This document shows positions 1 to 64,000 of a stretch of DNA of 64,000 nucleotides, piece by piece. A program made the position numbers and the translations under genes. The DNA is from Emiliania huxleyi CCMP1516. Taxonomy: Eukaryota. Below the pieces are notes generated by a model. The model was not told the origin of the DNA, searched no databases, and saw only the letters and a list, made by a program, of their open reading frames with translations. The DNA is taken from contig NW_005201392.1 of assembly GCF_000372725.1 (NCBI RefSeq), positions 128,521-192,520 on the forward strand. Reading direction: 5' to 3'. How positions within the stretch are numbered: position 1 is the first letter of the stretch; every line of letters begins with the position of its first letter.

Positions 1-1535
1 GGGCAAGGCCTGCAGCAGCAGAAAGGCGAAGGACGCGTAGCGCGCAAACTCGCGGTAGCCCTGCAGGACACTGTTGTCGAGGAATAGGGTCGTGACGAGC
101 AGCGAAAGCAGCAGGCAAATCTTTGCGATCCAGAAGCCGCGGTGCGCGCGCGCGCCGAACTTGGTCGTGCCGCAGGTGAGTAGCGCCATGGCGCCTGCAG
201 GGGCGTGGACGTGTCGTGGGCGTGTCGTGGACGTGTCGTGGACGTGTCGTGGACGTGTCGTGGACGTGTCGTGGACGTGTCGTGGGCGTGTCGTGGGCGT
301 GGCGTGGGCGTGGCGTGGGCGTGTCGTGGGCGTGTCGTGGGCGTGGCGTGGGCCGTCGTCGCATGGGTTTCCCCGGGAGCGGGGCGGGGTGGGGTAGCGA
401 GGTGGGGGTGGCGGGGGAGGGGGGGTGGGGTGGCGGGGGGAGGTGGGGTGGCGGGGGCGGGGTGGGGGGGTGGGGTGGCGCGGCGCGGCGGCGCCGAAAA
501 AGAGGGCGAGGACAAAGGAGAAGCGGTAGATGGAGAAGGCGCCTGGCGACAGGCTCGGGGCTACGGGTATGGGGGACTCGCCTGGCGAGGGGCGGCGCCT
601 TCTTTCTAGGCGCCCGGGACCCGACGCAGAAGGGCGCTTGTGTGTAGCCCCCCCCGATGGGGCGTCCTCTAAAAAAAGGGAGGCAGGGAGGAGGAAGGGA
701 GGGAGGAGACAGGGGGGGGACAGGGAGGAGACAGAGAGGAGGCGCAGGGGTCGAGATGGGGCGAGTGGACGGGGAGGTGGCGGTGCGGCGGGGGCGGGCG
801 GAAGTGTCGCGGAGGTGTCGCGGAGGTGTCGCGCAAGTGTCGCGCCTCCGCAGACGTCGGCGCAGCAGATGATCCACCCGTGCGGGTGCCTATTCACAGC
901 TACAGCCGTGAAGAGACGCCGTCCACGCCTCCACCCATCTCCACCCGTGGGCGCGACCTCGACTTACACCAAAAGGAAGTGTCTAGGGAGTGTCTAGGGA
1001 GTGTCTAGGAAGTGTCTAGGAAGTGTCTAGGAAGTGTCGCGCGCCTCGACTTGCACCAGAAGCGGTCGTTCCAAAAGGACTCGGCTGCGTGAGGGGGGGT
1101 GGCAGGGGAGGTGTGTGTGTGGGGGGGAGGGGTCGTGGGGAGGTGTAGGAGGCGGAAGGGCCTGCGAACGGAGCTCGCGCGGCTCCTCCGCGACACCGCG
1201 CGCCTCTCCCTCACTCCTCTCCCCGCCGCGTCTCTCCCCGCCGCGCAGGCGGGACGGCTGCACTCGCGCTCACCCGAGCTAGACGCGCTGCTCATCGCCT
1301 GCTCCTTCATGTGCTCGAGCCAGCCCTCCGCGGTGCTGTTGTACCCGCTGCCGAAGAGGACGATGTCGCCACCGCCGCTCCCGAACGCGAGCGCGCACAG
1401 CACGAACAGCGACAGCAGCAGGATGTACGCCACGCTCGCCGCGCGGCTCGTGGTGATGCACGCGCAGCCGCAGGCCTTGCAGGCGAGAGCACCGCAGCAG
1501 GAGGCGAGTAGCGAGCCGCAGCATGACGCCGCCAT
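1..1535 (-). CDS. Serine incorporator (SERINC/TMS-TDE) membrane protein, 5' part; runs off window start
   Basis: ATG 1535. Cys-rich N-terminus MAASCCGSLLASCCG. Spliced exons (~1535-1274, 1084-1045, 889-846, 542-495, 194-10) give CCADVCGGAFSIYRFSFVLALFF and HRGFWIAKICLLL...FARYASFAFLLLQ, matching SERINC motifs. Mostly GC-AG introns. Confidence 0.85.
205..360. repeat. Intronic 10-11 nt minisatellite (gtgtcgtggac/gtgtcgtgggc)n
   Basis: Visible tandem array inside a SERINC intron. A similar array (gtgtctagga) lies at ~978-1035. Confidence 0.9.
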
Positions 1536-2586
1536 GCTGAAAGGGACCGTGAGGAGGGCGCCCATCCCGGAGTTTACAGGCGTCTCGCAGCTGCGTATTC
1601 TCGTACTAGCTGAGGGGCTCGCTAAACGCTCGCCGAGCTCCATGCTGTGCAACACCACCTCCTCACTAATCGTCAGGGGCGCGGAGAGCGCAGTGCACTA
1701 CGGTGAGGCTGCGCAGCGGGCACCCCCTGCACCGCGCTCAGCGGCGCAGGGGAGGGCGGTCGGTGGCGGCGGCGGCGAGGCGCGAGGCGGTGGCGGCGGT
1801 GGTGCGGGCGGCGGGATGACAGGGGAGGCGGCGGGATTGACAGGGGAGGCGGCGGCCACGAGCGGAGCGGCGCGAGAAGGGGGGGGGGCGGCGGCGAGGC
1901 GGCGAGGCGCCGGTGAGCGAGGCGCCCGCGCCATCAGAGGGACGCGCCGCTGCGAGATGGAGGGCGGCGGTGACGGAGGCGAGGCGCGAGGCGGCGGCGG
2001 CGGCGGCGGCGGCGGCGGGTCTCGGTGAGCGGCGGCGGGAGGAGGAGCAGCGGCGGCGGGAGGAGGAGCAGCGGCGGCGCTCGCTCGCTGTTGACGGGAG
2101 CGCTTTTGAGCCTGGGAGCCCATGCCACTGCGACCGGCGTGCCCGGGAACGGAGATCGCGCGCGCGCCGCCACTCACGACGCGCGCGCGATCTCCGCGGA
2201 GTCGGGTCCCCAGAGGGAAGCGGTCTTCTCGGCCGACGTCCAGCGGCGCGCAAGGAAGCAGGCGCAGCGGAGGCGGCCTAGCACCGGCTCGGCGCCGGGC
2301 GGTTGCGCTGCCCGCGAGCCGCGTCCTGAGCCTCGGCAGCGCGCGGCGCGGCGCGGCGCTCGCGCTGCTGCGGTGCCGAGAGCGGCATGATGGTTCGCCA
2401 GCCGAAGCTCGAGACTCCTCGGGTATCACGAGTTCTGGGGGTCACGGGCATAAATGCCGGACAACGCGAGGCCCTTATATCTTTAGATTATCTTCGAGTA
2501 GTTGCGTGGGGGCGGTATGTATTCTCGTATCAGTAGTTAGTGTCGTGTCCACTAGCTCCGAGTAGAGGGTGCGTTCTGCAGTTAAG

Positions 2587-2767
2587 GGGAAACCCGGTAC
2601 ACGGAACCATCCCTCGGAGACCCGTGTTATGGCCCTGCGAACGCGCACCCCCGGGGCTAGGGCTCTCTAGCCCGTAACCCGATCCCGATCATCCGGCCCG
2701 CTGGGTGCGCTTCTTAGCTCCCCGGCCCTGGATGTGAGGCTAATAACTGCACTCCAAGTGCTCCAAG
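2587..2767 (+). repeat. Dispersed repeat family B, copy 1
   Basis: gggaaacccggtacacggaacc...ctgcactccaagtgctccaag. Homologous to 55902-56123 and to an inverted partial copy at 59881-59935. Confidence 0.85.
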
Positions 2768-2900
2768 GTCTTTCTACATTATCGAGTTAAAATACTGTCC
2801 CGTTTTGCTGTTCACAGCTAGGGACGGCCTCTGCGGCAAAGTCAACTCACCCCCAGGAGCGGCACCTCCCCATATCTCCCACATCTCCCCCTCATCTCAA

Positions 2901-3440
2901 GGTGGAGGAGCGGCACTTCCACGCTGCGCTCGGCAAGCACAAGAAGGACGCGCCGTGCCTGACCCCGTCACTGCGGCCTCGTTTTTTTTTCGACGCGGGC
3001 TTCTGTCTGTAGGACTTTCGCGCGGTGCATGACGCCGTCACTGCCGCATTTTTTTTCTTTTTTACGCGGGCTTCTGTCTGTAGGACTTGCGCGCGGTGCA
3101 TGACGCCGTCAGGACAAAGAACATGGCGTCGGTGGTGCGGCTCTACTACCTCGAGAATGGCCTCAAGAAGAAGGAGGAGCGCGAGAAGGCGCGCGACGTG
3201 CGGCGCCGCTCAAAAAGCCTTGCGTCTGGCTTTCCTCAAGAAGAAGGAGGAGCGCGAGAAGGCGCGCGACGTGCGGCGCCGCTCAAAAAGCCTTGCGTCT
3301 GGCTTTCCTTTTGAGGGGGGGGCTGTTCTTAGGCGGCCGACGTGCAGCCGCTCACGCCGCCGCGCGGGTTTCTTTTTTCACGCGGCTGTCGTGTGTTAGG
3401 CGCGCGACGTGCAGCTGCTCAAGGAGGCGCGCTCGCGTGA
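2901..3440 (+). pseudogene. SANT/Myb-domain gene fragment with internal duplications
   Basis: Spliced reading VEERHFHAALGKHKK-DFRAVHDAVRTKNMASVVRLYYLENGLKKKEEREK-ARDVQLLKE resembles SANT domains (F..AL..H.KDF..V...V.TK....VV..YY). No 5' exon found; blocks are duplicated (e.g. 3165-3310). Confidence 0.5.
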
Positions 3441-3611
3441 GGCGGCGGCGGCGCGGGAGCCTAGAAGCGGAACATCTCCCCGTATCTCCCCATATCTCCC
3501 CGTATCTCGTGCCCTAGAAGCGGAACATCTCCCTTCCCCCGTATCTCCCCGTATCTGGCAGCACGGAGCCTAGAAGCGGAGTACACACGTACGTGTGTTC
3601 CAACTGGCGCT

Positions 3612-3757
3612 ACTGGCGGGGGATAGGGGGAGATAGGGGGAGATAGGGGGAGATAGGGGGAGATAGGGGAGATAGGGGGAGATAATGCACACAGGGGGCG
3701 CTACTGGCGGGGGATAGGGGGAGATAGGGGGAGATAGGGGGAGATAATGCACACAGG
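3612..3757. repeat. (gggggagata)n 10-nt minisatellite within a duplicated block
   Basis: Seen directly. The complementary motif atatctcccc also occurs at ~2870 and ~3475-3555. Confidence 0.85.
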
Positions 3758-4729
3758 GACCGGGGGGCGACGGGAACACCAAAGACGAGAGAGACAGACT
3801 TGTCCTGTCTCTCTGTTCCGTAGGCGCGAGAGCACCCGCGGCCCGCCATACCTGTGAACGGCGTCTCTTCACACCTCGGGCTGTGAATTCTTGTGACATG
3901 GCAGGCCACTCTCAAGCCCTACCAGCATCAGATCACCCATTTGGGGAGGGTTGACATCGTGATTTCCGCGGAAAATTTCTTTTTCTGCTGTGAAAATGGG
4001 AGGGCCCAGACCTACCCTACCTACCCCGTCATCAGGTCCGCCCAAGCAAAAAAAGTACACACCTGACCTCTCAGCTCAAAGGGGAATTTATTTGTTTGGG
4101 CAGTGTTCGACCGGGCTAGCTACTTGCCAGCGCCCGTCTTTGTTTTAGTAGTTAGTCTTGCGGGGTTGCCCTTGGCCGTTCGGCTGATTTATAAGATCCG
4201 CGAGACCTCGAGAGAGTAGTGCCGAAGGCGCTCTTTTTGATCGAGGCAGGGCGTTCGGCTGGCTTCCCTGTGTACTTCGCCACAGGTCCAACCCTCGCCT
4301 TTCCCGTTCCGCTCGCGCTTGCCCCGCCGCGTCGACGCACATATGGCCGCGGGGAGCTGCACGCCCGAGCGGCGCGACGCCTCCTGCTCACGCAACCCGC
4401 CGCTCCCTCTCCGCTCCCACCATGCGATGCGCTTCGATTTGGCGCCCGAGCGGCTACGCCCCCCTCGGCCTCACAATCCCTGCCACCTCCCGTTCGCAGG
4501 TGAGGCTGCTGCCATCGGGGAGCCGCGAGACGCGGCCGCTGCCACTCGTTCCCCACCCTTCCACCGAGCGAACCCGCCCGATTGCCCCCACTCTTTTCCG
4601 GCGAGAGAGCGACGCAGCCCGCTCGCTTGCCAATCGCTGCCCGGCTCCAGTCCTAGCGCCGAGGACACGAGAGAGTGTGCCGGTCGTCGCGATGCTAACG
4701 CCGAGGCGTGCTGCCCGTAGGTGTGGCAG

Positions 4730-5445
4730 TGACCTGGCTCGACCCTCTCTCTCTCTCTCTCTCTTTGAGCATGGCCTCTGCCATAGCAAACCACCACGCG
4801 TCACGGTCGATTTCTTTTTGTCTGTGGAGGCGAGGCTCGAAGGGGAGGGGAGGGCGTGGGGGGGGGGAGGGGGGGGGGGACTGGGGGGGGGAGTGACCTG
4901 GGTCGACCCTCTCTCTCTCTCTCTCTTTGAGCATCGCCTCTGCCTTCATTAGCAAACCACCACGCGTGACGGGCGATTTCTTTTTGTCTGTGTAGGCCAA
5001 GCTCCAAAGGGAAGGAGGGGAAGGCCTGGGGGGGGGGGGGGGGGGTTACTCGGGGGGGAGGAAACCGGGTTGAACCCCCCTTTTTTTTTTTTGGGAAGGG
5101 CTTTGGCTTTTTTTAGAAAACACCCCGGGGGGGGGGGGGGAATTTTTTTTTGCTTTGGTGGGGAAGCCTCTAATGGAGGTTGAAGCCTTTGGGGGCTTGG
5201 GGGGAATGGGTTGGGGGGGAGANNNNNNNNNNNNNNNNNNNNNNNNNNNNNNNNNNNNNNNNNNNNNNNNNNNNNNNNNNNNNNNNNNNNNNNNNNNNNN
5301 NNNNNNNNNNNNNNNNNNNNNNTCATTAGCAAACCACCACGGGTCGCGCGGTCGATTTCTTTTTGTCTGTGTAGGCGAGGCTCGAAGGGGAGGGGAGGGC
5401 GTGGGGGGGGTGGGGGGGAGGGGGTGGGGGGGGAGGAGGGGGGGC
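4730..5445. repeat. ~150-165 bp tandem unit ((CT)n, agcaaaccaccacg, G-runs), about 3 copies, broken by a gap
   Basis: Units start at ~4730 and ~4894, with a partial third from 5323. Confidence 0.75.
5223..5322. other. Assembly gap (100 N), preceded by low-quality homopolymer-rich sequence
   Basis: Run of n characters. Confidence 0.99.
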
Positions 5446-5652
5446 GGCGGGGTGGAGATTGCGACGATTGATCCAATTCTCGGAGATTCCTCGAGATATT
5501 CTCCTTCCTCCCCATATACCCCCATATACGCCCATATACGCCCATATACCCCATATACCCCCTGGACATCTCCATAGCAGTTTTTGACCCTCTTTCACAT
5601 GGTCATGATCCCGTAGGTGCTGACCTCTCCGTTCGCCGAGTGTTCCGCACAA

Positions 5653-5903
5653 GTCTCCAGTCCCCAGTAATAATAGTAGTGCTCTGCAGTCTCCAGTAAC
5701 CAGTCATACACGAGTGCTCTGCACAGGCTCCAGTCCTCAGTCATAATAGGAGTGCTCTGCACAGTCTCCAGTAATCAGTAATAATAATGGTGCTCTGCAC
5801 AGTCTAGTGGCTCTGCACTGTCTCCAGTCCCCAGTCATAATAGGAGTGCTCTGCACAGTCTCCAGTGACCAGTAATAATAGTGGTGCTCTGCACAGTCTC
5901 CAC
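5653..5903. repeat. ~37-bp minisatellite with conserved core gtgctctgcacagtctccagt, about 7 copies
   Basis: Seen directly. The intervening segments are AT-rich and related to each other. Confidence 0.85.
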
Positions 5904-5958
5904 TAACTCCAACCAGTAGCACTTTACTTCCACACGTTGTCCTTCACACAGCCTTCAC

Positions 5959-8900
5959 ATGAACCCGTCACACAGCCTTCTCCATGAGCTGCATCTATTG
6001 ACTCTCTTTGGCGTGCATACCCCCGCGCGCTGCAGGAACTCGATCAACATGCTCGACAAGCTCAAACGCGAGCTGGTGCCGGCCGCCGGTGACAAGCTCG
6101 TGCTCAAGCTCTCTCCTCCGCCGCCGCCGCTTGCTGACAAGCAGGCTTGTGCTTGCGCGCACGTGACAATGCGCTCCCACCTGCAAGACGTATCCTCTGG
6201 CCTTCTGGCTGACACAGGCGTCGCTGGCGGGCAACACGACCGTCAACGCTGCCGGAGGCGAGGCCGCCGGCATCCCGTCCGAGGGCAAGCCCGCTTCGCT
6301 CGAGGACGTCATCCCGTCCGTCATCCCGTCGGGCGAGCCCGCTTCGCTCGAGGACGTCATCCCGTCCGAGGGCGAGCCCGCTTCGCTCGAGTACGTCGGC
6401 GTCGTGTTTGCGGCGTCGGTAGGCGCATCGTTCGCCGGCGCCGAGACCTCGCGGCGCCTCACGTTCACCGTCGACAAAACCTCGTGCCCGCCACTTCCGT
6501 CACCGCCCTTGTCCGTCATCGACTCTGCCGGAGGCAAGCACGACGGCGAGAGCGAGCCCGCGTCGCTCAATGACGTCATCGGCAACGGCAATGACGTCCC
6601 GTCCGAGTCTGCGCCGACGGCTCCTGTCGGCATCACGTCGCTGTCGCCTTCGCTCCTCGGAGCCGAGGTGAGTGTGCGCACGCCAAGAGCACTTTATGTG
6701 CAATCTCCCCGTCTCCGAACAGCTGCGTCCGCTCTCGCCCACAGGCGTGCGGCGTCAAGGACGACGTCAAGGCCGCGCCCAAGCCCGCAGTGGACACGGC
6801 CAAGCCCGACGGCGATGTGGACGAGATCTACTTGTCGTCGCCGCCGTCGCACCTCGGAGCCGAGGTGAGTGTGCGCACGCCAGGATTGTCATCATCTCTA
6901 CGGTCTCCCTGTCTCCGCACACTTGCGTGTTCTCCCCTCACCCAGGCGTGCGGCATCAAGTCCGCCGCCGCCGAGGAGCTCGCCGCCAAGTCCGCCGCCG
7001 CCGAGGAGGACGCCGAGTCGGCCACCGAGGAGGCGACCGCCGAGGAGGCGGCCACCAAGAAGGCGACCACCGAGGAGGCCGCCGCCAAGTCCGCCACCGA
7101 GGAGGAGTCCGAGGAGGCAGCCACCGAGGAGGCCGCCGCCGAGGAGTCCGCCACTGAGGCCGTGGTCGCCGAGGAGTCCGCCACCAAGTCTGCCGCAGCC
7201 GAGGAGTCCTCCGCCACCAAGTCCGCCGCCACCGAGGAGTCCGACAACAAGTCTGCTGCCGCCGAGGAGTCCTCCGCCACCAAGTCCGCCGCCGCCGAGG
7301 AGGCCGCCACCAAGTCCGCCGCCGAGGAGTCCGCCACCAAGTCCGCCGTCGCCGAGGAGTCCTCCGCCACCAAGTCCGCCGCCGCCGAGGAGTCCGCCAC
7401 CAAGTCCGCCGTCGCCGAGCCTGCCGTGGATTGCATGGCGCTTGTCCGCTCGGTTGGCCACCTCCCGACCCCGCCTTTACGCCGCCGCCGCCGCCCTCGC
7501 CGCCGCCGCTCTCGCCGCCGCTCTCACCGCCGCGCCTCACACGCGCCCGCCATCCTCGCTCATGACCGAAGCCCGCGCGCCTCAGGCGCAGCACGAGGCC
7601 AAGAACGAGAAGAACAAGGCGCCGACCAAGGCGGAGAAGAAGGACTGCGCCGCCGGCGTCGCCAACGAGGCTCGCCCCCATCCGCCCTGCCTGCCTTCCT
7701 CGCTGCCATCGGCCAGCCTATGCCGTGCGCGGCTGCATCGCACCTCACTCTCCAGCCGCCCCGTCCCCCGCCGTCGCCGCCGCCCGTTGCTGCCGGCCTC
7801 GTCTCCACGCCCTCGCCACGGCACCGCCCTCGCCGCCGGCGCCCGCCACACCGCCGCCGCCACCGCCGCCGCCGCGCCGTCATGCGGCTTCAACCCACCT
7901 CCCACCCTCCCCACCGCCGGCACTGCACCTCCCCACCCAATCCACCGCCCCCTTCATAGGTACGAGTGAACTCGATCAACATCATGGCAGAGAACAAGAC
8001 GGCAGGGAAGGTCGGCATCATGCCGGCCGACGTCTTCTCCGCGCCGCCCCTCGGAGCCAAGGCGGTGCGTGTGTGCGCGTGTCGCAGATCTCCACTCTCC
8101 TTCCAGCACGCTCCCCATTCCCCCTCAAGGCGTGCGACAAGAATGACGTCGTGAAGGGCGTCCCCGAGGCCAAGTCTGGCGCGGAGGCCTCCCTCGACGA
8201 GAGCACCCTCAAGAAGGACCCGGCCGCGGAAAAGGACCCCGCCGCGGACAAGGTCGACTCGGACAAGGCCAAGGCCATGTCCTCCGCCCACGCGCCGAGC
8301 GCCGTTTTCTGGTCCAAGCTTGACCCGCCGACGTCCCCCAACGGCACCAAAGAAGCGCCGGCTCTCAAGCCGGTCACCGAAGACGCGCCGGCTTTCAAGC
8401 CGGTCACCGCCGGCGGCGCGCCGCTGCCGTCGATCAAGGAGTTTCCAGCGGAGGAGCCCGCCCCTTCGGTGCGCCTCGCACGCTTGCACACGCGGAGCCC
8501 CAACTATGACGCACCCACCGTTTGCGCGCGCGCAGGGCATCGCCGACTGGACCACCCCGTCGAACCCGCGCCGCAAGACGCGCCGCAAGAACGGGCGCAA
8601 GGGCGCGTCCGCCCCGATCGTCCGCACCAAGAGCACCCCGGTCGGCGGCAGCAACGGGTTCGGATGCCTGCTCGGAACGGACGGCAACGAGGGCATCCTC
8701 GGTGGCAACGGCAAGGCGACCGGCGGCTCCACGCCGTCGACCACAGACTCGGTGCTCGCCGCCTGCATACATGCGGCCTCCTCCCCCGCTCGCCGCTCAA
8801 CCGCCAGTCTCGCGCCCTCCTGTTCAGGGCGCGACGGCCAACGTCGAGACGACCACGATTACCACGCCGGAGGGCTCCGTCTCTGCCTCCGGCTGGTTCT

Positions 8901-9100
8901 CTTGGCCCAAGTTCTGCCCGTCCTACTTGCTCCGCCTCTTTGGCATCCTCGCGCTGCTCTGCCTCGGAACCGCGTTTGCGCTCTCCTCGTACTCTGCCAC
9001 CTCCGCGCTTCTCTCCTCGCAGCGGTACGAATCCCCGTGGCCGACATCGCCTCCCGCAACGTTCGCAAAGTCATTCACGCCGGCCGAACTCGATGACGAG
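5959..9100 (+). CDS. Multi-exon Ala/Glu/Ser/Thr-rich low-complexity protein with one TM helix; may be the N-terminus of the downstream receptor
   Basis: Coding-like exons bounded by AG and GT/GC (e.g. 6219-6667, 6745-6864, 6946-~7430, 8131-8469, 8536-8751, 8828-9100). EESSATKSAAA repeats and hydrophobic LLRLFGILALLCLGTAFAL. Start uncertain. Confidence 0.5.
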
Positions 9101-9296
9101 GCATACGCGCGTAGAAGCATAGACACGTTGCGGATGTTTGTACTCGCAGCCCCTGATTCACGCGATGCTCTGACACTCACACACCGTATTCACACCCTGA
9201 CGATGGCATATTCACCTGTAGGCATACATGGTGAACTCAATACCGATCCCACAAGAGACCTCCGACCTCGAGACCACAGCAGCGCCGTCACTGCAG

Positions 9297-12200
9297 AATG
9301 CATGTGGCGAATGCGTCGCGTGCAAGACACCTTATGGGTGCTATCCCTACGTTCTTTGGGATTATGGCGGACCACCGAACGCTGAAGATTGCATTAATTA
9401 CTTTGGTGGCATTGATTGCTCGCCGCACCTGCCGCACCCGCCTCAAATGGCACCAACTCCACCGCCATCGTTACCACCTTCACCACCTTCACCGCCGCCT
9501 TCGCCGTCTTCGCCGCCTCCCATCCCGCCGCCGCCGCTCCTCCCTGGCGGCTACTTCATCACCGGCCCGTGCTCGCTCACCGACGGCGGCTCGTGCGCCA
9601 CATCGCCAAACTACCCGAACAGCTACGGCATCAACGAGGCGTGTACCATCAGCGGCGTGCCGCCGGTCGAGCTGGAGGTGATCGGCTTTGATGTGGATGG
9701 AACCCTCTGCGCAGAGATTCTCTGCCGTCAATGCGGCAGCTGCGGTTGTGACTATCTCACCGTCAACGGCGTTAAGTACTGCGGCACCTCGGGGCCGAGT
9801 GGCGCGGTGGCGGTGGACGGCGTCATCGAGTGGTTCTCGAATGGCTACATAGTCGGGCCGGGCTGGAAGGCGCGCCCCTGGTCCCTCTCGCTCCCCTTCT
9901 TTCTCCTCTCTGATGCCCACCTCCCTCTGCCGTCAGATCTGCTGGGCGACCCGGCCGCCTTCACCGGCTTCACCGCCATCATCGCCCCCGCCTCCTCCGC
10001 CCCCGCCGGTCTCCCCCGGCTTCGATGTCGTCGCGGAAACCGAGAACGAGCTCCGCTCCCTGATCGAGGGGGTTGCTGCCAGCACCTCAATCTATCTGCC
10101 GCCGGGTGCGCACTTCGAGCTGGGCAGCGAGATACATCAACATAGCATCAGCTGCGTCTCCAACATCAATGTGACCGTCGCGAGCAGCGGCGAGGGCGCG
10201 ACGCTCGACGGCCGGGGACAGACCGGGCTCTTTTACCTCTCGGGCGGCTGCAGCCTCACCCTGCGGGGGCTGACCCTCGTCAACGGGAGGGTGGACGGGA
10301 GGATGGACGGCGGCGGCGGCGTTGTGCACGCTTACGGCGCAGGCGACGTCGAGATCATCGACTCGACGGTCAGAGATTGCTCGGCTGGCGAGTACGGGGT
10401 GCGCCGCGTAGAGCTAGCCGCACTCCAGCAGCGCCGCACGGCAGCGGGCTGAGAGATCAGAGGGTCACCCCGCTCTCTCCTCGCAACCGCAGGACGGCGG
10501 GGGCGGCGTCGTCTACGCGGAGGGCAGCGGCGCGGTCTCGATAATCGGCTCGACCGTGTCGGGCTGCTCTGCTCGAGTGCGCCGCGTAGAGCTAGCCGCT
10601 TGCAGCGGCGTACGGCAGCGGGGCGAGAGATAGAGAGGGGCCACGGGCTGCCTCACCCCGCTATCTCTCCTCGCAACCGCAGTACGGCGGGGGCGGCGTC
10701 ATCTACGCGGATGGCAGCGGTGCGGTCTCGATAATCGGCTCGACCGTGTCGGGCTGCTCTGCTCGAGTGCGCCGCGTAGAGCTAGCCGCTTGCAGCGGCG
10801 TACGGCAGCGGGGCGAGAGATAGAGAGGGGCCACGGGCTGCCTCACCCCGCTATCTCTCCTCGCAACCGCAGTTCGGCGGCGTCGTCTACGCGGATGACA
10901 GCAACACTCACGTGACCGACTCCAACATCTCCGGCTGCACTGCCACGCGAGGCGGCGCAGTGTACGTGAACTCAGGCTCACGAGCCAGCCTGGCCCGCTC
11001 AACCATCTCCAACTGCATCGCCTCAGAGTCTGGCGGCGGCCTCTACTCGGCGGGAGGGCGCACCTCCCTTAGCGACGGCACCCTCATCAGCGGCTGCACT
11101 GCACCGGCGGGGAGCTCAATCTTCCTACTCGCTGGCGAGGTCTCCTACACCCTCCCCGCCCCAGCCGGTCGCTGGCTGCCGAACGCGCGCTGCGAGGTGT
11201 ACCGGGAGGCGTGCCCTTACGATCCGAGCCTCGTCGGGGAGCGGGATAAGGCAAAGGCTTGCCTCGAGCACCGCGAAGACTGCGCGCTCAACCTCGTCGT
11301 TCAGAACAACGTCGGCCCGTGGTACTGCCAGAAGCCGACCAACGTACAGCCGTGCAACTGGGTGGACGACTCCTCCCTCCTCGGAGCGAGCATCTACCAG
11401 CTACCGCTGTTGCCCGTCGACGAGGACTTCCCTTTTGCCTGCGCCGCCGGCCTCCTCGGCTCGGCCGACCCAAAGTACCAGTCGAGCAGCAGCTGCGCCG
11501 GCCGCTGTCCCGCAGGCTCCCAATGCCCCGCAGAGGCAACCTATGAGGCGCTGCCCTGCGATGCGGGTCATCACTGCCCAAAGGGGACGAGCGTGCCCCT
11601 TCCCTGCCCCGCTGGATCGTACTCGAACGCCACCAACCTCACCGACGCGAGCGATTGCACCGACGCCTCGCCGGGCCACTTCGCCACCACGGGCTCGACG
11701 CAGCAGACGGCGTGCGCCAAGGGCAGCTACGCCGCCACGGGCGGCCTCTCCGAGTGCGAGCCGTGCGCTGGCGGGAGCTACCAGAACGACACGGGCGCGA
11801 CGTCCTGCCGCGACTGCGAGCAGGGCAGCTACTGCGCCAAGGGCGCGGCGGCGCCGCTGCCTTGCGGCGCGGGTACCTACTCGGACAAGTTGAACCTCGA
11901 CTCGGCGGGCGGCTGCGAGGACTGCCCAGAGGGCCACTTCTGCACCACCGGCAGCGTGGCTCCTGTGGCGTGCCGCTCCGGCACCTTCGCTTCCGGCTCG
12001 AACAACGCCGAGTGCGAGCCGTGCAAGGCGGGATCCTACCAGAACGCCACTGGTGCTGCCGGCTGCGTCGCGTGCGGGCTTGGCAGCTTCTGCCCGGTCG
12101 GCGCGTCCCTCGAGCTGCCCGCGACGTGCGAGCCGGGTACATACGCCAATGCCACTGACGACGACGGCTTGCCCGACTGCTTCGACTGTCCGGCGGGCTC

Positions 12201-15200
12201 GTCGTGCGGCGGCGGCGCCGCGCGTCCGACGCAGTGCGCGGCGGGCACGATCGCGCCGGCCGAGCGGATGGAGGCATGCGACAAGTGCGCGGGCGGGACC
12301 TACCAGAACGACACGGGCGCGACATCCTGTCGCGCTTGCGAGGCGGGCAGCTACTGCGCCGAGGGCGCGTCGGCGCCGCTGCCTTGCGTTGCGGGCAGCT
12401 ACTCGAACGCGACCAACCTCTCCGACGCGAGCGAGTGCACCGACGCCTCGCCGGGCTACTTCGCCACCACCGGCTCCACGCAGCAGACGGCGTGCGACAA
12501 GGGGTCGTACACGGACGCGGCCAAGCAGGGCGAGTGCACGCCCTGTTCCGGCGGCACGTACCAGGACGCGGAGGCGCAGACGGCGTGCAAGCCGTGCGAG
12601 GCGGGCGGCTACTGCGCTGTTGGCGCGGCGGCGGCGCTGCCGTGCGAGGCTGGCAGCTACTCGCGCGCCACCAACCTCTCCGCCGCGAGCGAGTGCACCG
12701 ACGCCTCGCCGGGCCACTTCGCCACCACCGGCTCCACCGAGCAGACGGCGTGCGCCAAGGGGTCGTACACGAACGAGACCAGGCAGGGCGAGTGCACGCC
12801 CTGCGCCGGCGGCACGTACCAGGACGCGGAGGCGCAGATGTCGTGCAAGCCGTGCGAGGCGGGCGGCTACTGCGCTGTTGGCGCGTCGGCGGCGCTGCCG
12901 TGCGAGGCTGGCAGCTACTCGCGCGCCACCAACCTCTCCGCCGCGAGCGAGTGCACCGACGCCTCGCCGGGCCACTTCGCCACCACCGGCTCCACCGAGC
13001 AGACGGCGTGCGCCAAGGGGTCGTACACGAACGAGACCAGGCAGGGCGAGTGCACGCCCTGCGCCGGCGGCACGTACCAGGACATGGGCGGCAAGACGGA
13101 GTGCAAGCCGTGCAAGCAAGGCAGCTTCTGCGAGCCGGGCGCGGCGGCGGCGCTGCCGTGCGAGGCTGGCAGCTACTCGAACAAGACGAATCTTGACTCG
13201 GCGGGCGGCTGCATGGACTGCCCTTTGGGCCACGCTTGCACCACTGGCAGCGCGACTCCCATGGCTTGCCGCGCCGGCACATTCGCATCCGGCTCGCGCA
13301 ACGCCGAGTGCGAGCCGTGCAAGGCGGGATCCTACCAGAACGCCATCGGTGCTGCCGGCTGCGTCCGGTGCGGGCTTGGCAGCTTCTGCCCGGTCGGCGC
13401 GTCGCTCGAACTGCCCGCGGCGTGCGAGCCGGGTACATACGCCAACGTCACGGACGGCGACGGCTTGCCCGACTGTTTCGACTGTCCGGCGGGCTCGTCG
13501 TGCGGCGGCGGGGCTGCGCCGCCGGCGGAGTGCTCGCCGGGCTCCGTCGCCGCCACGCCTGGACTCGCCAAGTGCGAGCGGTGTGAGCCTGGCACATCTT
13601 CCAGCGCCGGCAGCGAGTCGTGCAGCGAGTGCGCTGCAGGCACTTACGCCGCCAACTCCGGCCAGGGCCAGTGCGTCCCTTGCCCCCACCCCCTCAGTAG
13701 TGAGCGCGGCGCCGTCATCTGCTCCATCTGCCAGAAGGGCTTCTACCTGCTCCAGAGCGCCGACCCGGCCGACATCTTCTCCTCCCCGACCGACTACTGC
13801 AAGCCATGCCCGCCAAACGCAGAGTGCTCGGACGACACCTCGCTCGCGACCCTCGGCGTCCCAACCGGCTACTGGCGCGCCAGCCCCTCCTCCGCCGTGC
13901 TGACGGCGTGCCGCGCCTTTGGAGGGGATGGCCAGGCGGGCCAGGCGCGGTGTGTCGGCAATGTTGATCCGGGAGAGGCTAGCGGTCGGAGGGTGCAGGA
14001 GGCCGGCTTGGACTACTGCGCAGACGCCTTCGCCGGCCCCGAGTGCCAGCTCTGCCGCGAGCCGAACCACTACCTGGACGCCGACGGCGCCGCCTGCAAC
14101 GAGTGCGTCGCTGTCGGCACGGCGGCGGGGCGCATGGCGGGCACCGCCCTCGGCCTCTGCGTCGCGTTTGGCCTCGTGGCGTTGGCGTACTCAGTTCAGC
14201 GCGGGCAAACCGAGTGGAGGAAGGAGCGCTTCATCGGACTTCCCTTGCGCATCGCCGACCGCACCGGCGACGCGATTTACAAAATCGGCCTCATCCCCAA
14301 GTTCAAGATCTTGTTTGGCTTCTACCAGGTCTGCCTCGTCCTCTCCACCACCTACTCGGCGCGGCTGCCGGAACGGTACACGGGCTGGACGGAGGCGCTG
14401 GCCGAAGCCGTCTTCATCGACTGGTCGGGCGTCGTGCTGCCGGTGCAGTGCCTGCCGCACAAGTCCCGGCTCGTCGCCGTCGCGATCTCTCCCATCGGCG
14501 TCATCGCACTGCTCCTCTTTGCTGGCATTGTCTTGCGGCTCTGTGCTCGCTGGCGGCGTGCTCGGCGAGGGGCTGCGGAGCCACCGACGGCGCTGGCCGA
14601 AACTGACGATGCGGCGGTCTTTTCATGGCCTGCAGAGGTGGCGCTCGGCCTCCTCGACCTCAGGGGGGGGGGGGTTCGGGGCCAATTCTTTCTTTTCGGC
14701 CCTTTGGGGAGCGCCCCGATTTTGGCCCGGGGGTGTTTCCCGGGTCCTAACCCAAAAAAAAAAAACCCGCCCCCCCCCCCCCCCCCCCAAAACCCTTAGC
14801 TGTCGATGTGCGTGCGCAGGGCTACACCACCTCTGCGCCGGGCGAGACGCTCGCTCTGGTCGAGTACATGCGGCAGGACGCGAGCGTCGAGTGCGGCACC
14901 GACGAGCACGACTCCATCACGAGACTCGCCACCGGCTTCGTCGTCATCTGGCCGGTCGGCTCGCTAGTCCTCTACTCGGCCCTTCTTCTCGCATGCTACA
15001 AGCCGCTGCAGGCCAAGTCGCCGAACGCGCTGACGAAGGCCACCGCCTTCCTTCACCGGGAGTACAAAAGGAACTGGTACTGGTGGGAGGCGGCCGATCT
15101 GGCCCGCAAGCTCTTTCTGACGGGCTTCGTGCTGCTGGTTGCCGAGGAGGAGGACTCCTTTGTTCGTCTCGTCGTGGCGGTGCTCGTGTGTTCGTGCTAC

Positions 15201-17252
15201 GCCGTCGTGATCGCCCTGGTCCAGCCCTACAAGCGGTTCGGGGACAACATCCTCGCCGTGGTGCGCCCTTCGCCCAATCCCACACGCCCTTTGCGCTTGC
15301 TTGTGCTGCAGCTCTCAGCACACGCTTGGATCGTGGCCAGTCCATCACCCACCCCACACACGCCCTTCCCACTGCAGTCACTCTGAGCCCAACGGACGCG
15401 GCTCGCACTGCAGGCCACCAGCCTCGTCCTCCTCCTCCTCTTCCTCGGTGCCAGCTGGACCACCATCTTCCTCAACATCGAGTTGCGATTCCCCGGCGAC
15501 GAGCCGGGGCAGTCGGCCTCCGCCGTCCTCGGCTTCAGGTCTGAGAATGGACTGGTGAACTGGATGCTCGTCCTTGCTGCGGCTGCGCTCCTGATCTTCC
15601 TCGTGGGTACCATCATCGCCATCCGCCGCCTTGCCAAGGTCCCCACGATTCGCCTCGTCTTAACCAAGCAGCCCCCCGAGCTGGCTCTGGTGGAAGGCCT
15701 CACGTGGCACCTCTTCCTCTCGCACATCTGGTCAGTCCTGTGGTCAGAGGGAGAGGCGGCGTAGGAGAACCCGCCAGAACGACCCGCCACTCCGCGAATA
15801 GGTCCACCGGCCAAGACGCCGTCGCGGTCATCAAGAATGAGCTTAAGCTCTTGATCCCCGGCATCAAGATCTTCCTCGATGTGGACGATTTGAAGGACAT
15901 CGGGTCGCTGGAGGATTACGTTGACCGCACGCAGGTCATGCTCTTCTTCCTGTCGAAGGGCTACTTCCGCTCGAAGGCACTCCCCCAGCCCCTCCCTTTC
16001 CGAGAGTGCCTCGCTGTGTCGCCCACGACTACTCGTGCGCTCCTTGCCTGCAGAACTGCCTGCGCGAGATTCGGACGTCGCTCGAGAAGAGCAAGCCGCT
16101 CGTCCTCGTGCAAGAGGCGGATCCGGCCAAGGGCGGCGGGACGCTGCAGGCGCTCCCCGCCCACCCCCAGCTCTGACCCTGCGGGGATTGCTCTCGCCAC
16201 ACACGGCTCTGAGGGGCGGTGTCGCCGCCGCCGCCGCACGCCAGCACTCACTCACGCACACCGTCGCTGCACGACTGCAGGAGTTGCGAGCACAGTGCCC
16301 GGAGGTCCTCCAGCCGGAGATCTTTGACAGTGGGTGGGCGCAGACGACGTGGCACCGCATCGACGAGTATCAGCGTGTCTCGCTTAAGATCATCTCCGAG
16401 GTGCCGCCACGGACAACTCCCTGCAGCTGTTCTGCCGTCGCCTCGACCTTGACCGCCGCCCCCTCGCACCTACCCTCAGGCGCTCCTCCTCTGCTCGCCA
16501 CACTACCTGAACCTGACCTCCCTCCCGCTCTTCATCCCGGGCGAGGTCCAGGGCCAGCCGATCTCCTTCTCCAAGTCCGTCGTGCTCTGGGCCTCGCCGT
16601 TCGATGAGGGCGCAGACGAGCTGGCCAGCGAGCTCGCCACCAATTTCTCCGGCCTCACCGTCTCCACCGCCGAGGAGGCGGGCGACGCCACGCACATGCT
16701 TCTCTATCTGAACGCCGACACCTGGTCCGACGAGCGGCTGGCCGAGCAGGTCAAGCAGGCGCGCCAGGACAGGCTGAAGATCGTCATGGCGCACGAGAAC
16801 GACCTCGACCGCGGCGGCTGTGAGTTCGCCAAGTTTTTTGAGACCACGCCGCAGGAACGCTGCCGATCAGCGGTCGATCTTTTATGTCCCGCCCGCTCCA
16901 TGCCCCCCTTCCCCGCCGCCGCAGGAGCTCATCAACGCCGGGCTCTACGACGCCCTCGCCATTGCCTGCTTCCCCGGCCTGCACCATGAGGTGCGCTCCC
17001 CCGGCGGCACCTTTGCCACAGCGCCCGCCTCCTGAAGCGACTGATCTTGCACCCCCGGTCTCACAGGTGTCGCTCGTGCTGCTGGCCAAGGCTCTGGGCG
17101 CAACCCCGGTGAGCGCTCGCTCGAGCATCCGCGACTCGCTTTCGAATATCGGGCGCTTCACTACCGTGCCTCGCGGCTCGACGACGTCCGACCCAGTCGT
17201 TACCGAGGAGGATTCGCAGCTGGAGCAGCTGCCAGAGGTGGAGCAGGTGTAG
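9297..17252 (+). CDS. Large membrane receptor: CUB-like, right-handed beta-helix, Cys-rich ephrin-receptor-like (GCC2/GCC3) repeats, multi-TM region, TIR domain, second degenerate TIR
   Basis: Exons 9297-9869, 9937-10398, 10493-10576, 10683-10766, 10873-~14660, 14820-15260, 15414-15730, 15802-15976, 16054-16149, 16281-16400, 16480-16854, 16925-16990, 17067-17252. Motifs: SPNYPNSY...CDYLTVNG...GWKICW; CxxCxxGxY repeats; KFKILFGFYQV; FLHREYKRNWYWWE; HLFLSHIWSTGQD...IFLDVDDL...FLSKGYFRSKNCLRE. 14661-14797 is low-quality sequence. Confidence 0.85.
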
Positions 17253-17494
17253 AGGTGACGAGCAACTTTGCAGTTCGGCTCAAGCGGCAAGGGTTGGACG
17301 GTAATATCGTTTGTGCATTGTGTGGGCTTTGTGCACAGGGCGGGGTGGTAGGCGGTAGTGCTAGTGGGGCCCCGCCCCCCGCAAGCCGCGGTACTGTCCT
17401 ATAAATAATAAATAAAACGGACACCTCTACTCGGAGCATGACTCGGAGATGGGTAAAAGGGGGTACTGTCTACGGGAACGTGCACACACGTATT

Positions 17495-18226
17495 CTATGG
17501 GAGGTATGTGTGTATACTGTATTGATCAGCGCCGTGATCACCCCTAGAGCCGTACTCAACGCCTCCAAGCTGCTCGGTCATCACGTCGATGCAGTCCCCG
17601 TCCTCCAGCTCAAGCATTCTCGGGGTTTGGTGCGAGTTCACGCGCTCCCCATCGAACAGGAACCGCAGCGTGCTCCTCGACGAATCACCGATGCCGCGCG
17701 TGTGGCAGTACTGGTCAGTCATCGGGGCAAGACTGTTGTCCATCTCGACGATGTACGCGTCCTCCCGGCCGTCCTGGTCAACTACCTTCACGGCTATGGT
17801 GCAGCCCATGCCGCCGCTGCTAGAGCCCGACGTCGAGAGGTTGAGAATGCGCTTCCGCATCTGCATGCCGCGTCCGACGCCCGGGGGCAGCGAAAGGCTG
17901 CCCCGTGACGCAATCTCCCACGCATCTAGGTGGTCCGTCAAGAAGGAGTGCAGCCCGTGCAGCTTTACGTCGAAGTGTGCGTCCTCGTCGAGCTTCTCCA
18001 GCGACACACAGCCGCTCTCGTCAGCAATGGCATCAAGATCCTCGTCGTAGTGGACGACGGGGTCTCCTTGGACTTTCGCTGCGTCGGCGAGCGGCTTGAG
18101 GTGCTCGAGCTTGCCGCAGCACACGATCCGCGCAGCAATCGGGTCGAAGTGGAAACCCGAAGCGCGGACTAACCCTCGAATCCCGTGTGAGCGGCCGCAC
18201 ATTGCTCGGTACCCCCCCCTGCACAT
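17495..18226 (-). CDS. Intronless ORF with C-terminal SUMO-like (Rad60-SLD) domain
   Basis: IAVKVVDQDG...LRFLFDGERVNSHQTPRMLELEDGDCIDVMTEQLGG, then a 21-aa tail. True start uncertain. Confidence 0.7.
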   Translation of the reverse strand: MCRGGYRAMCGRSHGIRGLVRASGFHFDPIAARIVCCGKLEHLKPLADAAKVQGDPVVHYDEDLDAIADESGCVSLEKLDEDAHFDVKLHGLHSFLTDHLDAWEIASRGSLSLPPGVGRGMQMRKRILNLSTSGSSSGGMGCTIAVKVVDQDGREDAYIVEMDNSLAPMTDQYCHTRGIGDSSRSTLRFLFDGERVNSHQTPRMLELEDGDCIDVMTEQLGGVEYGSRGDHGADQYSIHTYLP

Positions 18227-18637
18227 CTAAAGCCATCCCTGCTGCTAGGGGGGGGGTCTGACCCCCCCAGCAGCAGAGCGCTGCTGCTGGGGGGGGGGTC
18301 GACCCCCCCCAGCAGCAGAGCGCACGGACCCACTCTCCCGCCTCTTCGCCGCCGTCCCCCCTCCACCCTCGGCTCGCGTTTGAGCGTACGCTCGAGGCGG
18401 TTGTGTTCACCGCGCCTTCGAGCCCGGTTGGCAGTAGGAGGGCCCGCCGGTGAGACCACTGATTTTGGTGTCGACCATAAATTCTCGCCACTGGAACACA
18501 TGCTACTTACAGCTGCTGTCTGTACAGAGATGCCAGCACCCCCCACAGGCAGAGCGCTCCTGCTGGGGGGGGGGTCCGGACCCCCCCAGCAGCAGAGCGC
18601 TGCTGCGCTGGGGGAGGGGGTCAAGTATGGTACCGAA
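18205..18637. repeat. Palindrome-rich element with three hairpins gctgctg-Gn-(tc/ga)-Cn-agcagc
   Basis: Hairpins at ~18241-18273, 18283-18316 and 18560-18593. Short inverted ends tcggtacc/ggtaccga. Confidence 0.55.
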
Positions 18638-18647
18638 GGGTTGAGGC

Positions 18648-19939
18648 AACCTGGTTTGTGGACCTCCCGCACCTTACCCTTACAGGCCACCATAAAGGGA
18701 CCCCGTTGTCCGTTTGACATCAGACTTTTTTTGAGTTGGAGGTAATAATTAAAAGGATTGCACTGTCCCAAAGAACTGATTCATTCATTTCACCCTCACA
18801 TAGTAACAATACCTCAAAGTTGAAAACCTCCAAAATAGGCCGTCAGGACTCTGTCAGGACTCCGTCAGGACTCTGTCAGGACTCTGTCAGGACTCCGCCA
18901 GGACTCCGCCAGGACAACCACTGCCCCCCCGCTGTGAACAGAGCCCTTAGCTAGAGAGTAGGGAGGGGTGTACAGTCGAGTTACTCCCGAGGGCAGGGAC
19001 GGCCCTCCACTGAGGGAAAGGGCGCAACGGGGACGGTATGCTCACAACCCAGCCACGCAGCTCTTTGCTCGCGTACAGCCAACGAGTTTGCTGGTCCACA
19101 GGCAGGCCAGGCCGTGAGCGTGGGCCGGTCGGGCCTGATCCTGCGGTGAGCACTGGAGGGCTATGCGGCTCGCTCCGTCAGCCGACTTGCGCCGTCGAGC
19201 GGTCGAGCGCTTCGGGTTGGACCCGCGGGAGGGTCCCTGCGCGGCTGACATGGCCAGCCAAGCCGTGTGCGCTGCCGTGGGCGCTGTCGTGGGTGCTGCC
19301 GTGGGTGCTGCCGTGGGCGCTGCTGTGGGCGCTGCCGTGGGCGCTGCCTCGGTCAGCAGTCGGTCAGCAGTCGGTCAGCAGTCGGTCCGCTGCTCGGCGC
19401 TGGCCTGCAGGCCGCCGGTGGCAAATCGGGGGGGCGCGGGCCATGGACGTCGTGGCCGAGCTTTGCTGCCTTCTTGCACGTTGCCGGCTGTAACGTTGCC
19501 TGCACCATGGCCGCGCCTCTCTTGCTTGTGCGCTTTTCATGGTCGAGCCGAGTGGCGCGAGAGTCAGCGTGATTTCTTTTGTCTGTCAGGACTCTAAGTT
19601 TCTGTCAGGACTCTCAAGTTTCTGTCAGGACTCTCAAGTTTGCTTGTCAGGACTCTCAAGTTTGCGTCAGGACTGCCCCATCAGGACGATTCCGCAGAGG
19701 GCGCGCACGGTCGAAAGGGGGGCTGGGCGTCTATCATTCACTGCTGGGGGGGAGGGGAAGGAGGGTTGCAGTGAAGGAAGGTGGAGGTCTCGTCGGAGGC
19801 ACTTGTGAGCACTGTGAAGACCGTGCGCCGTCAGGACCCCGCCAGGACTCTGTCAGGACTCTGTCAGGACTCTGTCAGGACTCTGTCAGGACTCTGTCAG
19901 GACTGTCAGGACAGGTGCGGGAGGTCCACAAACCAGGTT
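18648..19939. mobile_element. Non-autonomous DNA transposon with perfect 27-bp TIRs and 4-bp TSD (aggc)
   Basis: aacctggtttgtggacctcccgcacct (18648-18674) and its exact reverse complement (19913-19939), with aggc on both flanks. Internal (tcaggactctg)n arrays. Confidence 0.9.
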
Positions 19940-20082
19940 AGGCGGCGGTGGTTTTATTGCGCTACCACGTACCACAGCGCTTGGGCCACATCAGCCCCAG
20001 CGGTCAGATCCGTCTCCTCTGAGCTCTGTCGATCTTGATGTTTAACCCTTTTACGTACACATTTCGAGCGAGTGAAAACCAA

Positions 20083-20407
20083 CTCCTGAGCACGGCGCCG
20101 CAGGCGCCTGTTGATAGGTCCAGGTGATAGCCCTGGATGGGCAATGCATTCGCCTACCTGGGCCTCAGATCGCCCGACCGCGTCCCGGTGCTCTGTGGTC
20201 GGATTTGTGACGCCGCCGCACCGCGCCGCGGCCGGGGGCCCGCCGGAGGACGAGGATGGCCGTGACGGACCGGGACGAGCTCTGGGAGGTTCAGTGTCAG
20301 TGAGTATATTGTAGAGGCCACCCATGTGCACAATATCTTGACTGAGAGCTAAGCCAGGGGAGGCGATGCCGGGGCCGTACAGCAGCTTGATGGTGCTTCG
20401 CCGGCGT
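20083..20407 (+). repeat. Dispersed repeat family D, copy 1 (~325 bp)
   Basis: Highly similar direct copy at 35876-36200. Confidence 0.9.
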
Positions 20408-20929
20408 AGAAGCGGCCGCGGAGGGCTCCGGGTGCCTGAAAAAGACGGAGTTACGTGGGCTGTGGGAGAGTTACTGCACGATGACACAACGCTTGAAAAA
20501 CCATTCTGACGAGCCTCCGAGCATACTTGTGTGGACGTTTTGGGCTCCCATCCCCCGCCCCGGATCCGTGGGCGATCGCCCACGCGGCTGGGGGGCACGG
20601 CGCGAGGTGCCAGGTGGCGCTTACTACTGAAAAGGAGGTTTTGGAGCCCCTAAAAGCGTCATAATAGCCGCACGTTTGCACTCGCCGTGCCTTGCCATCT
20701 CCGAACCGCGCTCCCTCCTTCAGCTTTGGGGCGAATCGGGTGCCGAACTCGGCGGCGACAGCCTTGGCTCGACATCTTTACCATTATGGCGAGAAAGAAA
20801 CGTATAAGCCCCCCATGCGAAATGGCGAAAATGACTGAATCGGAGGGTAGCGCACGGGGGGCTTATGCGTTCCGCGGGGTCGTATGTTTGAGCCGGATAT
20901 CGACCTGGAGCCCCATGGGGGTGGTATGA

Positions 20930-21925
20930 GCTGCCCCAAAACGGAAGGGCAATAGCCTGTTCACGGTTGCAGCTCCAACCACGGAAGGCCTCGAGCGCAT
21001 CCGGAGCCCTCCAGGCGGCGCCGAGACTCGCTGGACCTATTGGTGCGAGTGCGCCGTCTGGCTCGGCGTACTCACCGGCCGGTGGGAGCGGATTTTGACC
21101 AAGCTGCTGCACGAGTGGCTCTTGGCGCAGGGCAGCGCCGGTCTCGACACCGACCCATCGGCGCGCCAGCTTGGGGATCCGGTCACGCTCAGCGGCGGCG
21201 CTCTGGCCGCAAAGATCGCCAGCCTGCAGAAGCAAAAGGAGCGTGACTTGCTGACCATGATGACCGACCCGTCTCTCCGCGTTTGGCTCGGCTTCATCGC
21301 GGTCTACGGCGACCAGTCGCTCATCCCGTTCATCAAGGGCTTTACCGAGGACGACTCGCCCGGCATCGGGTTCAAGGCGCGCCGAGTCATCCTCGAGCGA
21401 GTCGCAACGCTGCGCAGGTTTGAGAGCGACGCGCTCGACTGCAAAGAGCTGGACGGGCTGAAGCTGCTGGTCGAGAATACAGACGGCATCGACGCTGAAG
21501 CTGCCGCCGAAATCATTAGCCAGGCGGCCAAGGCCTCCGCCGACTACTTCGAGGAGGAGACGCACCAATGGCACGGCTCTCGCGCCAACCCGGTGCTGCT
21601 CCTGTTCGGCCTGATGGACGAGAGGGGCCGCGCCGTCGAGTGCGCAAAGGAGCTCCTCGCGACGCAGGGGCGCACCTCGATTGCCACCGCAATGCTGCCG
21701 CACATGCCCAAGCACGACAAGCTGAACGCCACCATGCTCGCGGCGGCGATCGGCGACGCCGTGGACGGCCCCTGCGTCGCGTTCCAGGACGAGTTCCTTG
21801 ATCAGATCCGCATCCTCAGCAATTCGCCGGCCATGACCAAGCTGCGCGACCTACCCGCCGCACAGTCGCTCCATCAGCTGCTCTATCGCTGCCTTGCGCA
21901 CGTGAACGGATGTGCAGAGGCACGT
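20930..21925 (+). mobile_element. hAT-like DDE transposase remnant
   Basis: Frame open from 20930 with coding-like codon use. GGAETRWTYW resembles the hAT TRW motif. Helical region ends in HVNGCAE (possible catalytic E). N-terminal part absent. Confidence 0.45.
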
Positions 21926-22216
21926 GGTCTGAGAAAAAACGAAACGCTGCGAGAGAGGAATCCCTGGCCCTGGCCATGGGTGAATTCTTCCCAGCCCCCC
22001 TCCGTGTGTCGCGAGATGCGCTCCCCACACTCCCGTCTCCCGACTCCCGTTCCCCTGTGTCGTGTCCCTGATCGTCCTTCCAAGATCCTGCTCGTGCAGG
22101 TGGGGACCCTGTCCTTCTCCCATCCCTCGTTTGGGTTTGTCTGTTTTCTTTCTTGCTTTCTTTTTACTCCGCTCCACAGCACGCTCGGGCGCCGAGACCA
22201 ACTTCCCGCCACACTC

Positions 22217-25200
22217 TCACTCGAAGCAGAGCGCCAGGTCGGACATGCGGAGCTGGCGCGACGCCTCCTCGTCGGCGCCGGCGGCGTCGTCGAGCAGCCG
22301 CTCCGCGTTGCGCCGCTTGCGCCCCTGCAGCTCGAGCATCTTCTCCTCGACGGTGCCCTGCACGACCAGCCGCACCACCGACACCTCCTCCGGCTGCCCG
22401 ATGCGGTGGACCCGGTTGATGGCCTGCTCCTCGACGGCAGGGTTCCACCTGCGCGAAGCGGTGAGGCGAAGGGGGGGGGGGGGTGCGTGTGTGTGTGTGC
22501 TCACACTCACTCACTCACTCACAGCGACTGGGTGAGGGGGCGAGGGAGCGTGGCGGCGAGGCAGCGTGGCGGCGAGCGCGACGGGTGGCGAGGGAGGCGG
22601 AGGCGCGCGTGACGGGTGGCGGGGGAGGCGGGGGCGAGGGAGGTGGTGAGGTGGGGTGAGGGTGTGTGTGTGTTGTGTGGGGGGGTGCTGGTGAGTGAGG
22701 AGGCGGGGAGGGGTCTTGGCCCCACCACGGGTCGAGGAGGAAGACGCGCCGCGCCGCGGTCAGGTTGAGGCCGACGTTGCCGGCGCGGAGCGAGAGCAGC
22801 ATCACCCGCACGCGCCGGTCCTCCCGGAAGGCGGCGAGCGCCTCTCGCCGCTGGTCCAGGCTCATCGCGCCGACGAGCCGGACCGTGCGCACGCCTAGTC
22901 TCGACACGCACCTCCCGTCTTCCACCTCGGGGACACCTCTCCCCCGCCGCCGCCACCGCGCACGCGCCGAGCTCGCGCTGCACCGCGCGCTCCGCCTATG
23001 GCCCACGGGGAGGAGGGGTGAGACGGCGAGGAGGCGGAGAGGTCGGCAGGGCAAGAGGGCGGGAAGGGGGGGGGGGGGGGACACGCTCGGCAAGTCTCGG
23101 CTAGTCTCGGCTAGTCTCGGGTAGTCTCGGCAAGTCTCGGCAAGTCTCGGCAAGCCTCGGCAAGTCTCGGCAAGTCTCGGCAAGTCTCGGCAAGTCTCGG
23201 CAAGCCTCGGCAAGTCTCCGCCAGGTCAAGCATCCCAACCCACTGCGAGAAGACAACCGCCTTGAGCGGCCGCCGGACATCCCCGCCCCCAGCACCTCCT
23301 CCGCCGCCCCCATCGCCTCCGCCGCCGCCGCCGCCGCCGCCGCACTGATCGGCGAGCGCCTCCTCGCGGAAGTCTGCTCGCAGCTCGGAGAGCAGCGCCT
23401 ACCGAGGTGCAGCCCGAAATCGAGCCGGAGGTCGAGCCGGAGATCGAGCCCGAGATCGGGCCGTAGATCGGGCCGAGGGGCACACGCGTGCGGCGGCGCG
23501 GGCGGCGCCTCAATCTTGGCCGAGGAGCGCCACTCTTCCGTGTCGAGGTCGACGCTGAAGCGCGAGGCGCGCTTGAGCGTGAGCAGCTCCGAGCGGTGAA
23601 TGAGCTGCCGGCAGAGAGGGCACGAGGCGCGGCGCCCCTCGCCAAAGCAGTTCAGGATGCACTCGCGGCAAAACGTGTGCGCGCACTGCGTCGCGACCTA
23701 GTCGCGCCGCCAGCCAGGCTGAGCTCGGCGGGATTCTCGCGGCGGACGGCGGGGCGCGGCGGCCGCTGCGTGCGGACCGGGTCGTCGAGCGGCTCGAGAC
23801 AGACCGGGCACTCGCTTGCCTCCCCCTCCGCGTCGCCCGCGCCCCCGCCGCCCTCGGCGTCGCCCGCCGCCGCGTGCCGCTCCGCGCGCTCGGCGCGCGC
23901 GAGCAGCGCCGCCGCGTGCGCCGACTCGCCAACCTTCTTGGCGACGGCGGCGCGAGAGGCGCCGAGCCCGCCTCGCGACTGCGCCAAGAAGGGGTGGTCG
24001 CACGCCTGCCCGCACGCGGGGGGGGGGGGGGGGGGGGGTTTGAAGGGGGGGGGGGGTCCCCCCCCCCCCCCCCAAAAAATCCCCGGGGGGTCCCCCCCTT
24101 CCCCAACCCCAAAAAAATGTTCAGGACCCAACGGTATTTTTGGAAAAGTTTCCCCTCGGCGACGTAGGCGTCAAACTGCGTCTTGGAGCGCGTGTGCAGC
24201 GCGCGGTAGTAGTCCGCCTCCGCGGCGGAGAACGGGACGCGCACTAGCCGCACCCGCCGCGCCGGCAGCGAGATGATAAGCTCGCCTGCTCACGTCGGGG
24301 GCTGTGAACAGCGTCTCCTCACAGCGTCTCCTCACAGCCCGAGTTGTGAAGAGGCAGCGAGAGGATGCGCTCGCCGTCCGCGTCGGTCGTCTCCTTCGTG
24401 CGGCGCAGCATGAGCGGGCGCAGCGTGCGCTGCAGCAGGGCGAGCCGGCCGGGCCGCGCCATGGCGGCCAACCAGCTCTGCGCAGAGTCTGCGACGCCGG
24501 GCAGCCGCAGAAAGTGGAGCAGCGAGAAGAGCTCGCCGACGGCGTTCTGGACCGGCGTGCCCGTGACAGCCCACCGCCTCTCCGCCTCGAGCGCGAAGAC
24601 GGCGCGCGCCGTCAGGCTAGCGTGCGACTTGACAGCGTGCGCTTCGTCCAAGATCACGCGCCTAGAAGCGGAATACGCCAACCTGAGGGCACGGATACGG
24701 TATTGTGCAGCGTACTCAGAGCACCGCGTGAAGACAGCGGAGAAGCATACAGTGAATGCAGCGGAATACGTGTCCTCTCGAGCGCTAGTTGGAGCACAAG
24801 AATGCGTATTCAGCTGCTAGGATCACGCGCCGCCACGTCGTGCGGTAGAGCGGCGGCGCTATCGGCGGCCCGCCCGTCCTGCGCTGTGCCGCGGCGCCGC
24901 CCCCGGCCCCTCCCCCGGCCGCGGCGGCGCCCCCGGCGCCGCCCCAGCTGCCGGCAGAGCTCCACTCGGAGGCGAGGGTGCCGTAGGAGGTGAGGACGAC
25001 GAGCCGCGAGTCGAGCCGCGGCGGAAGCTCGTCGCGCCTCCCCCCGTGGTACAAGACAAGCTGCAGCCCGCCGCACCCGCCGCGAGAGGTCTCCGTGCAG
25101 CCGGCGCGGAGGTGCAGCTCGTCGGCCCACTGGCCCACGAGCGAGGTCGGGCAGACGATGAGCGTGGCGCCTCCGACGCTCTCCTCTCCAGCGGGCCGCA

Positions 25201-28200
25201 GCACGCCGCACGACGCAACGAGGGATGCCGCGGGCGACGGCTCTCCCCTAAGGTGGCCAGCAGCAGCCGCCGCGCTCTCGCGCCGAGCGGCGTTGGGGTC
25301 GCGCTGCTCGCCGCCGCGCCTCTGGCGCACGTCGCGCCCCGCCGCTGCCGAGCGCGCCTCGCCGCCGCTCGGCCGCCGCCGCTTCGCCTCCCGCCCCTCG
25401 CCGCCCCGCGGGCGCGCGCCTCCCCGCATCAGGGCGCTGAACGCGTCGGCAGGAGGCGGCGCGGGAGACGGCGGCGCGGGCGGCGGCGGCGCGGGCGGCG
25501 GCGCGGGCGGCGGCGCGGGCGGCGGCGCGGGCGGCGGCGCAGCCTCCGCGACGCTCTCTGCCTCTGGCACTCCACGCGTCCGCCCGCCCCCGCCTGCCCC
25601 GCCCTCCCCCTCCGACCTACCCTCCTCCTCCCCCGCAGCCGCCGCCTCCGCCATCTCCACCGTCTCCACTGCCGGAGCCACGGCCGCCTCCCCCGCCTCC
25701 GCCTCGGGCGGCGGCGGCGCGTCTGGCAGCACCTGGCAGGGGTGGGAAGCGAGGGGTGGAGGGGCGGAGGGCCGGAGGGGAGGAGTGGCGCCGCATGGGC
25801 GGGCGGGCCGTGAAGGAAGGGGGCGGGCGGACGGCGAGGGCAGCACCTGCGGAGCTCGCGACGCCCGGTGGAGCAGCCAGCGGTCGTGCAGGATCAGCGC
25901 GATCAGCTGGACTGTCTTGCCGAGCCCCATCGCGTCCGCGAGGATGCCGCCTCTTGCGGCCGTCGCGCCGCTCGGCGGCGAGAGCGAGCCGACGCCGGTG
26001 CGCGGCTATGAGGGAGAGAAGCGGTGAGGGAGGGAGGCAGCGGTGAGGGAGGGAGGCAGCGGTGAGGGAGGCAGCGGTGAGGGAGGGAGGCAGCGGTGAA
26101 AGAGGGAGGCAGCGGTGAGGGAGGGAGGCAGCGGTGAGGGAGGGAGGCAGCGGTGAGGGAGGCGGCAGTGAGAGAGGGAGGCGGCAGTGAGAGAGGGAGG
26201 CAGCGGTGAAAGAGGGAGGCAGCGGTGAAAGAGGGAGGCAGCGGTGAAAGAGGGAGGCAGCGGTGAGGGAGGGAGGCAGCGGTGAGGGAGGGAGGCAGCG
26301 GTGAGGGAGGGAGGCCTCGATGTAGAAGGGCGTGCCGTCCGGGAAGCTGTACTTTAGCCAGCCCGCCTCGCCCGCGTGCGCCAACGCCTCGCGCCTCGCC
26401 ATCCACCACAAGCCTTGCCTCTGGTACGGGTGCAGCGCCACGCGCAGCGTCGGCGGCGGTTCGAGCTCCTCGAGCTCCGCGCTGCTCGCGCTGAGTCCGT
26501 TGTAGATGTCGCCGAGCTCCTCCGCACTCAGCTCCTCTGACGCCAGCCTTGCCGGCGCAGCCACGCCCTCGGCCGCCCCGCTCCTCCCGCCGCCTTCGCC
26601 ACTCCCGCCGCCCCCGCCCCCGCCGCCCCCTCCGCTTGCGCCGCCGCCCCCTCCACTTGCGCCGCCCAAGCTGGCGTCGCCGCCGCTGCTGCTGCCGCCG
26701 CCGCCGCCGCCGCTGCTGCTGCTTGCGGGCGCACCGGCGGCGGCGGCTTTGCTGGCGAGGAGGAAGCCGGCGCGGAGCGGCCCGAGGCGCGCAATCGCCC
26801 GCCGCCGCTCCTCCGCCTCGCGCTCCCCCGCCTCCGCCCGCTGCTTCGCGCGCCGCCGCTCCTCCGCCTCGGCGCGCTTGGCGGCCATCCGCGCGCGCTG
26901 CTCCTCGCTCAGCGAAGGCGTCGGCGCCGCCGCCCTGCCGGACCCCGCCGCCGCCTTGCCGGACGGCGCCCCCGAAGACGCCCCCGTAGCGCGCCGCTCG
27001 AGCGCACGCCGCCGGTTGAGCTCGGCCCTCTGCCGCTGCTCCTCGGTGAGTGCAGCAGCGCCGCGCCCTTCCCCTCCTCCGCCACCGCCACCGCCACCGC
27101 CGCCGCCGCCGCCTTCTCCTCCGCCGCCGCCGCCTTCTCCTCCTTCGCTGCCGCCGCTCGAAGCCGAGGCGTGATCCTCGCTGTCGTGCGCGCCGCTGTC
27201 CGGCATGGGCGCGTCACTCACAGCGTGCGCCCAGCTCGCGTCCGCAGTCTCTCCCTCCGCCGCCTCCCCCGTCTGGCTCGCCTCCGCCTCCGCCTTCCCT
27301 CCCTCCGCCCCCGCAGCCTCCCCTCCCACCTCCGCCCCCGCCGCCTCTCCTGCGGCCTCCGCCCCCGCAGCCTCCCCTGCGGCCTCCTCCGCCGCCTTCG
27401 CTGCCTGCTCCGCCGCCTCTGCAGCCTCCTCCTCCGCCGCCCCCCCGGCCGCCTCCTCTGCCGCCTTCGCTGCCTGCCCCGCTGCTAGAGGCTCCGGCGG
27501 CAACTCCACCGACAAAGACGGCATCGCGGGCGGTGGCGCGCCGCTGCTCGCTGCACTCTCCTCCCCTTCGCCGCCGCTCGGCCCCTCCGCCGCCCCGTCT
27601 CGTTCCGACGCCGCCTCCCGGCCAGCCTCCGCGCCTCCCGCCGCCTCGGCCGCCTCCGCAACGGAGGAGCGCGGCGGCGGCGGCGGCGCGGCGGCGGCGG
27701 CATGCGGGTCCGACAAGAGGCGGTCCGACAAGAGTGGCTCCGACGACTGTGAGTCCGCGGACGGGGTGGCGGCGGAGGGGGCGGGGGCTGGTTCGGCGGC
27801 GTGAGCAGGGGCGGGAGCAGGGGCGAGGGGCATGAGGCCGACCGCTTGCACGAGGGGGCGGACGGCGAGGGGGGCGCCTGCAGGAAGGTTCCGAGAAGGT
27901 TCAGGGGAGAGCCGGTCGCGAGAGGGCGGGCGGAGAAGGGGGCGCCATCGGCTAAGGCCGCGCCGCCGCCCAGCCGCGCCGCCTCGTCGGCTCGCCGCAC
28001 GGCGAGCTCGCCGCCGAAGAGGCCTGCTTTGCGACTCTCGGTCAATCTCGGGTAATCTCGGGTTATCTCGGGAAGCTCTCGCGTAATCTCGCCGCCGAAG
28101 AGGCCCGCGCTGGGGGTGAACTTCACCATGTCACAAATGTCTAGGGCGTGACCTGGGCGGGAGACCGCAGGGAGCACATGTCGTCTCGAGTGCTAGCGGC

Positions 28201-28891
28201 GTCTCCTCCAGAGTCTCCTCCAGAGTGCTACTCGCTCTCCACGGACTGTGTCTGGCGCCGCAACTATCCCACGGTCGCCTCGCTCGGCCCGCAGCTGCAG
28301 CTCGAGAGGCACTGAGCCGCCTGGCACGAGAGTGCACCGGCCTACGCCGACGTGCGCGACCACGTGGAGCGCGGCGGCGCGGAGCGGCGGTAGCAGCGCG
28401 CGCCCGACCGAGAGCGGCAGCCTTCCGATCAGCGGCGCCTCGGCGAGGGGATGCATGCGGTCGGCAGGGTCGCGGCCGGGCCTCCGGAAGCGGACAGCCT
28501 CGTCCGCTCGTCGTGGTTTGGCGGGCCGGCCGCCGCCGCCGGCGGTGGCGGCGGCTGGCGGCGGCGGGAGGACGATCTCGAGCGGCTCTCCCGGGACGAG
28601 CGCCGCCACTTCTCCCTCCCGCACGAGGCTGGTGCCGACGATGGAGCACGAGCCGAGGAGGCGAGGCCAGCCGCCGTCGAAGGCGGGCGCGTCGTTGAGC
28701 GGCGGCGGCTGCGATGGCGGCAGATCCTGCGACGATGCCGGCCGCGGCAGGTCGGGTGGCGAGGAAGTCTGATCCTGCTGACTGAAGAAGGCGTCGACCG
28801 CCGCCTCGAGGGACGAGTGCTGACGCAAGAGGGACGACAGCGCAGCGTCCGACAGGCCGTCGCCGAGAATCAGCCGAAGCTGCGCCTCCAT
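22217..28891 (-). CDS. RAD5: RAD5/HLTF-type SNF2 helicase and RING E3 ligase (UBA-like, HIRAN, SNF2_N, RING, helicase C), many introns
   Basis: GWPRLLGS...VRFR...IGRLP (HIRAN); LHPYQRQGLWWM; GGILADAMGLGKT; TLIVCPTSLVGQW; RRVILDEAH; VTGTPVQN; CPVC...CAHTFCxxC...CPLC; LLSLRAGNVGLNLTAA; WNPAVEEQAINRVHRIGQ. Some 5' exon joins unresolved. Confidence 0.9.
23085..23220. repeat. Intronic (caagtctcgg)n 10-nt minisatellite
   Basis: About 13 copies in a RAD5 intron. Confidence 0.9.
26020..26315. repeat. Intronic 19-nt minisatellite (gagggaggcagcggtgagg)n
   Basis: About 15 copies in a RAD5 intron. It produces the spurious HRCLPPSPL translation. Confidence 0.9.
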
Positions 28892-28987
28892 GCACGGTGG
28901 GCGGCGATAGCAGGCGAACCGGAGTGGCGCGGAAAATACGGTGCGAGCATTTTTCTTTCTTTTTGAGCTCCTTCGTCGAGGGCCGTG

Positions 28988-29247
28988 TGTGGTGTGCCAG
29001 CCCCTAGATGTGGTGCGGCGCAGAGTGCGCCGTTAAAAAGTGCGCCGTCGCCGCAGAGTGCGCCGGCGCCGGCGCAAAAGTGCGCCGGCGCCGGCGCAGA
29101 AGTGCGCCGGCGCCGGCGCAGAAGAGAGAGAGAGATTGTTGTTTGAGAGATTTGTTGTTTGTGTCGCAGAAGTGCGCCGTTTTCTCCACCGTTCCGGCGC
29201 ACTCTGCGCCGCCGCACCACATAGCTCATAGGGGTTGGCACACCACA
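28988..29247. mobile_element. MITE-like fold-back element immediately upstream of RAD5
   Basis: Outer IR tgtggtgtgccagccccta / taggggttggcacaccaca. Inner IR atgtggtgcggcgcagagtgcgccg / cggcgcactctgcgccgccgcaccacat. Internal agtgcgccggcgccggcgca repeats. Confidence 0.7.
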
Positions 29248-29265
29248 TAGTGGTTGCCCCTTCCT

Positions 29266-29501
29266 ATAACGCACGGGCCCTCAGCGGAGCTGGGAATAGG
29301 ACCGCCGCAAGCGGCGTGGCGTGGAGCGGTTGCGCATCCCTCCGGGGGCCCCTCTGCGCCGGGGAGGCGTTGTTGGAGGCTAGGACGCAAGCGTCCGTCG
29401 CCCTTTTCAAACTCGGGGCCCACTCCGCTACGCTCCGACCCGAATTTGGAGGGCCTAAAAAGTTTAAGGTGTTGCTGCGCAAAAAGGGGTCGGACACAGG
29501 G
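29266..29501 (+). repeat. Dispersed repeat family A, copy 1 (~235 bp)
   Basis: Direct copy at 46680-46920 and inverted partial copy at 59749-59882. Confidence 0.9.
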
Positions 29502-29658
29502 GGGTGTACCGGTTCTGGCTTGTCAGGGCGCCGTGCGTGGCTGGTCAGAGCAGTCCTGCCTCCCAACGCTCGCCAGACTGCCGCAGCCAAACCCGGTCTC
29601 GCTGAAAAGAAGAAAGTTTGGCCCAACGGAACTGGCGCGCACTGGCACTAACTCTGCC

Positions 29659-30187
29659 CAGAGCGGTGGTTGAGGCCGATTGCCTCAACTGTCAACCAGC
29701 GGGTTGACAGAGGTCTCAACCATCAACCAAGTGGTTGACAGACCCCTTCAACCTTCAACCCCGCGCAAAGGTCTGAACAGTGAACATTCTCTGTGAACAC
29801 TCATGTCGTCTTCTTTAGATGCTGCATTGGACGTGCCGTTTTTACGAGTACTTGCTTCAGCTACACGTGCGTGGATGGGAGAGGTGTGATGCCAAGCCCA
29901 GACGAGGAACGCTCTGACAAGCCATCCGCGAAGGCCCCCGCACGGGAAGTCCGGGCCGACGTCATGGTCGTCCGGACGCGGCCCTCCGTACACGGAAATA
30001 GCTTACCGCAGACATTTCCAAACGCAAAACTGCTTACCAAAGGCAGATACGAGCTCAGCTCAGTGAAATCTAGCAGCACATACCCTCAGACTCAGTATCC
30101 ATAATAGTTAAGTCTGAAAAAGTCGGTCCGACCGCGCAGAGCGGTCTGGCTGTCTGCAGAGGCCAGAGCTTCCGTCCGGGCCCTGAG
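29659..30187 (+). repeat. Dispersed repeat family C, copy 1 (probable transposon end)
   Basis: Inverted copy at 59017-59570. Starts cagagcggtggttga, with clustered gttga/tcaac hairpins. Confidence 0.85.
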
Positions 30188-31339
30188 AAATGTCGGAGGC
30201 ATGTCGGCCCATGTTCGCGATTTTGATGGCGTTGCCCTCATTGCACGTGAAACAGACCGCGCCGGCCACGCACCCTTGTTCCCGGAGGCCAACTCGAACA
30301 GGTTTGAGCAAAGGCCGCCTTCCATGGACCATGCTCGAAATGCAGCAGGAACTTAGTTGACCCTGCTCGAAGGCCGCCCTGCTCTAAGGCCGCCCTCCCT
30401 GCTCTCGGCATTGCGTTGTTGACTGATAGCACTGTCTGATCCATCCAGAAAGAGCCGTCGAGCTACATGAGACCCAAGTCGTCGTGATGTACCAGAAAAC
30501 GAAACTAGCGCCAAAATTGAGATCTCAGGATCGACATTAATTTCTCGCGCCTACTTTCGCTGCTTGAGGCTCGCCAAATAGGTCCTGCGTCTACTCGAGT
30601 ATGGCCGTGTGCAACGTCACTGTCGTTAACTGCGACAAGACCATCGCGACAAGCGCGACTCTGTTGCTTTATGCGGCAGCATTCAACGTGACTCTTGCCG
30701 TGGATGGTTAGTGACCGCGGTTGCTTACGCAATGCTACACCGTGAGCTGAGCTTCACCAGCCGTTTCTCTTCCTTCCCTTGCCTTCTCTTGCCGTCCGTT
30801 CTCTGTGCGCATTCCACTGCATGCGGCATCACACACGCGTCTTCTGCCGGGCGCGCATCTGAACTCGTACCAGGTAGGGCATCGCTTTGCTGAGAGATGT
30901 GTGTATCGCGCGCCTTGCGGGGGGCGCGCGGAAAAGAGGAACCTCTTAGCGCCCTCGCCATGGTGCTGCAAGCAGCGCCGGGCGACGACGACTTACCGCC
31001 TCCCGGTCCCCCTCGGCACACCTCCGCTGCTCAATGTTTGACGACTCGAACCCGTGAAGCTTCCCCGCGCGCGGGTTACCCCGCACACGGGTCAGCCTGC
31101 CAGCCACAAATCCACGCAAGCGTGGTCCGCGCGCATGGCATACAGGCGTCCGCCAGACAGCGCAGAGGCTAGGCGACCGGGGAAGGACTGCTCAAGGGCA
31201 ACACAGCGTCACCAGCCGTTGGCGCGCAGAACGAGTCAGCGGCCCCCGGTTGGGACGAGTGCGCGATCAGGCGCCTCAAAGACAGTTTTTTAGACGCCGT
31301 TCCCCCGGGGCGTGTTGTTCCTGTTGCGAGCAAACTCAG

Positions 31340-33427
31340 ATGTCGCATCGTTGCGAGGAGCGTCGCTGGCGTGTTGAGCAACGGCGCGCCGAGTACGGAC
31401 GCGAAGAGCGGCGATGGCGGGGCGAGCCGCGACGGCGGTCGCGATCGCGCGATGAGCCGCGGCGGGATGAGCTGCGACGGCGCGACGAGCGTTGGCAAGG
31501 GCACCATGATGGGCGGCATGACGAGCGGCGCGGCTACGACGACTCTTGGTGCAGTGGGCGCGAGCAGCGATGGCACGCTGAGCCACACGCCGCCGAGCGA
31601 TGGCGCGACGAGCCATTGCAAGGCGAGCGACGGCCGCATCATGACGGGCGGCACGTTGAGCGGCGCGGCTGCAACGACCGACCAAGCATAGGCGAGCGCG
31701 AGCGCGACTTGTACGATCGGCGCGATGATCGGTTCTACGATCCCAGGCGCGACCATGACCGGCGCGACCGCCGCGGCGAGGGGCAGCCTCAGCACAGCGA
31801 CCGCCGGTTGAGTCCGCCGATGCGTGGTGCGGGATCGCGCGACGAGAGGCACACCTCTGCTGCCGGAGGTCAGCTCGATGCTAAGCAGCTCAGCGGCCGT
31901 ATCTCGCATGCCAGCGGCGCCGACGAGCTGCTCAGGCTCTTTGCTGCCCACAGCGCGAACTTGAACCACATCCACGCTGCGAACCTGTGGAACAAACTGG
32001 GCAAGCAGCGCATCGAGCGGCGGCACGAGGGGCGGCTTGAGCAGCTGGTGCAGCGCACGCTCGACCTGGTTTCTTCGTGCCGAGCACGCGAGCTGGCCAA
32101 CGTGTCTCACGGCGTTGCAAGGTGCGGCTTGCAGGCGAGGGTGGTGCGCCCGTTGTTCGTAGCGGTGGCGGAGGCGGCGGTGCGTGGCGGGCTGGCTGGC
32201 TTCACGCCTCAAGCCCTGGCCAACACGGTGTGGGCGTATGCGACGGCGGGCGTGGCTGCGGACGCGCTGTACGCGGCGGTGGCGGAGGCGGCGGTGCGCG
32301 GCGGGCTGGCTGGCTTCAACCCTCAGAACCTGGCCAACACGGTGTGGGCGTATGCGACGGCGGGCGTGGCTGCGGACGCGCTGTACGCGGCGGTGGCGGA
32401 GGCGGCGGTGCGCGGCGGGCTGGCTGGCTTCAAGCCGCAGGCCCTGGCCAACACGGTGTGGGCGTATGCGACGGCGGGCGTGGCTGCGGACGCGCTGTAC
32501 GCGGCGGTGGCGGAGGCGGCGGTGCGGAGCGGGCTGGCTGGCTTCAACCCTCAGAACCTGGCCAACACGGTGTGGGCGTATGCGACGGCGGGCGTGGCTG
32601 CGGACGCGCTGTCCTCAGATTGGAGCGCGGCGGCAATCAACAACCGCTCTTACCCCGCATGGTGGGCCACCGGGTGGGGCGTAGCAGAGATGCTGGGCGA
32701 GCCCGACGCTGGCGGCGAGTGTTCCGATCGCGGCAGCGCATGGGCGCCTTCCCACAACGGCTCGGCAGCGGAGTGGGTCAGGCTGGAGTTTGGAGATGAG
32801 CCGTTGCGCATGATTGGCTTGCAGGTGCGCGAGGTGCTGGCTGCGCCGTTCATACTCCGCGTCGAGGTTGAGAGCGAGGAGGCGCAGCGTTGGACAATAT
32901 GGAATGGGACAGATGAGACGCCGTGTCCCGGCTGGTTTGACCTCAGCTACGACAGCGGCAGTCAGGCCATTGCCGCGGTCTACATCTTCACCCAGGCCGA
33001 CGGCTTTGAGGAGATTGATGCCGTTTCGTTGGAAGTGCCCATTCCATGCTCGCCCTCGCCGCCGCCCGAGTCACCCTCAACTCCCCTGCCCGCCTTCGCC
33101 GTGCTCACCGCGCGGCCGCTGGCCGTCGTGCTTGCGCTAGTCGCCGCGTGGCTCCTCCTCTTTGCATACCTCTGCCTGCGGGTGCGGCGACGGAGCCGAT
33201 CTGTAGGGCTGCGCGCTGCAAAGGACTTGGAGGGGCCCACACTCCTCTCGCCACCAGGTCCAGCGGCCGAACGACGGGTGGGCGAGCCGGGAAGCCCGAC
33301 GGACGCCCAAACTATAGGCCCCAGCATTGACTTGGACAGCGCCCTCCGTAGTCATGGGTGCGCTCGCCTTGTGCCTCTCGAGAGAGAGAGTCTGAGAGCT
33401 TGCACACATGCAAGGCCACATTTATAG
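31340..33427 (+). CDS. Chimeric ORF: OPR-like repeat protein N-terminus (4 repeats) fused to an extracellular-type galactose-binding-like domain, PSPPP linker and TM helix
   Basis: 31355-32611 is nearly identical to 39435 onward. Abrupt in-frame switch at 32612 to ...SAWAP...EWVRLEF...EEIDAVSL. No RAP domain. Confidence 0.6.
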   Translation: MSHRCEERRWRVEQRRAEYGREERRWRGEPRRRSRSRDEPRRDELRRRDERWQGHHDGRHDERRGYDDSWCSGREQRWHAEPHAAERWRDEPLQGERRPHHDGRHVERRGCNDRPSIGERERDLYDRRDDRFYDPRRDHDRRDRRGEGQPQHSDRRLSPPMRGAGSRDERHTSAAGGQLDAKQLSGRISHASGADELLRLFAAHSANLNHIHAANLWNKLGKQRIERRHEGRLEQLVQRTLDLVSSCRARELANVSHGVARCGLQARVVRPLFVAVAEAAVRGGLAGFTPQALANTVWAYATAGVAADALYAAVAEAAVRGGLAGFNPQNLANTVWAYATAGVAADALYAAVAEAAVRGGLAGFKPQALANTVWAYATAGVAADALYAAVAEAAVRSGLAGFNPQNLANTVWAYATAGVAADALSSDWSAAAINNRSYPAWWATGWGVAEMLGEPDAGGECSDRGSAWAPSHNGSAAEWVRLEFGDEPLRMIGLQVREVLAAPFILRVEVESEEAQRWTIWNGTDETPCPGWFDLSYDSGSQAIAAVYIFTQADGFEEIDAVSLEVPIPCSPSPPPESPSTPLPAFAVLTARPLAVVLALVAAWLLLFAYLCLRVRRRSRSVGLRAAKDLEGPTLLSPPGPAAERRVGEPGSPTDAQTIGPSIDLDSALRSHGCARLVPLERESLRACTHARPHL

Positions 33428-34192
33428 GCGCTCGACCCCCCTGTCGACCCCCCTGTCGGTGCCGCATCAAGCAACGCGGACGTTGCCGTGACGATCTGGA
33501 GTGTCACCTCTACCCTAGAGGCTACGGTACGGTAAAGGGGGAGGGACCCTGAGTTGAACAGGGGTTGTGCGCCAGGCCCTCCTGCTCGGCTCCAGCGAGT
33601 AGACAAGTATTGTCGTCAACAGAGTAGAAGGATCTGACCTCGGGTCCGATGTGACCAAGCGCTGGTAGCGTGGTTTACCTCACACCCATCCACCCATGGC
33701 TCACAGTGGGGTGCCGGCAGTCGCCGAGCAGTGTAGCTCACACAAGCCGCAGCACAAGTGACTGAGGGCCAGTGAGGGCGAGCCCATCGCTGTCACAGCT
33801 GTGGCAGCCGCACAGTGGGCTGTGCCAACTGTGCAGAGCGTGTGAGCAGCACGGAGGAGCTGCTCTCCCCAGGCTCTTCAGGCGCAAAGAGCTGCATGCC
33901 ACCGAAGGCGCTGTCGAGGTTCGCCGAGCGCGGCGCAGGTTCAGGGAAGCCGCCACCGACGAGCGCGATGGACTTTTCACTCCGGACTTGCTCCTTCCGT
34001 CCCCCGTTGGTACTAGTAGGGAAGGGCAAAGTACAGGGTACAGGCCCCCGGCCCCGCGCGGCCGGAGGTGAGTGTCAGAGCGAACATATATGCAACAAAA
34101 CTCCAAAGTCAAAAACAAAATCTCACCAGCTGTCCAAAGCTCCGGAGGGGGAGGCGACCCCGACGCGGGATGCGGACTTACACTGATATATA

Positions 34193-35765
34193 TCATGCAA
34201 CAGAGTACTCAGCGAGCAGCGAGGCGGTCCACGCGTCGGCCGCCCGTCGCACTCGGCGGCGCGGCTCGCTGAACACCGCACCGCCGTCCACCGAGCCGCC
34301 GGCGCCTGGCGCGCGCGGTGGCTCTCCGCACGCCGCGCACTCCCGCTGCCGCCACTCGCGCCGCACCTCGGCGTGAGGTAAGGTAAGGTGAGGCAAGCGA
34401 GCTGCGGGATGGCCGAGAGAGGGCCGAGAGGTGGCCGAGAGAAGTTGGCCGAGGGATGGCCGAGAGATGGCCGAGAGATGGCCGAGATGTCGAGCCGCGC
34501 CTCGTCGTCGCAGAGCGAGACGAGAAAGTCCCAATCGTCCGCGCCGAAGGCGCGCGCCGCGAAGAGCGGCGGCGCGCTCCGGCAGAGTAACGCCGTCCCC
34601 TCCCTCGCGCTGCGCAGCAGCTCCAGCGCCGCGTGCACCGCGCGGTCGGCGGCCTACGCGCCCAAGGTCCCGGGGTGGGTACTGTTTGCACGGGCTTGCA
34701 TCGCTCTCTTGCTCCTGGAGGGGTGTGGCCAGCAGGCTTGGGGCTCCCATCTCGGCTGCTTCTCGGCTGTTTCTCGGCTGCTTCTCGGCTGTTTCTCGGC
34801 TGCTTCTCGGCTGCTTCTCGGCTGCTTCTCGGCTGTTCTCGGCATGGGGCCGCCTGGCCAGACATCGCCTCGACCGCCTCGACGACCGCCCGGCGGTCGG
34901 ATGCCCTGCCCTTTGCATGGTAGCGAGGGCCGTACAGCGAGCGCGCGCCCAGCTCAACCAGCTCCTCCCGGCTCATGGTGTCGGGCTGCCAGTGGGAGCG
35001 GTACGGGTATGCGATGGCGAGGTCGAGGGCGACGCGGCGCGGGAGCAGCTCACGCGTGTGGAAGGCGAAGAGGTCGCGCGTGCACGAGATGCCCACCGAA
35101 GAGCTCGAGTGGTGGCACGGCTGCAGCGAGATCCAAACCTCGAGCCGGTGGGTGGGCTCCCCGCCCGCCTCCCCGCCCGCCTCCCCGCCCGCCTCCCCGC
35201 CCGCCTCCCCGCCCGCACCAGGGCGGAGGGGCAGCGACCGGATCGCGGCCAGCATTGCGCCGTCCTCCATCATCACTCTCTCCGCATGGTGGCTCTTGTC
35301 CCGATTGTGGTACCGCGCCAGCAGCAGCGGCACCGTCCCCGGCTCGTCTCCCCGGCGCGCGGCGGCGAGGCGTGCCACGATCACCGTGTTGCGCCCCTCG
35401 CACTCGTCCGGGTGGCGGAGGCAGCACAGCGGCAGCGAGCCCTCCGGCGTCTCGCGCACATGGAAGAATGAGTCGCAAAACTCAGCCGCCGACCCGAGCA
35501 GGCTCCCGCCCGGCCGGACGTCGGCGAGCGTTGAAGCGCACGGCCGCGTCAGAGTCATCTGCGTCGCGGCTGGCACACACGGTCCGCGGCCGGTGCGCCT
35601 CGGATCGCCGCCCAAAGGCCGCTGCTGAACACCACTGCCGGCCGAGCGCTGGCCCAGAGACAGCCCGGAGGCGCGCTGCTCCAAAGAAACTGCGACGCCA
35701 CCGCCACCGCCGCCGCCAGGTGCGTCGCCGACGTTGCGCCGTCGGTGCGGAGGCACCCAAGACAT
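34193..35765 (-). CDS. AID/APOBEC-like (APOBEC4-like) zinc-dependent deaminase
   Basis: Exons 35765-34854, 34653-34501, 34366-34193. Motifs: EFCDSFFHV, HHAERVM, WISLQPCHHSSSSVGISC, AYPYRSHW, AREGTALL...DDWDFL. Confidence 0.75.
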
Positions 35766-35875
35766 CAGCGGGGGCCTCCAATTCGTGTTCGCCACGCTCA
35801 GAGTCCGAGCGTGCGGTACAGCCGCAGTACTGTGCCGTACTCGAGTACCAAAGTCTGTGCAGCTGTGAACAGCAG

Positions 35876-36200
35876 CTCCTGACCACGGCGCCGCAGGCGC
35901 CTGTTGATAGGTCCAGGTGATAGCCCTGGATGGGCAATGCATACGCCTCACTGGGCCTCAGATCGCCCGACCGCGTCCCGGTGCTCTGTGGTCGGATTTG
36001 TGACGCCGCCGCACCGCGCCGCGGCCGGGGGACCTCCGGAGGCCGAGGATGGCCGTGACGGACCGGGACGAGCTCTGGGAGGTTCAGTGTCAGTGTATAT
36101 ATTGTAGAGACTGACCATGTGCACAATATCTCTCAGTCTAGCTAAGCCTGGGAAGGCGATGCCGGGGCCGTACAGCAGCTTGATGGTGCTTCGCCGGCGT
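35876..36200 (+). repeat. Dispersed repeat family D, copy 2
   Basis: Matches 20083-20407. Lies ~110 bp upstream of the deaminase ATG. Confidence 0.9.
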
Positions 36201-38459
36201 GCGTCCCGGAGCGGTGCCGGACGGGCGGTCCGTGGGAGAAAATCCCGGGACAACGCCGACGGCGCTCTGATTCGACTTTTAACTTCAAACAAAGACAGTC
36301 GCACGCGCCGCAGCGCGGTGCGTGCCACTGTCAGGAGCGGATCCGTCAGTTAGTTGTGTTCACGCCGGGATCGTGTCCCTGACAAGCTGCACAGACTTTA
36401 GCCTGGCACAGTACCGGATCCAGTACCCGGGTACCGCGGGCGGACCTTGAAGCGGCACACCCCTCCCCCACCCCCCCCCTCTCTTCTCATGTGCATTCCA
36501 GCCAGCAGCTGGACTCGGGGGCGAGGACACTTTCCCCTTCAGTCGAGCAGACACGAATAGAATGTACAGAGCCGCGGAACCCTCCGCACTACTCATCAGC
36601 CTCACAGCCCTCGCCTCGAATCTGATCCATCCATCCACTCGGTTCAACACACGGCGCGCTGCAGGCTCAGAGGGCGCAGGCACACGATCACGCGCGCCAG
36701 CTGCAGGGGCTGGGCGGGCGCGATCGCGTTTGGGCTGGGCTCCTCGAGTGCGCGGCGCAGAGCTACGGGCTCGTGCAGGAGGCCGTGGCGAGCGGCGGCG
36801 GGGCGGACGCGCTCTTCCAGGCGGGAGAGCGCGTGCACTCGAAGATCGGCTCGCTCATGCGCGACTTCCGACACGAGAAGGGCGGAGACGAGCGCCGCGC
36901 CCATCAATCCGCTCGCCAACACCAGCGGCGCGACGGGCGCCAGGGTCGCAACGGCGGCGCGGCCACCCACGCGCACGATCCTCGCAGCCGCGGCGGCGGC
37001 AAGGGGCGCGGCGGCGGCGGCAAGAAGGGGCGCGGCGGCGGCGGGCAGGGGCGCGGCGGCGGGCGCGGCAGGGGGCGCGGCGGCCGACAGTAAGGGCAGG
37101 TGCGCACCCCCGTCACATAAGCCCCCTATCCCAGTAGCCCTCTTTCCCAGGTGAGGGACCGCCCACGCCCCGGGGTCGGTGGAGTGGTCCACGCCCGAGG
37201 GTTGGTGGTAAGATAGTCGTGGGGGGCGCGCCCGTCGGTGGTCCACCGGTCCGGTCCATCGGCGGGGTCATAACCGCAGCCTCTAGGCCGGGTGGGAGCC
37301 GACGCGCTTGCGCGCGGCGTCCTCTAGACAGGGGATTGGCGGGGGGAATGTCTGGACGCAGTCCGACGCGCAGGGCGCGAGACGACACGCGCCGACATGT
37401 TCTCGGGACGCGCCACGCGCGAAGCGGACCTCCTTCCCTTCCTTAGCGGCCCACCTTCAGAGCCGATCCCAGTAGATGCGAGGAAGCCCTGTGAGACATG
37501 CAGTACCGCCCTGTCCCCGAAAGGGCTTGGCAGCGGCACCGAGAGATTGAGCAACTCGGGTACGGTCAGAAGCCGCATGTTATAGGGGTGACACGCAGCC
37601 GAAGGTCCATCCTGCTCGCCGAGTCGACGCTGGGGCCTGACGCGCGTGCGCGAGATGGCGCGGCCGCGCGCTTGCGCGCGGCCGGTGAGTGTGCGCTTGC
37701 GCCGCAATCCTGGCTGAGCGGGGCGTACCTGCGGCGCTTATGGGGGTCGTCCCCCCCACGGCGTGCGAGCCGCCACGGTGTCGTGGCGCGCCGCGGGGTC
37801 AGGCTCTGGATCAAGGTTCAGAGCGCGAACACTGGGGGGTCCCTCTCGCATGGGGGGCTGAAGATACGTGCCACTCCTTCCGGGAGACCGGCCCTTGGAT
37901 CCTCCTCACCGTTACTAGTGCTGGCTGCCCATTTGTGCAGCTAGGTGTCCCACTAGCCACCGCGGATGTCTGCCGTGCAAAGCCAGGGGGCTGCGAGGCC
38001 TGTTCTCGCGGATTAGGTAAGTAGTTAGCGTCGGCTGATGGGTGCTTGTCGCGCGTGCGCGTATGTGCCTGGGTCGGGGGAACCTCGGCGCCACTCATGT
38101 CGTACGTCATGCCCGTCACGGCGTTGCGGGCCAAGTGAGCACCTAAACGCAAGCTGCGGCACAAGCCGCGTTGGCGCAGAGGAGGCGGCAAGCCTCAACG
38201 CGCCTACCCGTGGCATGCCGCCGGATCGGGCCAAGACTAAGGCTGCAGGATTCGGCCCCCCCTGCTGCGAGTGCCCTCCCGTTGAGGTGTCCATTTTCTG
38301 TGCAGTCGGGCTACAACTGTAGCGCGTTGGCAGGATCCCCAAAACAGTCGTCCACCCCCCCCAAAATTGAAGTCGACCGCCCAAATCTGTCCCCCCCCCC
38401 CCCCCGCAAACTCTAAACCACCATAAACTACAGTCTGCAGGGGCTCCACAGGCCCCAAA

Positions 38460-39210
<751 letters not shown>

Positions 39211-39419
39211 AAAGTGGGCCGCGGACACCTCGTAAATAAAATAATTTGAAACGTCGTCGAGCGCGAAAGTAGACAAACAAAGTAGTGAGGGAACAGCCTC
39301 GGGAAGGAGCTACGGTTAAATTGCTGTAACCGTGAACAGACGCCGAAGTTGACCAACATCCGCGGTTGAGGCCTCGTCGGCGTACCCGGGTTCAGTACAC
39401 TATCTCGCTCGTGTCACAT

Positions 39420-42020
39420 ATGTCCTACCTAGGTGAGGAGCGTCGCTGGCGTGTTGAGCAACGGCGCGCCGAGTACGGACGCGAAGAGCGATGGCGGGGC
39501 GAGCCGCGACGGCGGTCGCGATCGCGCGATGAGCCGCGGCGGGATGAGCTGCGACGGCGCAACGAGCGTTGGCAAGGCGAGCCGCACCATGACGGGCGGC
39601 ATGACGAGCGGCGCGGCTACAACGCCTCTTGGTGCAGTGGCCGCGAGCAGCGATGGCACGCTGAGCCACACGCCGCTGAGCGATGGCGCGACGAGCCATT
39701 GCGAGGCGAGCGATGGCCGCATCATGACGGGCGGCACGTTGAGCGGCGCGGCTGCAACGACCGACCAAGCATAGGCGAGCGCGAGCGCGACTTGTACGAT
39801 CGGCGCGATGATCGGTCCCACGATCCCAGGCGCGACCATGACCGGCGCGACCGCCGCGGCGAGGGGCAGCCTCAGCACAGCGACCGCCGGTTGAGTCCGC
39901 CGATGCGTGGTGCGGGATCGCGCGACGAGAGGCACACCTCTGCTGCCGGAGGTCAGCTCGATGCTAAGCAGCTCAGCGGCCGTATCTCGCATGCCAGCGG
40001 CGCCGACGAGCTGCTCAGGCTCTTTGCTGCCCACAGCGCGAGCTTGAACCACATCCACGCTGCGAACCTGTGGAACAAACTGGGCAAGCAGCGCATCGAG
40101 CGGCGGCACGAGGGGCGGCTTGAGCAGCTGGTGCAGCGCACGCTCGACCTGGTTTCTTCGTGCCGAGCACGCGAGCTGGCCAACGTGTCTCACGGCGTTG
40201 CAAGGTGCGGCCTGCAGGCGAGGGTGGTGCACCCGTTGTTCGTAGCGGTGGCGGAGGCGGCGGTGCGGAGCGGGCTGGCTGGCTTCACCCCTCAGGCCCT
40301 GGCCAACACGGTGTGGGCGTATGCGACGGCGGGCGTGGCTGCGGACGCGCTGTACGCGGCGGTGGCGGAGGCGGCGGTGCGCGGCGGGCTGGCTGGCTTC
40401 ACCCCTCAGAACCTGGCCAACACGGTGTGGGCGTATGCGACGGCGGGCGTGGCTGCGGACGCGCTGTACGCGGCGGTGGCGGAGGCGGCGGTGCGCGGCG
40501 GGCTGGCTGGCTTCAACCCTCAGAACCTGGCCAACACGGTGTGGGCGTATGCGACGGCGGGCGTGGCTGCGGACGCGCTGTACGCGGCGGTGGCGGAGGA
40601 GGTGGTGCGCGGCGGGCTGGCTGGCTTCAACCCTCAGGCCCTGTCCAACACGGTGTGGGCGTATGCGACGGCGGGCGTGGCTGCGGACACGCTGTACGCG
40701 GCGGTGGCGGAGGAGGCGGTGCGGAGCGGGCTGGCTGGCTTCAAGCCTCAGGACCTGGCCAACACGGTGTGGGCGTATGCGACGGCGGGCGTGGCTGCGG
40801 ACGCGCTGTACGCGGCGGTGGCGGAGGTGGCGGTGCGCGGCGGGCTGGCTGGCTTCAACCCTCAGAACCTGGCCAACACGGTGTGGGCGTATGCGACGGC
40901 GGGCGTGGCTGCGGACGCGCTGTACGCGGCGGTAGCGGAGGCGGCGGTGCGCGGCGGGCTGGCTGGCTTCAAGCCGCAGGAGCTGGCCAACACGGTGTGG
41001 GCGTATGCGACGGCGGGCGTGGCTGCGGACGCGCTGTACGCGGCGGTGGCGGAGGCGGCGGTGCGCGGCGGGCTGGCTGGCTTCAAGCCGCAGGAGCTGG
41101 CCAACACGGTGTGGGCGTATGCGACGGCGGGCGTGGCTGCGGACGCGCTGTACGCGGCGGTGGCGGAGGTGGCGGTGCGCGGCGGGCTGGCTGGCTTCAA
41201 CCCTCAGAACCTGTCCAACACGGTGTGGGCGTATGCGACGGCGGGCGTGGCTGCGGACGCGCTGTACGCGGCGGTGGCGGAGGCGGCGGTGCGCGGCGGG
41301 CTGGCTGGCTTCAAGCCGCAGGAGCTGGCCAACACGGTGTGGGCGTATGCGACGGCGGGCGTGGCTGCGGACGCGCTGTACGCGGCGGTGGCGGAGGTGG
41401 CGGTGCGCGGCGGGCTGGCTGGCTTCAAGCCGCAGGCCCTGGCCAACACGGTGTGGGCGTATGCGACGGCCGACTATTATCACCAGGCGCTGCTTGCCGA
41501 CTGCTCGCGCGTGATCAGCGACTCGCTCGCGCGGGATCCGTCGAGGTGGAGCGAGGAAGCCCGCTCTCAGCTGCACCAGTGGCAGCTCTGGCTCTCCCTG
41601 GAGCGAGGAGCAGACGGGCAGCAGCACCTCCTCTCCGAGTCCCAGCGCAAGCTCTGCTGCGACGCCATGCAAGGCACCGAAGTTACGATCTCGCGCTTAC
41701 AGCGCTCCGTCGCGGCTGCCCTCGCCGCCGTCCAGCACGGCTTCGAGGAGGAGCACCTCGAGCCGCGCACCGGCTACTCGCTCGACCTGGCGCTGCCCTC
41801 TTCACGCGTCGCTGTCGAGGTGGACGGCCCCTCTCACTTCCTGCTGCCCGACGGCCGGGGCGTGCGCAAACCCAATGGGCCAACGCTGCTCAAGCGGCGC
41901 CTCCTCAGGGCGGCTGGCTGGAGGGTGATCAGCGTTCCATTCTACGAGTGGGACGGCTTCGCGACAGCCAATGGGCAGCAAACCTACCTGGAGAGGGCGG
42001 TCGCCCCGCTGTTGGGCTAG
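39420..42020 (+). CDS. Intronless OPR-like (38-aa repeat) RNA-binding protein with C-terminal RAP domain
   Basis: 11 near-identical 114-bp repeats GLAGFxPQxLxNTVWAYATAGVAADALYAAVAEAAVRG plus one degenerate repeat. RAP motif YSLDLA...VAVEVDGPSHF...TLLKRRLL...GWRVISVPFYEW. Confidence 0.9.
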   Translation: MSYLGEERRWRVEQRRAEYGREERWRGEPRRRSRSRDEPRRDELRRRNERWQGEPHHDGRHDERRGYNASWCSGREQRWHAEPHAAERWRDEPLRGERWPHHDGRHVERRGCNDRPSIGERERDLYDRRDDRSHDPRRDHDRRDRRGEGQPQHSDRRLSPPMRGAGSRDERHTSAAGGQLDAKQLSGRISHASGADELLRLFAAHSASLNHIHAANLWNKLGKQRIERRHEGRLEQLVQRTLDLVSSCRARELANVSHGVARCGLQARVVHPLFVAVAEAAVRSGLAGFTPQALANTVWAYATAGVAADALYAAVAEAAVRGGLAGFTPQNLANTVWAYATAGVAADALYAAVAEAAVRGGLAGFNPQNLANTVWAYATAGVAADALYAAVAEEVVRGGLAGFNPQALSNTVWAYATAGVAADTLYAAVAEEAVRSGLAGFKPQDLANTVWAYATAGVAADALYAAVAEVAVRGGLAGFNPQNLANTVWAYATAGVAADALYAAVAEAAVRGGLAGFKPQELANTVWAYATAGVAADALYAAVAEAAVRGGLAGFKPQELANTVWAYATAGVAADALYAAVAEVAVRGGLAGFNPQNLSNTVWAYATAGVAADALYAAVAEAAVRGGLAGFKPQELANTVWAYATAGVAADALYAAVAEVAVRGGLAGFKPQALANTVWAYATADYYHQALLADCSRVISDSLARDPSRWSEEARSQLHQWQLWLSLERGADGQQHLLSESQRKLCCDAMQGTEVTISRLQRSVAAALAAVQHGFEEEHLEPRTGYSLDLALPSSRVAVEVDGPSHFLLPDGRGVRKPNGPTLLKRRLLRAAGWRVISVPFYEWDGFATANGQQTYLERAVAPLLG

Positions 42021-43007
42021 TACGGTGCACACTGACTGTTCTCAATAGGGGCGGCTCCCGTGGTGTACCTTTGTGCTCCTCGTGCCTGTGAGCTGTGTTA
42101 GTGGCGGCTGGCGCGCGCCAGAAAAAAGAGAATTTTACGCGCAAACACGCGCCTCCCCCCCTCGGCCTCCCTCCCTCCTCCCCCCTCGTGCGGTGTGCTG
42201 ACCGCGAGTGCCTCGTCTCGCCCTTAGGGAGGGAGGTGTCTCGGAAGCTTAGAGGCAGGAGCGCAGCGGAGGCGCGGGCGGCGGGCGGGGGCGGCAGGGA
42301 GGCGGCGGCATACGGCGCGACTGCGCAGCACCCAGAGACGCCCTTCCCGCCGCCGCCCCCGTCGTCGCGAGCGTCGCGCAGTCGCCGATCGCGCCGACGC
42401 GAACGCCGGCGCCGACGCCGCGCCGGCGCGGCTCGCGCGCGCTCAAGGCGCTGTCCGACCACAACCCGCACGAGGCGGCCGCGCCGCCGCCGGCCGCCTC
42501 GCGGCGCGGCCGCGGCGGAGGGAGTCGTCGGCGGGCGTCCACGTCTACCGCTCGGCGGCCGCGCCGGCGGCGGAGGGATGGGGGAGGAGGACTGTTCATC
42601 CCACGCGGCTGGTGGCACCAGGTGCGTGCGAGCGCGGGCAGCGTCGCCATGTCGATCCCGGAGAGTCGTGAGAGGCGCGCGGTAGCGGGTCGCTCGGTAT
42701 CCAAAAAGTCCTCCATGAACATTCTAGAGCGAACATACACAACACACTACATACAGGCGTGCTGCGTGACGTGATCGTGGCCGACTCTCACCCAGCCTCA
42801 CTCACAACTCTCACGTACTAGCAAGTGCACGACAGAGACTAGATAGGTTAGGTAGAAAGGTGAAGAACAGCCAGGCTGTGGACACCAACGCGGTACGAGG
42901 GCCAAGACTTTCTTCTTTTCACGTTGTGCGAGGGAAGTTTCGTAAAAGTGTCACTCCAGATCCATAAAATGTCGCATTTGCTGCGCGTTTTCTTGTAAAT
43001 CGAGCCT

Positions 43008-44827
43008 CGTCTGGGGGGGCGACCCCCCCATCTTTGTTTACCGATGCGTCCTAGAATGCAAAAACGCATTCTAGGACGCACTTTTCATCTCAAAGATACC
43101 ATGTGTCTCGGGTACACAGGGCATTCTAGGATGCGATGGCTGTCCTGGAGATAGCCGCGCCGTGTCTTTTGTTACGCGTTCCATCTTAGACGCCACAAGC
43201 ATCTATAGATGCACAGCTGTTCTGAGATGGCACTTGCATACTAGATCACATTTTACTATACTTGGACAGGGAAGCGTCTCAGGAGACACCGTGTGTCGGG
43301 TGCACCGGGCACCGAGGGGGGAGCAGGGAGCCAGGGAGCACGAAAAGGCGGTGTGATCTCTCGGCACCCCCTGGGGGCCCTGCCTTGAGTGCTCGTGTGA
43401 GGTCTCTCCTCGCGGCCTGCCCCTCCTGGAGAACCAGGTTCTCAGCACCGCGCATGCATCTGCTCGCGCCACGAGCTCTGGGCGCAAAGACCAAAGTTGC
43501 ATGCACTGCTTACGACGATCCGACGGCGACGCCGCCTCCCCCCCCCACCAACCAGTTTGCGCGGCAGGTAGCGGGGCCAGTTCGAGGCTGAGGGCGTGGG
43601 CGTGCGCCTAGACACGGAAGACAGCGTACTTCCGAGAGTCGGCCATCGCGCGGTTTTTCTTGTTTGACTTGGCGATTTGAGGGACCGGGCATCCCGACTC
43701 GCTCCTCGCTCCTCGCTCGGTGAGCTGTCGCCCACCAGCGCGCGGCGACCGCGCGCACACCGTGCCCGCCGGCTCGCCGCCCTCCTCACCACCCGTCGGC
43801 GCTGTCCGCAGGCATGTGAGTCAGAACGGCGACCGCGCAGCGCGCACGGGTGTCTTGCTCGCCACCACCCTCTCGCCCCCGCTCCGTGACCGCCGCCGCC
43901 CGCGCCACCGCCGCCGCCAACACCGCCTCGCGCCTCGCGCCTCGCTCTCGCCGCCCCCGCCGCCCGCCCTCGACCTCGCGACGGCGTCCTTCTGGGGATC
44001 TGCGGGTGGCTTGCCCGCCTCGCCGCCGCCCCCACAGCGTGACCGCTTCCGCCGCCCCCACAGCGTGACCGCTTCCGCTCGATCGGTGAGCCGTCGCCCA
44101 CCACGCGCGCTCTCACGGCGACCGCGGGCCGCTCATCGCCTCCGCCACGTCGCAGGTGTTTGATCTGGGCAGGAAGCGGCGCTGGTGACGGCAACCGGCA
44201 GCCACGTGCACGGAGTGCTAAGCGAGGTGCCTGTGTCCAAGTCTGAGTAGCCCGTGGCCGTGAGTGGCGTCAGGGGCAGTGTTCTGTGACTGTGTCCTGT
44301 GCGTGCTGTTCAGTGTGAGTCGGTGCAGCGGTGGGCCTGCTGCCGCTGCCACACGTGAGAGCCGCTGTCCGTGCCCCAGCACGTTGCGCGGAGAGGCTAT
44401 AGGGCGCCCACCCACGAGTGCTCGGGTGGGCGCGCCGCGGCTGTGCGAGTAGTAGCGCAGCAGCCGCGGCGCACAGCCGGGGGCACGGCCCGCCGCGCAG
44501 CGCTCGCCACACCGAGTTTTCGTTTTCTTCGTTTTGTTTTTATACGTGCGTGTATTTCTTGAGATCCACACGCTGTTCAAAATATGCGCGCGTCTTCTGA
44601 GACACGCGCTGTTCACAGTATGCACGGCGCGTCTTTTGAGACAGCAACGCCAATCGGAGATGCCGCGAGCAATTCGGGATGCGCGGAGCAACTAATATAG
44701 ACTCGCGCATCTTAGGATGCTCGAGCATACCGAGGACAGCGAGCGTCTAAGTAGGAGGCCTACTAGACGCACTCTAATCCAGAGACGCATTCGGTAAACA
44801 AAGATGGGGGGGTCGCCCCCCCAGACG
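43008..44827. mobile_element. Non-autonomous DNA transposon with ~43-bp TIRs and 3-bp TSD (cct)
   Basis: cgtctgggggggcgacccccccatctttgtttaccgatgcgtc at 43008 and its reverse complement (1-nt indel) ending at 44827, with cct on both flanks. Subterminal ctaggatgc/gacgca motifs. Confidence 0.85.
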
Positions 44828-44916
44828 CCTGTCTGCTGTGAGAGAGAGTTGTTTTGTTTAAATTCTTTTGGGGGGGGGGTACTGCCGGCGCCCGTCGGTG
44901 CCGACTCTCTTCACAT

Positions 44917-45052
44917 GATAGACTCCTCGGCAATCAAGGCGGGCGCGAGCCTCGTGGCGGGCGGCATCGCCATTTACATCTTCAAGTCGCGCGGCACGTC
45001 GTCGAAAGCGGCCGCGCCCACCCCGGCGGCGGCGGACTCGTGGAAGGCCGAG
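44917..45052 (+). pseudogene. Orphan first-exon-like fragment encoding a short N-terminal membrane anchor
   Basis: MIDSSAIKAGASLVAGGIAIYIFKSRG...SWKAE followed by a GT donor. No convincing downstream exons. Confidence 0.3.
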
Positions 45053-45238
45053 GTAGAGCAGCAGTTGCCAGTTGCAGTGCTGGCATGTGCTGGCGCTGAC
45101 CGTTGCTGTGGCGGCTTGCGCAGTCCGGCTCAGTCCGGTGTTCGCCCAAGAGACGAAGAGACAGCTCTCAAGCGCAGGTCGTGCGCCACCCGAGGCGAGT
45201 GGCGGGCATCGACCACAGTGCAAGGCAGGGCGGGCACA

Positions 45239-46604
45239 TCAAAGCTTCTGCGCCGCATTCCGCATGTTGAAGCTCGCCTCCAGCGCCCCCATGTCCTCGA
45301 CGAGGATCTGCGGGCCGGTGCGCTCGACCTCGAGATCCTTGGAGAGAGTGATGTGGTCGTTGTGCGCATCTGCGAGAGCAAGGGGGCGGTGCGCGCTCGT
45401 AAGCGCAGGGAAAGCCTGCAAACAGCGCAAGAGGCATGCGCACCCTTCACCATCCCGTCGCACGTCGCGGCGATGCCCTGGCAGTACTGGAAGAGCGGCA
45501 GCACGTCAAACGGCTCCTCCACCTGCACGCCAATGTCCTCGGTGCCAAGCCTGCGCGACAGAGGTGCGGCCTCATGCACGGTAAGGCAGGGCCGACCCGG
45601 GCGCGGCTCACATGGCCCATGCCACGAACGTCGCCGCCAGCGGCGTCGCAGTGCCGACGATTGGCCAGAGCACAAACGGCATCGCGTTGCACCTGATGCA
45701 ATCGTGAGATCGGCTGCATCCCCTGGAACGAGTCGAGCTCGGACATGGGCGTGCGTGGCGCGCACCAGACCATCAGGAAGCGCGAACAGTGCCGCGTGAA
45801 GGCGGTGGGGATGGGCGTGCGGTGGATGCGCTCGCAGGCGCCCATCGCGCCGCAGAGGCGCTGGAAGTGCCGCTCGAGGAGCTGCCCGATGAATGTCCAT
45901 ACCAGCCCGGACAGAAAGACCAGGGGCGAGAAGGCAACGCGAGAGCTCGGTTCGTCGCCATCTACGCGATCCGGCGCCCACGTCGCCCAGATGTCACCCG
46001 GCAGACCGCACGTCTGCTGGATGTACGTCATTGCGAGCGTGATCACCATTGCCGCAGCCATTGGGACGGCGCCAGTCTCCTCGAGCGAGAGAGCAAGCCA
46101 CTTGCTTCGGCCGCTGCTCGCCCAACTGTGACTGATAAACGCGTCGATGTGCTCCACCGTCGCTGATTTCGCGTGCAGTTTCGCCCTCTCCTCTTCAGTC
46201 AGGCGGTCTGGATTAGTGTGAAAGGCAGACCGCCATCGAACCAAGGCATCGCTCACCCGCAATCCTCGCCGTACCGAGCGGGGAGGGCGCAGCGCGGCAC
46301 TGGCAGCGATGAACTGCGAGATGGCGATAGTCTGTGCCACTCCCGACTTCAAGTCGGACGCGGCGGAGGACCTTGAATGCACGTCAGAATGGCGGGGAGA
46401 GTCAATGAACTGCGAGATGGCGCTGGTCTGTGCCACTCCTTCGGAAGCGGCCGACCTTGAATGCACGTCAGAATGGCGGTGGGACTCGCAGCCGGCGGAA
46501 GGCATGTGCTCGAGTAGCCTTTGCTTGATCCGCGTCCTTGTAGGCGGGCAACTTGGACGTTCCGGACAGGCAAAATACAGGCGTCTTCTTCGCTGTTTGT
46601 TCAC
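45239..46604 (-). CDS. Chimeric gene: DAFISHSW-type membrane protein N-terminus joined to the C-terminal half of a bestrophin-like (YneE/VCCN1/BST) channel
   Basis: HIDAFISHSW...KWLAL plus two TM segments, then GACERIHRTPIPTAFTRHCSRFLMVW. Spliced exons give LGTEDIGVQVEEPFDVLPL; stop at 45239. Confidence 0.7.
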
Positions 46605-46679
46605 AGCACGCCACTAGGAAACCTACGGTTCCCTGGGATCGCCTCGTGAATAAACGAGTATATTATAGCGGTGGGCAAA

Positions 46680-46920
46680 ATAACGCACGGGCCCTCAGCG
46701 GAGCTGGGAAGAGGACCGCCGCAAGCGGCGTGGAGTGGGTCAGTTGTGCATCCCTCCGGGGGCCCCTCTGCGCCGGGGAGGCGTTGTTGGAGGCTAGGAC
46801 GCAAGCGTCCGTCGCCCTTTTCAAACTCGGGGCCCACTCCGCACGTACGCTCCGACCCGAATTTGGAGGGCCTAAAAGTTTAAGGTGTTGCTGCGCAAAA
46901 GGGGTCGGTCGGACACAGGG
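46680..46920 (+). repeat. Dispersed repeat family A, copy 2
   Basis: Matches 29266-29501. Confidence 0.9.
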
Positions 46921-49275
46921 CGCAGCTCATGCTAAGAGCTAGAAGGGGAGCTAGAGAGAACGACTACCCTGTCCCGTTATTGCGTACACCAACACCACAA
47001 AAGCTCTCTCTCTCCTGTCCTCACTCACTCAGGGGGGTCACAACTACCGAGTCCCTCGACTAGCTGCCACGTTGCCGACCGAGAGCGGATCTCCTCCTGC
47101 TCCGCAAGGAGGGTGGCCAAGGCTAAAGTCTTGTCGGAGCCGCCGGGCGTGTTGACGACTTGGAGAAGGTCGCCCCCTTGTACTTGTACTTGCTCGAGGG
47201 GGTGCTTTGTGGGGCGGTGCGCAGCCAGGCCAGCAGTGAGGGGAGGCGCACCCTCACTCTCCTCGGTTGCAGAGCTCGTCGGAGGCTGCGGCACGACGGG
47301 AGGGTCGCGACAGCAGTCCTCGGGCGAGCCGACGCGCATGTCCAACCAGCGCTGGGACTCGTTGTGACGGCAGACGCCGGCTGCCTCTCCAACCGACTTC
47401 TGCAGTGTCCTTCTTTGCCCGGTGCATGGGCTCGGTCCGATTCCGCAGCGTGTCGTCCCCAGCGGCGGTGCTGCGCGGGAGGCGGCCGCGGGCACGCTGG
47501 GCTCGATCAGCGGCTTTCCCTCCCAGTTGCTCCGAAAGCACGGATTTGGCGGACGTTCTTGGCTTCAATTTCACGAATGTCTTGGCACCAGTTGAAGGCT
47601 TGCACGGCCCAGATCACATGGTTTCTGCACGGTATTCGGATTTTGCTATTTGTTCGTGTGGGGGTATATTGCAGATTTGTCAATGGTACCGCGTCTGCGA
47701 CGCGGGCGCCTTGCGGGCAGAGCCCTTAGCCACCCTTTATATCTTGCGCGGTCACAAAGAAAATAATCTCCCGAGCGTGAGGCTCTCATTCATACCCTCG
47801 CGTATTCCTCTCGCGCGTCCAATGCACTCATCAGTCATCAACAAGCGATGTATGGGCACGCCGCCACCGCACAGGGATTTCATTCAATAACACGAAAATC
47901 GCAGCAGCCTCGCTGGGCCAGAAGACCGGCCCGCGAGGTGGGGTGCTAGTCTGGGACGATACGTCGCAGTTCCCTTGCTCCAAGCGCTTGCGCTTCGGCG
48001 GTAGTGATCTGATCACCCGAATGCCACGTTCGGATCGCGCCTCATCGCAAACCCTGTCAGCAGTTCATCACTCGGGTTCGTAAGAGCCGCGTACATGAAA
48101 ATGCTTTTCCTCGACGGGCGGTGTGGGTGCGCGATGCATTGGACAGCAATTTCCCTATGCCTGCTCGCCACTGCGGGCGGAGTACATCCGAAGAGCAACC
48201 GGTACACGGCGGCGCTCGACGGCCCTGGGTAGTCGACGGACGGGCCCCTGACGGGGGTGCTCTCCGGCCGCGGCGGCCGAAAACGGGGGTCTCCGGTACG
48301 GTCCGGTAACGAAGTGATGCACTAGATGCAAGGGTGCCATTGTGCTCTACTATAAAAGTTGTGGAAGATGCCCAAGTCTCAGATCCTGAATCCTTAGCGG
48401 AGCTGAGTTCTGACGGTGTGAACACGAGCAACCTGAGTGACGGGACCGGGGCCGTGATTGTCGATTGCCATCACGTGCGTGCACCTCCGATGCGTCGAAG
48501 AGGGGGTCGAGATGAGCGCGCATTCGCTCACTGAAGCGCACATCGAAGGCAGGACCGAGCAGAGCGCGATCAGTGCGAGCCAGATGGTGCGACGCCGAGA
48601 GCTGATTGACGCCATCGATTTTGCAGGCTTTTTCCCCTTTGAAATATTCCCAACGGCACCGCCCAAACGGGGCGGCCAGAGGTCACGTGCACGCCACGCC
48701 ACCACAGGAGGAGAAGATCAACGCGCTTGCGCCGCGCAGCGCCGGGCAGTGGCAGCTCTGCGACTCCGCGCGCACCCTGCGGCGCTGGTACAATGCGTGC
48801 AGGCACGAGCGAGGCCAGTGGAGCGTGGGTGCGCAGCCGAGTGACAAGGAGGTGGCGCGGGTGATCGAGAGGGTACGCCCGGTTGGGTCGTGCGAGGGTA
48901 CTAGATACGTAGAGTGTGTCTCGCGCCTTGGCCCTTGCGCGCGCGGGGGGGGGGGGGGGGAACCTCTTCCCAAGGCCACTCTTGGAGCGCCGCCACCACA
49001 CCACCGCCAGAGCGCTGCAAGCAGCGCCGGGGCCCGGGCCAAACTGTTGCACTGACGGCTTTTTCCTTTTAGCCGCGCTTACGCGCTTAAAGGGCTTACC
49101 ACATACCAGTCCAGCCCCGCCCCGGGCGCCAAAAATTCTGTGCACTGTGCGCGACAAGTTTTCCTCGACACGCGTGTTTTCTGGCCATATTCCCGCGAGG
49201 CCTCGCGACCGATAACGTAGAGAGACACAAGAGCCAAGTGTGTCAAGACACGCAGAGGGGCTGATCCCGACGCAC

Positions 49276-52200
49276 TCACCACTCCGTCTCGACAAAGTCT
49301 TTGAGAAAGACGCCATGGAGAGGCGTCTCGCCCGTGCTGACGCCCTCAAAGACCGGATGCAGGACGCGCGCTGCCGCGTCCACCTCGTCCAGCGGCGTCT
49401 GGAAGTGACTCGTCTCGGCGGTCCTCGCTGCGCGCTCGCGAGGGTTCTCGTCGTTGATCCAGCCGGTATCGACCGCCGTCATGTAGATGCGGTGACTGGC
49501 GGCCAGCTCCGCTGCCGAGGTTCGCGTCATCATGTTGAGCGCCGCCTTGGCCATGTTCGTGTGCGGGTGGTTGGCCGTCTTGTGACGATAAAACTTGCCC
49601 TCCATCGCAGACACGTTGACGATGAAGGCGGCGCCCGCCGCGTCGGCCGCCGCAGCGAGCAGTGGCTGCAGCCGCGCGTTGATGATGAAGGGCGCGAGCG
49701 TGTTGATGGCGAGCACCTCGCAGAGCTCCGGCGTCGACACGTCGGGGAGCTTGAGCCGCCAGGAGTTGGTGGCGCGCAAGTCAATCTGCTGCCCATTCAC
49801 GTCCAGCTGTCCGGCGGGCAGCACCGCCCCTCCTTGCTCGCCGCTGCCGAGAGGCGACACCGCCGTCGCGGCGTCTTCAGTCGTGAGGTGCAGCTGCGAC
49901 AGCTGCGCGGGTGTCGGGGTCGGTGGATCGTGGTCGTCCCGCCCCTCGTCCGTCCAGCGTATGGCGCTGCCCCTCGCCTGGCGCCTCCCCTCTCGCCGGC
50001 TCGCCTGCTGCGCAAGGAGTGGTGCGAGGGGCGCGCCAGCCTGGCCCGCCTCGACCTCGGCCTCAAACGCGAGCAGATGCGCGTAGTAGCTCGCCGGCCG
50101 CCGGATCGTCTGGCACGCGTTGTTGACGACAACGTCGAGCCGCGGGAGCGTCGCGCGCAGATAGTCACAAAAGCTCTCCAGCGCCACGACGTCCCTCAGG
50201 TCGAGCGCGTGGACGTGCAGTCGCTCGCGCCACGCCTCGAAGTCCGCCTCGGCGGCGTAGCGCTTCGCGGCGTCGGCGGGAAAGCGAGTGGTCGCCACCA
50301 CCGTGGCGCCGGCTCGTAGCAGCTTGAGCGCGATCTCGAAGCCCACCTTGACGCGGCTGCCCGTGAGGAGCGCATAACGGCCACTCAGGTCGGCGGTGCA
50401 GTGGCGCATCCGATAGTTGAGCGAGGCGCACTTGGGGCAGAGCTGCGCGTAGAAATGGTGCAGCGCCCCGAAGCGCGCCTTGCAGCTGTAGCACTGCCGC
50501 GGCTTGAACAACTCCGGCCCGTTCGTCGCGACTGCGCCGTCGGCGTCGCTGCCGGCTGCTGCCTCAACTCCACTCACCAGAGACCGGCCCTCCTCGCGCA
50601 CCGCGCCGTCCGGAACCTGGCACAGCAAGCGACGGCAACCGATGCCGCCGTCATCACCATCGCCGCTCACGCCAAGAGCGAGCAGCCGTCCCGGCTCCTC
50701 ACAGAGCCCCCGTAGCCGCTCGATGCGGCCACGGCGCAGCCCCGTGGTGTCCAAATGCCGCCGGTCCGCGTCGGCCTGGCGCGCCCTCCGGCTCTCGTCC
50801 TCCTTGCGCAATGCACGACGTCGCCCGTTCTCCAGAGCGGCGGCGTCGCGCTCACTCATCGCCGCATGCACCGGGCCAAAGGCCTTGCGCAGCCGCCGGA
50901 ACCGCGGCCCTGCCAAGAGCCGCGACGGGTCCTTTGAGAGCCGTTCGAGGACCGAGACGCAAGCGTCGAGATCGCCGTCCGAGATGTTGACGTCCGAATC
51001 CTCGTCCGGCGAATCCTTGCTGGTCGCTTGGCTGGGCGGGGCATCGTCGGCGCTGGGGGTGGACGACTCCCCGCTCCTCGCAACAGCCGCTGCGCTTGCA
51101 CCCGCCACAGCGCGTGGCGCACCCGATGCAACCCTCTCCTTCCCGCAGCCCTGGCCGTGCCCCTGCGGGGCAACCTCATCGGCCGTGTATCGACAGGGGC
51201 TTGCGCGGTCTAGACGCGAGAGGCAGGCGGAGACTGCTTCTCGCACCTTGCGCCGCGCCGCCTGGGCGTCCCTTGCGGCGGGCGAGGAGAAAAGCGCCCT
51301 CACCCGCGCCTCCAGCCCAACCGCGGCGGACGCCGCCTCCCCGGAGGCGAGGAGCGCTCCGAGAAACGTTGCAAATAGCCAGAGACAGGAGCGAGCGAGG
51401 GCACCCGGGCTCGCGGGCTGCCCAAGCAAAGCCTCGCCGTCTCCACCGCCGTCGACGCGGCGGCGGCCGGCGTCTGCCACCGGCGCCGCCTCAGCAAAGG
51501 TGCGCTCCACCGCAGCGAGCGCAGCGACGTGCGCACCGCAAGACACGGCAGCGATGGCGGTGGCCGATGCCTCACCAGGCGCCTCGTCAGCCTTGGACGA
51601 GCAATCAGCGGCGTAGCACAGCAGCGTGAGCGAAGCCTCCACCGCCGCCACATCCGTCGCGTGCGCCTGCAGCACCGCTACAGCTCGCTCGAGAGCCCGC
51701 TCGGCGATGCATGCCGCCAGATTCCGCGGGTGGTGCTTGAGTAGAAAAGCGACGGCCTTGCACCCAGCCTCGTGCGCCCTCGCCGACGCGCAATGCACGG
51801 CGAGGCCCTGCAGCAAGACCGAGGCGCCGCCAGCTGCCCCAATCGCATCCTGCATCGGCACGGACCGCACAACGAGATTCCGGAGCGCGTGTGCCCCCCA
51901 CCGGTAAAACTTCGCGGCACGGTCGCACCGGCAATCGCTCGCTGCGAGCCGCGCGCGCATAGCGGCCACCACAACCGCTGCGCCGTGAGGACCGACGGCA
52001 GCCTTGACGTCGTCAACGTCCCAGCCGTAGCAGAGGTTTCCGAGGGCGCGGCTCGCCTAGGACACGCGGACACCAGGGTGGCGCGTGTGCCACCCTCTCC
52101 CCCCCGAGACTAAGACACGCGAGCCTGGACGCACAGCTCCTCCACTGCCCTCTCTGCCCCCTCGCCGGCGCGTGCGCGTCGCCGGCCGACCACGAACGCC

Positions 52201-54642
52201 TCATGCTGCTCCACGGCGGCGAGGAGCGCCTCCACGCCACTGAGGGAGAGGGCGGCAGCCTTGTTGGCGCCGGCGCCGGCCACCAAATCGGCTAGTGCCG
52301 CGGCGGCGTCGGCCCCCATGCGGAGCGCCTCGAGGCCGGCCGCGTCACAGAAACTTGCCTCCGGGCCCAGCCGCGCGGCGGCGATCGCGTGGACGGAGAC
52401 GCGCACGCCAGAGCGACCAAAGGCGACGGCGGCCGCGTGGCTGCTCTCCAGGCGCGCCGCCTCGGCGCGGAGGAGGCGCAGCGAGTGGCCCCTGACCGCC
52501 CGCACCGGCCCGGAGGCCTCGTCGCCGCCACTGGCCGCGTCGATGGTCGGCAGCCACACCGTGGCGAGGAGAGCCGAGGCGTCGCCGGGGCAAGGAGGCT
52601 CGCGGCCACAGCTCGGCCGCAGGAGCCGGGTGAGCGCGCCGCACGCCTCGTTTGCCACCGCGGCCAAACCACCGGCCGCGGCCACGGCCCTTGGCACGCC
52701 GCCGCTGCCGACCTCCAACACGGCGCAGAAACGGGTGGCGCTCGCCGCGTCCGTCAGCAGTACGAGGCCGGGCCGAGCAATCGCCTCCGAGAGCGGGACG
52801 ACGGCGAAGCGAATAGCCCCCGGTACGCGCCGCCGAGCAGCGAGCGCGTAGTGCGACATGGTCGTGCGCGCGTTGACCTCGAGCAGCCGCACAGCCAGCG
52901 CGCCGCCGGGAGCGCGCACGATCGCGCAATCCACGCCGCACGTGCGCGAGCCGCACGTCGCGGGCACGTCTAGCGGATCGAGCGCTGCCTCGACGGCGCG
53001 CCGGCGGAACACAAACTCGAAGAGCTCCTCCTCAAGCGGCGCAGCCGGGCGCGGCTCCTGGTCGAGCAGCGTCGCCGACCAGCGCATGTGCGGCGCCTCG
53101 AAGCGCGACACGCCGCAGAGCTCCCCATCAATCCACTCGGCGCTGTACCTACGAGCGGCAGAAGAGGCGGAGCCGTGCGAAGAGGCGGCCTCGACACGGC
53201 GCGGCGCGGAGCGCGGAGGCAGCGCACTCGGCGAGGAGGTCGAGGACCGGCTCGACGGTCACCACTCCATCGCGGCGGAGGGCGGCGCGCGCCCATCGCT
53301 CGCCCGCACCGCCAGGGGCCAGAGACGCGGCATCGCACACGCGCACCCCCATGCCGGAGCACGACCACTCGCGCTTGAGGACAGCGCGACCGCCGCACGC
53401 CACGGCCGCCGCCCGCACCTCCTCCACAGACCGGCATACCGACACGTCAGCTCGGTAGCGCGCCACGTTGGAGCGGCGCAAGTGCGGACCGGCGACGGCG
53501 TACGGCCGCTGGCCGGCGATCGCGCGGCCGGCGGGTGGTGCGGGCGCGAAGGTGGGCAGGTCGCGCACGCCGGCGGCCGCGAGCGAGCTGAGGAAAGCGG
53601 GCCGCTGCTCTGGCGCAACGACGATGTCTGTGGGGCGGGCGAGCAGCCACGGCAGGGCGGCGAGGTCGGCGCGGAGGGCGAGCCAGCTCTTGGAGAGCGT
53701 GCGTCCCGCCGCCTCCTCCTCGACACCGGCGTTGAAGCTGTGCACCCAGGCCGGAGGCTGGGGCGGCGGCGGCTGGGGAGGAGGTGGCTGCGGAGGCGGC
53801 CGAGGCGGCGACTGGGAAGGAGGTGGCTGGGAAGGCGGCTGAGGCGGGGAGGGCGGCAGAGAGGGACAGAGAGGCGAGAGCAGCCTGCGGTGCCACGCGA
53901 CGAGCAACTCGAGGGCGGGGCCGAGGCAATGGCCGCCGCGATGGAGCACCGACTCGCGTGCGGCGGCACCGAACGCAGCGGCGAGTTCCTCGCTTGCGGC
54001 GGGGTCGACAAGCCGGTCGCATGAGCCGGAGACGTGTAGGGAGGCGAGCCCGCCAAGGCGGGCGCCTGACGGCTCGGCGGAGGCGGAGGAGGGGGGGAAG
54101 GATAAGGAGTGGTCGGAGGTGGCCGTCGGGGCTGCTCTCACGACGCCGTCCTCGTGCAGGTAGCCGCCGAAGGGGTAGCCCGAGACCAGGGCGACGTGCC
54201 GCAGGTCGGGAAGCGGGCCCTCGTCGCGCCGGAGCGAGCAGGCCAGGTGAGCCAGAGCGGCGCCCTGGCTGAAGCCGACGATGCCCGCGAAGCCAGAGCC
54301 GTGCGCCGCGCGCTCGGCAGCGTCGGCGGCGCAGATGACGCGCAGCGAGTCGGCCACGCCCTGGAGGACTCGCGCCCCGCCGCTACCGCGAGCGACAGTC
54401 CACCACGCTCTGGGCGACTCTGGCGGCGAAGGCACAACACCCGCAAGCGGACGTGCCTCGACGGTGAGCGGGCCGTCGAGGAACGTGAAGCGAACGTCGC
54501 CGCTGAGAGCTTCGCGGGCTCTTCGCATCTGATGAGCCATCGTCGAAGCACTCATGCCGAAGCCGTGCAGGCACACGACCGAGAGAGGCCGCGATGGATT
54601 GCTCGCACCAGTAGCGGAAAGGCACTCGCGTTGCTGCGACAT
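49276..54642 (-). CDS. Multidomain enzyme: FSH1-type serine hydrolase, ATP-grasp-like domain, ARM repeats, Zn-finger/SDR oxidoreductase (~1739 aa)
   Basis: Exons 54642-53228, 53148-52125, 52056-49276 join three ORFs in phase (GT-AG and GC-AG introns). Motifs: CLHGF, GFSQGAA, HRGGH; VLKREWSCSGMG, GVD...LEVNARTTM; CYSC...HHFY...CPKC, LTGSRVKVG, NNACQT, NVSAMEG, HPHTNMAK. Confidence 0.8.
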
Positions 54643-54934
54643 TGGAGCTGGTCGCTCACTCCTGCGCGCGCCGCGCGCGCGCGCGTCGCGCGCGTGGATG
54701 TGATGCAAAAAAAAATCCATGTATGGCTTTGTTTTATGACATCGTTTGAACGCATGGCTTTCAAACGGCATTTTGCTCGCGTCGGCGCCGCCGAGCGCTG
54801 CTCGGAGAGTATACTCTTTGACCTCCTACGACCGGTGTGCTACTACTCGCTTCTTCTAAGCGGGAGGTTACCAACTACGGCGTACCCGCCTAATTCTGTT
54901 ATCCTTCACCGCGACGCAGAGCGGCGACGTCATT

Positions 54935-55690
54935 GTGCAGCTCCACCCGCACTCACAGCTCGAGCGCGCGGTCCGCCATGAGCGGCAGGCGCAGGCCACG
55001 GAGCCGCCCGCGAGCGCGAGCCCTGCGGCGCCGCCAGCCCCTGCCGCCGAGCCGCCAGCTGCGGAGCCGGCGACCAGCATGACGTACGCCGCCGCAGCCG
55101 CATTGCACCCGCAGGGTGCCACCGCGGGAGGCCAGCCCGCCGCGCCTGCGGGCCCGGCCGCCGCCGCGCGCGTGCCGCCGCCGCCCAGCGGCGGCGGAGT
55201 GCGCGGCTGCACTTTCACTGTCCCTAATCCGGGAAGGAAGCGCGGGCAGCAGCAGCGCGGCAAGGGCCGCAGTGCCAGCGGCCGCGCCAATGCTGGACCC
55301 CGGCTCGTCGACAAGAACGCGCTGTCGGCGCGCGGCGGCGGGCCCTCGCGCCAGTCGCGCTCTCCCTCACCGGACTCGCCGCCCGCCAAGCGGGCGTCCT
55401 CCGCCGACTCCTCCGGCTATGACACGGATCTACCGGACGAGGTGCAGCAGGAGGCGGTCCGCAGGGTCTGCGGCGCGCTCGGCCTGAAGGAGCAGTACGA
55501 CGCGGCGGTGGCGGCGGGAGAGCTGCTCGAGCTGCTCGAGAGCCTGCCGCGAGGGACAGTCGAGGCCTCCATCCGGCTCATGCGGGGATACACCCGCACG
55601 GGCGAGTGGCCCGAGCCCATCCTACCCAGCCCTGCCCCGGAGCTCGGCCGATCGCCTAGAAGCCCCTCTGATGAGTGGTCAGATGAATAG
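54935..55690 (+). other. Intronless low-complexity ORF, possibly a retroelement ORF1/gag remnant
   Basis: TYAAAAA motif, basic and Ser-rich tracts, short helical C-terminus, followed by repeat B. No diagnostic domain. Confidence 0.3.
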
Positions 55691-55901
55691 TGCCCGAGAG
55701 CGAGGGATACGGAGGGGAGCACAAATAGGACGCCCAGCCTTGCCCTCGTGCCGCCGAGTGCGTATCCTACCCGACGGTGGCACTCTTCCACGTCTCGCTC
55801 ACGCTGAGAAAAATTCTGAAACGGCGTGCAGCAGAGTCACCGACGAGTCGGTCCGCGTGCCTCCTCGTGTCCCGTGCCGTTCTCACATAAAATAATCGTC
55901 A

Positions 55902-56123
55902 GGGAAACCCGGTACACGGAACCAACCTTCGGAGACCCGTGTTTACTTTACGGCCCTTTCCCTGCGAACGCGCACCCCCCCTAGCTAGGGTCAGGGCTCT
56001 CTAGCCCGTAGCCCGATGCCGATCATCTGGCTCGCTGGGTGCGCTTCTTTACACGTTGTAGCTCCCACCCGGCCCTGGATGTGAGGTTACATGTAATGAC
56101 TGCACTCCAAGTGCTCCAAGTGC
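55902..56123 (+). repeat. Dispersed repeat family B, copy 2
   Basis: Matches 2587-2767 with indels. Confidence 0.85.
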
Positions 56124-56401
56124 TCTATTCTCTCTTTGGCTTCACTGAAGCGATGCCTGAATCCTTAATCTCGGATTTTAGATAAGGACGCACCGCGCAC
56201 CCTCTCTTTTTCGTCCCCCCCCCCCCCCCCTCCTTGAGCTTGACGAAATTCTTGGAGGCCTGTCGAGACCTGTCGAGCTCGAGGCTGAGACCATGCTTGC
56301 CAGTGTCGAGGGGTGTCCACTCTCTTTCTACATACACATAGTTTTTACCCATCTGGCATCTCATGTGAGGGTGTGACCACTTATATTTACTCACCATAAC
56401 C

Positions 56402-57308
56402 TCACGCCCGAAGGTTGGCGCGCTTGAGCCGCAGCTGCAGCGAGGCGTCGATGGTCACGAGGTAGCGGTCGCTCGCCTCGTCGTAGTCTGTCACCACTCC
56501 GCTCTTCCCGTTGTGCTCGGCGGCTCCCTGCAGACCGATCACCGCCCCCGTCGTCCCCGTGGGCAGCAACACGCTGCCGAGCGGCACAGCCTCCGCGGCG
56601 CGCCCGTCCGGCTGCAGCGTGCACGAATAGCTCAGCGCCTCCGCGTCGAAGGAGCGGAGGACAGCGCGGTCGGCGGCCGCCAGTCCCTCGGGCGCCTCTC
56701 CGCCCTGGGGCATCCGGATCTCGACGGGCAGCTGCTGCACGAGGTTGTCTCGCTTGAGGGCGAGCGTCTCAGCCGCGGCGTCGGCGCTCTCTTTGAGAGC
56801 GACTGCGTAGCGACCCTTTGCGGCGTCGAACGAGCCGACAACGCCCTCGCGGCCATTCACCTCGGGCCGCGCCTTGAGCCCAAACACGCGGACCTTGGTG
56901 CGCTGAGGAATGGAGGTGGGCGGCGCGCCGTGCTGCCGGAGGAGGGCACGCAGACGATTCTCATCCGCGCCCGAGAACTCGTCCACCTTGACGCCGCCTC
57001 GGAAGAGCTGGAAGGTTGGCATCGACCGGATGCCGCACGCCGCCGCCGCCTCTTGGTTCTCGTCGACGTCAACCTGGCAGACAGAGCTGACTCACGTGGC
57101 GGTGCACGAGACGGTGCACGAGACGCGCGGGCGAGGCCGCCTTGTAAAAGCTCACGAACGGGAATTCGCCCGAGGTGCTCATGGCTTCAAAGCGCGGCCC
57201 GATCATCTTGCACGGCCCGCACCACGAGGCAGTAAAGTCGATCGCGACCAGGCCTGCGCCAGCGAGAGCGTCGTCGAACGCCTGCTTCGTGTTGAGGAAG
57301 GCGACCAT
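56402..57308 (-). CDS. Thioredoxin (WCGPC) fused to two SH3/KOW-like GL...NG..G.V......RY.V modules
   Basis: Exons 57308-57141 and 57073-56402 (GC-AG intron). IDFTASWCGPCKMIGP...YKVDVDENQE...SMPTFQLF; VFGLKARPEVNGREG...GRYAV; IGLQGAAEHNGKSG...DRYLV. Confidence 0.9.
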
Positions 57309-59016
57309 TGTGGCTGTGCTGCCCTCACACGGTAAACAGCTACCATACCCACCCCTTGTCCCGAATCCAGCCTGGTGCATATGTGTGTATGTACACACAT
57401 ATGGCGAAGCCAGGACAGGGAACGACGCCGTCGTGGCGATGCGGGCCGCGCTGAACGGCCGCGGCAACGCCAAGGTGGTGCGGCTCGGATGCTCGCCCTC
57501 GTGTCGAGAGGGGAGGCTGTGCCACGGACGGGGCGCGAGAGCTCATCGGCGTACGAGACGAGCGGCGTAGAGAGGGGCAGCGACGAGGAGACGCCCCAAA
57601 GCCACGCAAGCCGAGGGCAGACAAGGGGGTGCCGAGAGGCCCGCGAGCCCTCAAAGGCACAAAGGCATACCAGATCGGGCATCTCAGCCTACTGCGGTTT
57701 CGGCACGGGCGCGAGAGGCAAGTGTCACAGCGGACCCTCGACGCGGTGCGCGAGGCGCAGGGAGCCGGGGTCGAGCCGTGGAACACGGCAGAGCACGACA
57801 AGGCAGTCCACGGCCCAACGCCCGAAGGCGGGACGACGAACCCGATGGAGAGCGAACCGCCAGTGAGTGAGACGTACGAAGACGAGGGAGACGACGAGAG
57901 AGACGAGAACGCCCCGGCGGACGACGAGATGGCCTTTATCGACGATGAGTTCTTCGCGCTCCCCGACGTAGCAACGGAGGAAGAGGCGGAGGGCGGGGGG
58001 AGCCAGAGTCAGTACAGCCAGCAGAGTCAGGGGGGCGAGAGCGAGGGGAGCCAGAGCAGCCAGGGCAGCCGACGCACACCCAGACGAGCCAAATGGAACC
58101 GAATCGCGACAGAACGATTTCTAGACCGACTTCGCTTCGAACTCCTACAAGGAGGCGGCGGCGGGGACGGATACAGACACCCCGAAGACAGCACCGACGG
58201 CGACGAAGATGGAGGGAGGAGCGAGGCCGAAGAGATGCCCGACCGCACAACAGAGCCAGGACCAAGCGAGCGGCCATCCGAGGAGGGCCCTCCGAACGAC
58301 GCCAGCCAAACAGATGACGACTTTACAGTTATGGACGTAGATGAAGAACAAGCAGAGGGCGACAGGGCGAGGCATCACAGCCGCCGAGGAAGCGGGGGCG
58401 ATTTGAGAATGAACGTAGCGACTCGATGAATCAGGGAGAGGGAGCGAGCCAACAGCACTCAGAGGACGGGGGGCCGGTGACGTACGGGGAGGAGCGCGCA
58501 CGCACTGCAGGGGACGAAAGGCACGAAGGCGCCTTCCCACCGGGGTGGGTGCGAGGAGGCGAGATGCGGGGGGCACAGCTTGGACGGCAGGCGCGCAAGA
58601 GACAGAAAGCCAGGGACCAAAGAGGAGTCAAGTAGGGGGGGTGGCTCGTAACTGAGGTTCGCCTTCAGGGACAGCCGCCTCCCCATGTGGTGATTGTTGT
58701 TCATAACGATATCCCTACAACCACGATCGATGCGAGGACGCAAGTCCACACCAAACTCGGCCATTCCAACGGCCAGACCGCTCGCTTAAGGCTGATTGGC
58801 TAGACGAGCGGTCTACCTCCGACGGGGCTGTTGCAATAACAGAGGAGGCCTAAGCCGAACCCGCCGGGCCGCCGCCGCCTCCCCTGTCAATCCCCCGCAC
58901 CACCGCCGCCACCGCCTCGCGCGTTTAGCGGGGGGTCAAAACTTTAAAGGAATACCTAAAAAAGAAACGCAAAGTCGAAGTGCTTTATTACCAAACGCAA
59001 AAGCGAGCGACTAGAG

Positions 59017-59935
59017 CTCAAGGCCCGGACGGAAGCTCTGGCCTCTGCAGACAGCCAGACCGCTCTGCGCGGTCGGACCGACTTTTTCAGACTTAACTAT
59101 TCTGGATACTGAGGGTATGTGCTGCTAGATCTCACTGAGCTGAGCTCGTATCTGCCTTTGGTAAGCAGTTTTGAGTTCGGTAATGTCTGCGGTAAGCTGT
59201 TTCCGTGTACAGAGGGCCGCGTCCGGACGACCATGACGTCGGCCGGGACCCCCCCGGTGGCGGGGCATTCGAGATGACTTGTCAGCGCTCCTCGTCTGGG
59301 CTTGGCATCACACCTCTCCCATCCACGCACGTGTACGTGTAGCTGAAGCAAGTACTCGTGAAAAAGGCGCGTCAAATGCAGCATCTAAAGAAGACGACAT
59401 GAATTCACAGAGAATGTTCACTGTTCAGAAGTCTTTGCGCGGTGTGTGTGTGAGCAGCCATTCCGCGTGGTTGAAGGTTGAAGGGGTCTGTCAACCACTT
59501 GGTTGATGGTTGAGACCTCTGTCAACCCGCTGGTTGACAGTTGAGGCAATCGGCCTCAACCACCGCTCTGAGTAGATTGTAGAGATTTCACGTTGTAGAG
59601 CGCCTCTACATCGCTCTACAACGCACGCAGTTCGTCACGCGGCGGATGTAGCTCTACAGCTCTACAGCGCTCTACAGCGCTCTCCAGCGCTCTACACCTC
59701 TACAGCTCTACAGCGCTCTACACTCTACATCCTCTACACCCTCCCTCGAAAGGGCGACGGACGCTTGCGTCCTAGCCTCCAACAACGCCTCCCCGGCGCA
59801 GAGGGGCCCCCGGAGGGATGCACAACCGACCCACGCCACGCCGCTTGCGGCGGTCCTCTTCCCAGCTCCGCTGGGCCCGTGCACTTGGAGCACTTGGAGT
59901 GCAGTCGGTAACCGCACATCCAGGGCCGGGGAGCT
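59017..59935 (-). repeat. Composite repeat cluster: inverted family C (59017-59570), (ctctaca)n element end (59575-59745), inverted A (59749-59882), inverted B 3' end (59881-59935)
   Basis: Direct comparison with the other copies in the window. Confidence 0.85.
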
Positions 59936-60002
59936 TCCCCCTGCGTTATTTATTTATCAACGAGGCGCGACCCCGGCGAGCGAGCCAGCCTGCTAGTTGA
60001 AT

Positions 60003-61515
60003 ATGCTCAGCGCTCCCGTCGCGCTGCGAGGCGCCGTGCGGCGGGTCACGGTCGACCGCGCGGGCTCTGTACTTGCCTCCGAGTTTGAGGGTGGCTCCGT
60101 GGAGCTGCACGCTCTGAACGGTTCTCACCGCTGGCACCGGCCGGGCGCCGAAGGCGCAGCCTTCTTGCGGACGGCAGAGCTGGAGGTTGACTACTGCGCG
60201 CTCCTGCTGTGGCAGAGCGCTGAACCGGTCGTCGCCTTGTTTGCCACCGGCGCGTGGCTTGAGGGGCCGAGCACTCGGCCGCCGACCGAGGTCGCCCGCC
60301 TGCCAGCGCTGAGCGGCGGCGGCGGTCACTGGACCACCGCGGCGCGCGGCGATCATCTGCTCTGCGCGGCGGCCGGAAGCGTGGCGGTGATGCAGGTCCG
60401 ACCGGCGGCATGCGAGGGAGGCGTGTCGCTCTGCCACCTGTACACCGTGAGCGGCGCGCCCGCGCTGCCGTTTGCCCTGCTCGGCGTAGCTGACGCGGCG
60501 GGCCGGTTGAGTTCGCTCGTGGTCGGCGGCGGCTCCGAGCGCGCGGTGGCAGTCGGCAGCCTGGAGGACGGCGCCGATGTCGAGTGGAGCACCCTTCCCC
60601 TCCCTGGGCCTGACAGAGCGGCAGAGAGGGGCGCCGCGGTGGAGGATGCGGAGGGGTCGCCCGGTCCCGCCTCCCGTGCGGCCTCGGGCACCGCCTCGGG
60701 CGCCGCCTCCGAGCCGCCTTCGGGGCCCGCCTCGGGCCGCGCCACTCCCCCCCAGCCGCGGCGCGGGCGGCGCCGAGCCGCCGAGGCTGTGGGGCCGGCC
60801 CCGGACGCCATCTCGACCCTCTTCCAGGTCGGGCCGCCCGCCGAGGGCGGCGGCTCTCTCGTCGGTGCCTTGGACGGCGGTGGCCGGGCGTGGCTCATCG
60901 GGCTACGCCGTGGCGGCAGCGGCGGCGGCGGCGGCGGCCCTGTGCACTTGCTCGCTCGGCTCGATGTTGGGTCGTCCCTGGTCGCGGCAGTGGCGTGGAG
61001 CAGCCCGCACTACTACCCGGGCGGCAAGGGGGAGAGGCGCGGCGGGGCTGCCGACGCGGGGACATGCCGACTACTCCTCGGCCTCGACACCAAGCAGACG
61101 TTGCGGCTGCACGACGTGTGCCCTCCTCCCCTCTCCTCTCTCCCCTCCGCCCGCTCCCCCTCCGCCCCCGTCTCGCCGCCCCCTTGCCTCAACCCAAGCC
61201 GTCTCTCACCAACCGGGGACCGCTGTGTAGGTTGGACCTGCGAGCTTGCAGCTCTTGCGGCAGCTCGGCAAGGCCGGCGACGCCTCGCCGTCGCCAGGCG
61301 CAGTCGACGCCGAGGCCGCGGCCACCGCCTCAGCCACCGCCTTGCCACCCGCCGTTGCCCAGGCGCTGCTGCCATGTGCGCCTCACTCGCTCGCGCTCCT
61401 CCCGCCGACTGAGCTCGGCTTCGGCCCTTGCGTCGCACTCGCCGACGAGGCGGGCGTACGCTTCCTTCAGTTGCCGATGCCGGGAGGCGGAGGCGAGGGC
61501 GAGCCGCGCCCGTGA
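60003..61515 (+). CDS. Hypothetical protein, probably WD40-like beta-propeller
   Basis: Exons 60003-61115 and 61231-61515 join in phase 0. Blade-like segments VRRVTVDRAGSVLASEFEGGSVELH, LVGALDGGGRAWL, VAAVAWS, VALADEAGVRFLQL. Confidence 0.5.
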
Positions 61516-61765
61516 GCAGGCCGGGCGATGCTCGTGTGAAGCGGCGCGGACCCACACCGTCCCAACCATTGCGACACAGCCAGAGCGATTAACGGTACGC
61601 ATACAAGATTTTAACGAGAGGACCAAAACGACTCAAAGACAAAGTCAAAAACTCCTCGGAAGATAGGGAGAAATCACGCTCGTGAAATCAAGCGAGATTT
61701 AGAGCCTGTCTAACGTTGGGAGCTGAACAAGTGTTGCTAGTTTTGTATGTGTTCACAGCTGAGCC

Positions 61766-61916
61766 CTGGTGTCGAGGACGAGGTGTCGAGGCCCGGTGTC
61801 GAGGGTGTCGAGTTGCTGTCGAGGGATAGAGGTGTCGAGGCCTGTCGAGGCCTGTCGAGGCCTGTCGAGGCTGAGACCATGCTTGCCAGTGTCGCGGGCG
61901 GTGTCGAGGGGTGTCG
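61766..61916. repeat. (tgtcgagg)n subterminal-type array; partial copy at ~56253-56318
   Basis: Shared ggctgagaccatgcttgccagtgtcg segment plus repeated tgtcgag. Confidence 0.75.
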
Positions 61917-64000
61917 GACTAGTTGCAAAAGTCTGTGCGGTTCTCACAAAAAACTGCGAAAAATGCCGTCACGGCCAGCTCGGCACGATCAAAGAGATAT
62001 GAGCTGTGCAGAGATTCGCTGCCGTCCCTTTTTTGATCGAAGAAACTCGAACGGAGGCGCCTGCCCGCATCTTTGATTTGCTGTGTGAGTGTTGAGGTGA
62101 TGCGAGCGCGCGTGCGCGCGGCGCGGGTGCGGTTTTGGTTCTCTTTTATACCAGTGATGAAATGTAAACCGACTTTACCACGCGCGCGCACGCGCACGCC
62201 GCGCTCCTCGACTCTCTCGCACCCGCCCCGAGCCACGCCCCTCACGAGATAGGCGGCTGCGACCCTGAGAGTGCGCAACGGTGCCGCTGGCGTGCTCACC
62301 ACACCCATCCATCATGCCTGTATCATTCCTGCACGCACTGCCCGGTCTGGTCGGGGCGTGGGGCGAGATCTGGCATGGCGGCGCGCTTGAACTCAGCGCC
62401 TTCGATCGTCTCGCGGCAACTGCTCGCAGGCCGGGCGGCCAGAAACTGTGCCGCTCAGCCATCCGCCGAAGCGAGCGCGCCGGCGTCCGCCGCCGGCGCG
62501 CTCGGCTCAGTGTCTTCAAACCCGCCGGTGGGGAGCTCCGCTTGCGGGCAACGATTGACATGCGGGCAGCCTCGCTGTCCGTGAATCAAGCACTCTTCAC
62601 GGACGATTTGATTGTGGAAATACCCAATCTCTGCACCACTTATATTTGCCACTTTCCGCACAAACATGGCACCCGACCAGCTGAAGCTCTAGACTCGTCG
62701 ACCGAGCTCTGGACGATGCCGACCTCAAACCACCAGCGCCAGCAACGACGTGCCGCGGCTCGCCGCGCCGCTGTTGCGACCGACGACGTGCCCGACGCCG
62801 TCCCGCGGCCGAAAGGAAGAGGCCCGCGCAACCACTTCTGGGACCCGCGGCCGCCGGGCGTGCGGCGGCACAACGAGTCGAACGAACCGAACCAGCGCAG
62901 AGCGGCGCGTCTCGCGAGCGCCCGCGGCCGCCACGCCGACGCCGTCCGCGGCCGACGGTGGTCGCGAATCAACGCGGCGCGGTGCAACGAGGCCAAGTCC
63001 TTCCAGGCTCCCGCCAGCAGCGCCTCGTGGCGTGGGCTGCACGGCCCTTCGAGACGGCCCGGGGGGCGGTGAGAGACCTCTCCCGCCGGCATGGCGCACT
63101 ATATCACCCGTAGAGGCCTCTCTATAGTCGCCTTTTGGCACCTCCTCTATCCACGCCGCCGATTAGACCTCGCCGCATCGCATCGCCCCCTTCCCTGCCC
63201 CGTCGCCCTCCTGAGCTCTCCCTCCTTCGCTCCAGCCATGCACAGGACGGCTGGACCATTGGCCCGCGTGCCAGGCGTCCGGGACGGCCGGGTATCGGCT
63301 CCGTACTTTGAGCCCTCTTGGGCCACCCTCGCGTCCACCGGCCGGCAGAGCACCGCTTGGGCGACTCAGACGGCCCGCCCGACCAGCGCGTTCGATCGTG
63401 CCGCCCCCACAGCGTCAGTGGCGTGCGTGGGGTGGCAGGCGGCGTCAGCGCAGCCCCTCGTGGGGGTGCCCACCGCTCTCCTCTCACCGCTCCCCCCCGC
63501 CCGTGGCACCCCACACACTCGTCCCTCCTCAGGGGCGCAAGGCGGCACGGCACGTTCAGCGCTTGCCTTGGCCCACCTCGCCTTCACGCCCGCCACCGCG
63601 ACCAAGGAGGTGGCCTCGGCGGCCCAGATGAAGCCCGTGCGGCTCGTTTGGGAGCCGCATGCCGTCCCTCTCTCGCCGGCGCTGCTCACCACGCCCAAGC
63701 CTACGCCGAGGAACCCGTCGCGCCCGTCGCTCACGAGCTGGTGGCTCGCATCGACCGAGCCGTCCAGCTTTCTCACGCCCTGCCCACAATCAAATTCGAG
63801 ACGACCAACATCCGACCACAAAAAAGGCCCGCGCGTGCTGCGCGGGCCGGCGAGCGACTAGCGAGCCAACCTGCTAGTCTACTCAAAAAAAGTGACGTAG
63901 AGCACCCACTTTTTAAGCGTTCCGCGCACACACAAGGTCCGCCTGCGTGCGCCGCCAGCTTCCCAGGGCCATCGCGCGAAAAACGACGGAGGAGATGCAT

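What the first reader, a model, noticed from the sequence alone, without database searches (positions are those of the whole stretch)
3187..34504. Intron 5' ends repeatedly copy the start of the downstream exon: a candidate intron-birth mechanism
Seen: direct repeats straddle both splice sites of many inferred introns. Examples: 28007-28024/28088-28105 (18/18), 24264-24286/24353-24375 (20/23), 24652-24662/24821-24831 (11/11), 25725-25735/25839-25849 (11/11), 22990-22996/23216-23222 (7/7), 16847-16856/16917-16926 (10/10), 34356-34370/34490-34504 (13/15), 3187-3201/3398-3412 (15/15). Several interiors are filled with 10-11 nt minisatellites. Inference: these introns arose by local duplication or templated fill-in at a break, so the donor is simply copied exon sequence (G|GC, G|GT, G|GA). 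That would also explain the excess of GC donors. The range of divergence suggests an ongoing process.
Basis: partly seen in the sequence, partly recalled or inferred. Interest (0 to 1): 0.85.

Follow-up and report, generated by a model that had tools for sequence, protein, structure and literature searches.

The report
Algal introns born by exon duplication
In this stretch of the bloom-forming alga Emiliania huxleyi, about a quarter of introns begin with a copy of the start of the next exon, likely a scar of their birth when a short piece of gene was duplicated around inserted filler DNA, a variant of a route known from other algae and water fleas.

Summary
The pattern is real. All 8 repeat pairs exist. 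The window is Emiliania huxleyi-type DNA. Across 37 curated introns, intron starts match the downstream exon start far above permuted pairs (p=0.0002). Strong copies occur in 9 of 37 introns against 1.1 expected; detectable copies run 4-27 nt. In the RAD5 gene, seven positions are absent from the sister clade, six also from genomic outgroups; these introns carry longer copies than older shared ones (p=0.004). Co-opting a donor from a duplicated target is known from Aureococcus and dinoflagellate introners, and staggered-break introns from Daphnia; E. huxleyi is already listed as having introners. What differs is long, variable duplications around unrelated filler; only 1 of 37 looks like a transposon. 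'Ongoing' was not shown, and GC donors also occur where the exon starts GT. Verdict: new variant of a known kind.

The parts
22215..28891 (-). RAD5/SNF2-RING helicase gene, 12 introns (r1-r12)
   Evidence: open spliced frames; orthologs
28024..28278 (-). intron r1 (255 nt, GC donor); donor is not a copy of the exon start
   Evidence: RNA contig arithmetic, 84 vs 132
   Evidence: RNA arithmetic
25733..25846 (-). candidate intron r4 (114 nt, in frame, no stop): CAG|GT in both copies, 8-nt exact copy
   Evidence: splicing not shown; kept in DNA of X10 and L006
24662..24830 (-). intron r5 (169 nt): 10-nt duplication (24821-24830) gives the GC donor; 159-nt insert with 15/17 terminal inverted repeat ending in CTAG gives the acceptor
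   Evidence: RNA joint X11; same element in L006
24286..24374 (-). intron r6 (89 nt): 19/22 copy; filler resembles a dispersed motif at 3852-3888
   Evidence: RNA contig ends at 24369 where the copies first differ
23399..23508 (-). intron r9 (110 nt): 6/8 copy
22996..23221 (-). intron r10 (226 nt): 6-nt exact copy followed at once by a 10-nt minisatellite (about 13 units)
22895..22967 (-). intron r11 (73 nt): diverged 13-nt copy
22449..22725 (-). intron r12 (277 nt): older position, likely shared with the sister clade; only 4-nt match
   Evidence: RNA joint X15; three ortholog ORFs stop here
14823..17252 (+). 3' part of a TIR-domain/ephrin-like gene with introns t5-t11; t7-t11 shared with paralogs, weak or no copies
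   Evidence: P0066 (96%) spans all 7 junctions; RNA joints for t8 and t9 in 3 runs
34367..34500 (-). candidate intron g2 (134 nt): 9/12 copy then 11-nt minisatellite; GAG acceptor
   Evidence: open frame only
2947..3083 (+). candidate intron d1 (137 nt, GA donor): 24-nt gapped copy; made of two tandem copy+spacer+AG units
   Evidence: open frame only
3189..3399 (+). candidate intron d2 (211 nt): 13-nt exact copy, plus an internal third copy and a 73-nt tandem duplication
   Evidence: open frame only

Best explanation
Many introns here start with a 4-27 nt copy of the downstream exon's first bases, and these introns were likely born when a short exonic stretch was duplicated around inserted filler DNA, probably during repair of a staggered break. 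Shown: the copies, their excess over chance and their one-sidedness; splicing of several introns; absence of RAD5 positions r5-r11 from related proteins. Inferred: (1) the first copy supplies the donor, which this spliceosome accepts as GC, GT or GA with a loose G|GYGCG context common in GC-rich exons; (2) the filler (minisatellite, pieces of dispersed repeats, once an inverted-repeat element) supplies the final AG; (3) only insertions that splice out cleanly survive; the mirror layout would be rarer because copied exon would sit where the pyrimidine tract belongs; (4) copies decay with age and donors can later change between GT and GC; (5) the flanking repeats let whole units re-duplicate (d1, d2). 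I put birth by duplication of some kind at about 0.85; the confidence given is for break repair with mixed filler as the main agent.
For: Score >=8 in 6 of 37 vs 0.25 expected; >=6 in 9 vs 1.1; lengths 4-27 nt, not one fixed size. Donor and exon-start dinucleotides are associated, p=0.008. Sister-clade ORFs P0001/P0019, P0004, P0008 together run through r5-r11, and three stop exactly at r12; outgroup ORFs on 8-46 kb contigs also lack r5, r6, r8-r12. Lineage-specific r5, r6, r8-r11 score higher than shared t7-t11 and r12, p=0.004; p=0.048 using only the three unpicked ones. The r6 intron copy keeps a Leu codon where the exon has Ile and orthologs have Leu or Val. Interiors share no family: of 5 filtered non-local BLAST hits, 2 are a paralog pair and 3 a short dispersed motif. 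Daphnia precedent: 33 repeats of 4-12 bp at new introns (PMC4202315, passages).
Against: No break, polymerase or template was observed. No empty-site allele was seen (15 of 74 joints shown; L006 keeps the introns). About half of the 37 introns show no copy beyond 3 nt. The sample is small, hand-curated and dominated by one gene. Ortholog absence is read from protein ORF ends, not DNA. r5 fits a transposon insertion, so at least one case has another agent. An annotation-free repeat scan gave only a weak peak (10 vs 1-5 at neighbouring offsets for 8-mers, none for 9- and 10-mers).
Confidence: 0.55

Rival explanations
1. Decayed Introner-type DNA transposons: elements carrying a terminal AG insert, the target-site duplication gives the donor, and interiors are later replaced by minisatellites.
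For: r5 has a 10-nt duplication plus 15/17 inverted termini ending in CTAG (12/14 vs 0.15% of null pairs); single arms recur at 3570 and 1593. A carried AG explains the one-sidedness directly. E. huxleyi is listed with 653 introners in 5 families (PMC9860276 supplement rows).
Against: Only 1 of 37 has such termini; CT follows the copy in 3 of 18. Lengths of 22-27 nt exceed the 3-9 bp quoted for introners. A two-arm scan of JGI metagenomes found only the orthologous locus, though E. huxleyi coverage there is unknown.
Confidence: 0.2
2. Target-primed reverse transcription of repeat-tailed RNAs (LINE/SINE-like tails): variable 7-20 nt duplications, with a truncated tail left as the minisatellite.
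For: Variable duplication length. In r10, the nested r1 unit and s3 the array starts right after the copy and the copy's last 3-4 nt equal the unit's end. Units ending in CCGAG recur in r1, r10, g1. TPRT features are recalled, not from a call.
Against: No reverse transcriptase or endonuclease among 16 window ORFs scanned; no parent element found; the longest copies (r2, r6, d1) have no minisatellite next to them.
Confidence: 0.1
3. Old introns whose 5' ends were overwritten by spliced RNA or cDNA during aborted repair.
For: Predicts a one-sided copy of variable length; old r12 has a 4-nt match.
Against: The best copies are at positions absent from relatives, and old shared introns have the weakest copies.
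Confidence: 0.08
4. Chance, donor consensus and annotation bias in 67% GC sequence.
For: Donor consensus G|GYGCG resembles GC-rich exon starts; I placed many junctions by hand.
Against: Permutation keeps the consensus; offset and upstream controls are flat; r2, r5 and r7 come from RNA contigs or an independent allele.
Confidence: 0.05

Closest known systems
Dinoflagellate introner-like elements (Symbiodinium, Polarella; bioRxiv 10.1101/2020.10.14.339549, passages and section 4) and Aureococcus introners as described there
   Same: 5' end of the duplicated target is the donor, the insert's end is the acceptor; GC and GA donors; GH motif at exon starts; later donor conversion toward GC.
   Different: There: fixed 3-8 nt duplications, inverted repeats, families of 100+ copies. 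Here: 4-27 nt copies, 1 of 37 with inverted termini, unrelated interiors.
Staggered double-strand-break introns of Daphnia pulex (PMC4202315, passages)
   Same: Direct repeat of adjacent exon at the intron end, filler of unknown source, nested later events.
   Different: 4-12 bp repeats, AT-rich, 118 of 120 GT-AG, polymorphic alleles known. Here longer, GC-rich, one-sided, GC donors in 20 of 37, polymorphism not seen.
Introners listed for E. huxleyi CCMP1516 and Chrysochromulina (PMC9860276, passages and supplement rows)
   Same: Same species: 653 elements, 5 families, GT and GC donors.
   Different: TSD/TIR scored '?' for 4 families and 'N' for 1; that method needs sequence families, which these introns mostly lack. 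The Chrysochromulina example co-opts the 3' site with a 4-bp TSD, the opposite side. I could not check whether any window intron is in those families.

Membership tests
Introner / ILE (DNA-transposon introns) | Multi-copy family of similar introns at unrelated sites | tested here: inconclusive
   No family within the window; two-arm scan gave only the orthologous locus; no whole genome held.
Introner / ILE (DNA-transposon introns) | Terminal inverted repeats ending at the acceptor | tested here: not met
   Met by r5 only, 1 of 37; mean 7.27 vs null 6.99 of 14. Some published families also lack them.
Introner / ILE (DNA-transposon introns) | Short fixed-length target duplication | tested here: not met
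   Estimated lengths 4-27 nt.
Introner / ILE (DNA-transposon introns) | One splice site co-opted from duplicated exon sequence | tested here: met
Introner / ILE (DNA-transposon introns) | Position absent in relatives | tested here: met
   RAD5 r5-r11, inferred from ORF ends.
Staggered-break (NHEJ/TMEJ) neo-introns | Direct repeat of variable length at one end around non-family filler | tested here: met
Staggered-break (NHEJ/TMEJ) neo-introns | Segregating empty allele with a single copy of the repeat | tested here: inconclusive
   None among joints shown for one DNA run or in L006; a four-run strain comparison was not obtained.
Staggered-break (NHEJ/TMEJ) neo-introns | Dependence on end-joining repair | not testable with these tools
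   Needs induced breaks in culture.
Non-LTR retroelement (TPRT) insertions | Parent element with the same repeat tail | not testable with these tools

The most novel reading that the evidence does not exclude
E. huxleyi builds a large share of its introns without any mobile family: broken or nicked exon ends are extended on the genome's own 10-11 nt minisatellites, leaving exon copy + array + AG. The alga's intronic minisatellites and GC donors would then be by-products of one genome-scale intron factory that is still running.
Probability: 0.15. Interest if true: 0.85.

Novelty: new variant of a known kind. Interest (0 to 1): 0.5.

Why it matters
Where new introns come from is still open outside transposon bursts. 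Family-based introner screens cannot see introns with unique interiors; the junction copy can. If a quarter of E. huxleyi introns carry it genome-wide, this species, with many strains and close relatives sequenced, gives thousands of dateable births, a built-in fossil of the ancestral exon, and a test of whether donor flexibility (GC, GA) is cause or result of intron gain. It also warns gene predictors: the intron start translates like the next exon.

Tried and rejected
No whole genome was held, so no genome-wide test. Single-arm motif in viral contigs: 5 hits, all chance. Minisatellite motifs to fish out host contigs: 0, 0 in viral contigs, 1 unrelated bacterial hit. P0066 in viral contigs: nothing. 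Most joints listed (sides of 20-27 nt in GC-rich low-complexity sequence) were judged spurious and ignored. A strain-to-strain read comparison of 22180-25300 was not obtained, so polymorphism is open. c1 dropped for failing the frame check; r7 left out of the statistics because the window sequence at about 24010-24150 is corrupt. Annotation-free repeat scan was underpowered. PMC2784329 passages held nothing on this. Read et al. 2013 and Huff et al. 2016 were not held; what I say of them is recalled or second-hand. Earlier scan findings: none relevant. P0002-cluster ORFs end near r11 but one codon and one phase away, so I did not count it as shared.

Full report
Setting. The window is 67% GC with many 10-12 nt arrays. 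Paralogs of one of its genes are named EMIHUDRAFT, and an unnamed 96-98% identical protein exists, so this is Emiliania huxleyi or a very close relative. That this species is rich in GC donors and intronic 10-11 nt repeats is recalled from Read et al. 2013, which was not held. No whole genome was available.

Observation. All eight pairs are there as stated. Five lie in a minus-strand RAD5 helicase gene. I annotated 40 introns by hand and checked them by splicing and translating: all but c1 gave open frames. After dropping c1 and two paralogous duplicates, 37 remain: donors GC 20, GT 15, GA 2. Outside support: RNA contigs skip r5 (169 nt), r12 (277 nt), t8 and t9; r1 and r2 follow by arithmetic; protein P0066 spans t5-t11 without insertions; orthologs fix r5-r12. 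The rest depend on open frame.

Two examples are misread. The first copy is internal, preceded by a near-acceptor lacking AG, so a duplication probably extended an existing intron. For 16847/16917 the repeat is on the upstream side.

More than chance. Against permuted intron-exon pairs the exact shared prefix is 3.00 vs 1.53 (p=0.0002). Upstream positions 3-12 show no excess (p=0.33). Sliding the exon removes the signal. Scores of 8 or more occur in 6 of 37 against 0.25 expected, 6 or more in 9 against 1.1, 4 or more in 18 against 5.3. So about 20-35% of introns carry a detectable copy, 4-27 nt long. A wild allele, L006 (97% identical), adds r7, whose donor is unreadable in the window: 5 exact bases, 10 of 14. 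An annotation-free scan was weak.

Age. Three sister-clade ORFs (P0004, P0008, P0019; 60-64% identical, clade support 100/100) all stop at the residue where r12 sits, which marks them as genomic exons sharing r12. Together with P0001 they run through r5-r11. Outgroup ORFs on 8-46 kb contigs also lack r5, r6 and r8-r12. So r5-r11 were most simply gained on the window's branch (0.33 substitutions per site). This is read from proteins, not DNA. In the TIR-domain gene, paralogs at 55-70% identity break or insert at t7-t11, so those positions are older. Young introns carry better copies than old ones (p=0.004; p=0.048 with only the three unpicked young ones). The r6 intron copy keeps Leu where the exon now has Ile and orthologs have Leu or Val. 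Nothing shows the process is current: L006 keeps r3-r6, a DNA contig runs through r4, and no empty allele appeared among the 15 of 74 joints shown.

GC donors. The donor dinucleotide follows the exon start (14 of 20 vs 4 of 17, p=0.008), as co-option predicts. But at t11 all 29 exon-like paralogs continue with Val while most read-throughs continue with Ala, so GC donors also stand where the exon starts GT. Dinoflagellates show the same conversion toward GC.

Agent. r5 is a textbook introner layout: 10-nt duplication giving the donor, 159-nt insert with 15/17 inverted termini whose last AG is the acceptor. It is alone: 1 of 37, and a two-arm scan found only its own ortholog. Other interiors are minisatellites, pyrimidine-rich runs or bits of a dispersed motif. 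In r10, nested r1 and s3 the array abuts the copy and shares its last 3-4 bases, as primed synthesis would leave. d1 and d2 contain re-duplicated units. I therefore favour duplication plus filler at staggered breaks (0.55), then decayed transposons (0.2), repeat-tail retro-insertion (0.1), RNA overwriting (0.08), artefact (0.05). The agent is inferred, not shown.

Known work. Donor from the 5' end of a target duplication, acceptor from the element, GC/GA donors: bioRxiv 10.1101/2020.10.14.339549 (passages and section 4; supplements not seen), PMC9860276 (passages), review PMC11282704 (passages). Huff et al. 2016 was not held. The PMC9860276 supplement lists E. huxleyi with 653 introners in 5 families, TSD '?' in 4 and 'N' in 1 (file cut when stored). 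Daphnia staggered-break introns have 4-12 bp repeats (PMC4202315, passages). E. huxleyi shows no detectable intron conservation with other lineages (PMC3174169, passages), and haptophyte intron gain is called an open question (PMC8379373, passage). PMC12130899 and the Pelagomonas preprint were seen as passages. Nine searches listed no paper describing long one-sided exon copies in E. huxleyi introns; the library lacks most subscription papers, so this is not proof of absence.

Verdict. Real, enriched, tied to lineage-specific introns. It works like introner or staggered-break intron gain but fails the family, inverted-repeat and fixed-length tests for introners except at r5. New variant of a known kind; interest 0.5.

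Noticed in passing
window 3455-3600: Three copies of a 13-16 nt motif, similar to the r5 terminal arm, separated by 10-nt minisatellite: the same copy-filler-copy layout, possibly a further intron of the gene at 2900-3460.
   Followed up: partly
window 890-1044 (minus, intron s2): Intron holds an internal diverged copy of the upstream exon end and donor, after an 11-nt array.
   Followed up: partly
window 24010-24150, 14660-14800, 5040-5320: Low-quality assembly sequence and an N gap inside genes; L006 shows the RAD5 exon continues intact where the window is corrupt.
   Followed up: partly
window 24696-24731: Part of the r5 interior also lies on several other contigs with different flanks in DNA run X10, so the insert is partly made of a dispersed repeat.
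   Followed up: no
window 31330-32612 and 39440-42020: Two copies of a RAP-domain/DUF1601 repeat gene (114-nt unit, 4 and about 11 copies); the first is truncated and runs into unrelated coding sequence.
   Followed up: no
window 20090-20450 and 35880-36200; 29270-29480 and 46680-46920; 2570-2770 and 55890-56120; 29680-30180 and 59030-59570: Dispersed non-coding repeats present twice in the window, seen by eye; high DNA depth at the first pair. No Pfam match for ORFs at 20720-22612.
   Followed up: no
window 10465-10880: 190-nt tandem exon+intron unit, so introns t2-t4 multiplied by intragenic duplication.
   Followed up: partly
P0002 cluster (unnamed marine eukaryote): Its RAD5 ORFs read through into a probable intron starting with Ala, hinting at GC donors in another lineage.
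   Followed up: no

What the first reader, a model, noticed from the sequence alone, without database searches (positions are those of the whole stretch)
9297..17252. Adhesion-GPCR-like multi-pass receptor ending in tandem TIR domains
Seen after splicing: a CUB-like/beta-helix/Cys-rich ectodomain, a multi-TM bundle, then a TIR with FLSH, FLDVDDL and NCLRE, plus a second degenerate TIR-like segment (HMLLYLN...IVMAHE). Knowledge: the Glu in the CxxE helix is catalytic in NADase TIRs (SARM1, plant TNLs, bacterial ThsB), whereas Toll-like receptors are single-pass. Inference: an algal surface immune or sensory receptor that signals via NAD+ cleavage, with one active and one possibly inactive TIR.
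Basis: partly seen in the sequence, partly recalled or inferred. Interest (0 to 1): 0.8.

Follow-up and report, generated by a model that had tools for sequence, protein, structure and literature searches.

The report
Nine-pass algal receptor with tandem TIRs
This spliced gene of a bloom-forming marine alga encodes a large protein with a predicted nine-helix membrane bundle (not the seven of a GPCR) and two TIR domains; it likely works as a surface receptor that signals by cutting NAD+, and it belongs to a large family with swappable outer domains that may be an immune-receptor repertoire of these algae.

The parts
7984..9139 (+). Upstream spliced 'leader' module (charged low-complexity region plus one hydrophobic helix); candidate true N-terminus and membrane anchor (about 55% likely part of this gene); may extend to about 6019
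   Evidence: Introns 8065-8129, 8469-8535, 8752-8827 seen as joints in RNA-like runs; joins in frame through GT..AG 9140-9221, the same join as in named model P0307 = EMIHUDRAFT_200377; no RNA bridge seen and 47 donor/acceptor pairs would keep the frame
9297..9545 (+). Cys-containing segment and proline-rich linker (exon starts at an acceptor, 9297 or 9222)
   Evidence: Sequence; no RNA cover at 9304-9420 in 4 runs
9546..9948 (+). CUB-like domain (GC-AG intron 9870-9936)
   Evidence: Best PDB match neuropilin-2 CUB, E 0.13, motifs aligned; no Pfam hit: weak
10015..11169 (+). Right-handed beta-helix (GGVVYA-type repeats; two repeats duplicated together with their intron)
   Evidence: Pfam Beta_helix E 9e-4; 256-nt exon+intron duplicate at 94%
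11497..14109 (+). Cys-rich repeat stalk (GCC2/GCC3, ephrin-receptor-like) and membrane-proximal Cys domain; no GAIN/GPS
   Evidence: Ephrin_rec_like E 1.1e-33, 8 stretches; 83 Cys in aa 601-1400 with periodic spacing, 16 N-glycosylation sequons in the ectodomain
14128..15638 (+). Nine-helix membrane bundle (TM1-3 in exon 5, TM4 at the garbled stretch, TM5-9 in exons 6-7)
   Evidence: Hydropathy; AlphaFold of paralogue P0108, pLDDT 91.6, pTM 0.88; TM5-9 also in the P0007 model; PF06011 hits in 11 of 84 proteins scanned, none on this gene's own products
14662..14795 (+). Garbled assembly stretch hiding the end of exon 5 (26 codons, TM4) and a splice donor
   Evidence: Homopolymer runs of 12, 5, 12, 19 nt, none in the flanks; 78 in-frame nt in the RNA contig; 26 residues in P0267
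15705..16491 (+). TIR1, split over exons 7-11; Glu on helix alpha-C at 16066-16068
16579..17093 (+). TIR2, degenerate copy: five strands kept, alpha-B and BB-loop motif lost, Gln (16747-16749) at the Glu position
   Evidence: Secondary structure of model; hhalign to TIR1 probability 96%; Glu 43, Gln 12, Asp 5, other 13 of 73
16855..16924 (+). Intron with a non-canonical GA donor (GA..AG)
   Evidence: Genomic GA also in unspliced contig X1/8 with 0 differences; P0007 and P0267 are spliced exactly there; other relatives have GT, GC or GG donors at this place
17094..17252 (+). Disordered cytosolic tail and stop
   Evidence: pLDDT under 50; X8 contig 29 covers 17065-17298

Best explanation
The gene encodes a spliced protein with a long Cys-rich ectodomain, a predicted nine-helix membrane bundle and two cytosolic TIR-fold domains, and it likely acts as a surface receptor whose first TIR cleaves NAD+ into a signalling nucleotide when the ectodomain is engaged. 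Shown: the domain order, splicing of the 3' half, both TIR folds (predicted with high confidence), the invariant Glu of TIR1, the degenerate state of TIR2, and a family in which this constant core is coupled to many different ligand-binding ectodomains. Inferred: (1) an odd helix count puts the ectodomain outside and the TIRs inside; (2) the CUB-like and beta-helix tip, held out by the Cys stalk, binds a surface glycan or protein of a virus, bacterium or the alga's own covering; (3) binding clusters receptors or shifts the bundle so that TIR1 active sites are completed, as for SARM1 and plant TIRs (recalled); (4) TIR2 is a built-in structural partner that holds TIR1 off or completes its site; (5) the product is an ADP-ribose isomer that triggers a defence programme. 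The bundle is most likely a distant relative of fungal Pkd2/FLC proteins (PF06011), not of GPCRs.
For: RNA linkage and gap-free spliced proteins. SARM1 and plant NADase TIRs are the top fold matches; the NCLRE Glu aligns with the WCxxE Glu of Cat1 and RPS4 (E 0.6-0.9, weak on its own). TIR1 pocket-side residues nearly invariant: Glu 73/73, Tyr291 73/73, Asp263 72/73, Trp237 71/73 (rows were picked with a TIR1 profile, so some circularity). Of 55 top membrane-bundle relatives with a tail of 150 aa or more, 35 carry TIR1+TIR2, 9 TIR1 only, 1 TIR2 only, 10 neither profile, 5 of these a different TIR type by eye. Ectodomains among 27 long relatives: Venus flytrap 7, beta-helix 5, FG-GAP 3, MAM, LamG, F5/8, Kelch, EGF 1 each. 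PMC12489294: multi-pass TIR genes rise during EhV infection; same-family cogent2584_i1 is annotated TRP|TIR and cogent2074_i1 is up in all five resistant comparisons. Unicellular-eukaryote TIRs with this Glu were shown active in 10.64898/2026.04.20.719644.
Against: No activity, ligand or localisation data. The same preprint notes TIRs that keep the Glu yet are inactive (TLR2, IL-1R9/10). The family has Asn where plant and Cat1 TIRs have Trp four residues before the Glu. This gene is not among the 15 virus-responsive TIR genes of Table S9 by eye, and model number 200377 is absent from that supplement. Venus-flytrap ectodomains suggest small-molecule sensing, so the family need not be immune. 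The PF06011 link is indirect (none for P0007, P0267, P0108; 1 of 84 above cut-off). The 5' end and signal anchor lack RNA support.
Confidence: 0.55

Rival explanations
1. Channel-enzyme: the nine-helix bundle is itself a Ca2+-permeable or mechanosensitive channel like fission-yeast Pkd2, the Cys stalk tethers it to the cell covering, and the TIR pair gates it or makes a cADPR-like Ca2+ messenger; the role is mechanical or envelope sensing rather than immunity.
For: Nine helices as in Pkd2 (passages); PF06011 hits in 11 of 84 relatives and an Atlas cluster with PF06011 in 12% of members at score 0.90; conserved charged residues in the bundle (Lys186, Glu403, Arg428 of the P0108 part); Pkd2 reported Ca2+-permeable on stretch (PMC9727806, title and start of abstract only).
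Against: No pore was tested; only 4 to 5 helices' worth of sequence match PF06011; the Pkd2 lipid-binding domain is replaced; wide ectodomain variety fits ligand recognition better than one mechanical role.
Confidence: 0.17
2. Scaffold receptor: like Toll-like receptors, the TIR pair only recruits cytosolic TIR adaptors; the Glu is structural.
Against: Glu 73/73 in TIR1 against 43/73 in its own duplicate is the pattern of a catalytic residue; most non-TLR eukaryotic TIRs keep the Glu and several protist ones are active.
Confidence: 0.17
3. True adhesion or class C GPCR with an appended TIR, signalling through G proteins.
For: Large adhesion-type ectodomain; Venus-flytrap plus Cys-rich ectodomains in 7 of 27 relatives; one relative (P0152) has a GPS motif, far from the membrane; insignificant profile hits to class A GPCR helices (E 0.85-7).
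Confidence: 0.04
4. This copy is a broken or chimeric paralogue (frameshift at 14662, no proper start), and only other family members work.
For: Garbled stretch in the window; no RNA cover at 9304-9420 and no bridge to the leader; the public model of the locus stops at 10823.
Against: Spliced, in-frame transcripts across the garbled stretch with 5 differences in 1,036 nt and gap-free proteins P0007 and P0267; intact 3.8-kb exon. These transcripts could still come from another strain or a near-identical copy.
Confidence: 0.07

Closest known systems
Gephyrocapsa (Emiliania) huxleyi TIR genes of Fromm et al. 2025 (PMC12489294): cogent2584_i1, 373cFLNC_128518286, cogent2074_i1, cogent9830_i1
   Same: Same TIR subtype (SHxW-TGQD, FLDVDDL, GYFxSxNCLRE; cogent2074_i1 50 of 82 residues identical, counted by eye), conserved Glu, several predicted with multiple helices; cogent2584_i1 is tagged TRP|TIR in Table S2.
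   Different: The paper treats them as separate partial transcripts; in the parts I read it names no nine-helix fold, no second TIR, no ectodomain repertoire and tests no activity. This gene is not in its list. It calls cogent2074_i1 cytoplasmic, but that transcript starts in the helix-to-TIR linker and maps to residue 391 onward of its model, so it is probably a 5'-truncated receptor of this family (inferred).
SARM1 TIR and plant TNL TIRs (RPS4, RUN1, RPP1)
   Different: Those are cytosolic, gated by ARM/SAM or NB-ARC/LRR (recalled); here the TIR hangs from a multi-pass bundle, has Asn instead of Trp before the Glu, and has a degenerate TIR partner in the same chain.
Toll-like and IL-1 receptors
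   Same: Ectodomain, membrane, cytosolic TIR layout.
   Different: Single-pass, LRR or Ig ectodomain, one TIR, mostly scaffolds (recalled); here nine-pass, Cys-rich stalk, two TIRs.
Fungal Pkd2/FLC 'TRP-like' proteins (Pfam PF06011)
   Same: Nine predicted helices with an outside N-terminal domain and inside C-terminal tail; weak Pfam hits in relatives.
   Different: Pkd2 has a small Ig-like lipid-binding domain and a disordered tail with no enzyme; match covers only part of the profile and is indirect for this gene.
Adhesion GPCRs
   Same: Very large modular ectodomain (CUB-like, Cys repeats) on a multi-pass bundle.
   Different: No GAIN/GPS, nine helices, no 7tm signature, enzyme-type tail.
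Dictyostelium TirE and TirC (10.64898/2026.04.30.722052)
   Same: TirE has two diverged tandem TIRs; TirC is a membrane-anchored protist NADase.
   Different: TirE is an RCC1-repeat protein; TirC has a single helix and a Cap12-type TIR.

Membership tests
Adhesion GPCR | Seven-helix membrane domain | tested here: not met
   Nine membrane-length helices in the model of paralogue P0108 (pLDDT 91.6), matching this gene's hydropathy; no 7tm Pfam family in 84 proteins
Adhesion GPCR | GAIN domain with GPS motif next to the membrane | tested here: not met
   No GPS or GAIN hit on exon 5 at E up to 1; motif scan empty; the proximal domain is a small Cys-rich beta domain
Adhesion GPCR | GPCR fold by structure comparison | tested here: inconclusive
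Adhesion GPCR | G-protein coupling | not testable with these tools
   Needs experiment
Enzymatic (NADase) TIR domains | TIR fold | tested here: met
Enzymatic (NADase) TIR domains | Conserved Glu on helix alpha-C (TIR1) | tested here: met
   Glu300 on helix 295-306; 73 of 73; aligned with the Glu of Cat1 and RPS4
Enzymatic (NADase) TIR domains | Conserved Glu and BB loop (TIR2) | tested here: not met
   Gln457 in this gene, Glu in 43 of 73 relatives; no alpha-B helix in the model; no FLDVDDL equivalent
Enzymatic (NADase) TIR domains | Trp four residues before the Glu (feature recalled; seen in Cat1 and RPS4 rows) | tested here: not met
   Asn in 67 of 73
Enzymatic (NADase) TIR domains | NAD+ cleavage on oligomerisation | not testable with these tools
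   Needs assay
Toll-like receptor | Single membrane pass and LRR ectodomain | tested here: not met
   Nine helices; no LRR hit in the exons
Pkd2/FLC TRP-like (PF06011) | Nine-helix membrane domain | tested here: met
   against the Pkd2 description
Pkd2/FLC TRP-like (PF06011) | PF06011 profile match | tested here: inconclusive
   None for P0007, P0267, P0108; 11 of 84 proteins hit (thresholds 0.1, 0.001, 0.02), 1 above the curated cut-off (P0067, E 5e-7); Atlas rank 7, score 0.90
Pkd2/FLC TRP-like (PF06011) | N-terminal Ig-like lipid-binding domain | tested here: not met
   Cys-rich repeats occupy that place
Pkd2/FLC TRP-like (PF06011) | Calcium permeability | not testable with these tools
   Needs reconstitution

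The most novel reading that the evidence does not exclude
Haptophytes have built their own class of immune receptor: a nine-helix bundle with no solved structural relative couples a repertoire of swappable ectodomains directly to an enzyme TIR plus a pseudo-TIR in one chain, making a nucleotide second messenger at the cell surface; the TIR gene that marks all virus-resistant G. huxleyi strains (cogent2074_i1) is a member, so this family is the missing sensor arm of antiviral resistance in the bloom-forming alga.
Probability: 0.35. Interest if true: 0.88.

Novelty: new variant of a known kind. Interest (0 to 1): 0.66.

Why it matters
How coccolithophores sense the giant viruses that end their blooms is an open question. 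If right, this names a concrete receptor family and makes the question testable: a 145-residue TIR1 can be assayed in E. coli, and the ectodomain repertoire gives candidate ligand-binding tips. It would also add a receptor layout, multi-pass bundle wired straight to a TIR enzyme with a built-in pseudo-TIR, outside animals and plants, and give a function to a widespread nine-helix module (4,399 clusters at 50% identity) for which two searches found no solved structure. The public model of this locus stops at the beta-helix, so such genes are probably under-counted.

Full report
1. Observation. The region is an intron-rich, GC-rich eukaryotic gene on the + strand. Exons 9297-9869, 9937-10398, 10493-10576, 10683-10766, 10873-about 14739, 14820-15260, 15414-15730, 15802-15976, 16054-16149, 16281-16400, 16480-16854, 16925-16990 and 17067-17252 give one frame of 2,281 aa with one terminal stop, allowing 26 unknown codons at 14662-14795. 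Three donors are GC and one is GA. An upstream exon is 100% identical to the named model EMIHUDRAFT_200377 (P0307), and every named close relative is Emiliania (Gephyrocapsa) huxleyi or Prymnesium parvum, so the window is most likely E. huxleyi.

2. Splicing and linkage. Of 10 runs listed I laid 7 (X1, X2, X8, X10; X8, X4, X5, X6). X8 contig 28 lies in four pieces from 13627 (Cys stalk) to 16856 (TIR2) with 13 differing letters in all; its internal gaps equal my exons to the base (391 and 78 nt). P0007 and P0267 come from contigs of 2,014 and 2,198 nt, shorter than the genomic span, and align without gaps (96.3% over 575; 625 columns). P0267 fills the garbled stretch with exactly 26 residues of TM4. 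Exon 5 is a single 3.8-kb frame from beta-helix to TM3. Against: exons 1-4 are linked only by canonical splice sites and by joints of paralogues, and 9304-9420 has no cover in four RNA-like runs. Position 9297 is an acceptor. An upstream spliced leader with one hydrophobic helix can join in frame through 9140-9221, as the public model does, but 47 donor/acceptor pairs would keep the frame and only 1 of 186 TIR1-bearing proteins in my set has this leader. The N-terminus is open.

5. The family. Of the best 150 bundle relatives, 57 do not reach the last helix and 38 have short tails (left out); of the 55 left, 35 carry TIR1+TIR2, 9 TIR1 only (some with low scores, probably other TIR types), 1 TIR2 only, 10 neither, five of which show another TIR type by eye. 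Among 27 long relatives the ectodomains include Venus flytrap (7), beta-helix (5), FG-GAP (3), MAM, LamG, F5/8, Kelch and EGF. Ten other CCMP1516 models and six P. parvum proteins are named; a metagenome scan confirmed 129 of 179 pattern matches; Atlas clusters for the tandem TIR are all eukaryotic, commonest haptophyte. A constant signalling core under shuffled binding domains is the layout of a receptor repertoire.

6. Mechanism. Most likely (0.55): ligand binding at the tip clusters or rearranges the receptor, TIR1 cleaves NAD+ to an ADP-ribose isomer, TIR2 regulates it in cis. Architecture, folds and conservation are shown or predicted with high confidence; topology, ligand, catalysis, TIR2's role and the immune role are inferred. 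Rivals: channel-enzyme or envelope sensor (0.17), scaffold-only TIRs (0.17), broken copy (0.07), true GPCR (0.04).

7. What is known. PMC12489294 (I read passages, section 20 in full, Table S9 with nucleotide cells cut at 400 letters, and single rows of Tables S2, S5-S8; not the PDF figures or the large text file, which may bear on novelty) reports 15 virus-responsive TIR genes with a conserved Glu, some with several helices, and proposes receptor-like signalling. At least three have this gene's TIR subtype. cogent2584_i1 is tagged TRP|TIR and rises about 5-6 log2 in three early columns (labels not seen); cogent2074_i1 rises 8.7 log2 in recovered cells and 6-15.7 log2 in five resistant comparisons. 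Its listed transcript begins in the helix-to-TIR linker and maps from residue 391 of its model, so its 'cytoplasmic' label may reflect truncation (my inference). This gene is not in that list. 10.64898/2026.04.20.719644 (passages, section 9; supplements closed) shows Glu-dependent activity of protist TIRs and a 3'cADPR-making clade that includes haptophytes; whether it tested this family I could not see. 10.64898/2026.04.30.722052 (passages, section 5) maps eukaryotic TIR clades and notes tandem TIRs in TirE, with no mention of haptophytes or Emiliania in the main text. Eight literature searches found no description of a nine-helix bundle joined to tandem TIRs; the library lacks most subscription papers.

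8. Verdict. A real, expressed (3' half), well-supported gene. TIR receptors with several helices in this alga are already noted in print, so this is a new variant of a known kind, but the architecture, the pseudo-TIR partner, the ectodomain repertoire and the non-GPCR bundle appear undescribed and make algal virus sensing directly testable. Interest 0.66.

Noticed in passing
window 6019-9139 (+): A spliced 'leader' module (KSAAAEE repeats, basic stretch, hydrophobic helix) recurs in at least 10 named CCMP1516 models in front of unrelated cargo: beta-helix, MAM, GH16, PA, a nucleotide-sugar transferase; also in two long JGI proteins. It may be a shared anchor cassette or a mobile, exon-capturing element.
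   Followed up: partly
window 16855-16924: GA-AG intron, confirmed by unspliced and spliced records; public models of paralogues P0116 and P0117 read through or mis-splice at this same place, also starting with a Glu codon, which suggests GA donors recur and defeat gene prediction.
   Followed up: partly
window 10399-10872: Beta-helix repeats grew by tandem duplication of exon plus intron (256 nt, 94% identical); RNA-like runs show joints with other repeat orders, hinting at repeat-number variation among copies.
   Followed up: partly
window 11611-13542: The Cys stalk contains recent internal duplications (586 nt at 92%, 644 nt at 83%), so stalk length is changing fast.
   Followed up: no
window 3084-10823: The public model EMIHUDRAFT_200377 covers only the leader, CUB-like domain and start of the beta-helix and ends in a retained intron; no named record identical to the TIR exon was found among proteins up to 2,000 aa.
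   Followed up: yes
window 17495-18226 (-): Open frame ending in a SUMO/ubiquitin-like domain (LRFLFDG......QLGG), convergent with the receptor gene; label by eye.
   Followed up: no
window 31355-32612 and 39435-41470: A 1.26-kb duplicated segment (97%) ending in arrays of a 114-bp unit, inside long open frames.
   Followed up: no
P0136, P0145, P0182, P0209, P0231: The same nine-helix bundle is joined to a different TIR subtype (SHYK...FLDS...WCLLE), and P0207 to a HET-like TIR with EF hands, so TIRs were coupled to this bundle more than once.
   Followed up: partly
L043: A metagenome relative has a stop codon inside the NCLRE motif: a decayed copy or a sequencing error.
   Followed up: no

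Follow-up and report, generated by a model that had tools for sequence, protein, structure and literature searches.

In the haptophyte Emiliania huxleyi, the 64-kb stretch of DNA analysed here (hereafter, the window) carries a deaminase gene that is real, expressed and intact. Algal AID/APOBECs are a known clade; the present protein belongs to a structurally distinct branch, probably of that clade, marked by extra helices following loop 7 and by the absence of a loop-3 cysteine. A sequence-only reading of this DNA had recognized the deaminase motifs, and that part stands, but it missed the loss of the loop-3 cysteine, the helical insert, a second Cys/His cluster and an N-terminal motif of the Ded1/DDX3 type. 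With a gene model and a targeting hypothesis for an expressed algal member in hand, the function of the clade becomes directly testable.

Gene model, expression and neighbourhood

The gene runs on the minus strand from 35765 to 34193 (window coordinates) and comprises three exons separated by two GC-AG introns, a habit of Emiliania-like haptophytes. Exon 1 (34854..35765) encodes residues 1-304, comprising the N-terminal motif, a likely disordered tail, the deaminase core as far as loop 7 and the greater part of the insert; exon 2 (34501..34653) encodes residues 305-355, with helix 4 (REG, 321-323), strand 5 and helix 5 (DWDF, 344-347) as in the homologue model; and exon 3 (34193..34366) supplies residues 356-412, including the last helix with its RRAAD, and the stop codon. 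The joined frame is 1239 nt long and specifies 412 amino acids plus stop, with no internal stops. It had been claimed from the letters that the REG and DWDF helices become visible only after splicing, and they are indeed in frame only once the introns are removed; the other motifs named at that time are likewise all present where they had been placed, on the minus strand. Intron 1 (34654..34853, 200 nt) and intron 2 (34367..34500, 134 nt), both minus-strand and GC..AG, are skipped in contigs of four out of four runs, which come from four studies, with exactly 134 and 200 nt removed at the intron positions. At the 200-nt joint, the short side measures only 26 letters in three of the four contigs and 152 in the other. 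The four runs are RNA by guess, their records bearing no RNA label; a control stretch shows patchy coverage (15-22 of 30 bins) as well as another GT..AG joint, and thus the runs behave as RNA would. The start methionine is probably the one placed by homologues beginning MPYVPPHLR, and exons 2 and 3 are covered by full-length homologues at 42-52 % identity. Six exonic differences appear in the run contigs, three silent and three residue-changing, which are too few to interpret.

The neighbours of the deaminase gene are FAST/RAP-repeat, SNF2, SDR and FSH1 genes. A deaminase gene cluster was considered and rejected, since there is no paralogue in the 64-kb window. Two similar plus-strand genes with FAST-kinase-like/DUF1601 repeats flank the deaminase gene (31058-33424 and 39336-42017); both have an RD/RE-rich start, the second has a RAP domain, and the pair look like a local duplication. 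Elsewhere, a long plus-strand frame (10786-14796) combines a beta-helix with eight ephrin-receptor-like cysteine repeats, a 76-nt GT..AG intron at 16988-17065 is skipped in contigs of two of the four runs and so marks an expressed gene, and a run of 100 N at 5223-5322 represents an assembly gap.

Fold, catalytic core and the distinct branch

The encoded protein is predicted to have the AID/APOBEC fold, with its core of five strands and its pair of helices at the C-terminus. Structure comparison was done with the AlphaFold model of a full-length homologue, P0009, which is 50 % identical over 343 columns and has a pLDDT of 92.5. All six chains matching that model at Z of at least 8 are AID/APOBEC, namely APOBEC3G (Z 16.5, rmsd 2.9, 183 residues aligned), APOBEC3H (16.4), AID (16.3), APOBEC1 (15.2), APOBEC2 (12.3) and the APOBEC3G N-domain (10.9), and Foldseek agrees. 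The earlier AID/APOBEC assignment is thereby borne out, at Z 10.9-16.5 versus at most 6.6 for all others, the best of which is CDADC1 (6.6), followed by dCMP deaminase (5.7) and TadA (4.5); TadA/ADAT and the archaeal tRNA C-to-U enzymes as a set score 4.1-5.1. A free-nucleotide deaminase (CDA, dCMP or RibD) or a tRNA deaminase, either of which would have spoken against that assignment, is in no case the best structural match (Z at most 6.6). A model of the gene's own exon 1 (pLDDT 87, without the last helices) finds APOBEC3G, AID, APOBEC3H and APOBEC1 at the top, with Z 7.6-9.0, and non-APOBEC chains at no more than 6.0. In the Atlas, the top match is a cluster in which 19 % of the members carry APOBEC4 (score 0.93), and the nearest named clade is APOBEC4-like.

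By sequence, the protein has 26 homologues at E<=7e-32 and 40-64 % identity, which discounts a chance match, and one of them is named APOBEC-like by UniRef; a homologue from Prymnesium parvum is 50 % identical. A profile of 13 sequences retrieved 362 representatives at E<=0.001, and further work was done on the best 150 of those 362. The curated AID/APOBEC Pfam cut-off is passed by 23 of 103 scanned proteins, which are more distant relatives, and Pfam APOBEC4 is matched by many relatives, nearly all below cut-off; 14 close homologues have sub-threshold APOBEC matches only. Searches of Pfam and of PDB sequences with the gene's own exon pieces returned no Pfam family and no deaminase in PDB, and a profile of 108 relatives compared with PDB by sequence returned no APOBEC.

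Both halves of the AID/APOBEC hallmark, HxE and PCxnC, are present. The first is HAE at 35280..35288 (minus; residues 160-162), where, by homology, H160 is a zinc ligand and E162 the catalytic glutamate; the second is PC-x10-C at 35082..35120 (minus; PCHHSSSSVGISC, residues 216-228), where C217 and C228 are the corresponding catalytic zinc ligands. The catalytic residues are kept in 102 (H), 111 (E), 111 (first C) and 115 (second C) of 115 aligned rows. At the putative cytidine-pocket positions, whose register was set by a weak HMM alignment with APOBEC3H, N154 is found in 109/115 rows and Y255 in 104/115. Upstream lies FCDSFFH (residues 96-102), and the last helix, helix 6, carries the RxxxD element RRAAD (34249-34235, minus; residues 395-399), with R395 kept in 95/115 and D399 in 89/115 aligned homologues. 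The spacer of ten between the zinc cysteines is the shortest and commonest in the family (37 of 111 rows; range, 10-29). As a novelty it was rejected, a long spacer being common to the whole clade and published. Loop 7 reads YRSHW (34989..35003, minus) and was aligned with loop 7 of APOBEC3H (RLYYHW) by the same kind of weak HMM alignment (E about 0.1); the structural alignment stops at model residue 189 (H258) on residue 115 of macaque APOBEC3H. Between helix 2 and strand 3 is an unconserved, variable loop of 12-nt tandem repeats encoding GGEA units (35154..35228, minus).

The branch was defined from an unrooted LG+G4 tree of 115 rows and 227 columns, built from 116 proteins of which one was dropped as gappy, and containing no identified cnidarian or APOBEC4 sequence and no outgroup. 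The present protein and 22 others form one branch (SH-aLRT 97), whose sister is a group of nine with C-x-E for H-x-E in eight. At the loop-3 position, N154-R155 (35301..35306, minus) retains the conserved asparagine and lacks the NC cysteine; the asparagine is found in 22/22 branch members, and the cysteine in 0/22 branch members, 0/9 sister rows and 62/83 other rows. Because NC is present in APOBEC4 and cnidarians, loss of this cysteine is preferred over gain. The position aligned to the tryptophan of the APOBEC SW-S-PC motif is Leu, Val or Met in 22/22 branch members and Tyr in 62 of the 83 other rows. Directly after loop 7, a branch-specific insert (34854..34988, minus, continuing into exon 2) forms two extra helices in both the P0009 model and the model of the gene's own exon 1. 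The spacer from W259 to G323 that holds it is 63 residues long here, 59-67 in nine branch members, 53-114 in five sister rows and 15-28 in 79 others. Loss of the loop-3 cysteine, together with the post-loop-7 helices, would give the substrate-selecting surface a different shape. The sister group, for its part, carries a Gly-rich insert after loop 7. The swap of H to C in HxE, giving C-A-E, is seen in P0083-P0085, P0088, P0098, P0102, P0104 and P0114 and, separately, in P0100 and P0112; it apparently arose independently in those two groups.

A further cluster of residues at 35400..35477 (minus), C97, H102, C115 and C122, accompanied by C114, is predicted to form a second, structural zinc site at helix 1/loop 1. 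The first four occur together in 100 of the 104 homologues that cover the region, and so they likely form the site by themselves; C114 is typical of the branch (18/22 members). The NC cysteine tracks an N-terminal CxC..H, with 57 of 65 rows agreeing, although these amount to three independent pairs only (sign test, p 0.25), a hint that the NC cysteine and CxC..H may once have been parts of one third zinc site that was lost in the branch.

The N-terminal motif, possible links to RNA and possible functions

The protein starts with MSWVPPHRR, in which WVPPHRR (35739..35759, minus; residues 3-9) resembles the Y[VI]PPHLR motif of Ded1 and DDX3 and is a predicted tether to eIF4A/eIF4E. The motif as it stands here matches five of seven consensus positions, with the final arginine kept and a tryptophan in place of the tyrosine; many homologues have the exact consensus. 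In the form [YWF][VI]PP[HS]xR, it occurs in 29 of 163 homologues, as compared with 0.015 expected in shuffles, and it is nearly always N-terminal; the 134 homologues that lack it include many that are cut at the N-terminus. It is found on both sides of the tree, NC-bearing rows included, and a slightly looser pattern is carried by 10 of the 12 branch members whose N-terminus is long, as well as by 12 of the 29 complete rows from the rest of the tree. Across the six frames of the 64-kb window, the motif occurs once. It is followed by a Gly/Arg-rich, likely disordered linker (35556..35738, minus), with one RG here and RG/RGG-rich in several homologues. In yeast Ded1, the same motif binds eIF4A (PMC11917139, PMC7343385), and in vitro the final arginine matters for that binding and the tyrosine matters little (PMC7343385); in human DDX3X, the motif has been mapped as an eIF4E site (PMC9642913). 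No paper noting a Ded1/DDX3 motif on an APOBEC was found in a literature search that covered few subscription papers, and the words 'eIF4', 'CCCH' and 'fused' are absent from the main text of Krishnan 2018 (PMC5889660).

Domain fusions and loop 7 offer further hints of a link to RNA. Among the 103 scanned relatives, CCCH fingers lie above cut-off in two and a CCHC knuckle in one, and sub-threshold finger fusions add a CCCH in one and a C2H2 in two. At one of 15 loci, a branch member is fused with an FtsJ-like methyltransferase in a single frame of 1249 aa (L001:410-4159); the Pfam E for the FtsJ-like part, 0.0026, falls below cut-off, and 30 of 30 Atlas matches are FtsJ. The CCCH/CCHC and FtsJ fusions suggest a link to RNA. 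The components of the L001 frame are an RD/RS-rich tail, the methyltransferase and the deaminase, and the same methyltransferase occurs without a deaminase as tandem pairs in L002-L008. Loop 7 is near-invariant in the branch as YRxHW, and its HW, along with the basic last helix, resembles the RNA-binding surface of APOBEC3H, as far as the weak alignment goes; in APOBEC3H, H114/W115 and arginines of helix 6 bind RNA (10.1101/203000). APOBEC3H is an enzyme with a DNA substrate that is inhibited by RNA binding and uses RNA for localization (10.1101/203000); hence, association with RNA does not show RNA editing.

The reading that we favour, tentatively and while stopping just short of giving it an even chance, is a zinc-dependent C-to-U deaminase that is tethered to mRNA by its Ded1/DDX3-type motif and edits RNA. 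By homology, H160, C217 and C228 would hold the catalytic zinc, with E162 as the proton shuttle; T127, N154 and Y255 would line the cytidine pocket, and C97, H102, C115 and C122 would hold the second zinc and stiffen loop 1. With the help of zinc, cytidine in a single-stranded nucleic acid would be deaminated hydrolytically by an enzyme whose loops 1, 3 and 7 would be remodelled. The motif, for which eIF4A or eIF4E is the predicted partner, would dock the enzyme on eIF4F-bound mRNA; together with the fusions, it points to a cytoplasmic mRNP location and an RNA substrate, and single-stranded cytidines would then be edited in the RNA held at the docking place, with host, viral or transposon mRNAs as possible targets. 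It is a good deal more speculative, and on balance rather improbable, that a widespread class of algal and protist APOBECs copies the Ded1/DDX3 docking motif, rides the initiation complex and edits host or giant-virus mRNA near the cap; we are just as doubtful of its corollary that the APOBEC is aimed by eIF4F itself and not by a dedicated RNA-binding cofactor. If an eIF4A-type tether does work, it would be a new way of aiming an APOBEC, one that would matter both for how algae defend themselves against giant viruses and for RNA-editing tools.

Three other functions have to be weighed. The best structural matches being DNA deaminases, the protein could be an APOBEC3-like mutator of single-stranded DNA that acts on viruses or retroelements, with RNA and eIF4F binding serving only to place or restrain it. 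That APOBEC3H is localized by RNA yet edits DNA (10.1101/203000), that many paralogous lineages exist, and that Krishnan 2018 (PMC5889660) proposes defence roles for such clades are all in keeping with this idea, which we nevertheless consider rather unlikely, for the branch is conserved (40-64 % identity, with near-invariant loops) and the gene is single-copy within the 64-kb window, unlike fast-evolving defence expansions. On these two grounds, a settled role fits better than an arms race, without being decisive. The absence of both the loop-3 cysteine and the aromatic residue before Q-PC, along with the C-x-E of the sister branch (8/9 rows), could instead bespeak a catalytically weak or silent binder of nucleic acid that, like APOBEC2 or APOBEC4, would regulate translation by binding; human APOBEC4, the nearest characterized relative, has no detectable deamination in vitro (PMC4889046). 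We judge this unlikely, as the histidine, the glutamate and both cysteines are kept almost throughout, and cysteine can itself hold zinc, as it does in cytidine deaminases of the CxE type. Least probable, and very unlikely by our estimate, is a housekeeping C-to-U modifier of a stable RNA, whether tRNA, rRNA or snRNA. The high conservation within the branch and the fusion with an FtsJ-like methyltransferase, whose family counts tRNA and rRNA enzymes among its members, would suit such a role, but the fold is far from TadA/ADAT and from the archaeal enzymes that make C-to-U changes in tRNA (Z 4.1-5.1), a motif of the eIF4A type speaks for mRNA, and the deaminase family is patchy and multi-copy.

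Distribution and relation to known systems

Members of the family occur in chytrid fungi, with NC and PC-x10-C, in Globomyces and Boothiomyces (P0096 = KAI8892828, P0219 = KAJ3325935; also P0231), and in the cryptophyte Chroomonas (P0112), whose protein has a CCCH-like finger and C-x-E. In the unrooted tree, the chytrid-like rows group near the present branch, which joins NC-bearing chytrid-like and cryptophyte rows (SH-aLRT 97). Chytrid fungi are outside the range listed in Table S1 of Krishnan 2018 (PMC5889660), a figure legend of which allows for loss in fungi, and among the papers that a literature search on the subject listed, none deals with APOBECs of chytrids. Together with hundreds of protist-like lineages, the chytrid and cryptophyte members strain the published idea of a few cnidarian transfers and fungal loss. 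Pattern scans, which are weak, found no family member in viral contigs or in prokaryote genomes; viral proteins compared by fold likewise gave no match at E<=0.001. A set of short relatives (225-290 aa) without NC comprises P0146, P0154, P0157, P0162, P0175, P0177, P0191, P0195, P0209 and P0214; some have an N-terminal YxPPxxR, several have a composition of the AT-rich type, and they were not found in the viral contigs scanned. These short relatives are possibly virus-borne. The giant-virus-like contig L011 (28 % GC, intronless, with N-myristoyltransferase, HNH and RING genes) bears the same FtsJ-like methyltransferase as the L001-L008 loci (L011:3509-4837), at 76-79 % identity; its final 50 residues stand at the front, an arrangement that suggests circular permutation along with a recent transfer from host to virus. 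In another alga, integrated viral DNA has been reported as hypermutated at A and not at C (10.64898/2026.01.13.699255).

Long zinc loops in algal APOBECs are already in the literature. Iyer 2011 (PMC3239186) described AID/APOBEC-like proteins that carry an insert within CxxC and an N-terminal zinc insert, from Nematostella, Micromonas and Emiliania, and Krishnan 2018 (PMC5889660) defined a cnidaria-algae-APOBEC4 clade that has five copies in Emiliania and two in Prymnesium and a CxnC with n=2-25. The novelty implied by the sequence-only reading therefore falls away, the insert between the zinc cysteines having been described in both 2011 and 2018. With that clade the present protein shares the C and H that end helix 1 (C97, H102), a loop-1 C (C115), HAE, the RxxxD of helix 6, haptophyte hosts and the CxnC spacer, its n=10 lying within the published 2-25. 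It differs in having N154-R155 and no loop-3 NC cysteine, and in place of the clade's N-terminal CxxC..H it has C76-A-S with no subsequent His, although CxC is kept in some branch members. Since NC, a defining feature of the clade, is missing, we class the protein as a variant of that clade and, more broadly, as an AID/APOBEC. The Emiliania row in the alignment of Krishnan 2018 (PMC5889660) is a different paralogue, with NC and x17 where the present protein has x10 and is some 40 residues longer after loop 7; XP_005772315, which is near-identical to that row, is 26 % identical to the present protein and likewise bears an N-terminal YVPPHRR.

Vertebrate APOBEC4 has in common with the present protein a long PC..C spacer and a second metal site near loop 1, the ligands of which are arranged otherwise (Krishnan 2018 Table S1, PMC5889660). 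The structures of APOBEC3H, APOBEC3G and AID share the fold, including its two C-terminal helices (Z 16.3-16.5 for the P0009 model), and, in the case of APOBEC3H, the HW of loop 7; however, they are only 12-17 % identical, have PCxxC where PC-x10-C is found here, and lack both the loop-1 zinc insert and the loop-7 helices. Like Ded1 and DDX3, the protein has, close to where a Gly/Arg-rich tail begins, a version of their seven-residue pattern; in those proteins the pattern belongs to a helicase, and here it belongs to a deaminase, reads WVPPHRR, with five of the seven positions kept, and is predicted to bind eIF4A or eIF4E.

What the first reader, a model, noticed from the sequence alone, without database searches (positions are those of the whole stretch)
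40270..41470. TALE-like code: near-identical 114-bp OPR repeats vary mainly at two residues
Seen: the F-x-PQ-y-L pairs read T/A, T/N, N/N, N/A, K/D, N/N, K/E, K/E, N/N, K/E, K/A while the rest of the repeat is almost invariant. The paralogue reads T/A, N/N, K/A, N/N, a different order from the same alphabet. The N-terminus is R/E/D/H-rich rather than transit-peptide-like. Inference: a recombination-shuffled RNA-recognition code coupled to a RAP nuclease, a natural scaffold for deriving the OPR code and for engineering.
Basis: partly seen in the sequence, partly recalled or inferred. Interest (0 to 1): 0.8.

Follow-up and report, generated by a model that had tools for sequence, protein, structure and literature searches.

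The report
Algal repeat nuclease with two-residue code
An alga gene encodes eleven almost identical protein repeats that differ mainly at two positions, the same two that vary in hundreds of relatives, followed by a predicted nuclease, so it is likely a naturally reprogrammed RNA cutter and would be a clean tool for cracking an unsolved RNA-recognition code.

Summary
An intronless 866-aa ORF (39420-42020, +; most likely Emiliania huxleyi) has an R/E/D-rich N-terminus, eleven 38-aa OPR/HPR repeats (96% identical in DNA) and a RAP domain that keeps the family's conserved D/E/D/H/K residues. The F-x-PQ-y-L pairs read as stated. Nonsynonymous diversity at these two codons is 0.41, against 0.02 in the rest of the repeat. 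In 119 homologues, and in 113 more distant ones, x and y are among the least homogenised positions and the most strongly coupled pair of the gap-free core. They use a shared alphabet (KE, ND, NN, NE, NA, TA). In 7 of 10 colinear pairs of relatives, 69-88% of x/y residues differ against 19-33% elsewhere; two pairs keep the series. A helix-capping explanation fails. Corrections: position 30 also varies; the paralogue is truncated and lacks RAP; the two-residue pattern is family-wide, and diatom relatives diversify without array shuffling. RNA binding, the code, cleavage and location are untested. Closest known: Chlamydomonas NCL/NCC OPR-RAP proteins. Verdict: new variant of a known kind, and an excellent scaffold for the unsolved OPR/HPR code.

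The parts
39420..42020 (+). Intronless ORF, 866 aa, OPR/HPR-RAP protein
   Evidence: contigs from RNA libraries cover pieces from 39445 to 42087
39420..39956 (+). R/E/D/H-rich low-complexity N-terminus; no acid-free transit-peptide character; one basic cluster at residues 29-34
   Evidence: indels against the paralogue are 3 and 6 nt; 5 of 6 indels in RNA-run contigs are multiples of 3
39957..40160 (+). Conserved helical cap before the repeats
   Evidence: helices at model residues 2-67; conserved in E. huxleyi, Phaeocystis and other relatives
40161..40283 (+). Degenerate lead repeat (41 aa, pair R/E)
40284..41468 (+). Ten full 114-bp (38-aa) repeats plus a half repeat; pairs TA TN NN NA KD NN KE KE NN KE KA; x is the residue just before helix A, y the third residue of helix A in the model
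41469..41690 (+). Helical linker between the array and the nuclease fold
   Evidence: the span lies inside the structural match to FASTKD4 9GEK (model 364-686, Z 23.6)
41691..42017 (+). RAP / Vsr-like nuclease-fold domain with D789, E800, D802, H806, K825
   Evidence: PF08373; structural match to I-Bth0305I 3R3P, Z 11.5, rmsd 3.0, 93 residues; each residue is kept in 80-81 of 83 aligned sequences; coordinates
31340..32611 (+). Paralogue: 5' part 98% identical in DNA (833 of 848 bases); lead repeat plus units TA NN KA NN, the last one truncated
32612..33427 (+). Unrelated in-frame tail fused to the paralogue (discoidin/PAPP-A-like lead only, Pro-rich linker, hydrophobic segment); no RAP
   Evidence: no Pfam hit; Atlas leads at 0.76-0.79; same fusion in EMIHUDRAFT_200384, P0172; tail almost uncovered and junction not bridged in 4 runs

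Best explanation
This gene encodes an OPR/HPR-RAP protein whose eleven near-identical repeats differ mainly at two coupled residues, which likely each specify one base of a single-stranded RNA, so that the predicted RAP nuclease would cut a chosen transcript, likely outside the organelles. Shown: the anatomy; the hypervariable, coupled x/y pair with an alphabet shared across distant lineages; a multi-copy family in E. huxleyi; exchange between repeats; retained conserved RAP residues. Predicted: a helical solenoid followed by a Vsr-like fold. Inferred: one repeat per nucleotide (about 11-12 nt); RNA as substrate; cleavage; nucleo-cytosolic location. Gene conversion likely homogenises the scaffold while selection keeps different x/y cassettes, so that duplicated genes gain new targets in a birth-and-death family.
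For: piN at codons 2 and 5 is 0.41; in the other 36 codons piN is 0.021 and piS 0.028 (10 units). The same piN (0.41) holds in 23 distinct related units from metagenome loci, against piS 0.20 and piN 0.09 elsewhere. In 1176 units of 119 homologues, positions 2 and 5 have the highest within-protein difference (0.75, 0.78) and the highest within/total ratio (0.91, 0.95). They are also the top pair by excess mutual information (0.254 bits, z 19). Replicated in 1157 units of 113 cluster representatives, found without scoring positions 2 and 5: 2-5 is second of 351 pairs and first inside the gap-free core. Of 10 colinear pairs, 7 differ at 69-88% of x/y residues against 19-33% elsewhere, one at 29% against 10%, and two keep the series (0% and 6%, against 10-11%). 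Pooled, x/y differ in 99 of 166 cases against 67 of 166 for the next two positions, p 0.0006. The capping-box pairs S/T/D/N-x-x-E are depleted (108 observed, 184 expected) while K-E is enriched 2.9-fold. The model (pLDDT 95.9) matches mL115, RESC6, Toxoplasma mitoribosome chains, FASTKD4 and I-Bth0305I. OPR proteins hold single-stranded RNA in their inner groove (PMC8660880, passages). Single substitutions in NCC1/NCC2 OPR-RAP proteins redirect RNA destabilisation (PMC8635915 and PMC5449608, passages). Purified FASTKD5 cleaves RNA (10.1101/2024.07.18.603998, passages). 21 E. huxleyi gene models are close relatives; 15 of them form a clade with this protein (SH-aLRT 98, quick tree).
Against: No target, binding or cleavage was tested. 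I had no coordinates, so I could not show that x/y face the groove. The best structural match is a Polytomella ATP-synthase chain (6RD4_2, Z 31.7), so the fold does not imply RNA binding. In the solved mitoribosomal OPRs the RNA contact is mainly charge to backbone (PMC8660880). FASTKD4 has the same fold and was judged inactive (PMC11879112). The nearest nuclease structure is a DNA endonuclease. Units are not independent (shared ancestry). In the replication set, positions 19, 22 and -2 are as variable within proteins (0.78-0.82), position 11 (nearly invariant) has a similar ratio, and pair 23-24 has higher excess MI; positions after 17 are not in register because unit lengths differ. Many close copies are fragmentary or frameshifted. 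Location rests on composition only.
Confidence: 0.55

Rival explanations
1. The same two-residue code reads DNA in the nucleus, making the protein a natural TALEN-like endonuclease.
For: The RAP fold matches the homing endonuclease I-Bth0305I and Vsr (PMC11879112). There is no transit peptide and there is a basic cluster at residues 29-34. RAP-like ORFs of 255-310 aa without repeats occur in viral contigs.
Against: The characterised OPR/HPR/FASTK relatives in the papers read act on RNA. [quoted passage not shown] Relatives carry RRM or zinc-knuckle domains. Many relatives with the same alphabet have acid-free, targeting-peptide-like N-termini (48 of 120 tree rows).
Confidence: 0.12
2. It is a sequence-specific RNA binder, but organellar (NCL-like, from another start or a hidden exon) or catalytically inactive like FASTKD4.
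For: Characterised OPR-RAP proteins are organellar. Several E. huxleyi gene models start at a downstream ATG. FASTKD4 is inactive with the same fold.
Against: RNA-run contigs cover the acidic N-terminal region from 39445, and none covers 39222-39332. The N-terminal indels keep the frame. The downstream start gives only a short, charged leader. His806 lies 17 residues after Asp789, similar to Vsr D51/H69, whereas FASTKD4 has Asn at the Vsr His position. This equivalence is inferred from spacing, not from a residue-level alignment.
Confidence: 0.15
3. The variable pair recognises a protein or peptide ligand (immune-receptor-like repeats), or only tunes helix capping and solenoid geometry.
For: x is the N-cap and y the third residue of helix A. 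K and E could form a salt bridge. The top structural hit is an ATP-synthase subunit.
Against: Capping-box pairs are depleted (N-E 63 against 100 expected, T-E 12/27, S-E 10/24, D-E 3/21; 108 against 184). A purely structural role would not make x/y the most divergent positions between close relatives. The same small polar alphabet recurs across distant lineages.
Confidence: 0.1
4. It is neutral tandem-repeat turnover in a decaying multi-copy family, or a mis-assembled array, and the x/y pattern is incidental.
For: Within the window alone the concentration is borderline (p 0.055). Many copies are broken. The paralogue is a truncated chimera. No read or contig spans the array, so the exact order is unverified.
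Against: Nine of 10 units are distinct in DNA. The ORF and RAP residues are intact. piN at x/y is about 15 times piS elsewhere. Other assemblies hold long arrays with the same scaffold and other orders (L016, 9 units; P0123, P0129). The pattern is family-wide.
Confidence: 0.08

Closest known systems
Chlamydomonas NCL/NCC1/NCC2 OPR-RAP subfamily (seen through PMC8635915, PMC5449608 and PMC13126933 passages; the primary paper Boulouis 2015 was not held)
   Same: 7-12 OPR repeats plus C-terminal RAP; duplicated paralogues; single repeat substitutions give new RNA targets that are destabilised.
   Different: NCC1/NCC2 act on chloroplast transcripts, and OPR motifs are described as highly degenerate. 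Here the repeats are 96% identical in DNA, variation is nearly confined to two residues, and the N-terminus is acidic/basic low-complexity. That NCL genes are under diversifying selection, and that a draft code uses comparable positions near the start of helix A, is recalled and not checked.
FASTK/FASTKD family, RESC6, mL115, apicomplexan HPR-RAP proteins
   Same: Helical repeats plus RAP with a Vsr-like fold; FASTKD5 cleaves RNA in vitro.
   Different: These are degenerate mitochondrial proteins with no known code (PMC12691811 states the HPR code is uncharacterised); FASTKD4 appears inactive.
Paulinella chromatophora OPR-RAP expansion (PMC7729196, passages)
   Same: Variable N-terminus, conserved region, 2-13 repeats of 38 aa, second conserved region, RAP; large family.
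   Different: Mostly organelle-targeted with a degenerate motif; the passages read report no two-residue hypervariability.
TAL effectors, PPR code and PRDM9 zinc-finger arrays (analogies; TALE and PRDM9 features recalled)
   Same: Homogenised repeats with a few hypervariable specificity residues; the PPR code also uses two main residues per repeat.
   Different: No homology to TALE or PRDM9 was found in Pfam or PDB searches. The x/y residues are three apart at the start of a helix, not adjacent in a loop. PPR10 is only a weak structural match (TM about 0.29).

Membership tests
OPR/HPR helical-repeat proteins | Tandem 37-40-aa two-helix repeats forming a solenoid | tested here: met
   38-aa period; two helices per unit, pLDDT 95.9; Z 30.5 to mL115; FAST_1 and DUF1601 above cut-off
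OPR/HPR helical-repeat proteins | Chlamydomonas-type PPPEW motif | tested here: not met
   Absent from all units. The motif is also absent from HPRs and about a quarter of OPR motifs, and HPRs are treated as part of the OPR family.
OPR/HPR helical-repeat proteins | Binds single-stranded RNA | not testable with these tools
   Inferred from relatives only
RAP-domain proteins | C-terminal RAP domain with the acidic-x-acidic-GPxHF motif | tested here: met
   PF08373 E 1.3e-14; motif as defined in PMC8190603 section 15 is present at residues 800-807
Active Vsr-like / PD-(D/E)xK nucleases | Fold and catalytic Asp/Glu/His/Lys retained | tested here: inconclusive
   Fold matches 3R3P (Z 11.5); D, E, D, H and K are kept in 80-81 of 83 sequences; equivalence to Vsr catalytic residues is inferred from spacing; activity untested
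NCL (NCC-like) subfamily | Chloroplast targeting | tested here: not met
   N-terminus 23% D+E and 27% R; compositional test only, no targeting predictor was available
NCL (NCC-like) subfamily | Phylogenetic membership of the Chlamydomonas NCL clade | not tested
   No NCL sequence was among the named hits or in the tree; the protein groups with E. huxleyi models
TAL effectors | 34-aa TAL repeats with adjacent variable residues 12-13 (recalled) | tested here: not met
   38-aa repeats; no TAL hit in Pfam or PDB; the resemblance is in logic only

The most novel reading that the evidence does not exclude
Coccolithophores carry a repertoire of nucleo-cytosolic, guide-free programmable nucleases. Each is a homogenised OPR array with a two-residue-per-base code fused to an active RAP nuclease, re-targeted quickly by gene conversion and duplication as an anti-virus or anti-transposon defence. 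The same code would be shared across algae, protists and some bacteria.
Probability: 0.2. Interest if true: 0.92.

Novelty: new variant of a known kind. Interest (0 to 1): 0.72.

Why it matters
The OPR/HPR recognition code is still open: a December 2025 review says the HPR code is uncharacterised, and natural repeats are highly degenerate. Here nature supplies a near-constant 38-aa scaffold, two candidate code positions and a ranked natural alphabet (KE, ND, NN, NE, NA, NG, TA and others), already fused to a candidate nuclease. That makes the code directly testable with a few designer arrays. If it holds, targets could be predicted for algal, apicomplexan and FASTK-type proteins, and a compact single-chain programmable RNase would be available. 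A fast-diversifying, apparently non-organellar family in a bloom-forming alga also points to an unrecognised conflict or defence role.

Tried and rejected
No genome is held for the window, so paralogues could not be counted directly; public gene models were used, and these skip the arrays. Helix capping as the sole cause was rejected. A viral origin or viral copies of the array were not found: the best 80 of 303 viral loci matched only the RAP region, and none of 79 ORFs extracted from them hit a repeat HMM. A second viral scan for the repeat did not run, so absence is not shown. Single-sequence folding of the C-terminal 183 aa failed (pLDDT 45) and was not used. A sequence search of RAP alone against PDB gave nothing significant. 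The wide structural search did not run. The array order could not be confirmed, because all eight lays were short contigs. The paralogue's fused tail had no cover in three of four runs and one bin in the fourth, with no bridging contig; this is not proof of absence. Retrocopy origin is not favoured: there is no poly(A) after the stop codon, and L002 shares upstream sequence with 39233-39345. The script crashed after codon 10 of its last table; only values printed before that are used. The tree is the quick version; the careful one did not finish. Earlier scan findings: none returned. Nine literature searches found no paper on near-identical OPR arrays or on haptophyte OPR-RAP genes. The library lacks most subscription papers and theses; Boulouis 2015 and the RESC structure paper were not held. 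No supplements were read.
Full report
Observation. The window is GC-rich eukaryotic DNA. An ORF open from 39336 has its first ATG at 39420 and ends at 42020, giving 866 aa. TRF reports a 114-bp array at 40245-41470 with 10.8 copies and 95% matches, and a four-copy array at 32162-32612. Cut at the conserved Phe, the gene has a degenerate lead unit (40161) and eleven units from 40284 in exact 114-bp steps. Their F-x-PQ-y-L pairs are TA TN NN NA KD NN KE KE NN KE KA; the paralogue reads TA NN KA NN. Of 38 positions, 31 are invariant over 13 full units. Positions 2 and 5 are the most variable, position 30 (A/E/V) is third, and four others have rare variants. The ten full units are 95.8% identical in DNA and nine are distinct. 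Nonsynonymous diversity is 0.41 at codons 2 and 5, against 0.021 nonsynonymous and 0.028 synonymous in the other 36 codons. All four allele combinations occur between codons 2 and 5, which indicates exchange between units or recurrent mutation. On the window's data alone the concentration at two codons is borderline (p 0.055 after post-hoc choice), so I tested it in relatives.

What it is. Pfam gives RAP (E 1.6e-13), FAST_1 and DUF1601. PDB sequence hits are RESC6 and mL115. An alignment-based model of residues from 39960 has pLDDT 95.9, two helices per repeat and an alpha/beta C-terminal domain; x is the residue just before helix A and y its third residue. Structural matches are a Polytomella ATP-synthase chain (Z 31.7), mL115 (30.5), Toxoplasma mitoribosome chains, RESC6 and FASTKD4 (23.6). 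The last 109 residues match the homing endonuclease I-Bth0305I (Z 11.5, rmsd 3.0 over 93 residues). D789, E800, D802, H806 and K825 are each kept in 80-81 of 83 aligned sequences. The N-terminal 175 aa are 27% Arg, 13% Glu and 10% Asp. Indels against the paralogue are 3 and 6 nt. Contigs from RNA libraries cover pieces from 39445 to 42087 with no cover at 39222-39332, and 5 of their 6 indels are multiples of three. This fits a transcribed intronless gene with the charged N-terminus, but contigs cannot prove transcription of this copy.

Organism and family. The closest named relatives are 21 Emiliania huxleyi CCMP1516 gene models (1, 20; some may be alleles). The 20 read and the one lack the repeat array, so the family is hidden in the annotation. 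In a quick tree of 120 RAP regions, the protein lies in a clade with the 15 E. huxleyi models included (SH-aLRT 98). Twenty-one marine metagenome loci carry the repeat; many are close relatives, one with nine units in another order (L016), and several are truncated or frameshifted. The paralogue is 98% identical over its 5' part, stops in unit 4 and runs in frame into an unrelated tail, with no RAP. The same fusion is in EMIHUDRAFT_200384, which may not be independent of this assembly; no contig of four other runs bridged it. Wider searches gave 567 proteins at E up to 1e-10 among 7998 candidates scored, from haptophytes, diatoms, pelagophytes, Plasmodiophora and green algae, and 962 clusters at 50% identity at E up to 1e-30.

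Test of the code idea. I used the best 120 hits and dropped the two window proteins and the first unit of each protein, leaving 1176 units in 119 proteins. Positions 2 and 5 had the highest within-protein difference and the highest within/total ratio of 30 positions. They were the top pair by mutual information above a within-protein shuffle (0.254 bits, z 19). The commonest pairs were KE 16%, ND 9%, NN 6%, NE 5% and NA 5%. I repeated this on 113 of 119 new cluster representatives (those with at least five units; 1157 units), with positions 2 and 5 excluded from repeat detection. The 2-5 pair ranked second of 351; the first, 23-24, lies beyond the part that stays in register when unit lengths differ. 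Some linker positions were as variable within proteins. The classical capping box is avoided (108 observed, 184 expected) and K-E is enriched 2.9-fold, so helix capping does not explain the pairs. Among disjoint pairs with the same unit number and spacing and at least 65% C-terminal identity (10 pairs), seven differ at 69-88% of x/y residues against 19-33% elsewhere, one at 29% against 10%, and two keep the series (0 of 16 and 1 of 16) while differing at 10-11% elsewhere. Fast change between likely paralogues and conservation between likely orthologues is what specificity residues show; orthology was not established independently. In a diatom-like group of seven 10-unit proteins the repeats keep position-specific features, so x/y changed in place rather than by moving whole repeats. 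ORFs on contigs of bacterial MAGs (Chlamydiae, Bdellovibrionota and others) use ND, NN, KE, NG and NE too (124 units); their bacterial origin was not verified. Units are related by descent, so the z values overstate independence.

Mechanism. Most likely each repeat reads one base of single-stranded RNA through x/y, and RAP cuts nearby. Basis from papers, all read as passages unless stated: OPR proteins hold single-stranded rRNA in their inner groove, mostly by charge (PMC8660880). Single substitutions in NCC1/NCC2 create new targets that are destabilised (PMC8635915; PMC5449608). Purified FASTKD5 cleaves its substrates (10.1101/2024.07.18.603998). FASTKD4 has a Vsr-like site with Asn in place of Vsr His69 and appears inactive (PMC11879112); this protein has His 17 residues after the conserved Asp, an equivalence I infer from spacing. 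RAP motifs are from PMC8190603 (passages and section 15). The acidic, mixed-charge N-terminus argues against organelle import; that such regions are typical of nuclear RNA-processing proteins is recalled. Some relatives carry RRM or zinc-knuckle domains, and acidic N-termini recur in several clades (15 of 120 rows, 8 changes on the tree). The target, and a defence role, are inference.

Comparison and novelty. It is a member of the OPR/HPR-RAP family and works like the NCL proteins, but fails their chloroplast-targeting feature on composition. It is not a TALE. Also consulted as passages: PMC13126933, PMC7729196, PMC6212722, PMC12691811, PMC9576764, PMC11652630 and 10.64898/2026.01.22.701003. 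Nine searches found no description of homogenised OPR arrays, of a two-residue alphabet, or of this haptophyte family. However, the primary NCL paper and the thesis on the OPR code could not be read, and I recall that a draft code there uses positions near the start of helix A, so the positions themselves may be anticipated. No supplements were read. What appears new is the near-invariant natural scaffold, the cross-lineage alphabet with paralogue-specific diversification, and the apparently non-organellar expansion.

Verdict. The code, substrate, activity and location are untested. Interest 0.72; new variant of a known kind; best explanation 0.55.

Noticed in passing
P0144, P0157-P0230 (E. 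huxleyi CCMP1516 models), P0091: Public gene models of this family skip the repeat array, and some use a wrong N-terminal frame, so the family is annotated only as short 'RAP domain-containing' proteins. Three models lie on a contig of the same length (548,430), suggesting a cluster.
   Followed up: partly
P0087, P0088, P0095, P0108, P0110, P0111, P0114: A diatom-like group of 10-repeat paralogues with colinear repeats and different x/y series. Four of them (P0088, P0095, P0108, P0110), all with a longest contig of 22,884 bases, suggest a tandem cluster; two have targeting-peptide-like N-termini. A good set for code inference.
   Followed up: partly
window 40284-41423, repeat position 30: A third variable codon (A/E/V, piN 0.32) in helix B of the repeat; role unknown.
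   Followed up: no
L102-L117: Contigs of bacterial MAGs (Chlamydiae, Bdellovibrionota, Chlorobiaceae, Zetaproteobacteria labels) encode similar repeat arrays, some with RAP. L102 and L103 share the same 13-pair series. Contamination was not excluded.
   Followed up: partly
L022-L101: Viral contigs encode 255-310-aa ORFs with a basic helical N-terminus and a RAP/Vsr-like C-terminus but no OPR repeats. They resemble phage homing endonucleases (label recalled).
   Followed up: partly
window 30842-31266 and 33504-33987: High-depth sequence in DNA and RNA runs flanks the truncated paralogue on both sides, suggesting dispersed repeats.
   Followed up: no
window 29653-30187 and 59017-59576; 29266-29501, 46680-46920, 59749-59882; 20072-20407 and 35865-36200: Dispersed repeats at 87-97% identity, some inverted.
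   Followed up: no
window 10786-14799 (+): Long ORF with 258-bp repeats and eight Ephrin_rec_like matches plus a weak beta-helix hit.
   Followed up: no
window 49279-52056 (-), 53152-54825 (-), 45450-46613 (-), 17498-18226 (-): Ordinary genes: short-chain dehydrogenase, FSH1 serine hydrolase, bestrophin, SUMO/ubiquitin-like.
   Followed up: no
P0244, P0243, P0289: Distant relatives with 16-18 fairly homogeneous units; P0244 also has an R/D/E-rich N-terminus.
   Followed up: no

What the first reader, a model, noticed from the sequence alone, without database searches (positions are those of the whole stretch)
49276..54642. Three apparent ORFs form one hydrolase/ATP-grasp/ARM/reductase megaenzyme
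Seen: two short phase-compatible introns (53227-53149, 52124-52057) unite the ORFs. The gene is intron-poor compared with its neighbours, and the SDR has HTNMAK in place of YxxxK plus a CxxC...CxxC finger. Knowledge: FSH1/LovG-type hydrolases can release acyl products, ATP-grasp folds ligate carboxylates to amines, and SDRs reduce carbonyls. Inference: an undescribed single-polypeptide pathway, possibly with bacterially derived parts.
Basis: partly seen in the sequence, partly recalled or inferred. Interest (0 to 1): 0.7.

Follow-up and report, generated by a model that had tools for sequence, protein, structure and literature searches.

The report
Algal four-domain ligase-reductase megaenzyme
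One spliced gene of a marine alga encodes a 1,739-residue protein joining an ester hydrolase, an ATP-driven amide-bond ligase fold, a helical repeat scaffold and a zinc-finger reductase; other algae fuse three of these parts in other orders, so they likely work on one still unknown substrate.

Summary
Observation confirmed. Removing the two introns gives one 1,739-aa frame. In 3 of 4 runs (4 studies) one ~5-kb contig skips both introns. The domains are FSH1 hydrolase (triad intact), PGM1/LdmS-like ATP-grasp (catalytic residues intact), ARM repeats and an SDR. The protein matches an Emiliania huxleyi partial model at 99%. The HTNMAK motif and C4 finger are not special to this gene: they mark a widespread, unstudied SDR family (118 and 115 of 120 top hits). 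That SDR groups with prasinophyte green algae, not bacteria; only the ATP-grasp looks bacterial, nested among DUF455-fused ligases. New here: grasp, ARM and SDR recur as grasp-ARM-SDR, ARM-SDR-grasp (Cymbomonas model), ARM-grasp and ARM-SDR, which suggests a coupled ligase-plus-redox unit with FSH1 as a lineage-limited add-on. No other protein with all four domains was found, bacterial neighbourhoods give no pathway, and no substrate is known. This scan noted the bacterial DUF455-grasp fusion before on other DNA, but not this gene or SDR.

The parts
53228..54642 (-). Exon 1 CDS (aa 1-472): FSH1 domain, Pro-rich linker, N-half of ATP-grasp
53149..53227 (-). Intron 1, 79 nt, GT..AG, inside the ATP-grasp domain
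   Evidence: skipped in 4 of 4 runs
52125..53148 (-). Exon 2 CDS (aa 472-813): C-half of ATP-grasp, start of ARM repeats
52057..52124 (-). Intron 2, 68 nt, GC..AG, inside an ARM repeat
   Evidence: skipped in 4 of 4 runs
49276..52056 (-). Exon 3 CDS (aa 814-1739 plus stop): rest of ARM, linker, SDR module
53887..54591 (-). FSH1/OVCA2-family serine hydrolase, aa ~18-252; S125 (GFSQG), D209, H238
   Evidence: Pfam PF03959 E 2e-27, 96.6 bits vs cut-off 21; residues; triad roles assigned by motif
53755..53871 (-). Proline-rich linker, aa ~258-296
   Evidence: sequence
52710..53754 (-). PGM1/LdmS-like ATP-grasp ligase, aa ~297-618 (spans intron 1); K423 before the P-loop, E464, D545, E562-x-N564-x-R566
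   Evidence: model of 62%-identical homologue P0161, pLDDT 94; best folds 8ynd, 7r8q, 3wvq; motifs
51211..52646 (-). ARM-repeat solenoid, aa ~640-1095 (spans intron 2)
   Evidence: profile A4 hits engineered repeat proteins 4rv1 E 9e-21, 4hxt E 6e-10; natural and designed ARM proteins (Vac8, SPAG6, importin-alpha) only at E 0.03-1; Pfam Arm below cut-off in P0208, P0220
49276..50991 (-). SDR module, aa ~1169-1739: long basic helices, C4 finger, Rossmann fold (TGxRxKxG; N1598, S1629, K1650)
   Evidence: Pfam adh_short E 4e-15; model pLDDT 87; SDR folds
50428..50493 (-). C4 finger C1335/C1338/C1353/C1356; zinc binding inferred
   Evidence: invariant in 89 of 89 aligned rows
49546..49569 (-). HPHTNMAK active-site motif; no Tyr, Thr1646 at K-4, His1645 at K-5, His1643 at K-7
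   Evidence: invariant in 89 of 89 rows; coordinates
49160..49275 (-). 3' UTR, transcribed unspliced through the stop codon; end approximate
   Evidence: contigs of X4, X7, X11

Best explanation
This is one spliced gene for a 1,739-aa four-domain protein whose ATP-grasp, ARM and SDR parts likely act together as a ligase-plus-redox unit on one small metabolite. Shown: the transcript, the folds and the intact catalytic residues. Inferred steps: (1) the ATP-grasp phosphorylates a carboxylate and joins it to an amino-acid or peptide amine, as LdmS and PGM1 do; (2) the SDR, likely NADP(H)-dependent and using His rather than Tyr as its acid/base, oxidises or reduces that acyl group before or after ligation, taking the redox slot that the di-iron DUF455 domain fills beside the bacterial ancestor of the ligase; (3) the ARM solenoid holds the two enzymes or the amine partner; (4) FSH1, added in one sub-lineage, frees an acid from an ester or trims the product. 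The protein is probably cytosolic (no signal-like N-terminus seen by eye; no predictor run). The confidence given is for the coupled small-molecule mechanism; that it is one protein is about 0.95.
For: One transcript. ATP-grasp fold closest to 8ynd, LdmS 7r8q and 3wvq. K423, D545, E562, N564, R566 correspond by motif spacing to LdmS K173, D288, D301, N303, R305 (PMC9486568 passages; the mapping is my inference). The same modules recur in different orders: grasp-ARM-SDR (P0128, one 1,302-aa ORF), ARM-SDR-grasp (Cymbomonas P0228), ARM-grasp (P0185, P0196/P0261, P0208, P0220), ARM-SDR (Prasinoderma P0123, P0122, P0125), FSH1-grasp (P0164, P0173). All ARM-fused SDRs fall in one 100-supported clade. 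The bacterial ligase is fused to DUF455 (7 of 43 hits scanned; all 9 fused Myxococcota-phylum ORFs scanned) or lies within two genes of it (4 loci); no DUF455 was found in the algal fusions scanned. The FSH1 triad is also kept in P0164.
Against: No second protein with all four domains: 19 long SDR hits, 2 grasp hits among 7,991 candidates of 716-2,279 aa, 68 representatives; these searches miss intron-split genes. The SDR stands alone in most relatives and the ligase appears stand-alone in Teleaulax (P0245), so each can work without the others. None of 45 bacterial SDR loci has FSH1, grasp or ARM nearby (0 of 25; 0 of 20). Only 1 of 20 strong-grasp loci has the SDR within the stretch fetched (G186, ~6.3 kb), and 0 of 20 weaker ones. 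Genome co-occurrence (17 of 34 vs 76 of 251, p 0.009) was not corrected for genome size. The Cymbomonas fusion depends on the gene model: another set splits it into consecutive genes. No substrate clue, and no biosynthetic cluster among 17 neighbouring ORFs scanned.
Confidence: 0.45

Rival explanations
1. The unit modifies a macromolecule (a protein or peptide, or a tRNA) rather than a free metabolite. The ARM repeats or the SDR's basic helix and finger would bind the target, the ligase would add an amino acid, the SDR would set the oxidation state, and FSH1 would erase or trim.
For: PGM1 ligates onto a ribosomal peptide (PMC8939145 passage). ARM repeats bind extended peptides (established knowledge). 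The SDR family keeps 99 near-invariant positions, many of them Arg/Lys, plus a C4 finger. Three relatives carry an insert weakly like WHEP domains of tRNA synthetases (2djv E 0.06, 1fyj E 0.2), and P0127 fuses the SDR to cold-shock domains.
Against: The WHEP hits are not significant, rank below an unrelated repeat protein, got no Pfam match, and the insert is absent from this protein. No MiaA among the 40 ORFs (ligases and their neighbours) scanned from Myxococcota-phylum loci, which may not be the lineage that note meant. The closest solved SDRs act on small molecules.
Confidence: 0.25
2. The fusion is linkage without chemical coupling: neighbouring genes that travelled together between algae were joined by loss of stops and are merely co-expressed.
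For: Long low-complexity linkers (aa 258-296, 1096-1168). Each enzyme occurs alone elsewhere. No conserved bacterial operon joins them. One annotation has the Cymbomonas ARM-SDR and grasp as adjacent separate genes.
Against: At least three different orders of the same partners imply repeated fusion or rearrangement that kept them together in a haptophyte and prasinophytes. Catalytic motifs are retained in all three enzymes.
Confidence: 0.27
3. The three ORFs are separate genes or yield separate proteins.
For: Public models are fragments: a 167-aa partial FSH1 model (P0248) and a 406-aa SDR (P0140). Contigs are not single molecules.
Against: Both introns cut through domains. Single contigs span both joints in 3 of 4 runs. 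Single-ORF homologues read through the same places.
Confidence: 0.03

Closest known systems
LdmS (S. aureus L-Asp-L-Met ligase, PDB 7r8p/7r8q), PDB 3wvq/3wvr (linked to PGM1 from recall) and Streptomyces ATP-grasp peptide ligase 8ynd
   Same: Fold (top Foldseek hits, E ~1e-10, TM 0.5-0.64); Lys before the P-loop, acidic metal ligands and the ExNxR motif
   Different: 11-16% identity; shorter domain; fused to FSH1, ARM and SDR; substrates unknown
Bacterial DUF455 (ferritin-like di-iron) - ATP-grasp fusion, uncharacterised
   Same: Closest non-algal relatives of the ligase: P0178 is 44% identical and sister to the algal clade (support 100, quick tree)
   Different: No DUF455 here; the partners are SDR, ARM and FSH1
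FSH1 / OVCA2 serine hydrolases (PF03959); LovG-type thioesterases (recalled)
   Same: Pfam match above cut-off; Ser-Asp-His triad as in OVCA2 S117/D179/H206 (PMC7077851 abstract)
   Different: Fused to a ligase; no polyketide synthase found among neighbouring ORFs scanned; no PDB sequence hit at E 0.1
Classical SDRs (FabG, gluconate 5-dehydrogenase); divergent enoyl reductases such as FabI (motif recalled)
   Same: Rossmann fold; Asn, Ser and Lys of the tetrad kept
   Different: No catalytic Tyr; Lys replaces the middle Gly of TGxxxGxG; ~200-aa helical plus C4-finger extension; under 20% identity to any solved SDR; below every NCBIfam cut-off shown
Multi-domain assembly-line enzymes (NRPS/PKS, carboxylic acid reductase; recalled)
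   Same: Activation, reduction and hydrolase domains on one chain
   Different: No carrier (ACP/PCP), adenylation or ketosynthase domain detected by Pfam, so no tethered intermediate is evident

Membership tests
ATP-grasp ligase, PGM1/LdmS-like | ATP-grasp fold | tested here: met
   Model of homologue P0161 (62% identical), pLDDT 94; top hits 8ynd, 7r8q, 3wvq. The window's own spliced domain was not folded.
ATP-grasp ligase, PGM1/LdmS-like | Nucleotide Lys, metal-binding acids, catalytic Arg | tested here: met
   K423, D545, E562, N564, R566; ExNxR in 14 of 20 algal-clade proteins (6 without a match; most end early) and 12 of 12 outer proteins
ATP-grasp ligase, PGM1/LdmS-like | Forms an amide from an amino acid or peptide | not testable with these tools
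   needs assay
FSH1/OVCA2 serine hydrolase | PF03959 above cut-off | tested here: met
   96.6 bits vs 21
FSH1/OVCA2 serine hydrolase | Ser-Asp-His triad | tested here: met
   S125, D209, H238 by motif; no structure made
LovG-type polyketide-releasing thioesterase | Partner PKS in the same cluster | tested here: inconclusive
   none among 17 neighbouring ORFs scanned; whole genome not held
Classical SDR | Rossmann fold | tested here: met
Classical SDR | YxxxK catalytic motif | tested here: not met
   Thr at K-4, His at K-5 and K-7, in 89 of 89 rows
Classical SDR | TGxxxGxG cofactor motif | tested here: not met
   TGxRxKxG; K1383 invariant in 89 of 89
ARM-repeat protein | Tandem armadillo repeats | tested here: met
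   Profile hits engineered repeat proteins at E 9e-21 to 5e-7 and ARM proteins weakly; Pfam Arm below cut-off; not folded
NRPS/PKS/CAR assembly line | Carrier domain with A or KS domain | tested here: not met
   no such Pfam match at E up to 1 in the three ORFs
DUF455-ATP-grasp fusion | N-terminal DUF455 domain | tested here: not met
   FSH1 lies in that place

The most novel reading that the evidence does not exclude
A mobile, carrier-free 'ligate and reduce' module (bacterial-type peptide ligase, ARM scaffold, His-dependent zinc-finger SDR) that moved between green prasinophytes and haptophytes and was reshuffled on one chain. It makes an unknown amide metabolite or protein/tRNA modification in abundant marine phytoplankton, and gives the first functional handle on two widespread orphan enzyme families.
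Probability: 0.3. Interest if true: 0.8.

Novelty: new variant of a known kind. Interest (0 to 1): 0.55.

Why it matters
The gene repairs a fragmented public annotation and ties together two families with no study that I could find: a very conserved Tyr-less SDR (in 76 of 251 Myxococcota-phylum genomes and many protists) and the DUF455-associated ligase. Recurrent fusion makes one concrete experiment possible: express a natural fusion and look for its product. If the domains are coupled, it is an unknown amide pathway in bloom-forming phytoplankton and a case of a multi-enzyme unit shared between green and haptophyte algae.

Tried and rejected
Whole-genome checks (paralogues, intron density) were impossible: no genome is held. 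No run is on record as RNA; the tool labels them 'RNA?', and I rely on the intron-skipping joints. Complex prediction of Cymbomonas ARM with ATP-grasp gave 'no answer' (score 0.00, alignments not used), which is no evidence either way. VIA-align searches never ran, so the SDR's helical/finger extension has no fold match; the Atlas gave only unnamed clusters for it. Pfam and NCBIfam do not recognise the grasp or ARM parts of the window, and a PDB sequence profile of the grasp found nothing under E 0.17. The metagenome scan gave 3 loci; two short ones hold the ligase in pieces, one of them with a weak 19-aa ARM-end hit just upstream. Bacterial neighbourhoods showed no shared partner for the SDR beyond one actinobacterial lineage's synteny. 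The divergent RNA 5' end is not an exon elsewhere in the window: its two near-matches lie in repeat-protein coding sequence. A donor-like GTGAGT at the stop codon was considered as a link to a further exon and rejected, because contigs read through it. A DUF2156-like reading of the extra N-terminal part of P0164/P0230 (recalled resemblance) got no support. Paper searches found nothing on this protein or motif: (open-licence library only; supplements not searched). PMC5462543 was opened only for three terms, with 0 hits, and is not used.
Full report
1. Observation. The three minus-strand ORFs join into one 1,739-aa frame when 53227-53149 (79 nt, GT..AG) and 52124-52057 (68 nt, GC..AG) are removed. 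Many other frame-compatible splice pairs exist, so transcript data were needed. Contigs from 4 runs of 4 studies all skip 79 and 68 nt at these places. In 3 of 4 runs one contig of about 5 kb spans 49528/49593-54661 across both joints, with 10-12 other letters and one in-frame 3-nt gap. The runs are only guessed to be RNA, and contigs are not single molecules, but both introns fall inside domains and single-ORF homologues read through the same spots. The gene is real and is one unit. A 167-aa partial model named Emiliania huxleyi EMIHUDRAFT_251410 is 99% identical to aa 1-167, so the window is E. huxleyi or a very close relative; public models are fragments. Upstream of 54661 the RNA contigs differ from the window; the 30 letters shown hold no in-frame ATG or stop by my reading, so the start at 54642 is likely but not certain.

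2. Domains. FSH1 (aa 18-252): Pfam 96.6 bits, with S125, D209, H238 matching the triad type described for OVCA2 (PMC7077851, abstract only). ATP-grasp (aa 297-618): invisible to Pfam and NCBIfam. A model of the 62%-identical P0161 (pLDDT 94) matches 8ynd, LdmS 7r8q and 3wvq best. The window keeps K423, D545 and E562-x-N564-x-R566, which by spacing correspond to LdmS K173, D288, D301, N303 and the essential R305 (PMC9486568, passages). ARM (aa 640-1095): a profile of 11 rows hits engineered repeat proteins at E 9e-21 and named ARM proteins weakly. SDR module (aa 1169-1739): confident model (pLDDT 87), Rossmann fold under 20% identical to solved SDRs, preceded by long basic helices and a C4 finger.

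3. The odd SDR is a family, not a quirk. HTNMAKA is in 118 of the 120 best hits and the C4 pattern in 115. In an alignment of 89 rows (the window, 81 of those 120 chosen by me, and 7 bacterial loci) HPHTNMAKAA, the four Cys and R/K in the Gly motif are invariant, and 99 positions are at least 97% conserved. One search counted 7,518 hits of 7,995 candidates, but only the top 120 were inspected. The family is in 76 of 251 genomes of the Myxococcota-centred sample and 13 of 201 of the Actinomycetota-centred sample. Asn, Ser and Lys of the tetrad are kept. Counting back from Lys, Thr sits at the usual Tyr place; HMMER instead aligns the Tyr of gluconate dehydrogenase to His1643 with a 3-residue gap. 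That spacing recalls enoyl reductases such as FabI (recalled), so a His acid/base is my inference. Invariant Arg1404 after the second strand and basic residues in the Gly motif suggest NADP(H) (established SDR rule, recalled).

4. Architectures elsewhere. P0128 is one 1,302-aa ORF with grasp-ARM-SDR, 46% identical over 1,320 columns. Cymbomonas CYMTET_40879 (P0228) is ARM-SDR-grasp (41-42, 58 and 54% identical by domain), though another set gives it as two consecutively numbered genes. Prasinoderma P0123, P0122 and P0125 are ARM-SDR; P0185, P0196/P0261, P0208 and P0220 are ARM-grasp; P0164 and P0173 are FSH1-grasp; Teleaulax P0245 looks stand-alone. Most are unnamed metagenome ORFs that may stop at introns, so missing domains cannot be scored. 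No other protein had all four domains. The ARM family was only reached through its partners, so whether it also occurs alone is untested.

5. Origins. In a quick tree of 42 rows, the ligases of the window, Cymbomonas, Teleaulax and unnamed relatives form a clade (99). With P0203 and the DUF455-fused P0178 it has support 100 and nests among DUF455-fused rows, including Myxococcota-phylum loci; I rooted it on four unnamed stand-alone sequences assumed bacterial. The three FSH1-fused ligases group together at 87. A bacterial origin of this domain is likely. The SDR sits in a 100/100 clade with Micromonas, Cymbomonas and Prasinoderma, apart from the Diacronema and Chrysochromulina copies and from bacteria. 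An AU test rejects joining it to those haptophyte copies (p 0.003), but I named the group after seeing the first tree and added three unnamed neighbours. Transfer between prasinophytes and haptophytes is likely; hidden paralogy is not excluded, and direction is not shown.

6. Bacterial context. The ligase is fused to DUF455 or near it (4 split cases). No FSH1, grasp or ARM was found near 45 SDR loci. One of 20 strong-grasp loci has the SDR about 6.3 kb away. Co-occurrence is 17 of 34 against 76 of 251 (p 0.009, uncorrected for genome size). So the coupling, if real, arose in algae. The 17 neighbouring ORFs scanned give bestrophin, thioredoxin, RAP/OPR-type, SNF2, SUMO-like and ephrin-like matches, and no biosynthetic cluster.

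7. Mechanism. Best reading (0.45): a ligase-plus-redox unit on one metabolite, with ARM as scaffold and FSH1 as an accessory. The steps after 'one protein, intact active sites' are inferred. Rivals: modification of a protein or tRNA (0.25; PGM1 uses a peptide acceptor, PMC8939145 passages; weak WHEP-like and cold-shock hints); linkage without coupling (0.27); separate proteins (0.03).

8. Comparison and novelty. Each fold is known. It works like an activate/reduce/hydrolyse chain but fails membership of NRPS/PKS/CAR (no carrier), of classical SDRs (no YxxxK) and of the DUF455 fusion (no DUF455). Searches (listings only) found no paper on the protein, the motif or the combination. Earlier notes of this scan cover the bacterial DUF455-grasp fusion but nothing like this gene. 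Verdict: real, undescribed new variant; interest 0.55.

Noticed in passing
window 54662-54720: RNA contigs of two studies run on for 56-77 letters unlike the window just upstream of the gene, sharing short words with it around a CG-rich run; likely another allele or an assembly difference.
   Followed up: partly
window 54860-55800: A + strand 276-codon frame without Pfam match is covered by many short, high-depth, variant contigs, which suggests a multi-copy repeat or mobile element directly upstream.
   Followed up: no
window ~31500-32700 and 39336-42017: Two near-identical gene copies 8,083 nt apart with 114-nt (38-aa) tandem repeats; the longer has DUF1601/FAST/RAP domains, i.e. likely OPR-type RNA-binding proteins.
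   Followed up: partly
P0123 ~470-560, P0125 ~475-565, P0056 1-61: A shared helical insert before the SDR, weakly like WHEP domains of tRNA synthetases (E 0.06-0.2); absent from the window's protein.
   Followed up: partly
P0164/P0230 N-terminal ~380 aa: A further domain of no known family precedes FSH1-grasp in this relative.
   Followed up: partly
L089:2192-5136 (G189): DUF455, a fatty-acid desaturase and the ATP-grasp ligase lie in a row on one strand, a possible hint at a lipid substrate in that genome.
   Followed up: no
L049 (G186:C5): The only bacterial case seen with the ligase and this SDR on one stretch, same strand, about 6.3 kb apart with several genes between.
   Followed up: partly
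window 29266-30187, 46680-46842, 59017-59935: Dispersed direct and inverted copies of a 120-160-nt repeat family.
   Followed up: no
P0127, P0134: The same SDR family is fused to cold-shock domains in one eukaryote model and to a PhyH dioxygenase in Cavenderia.
   Followed up: no
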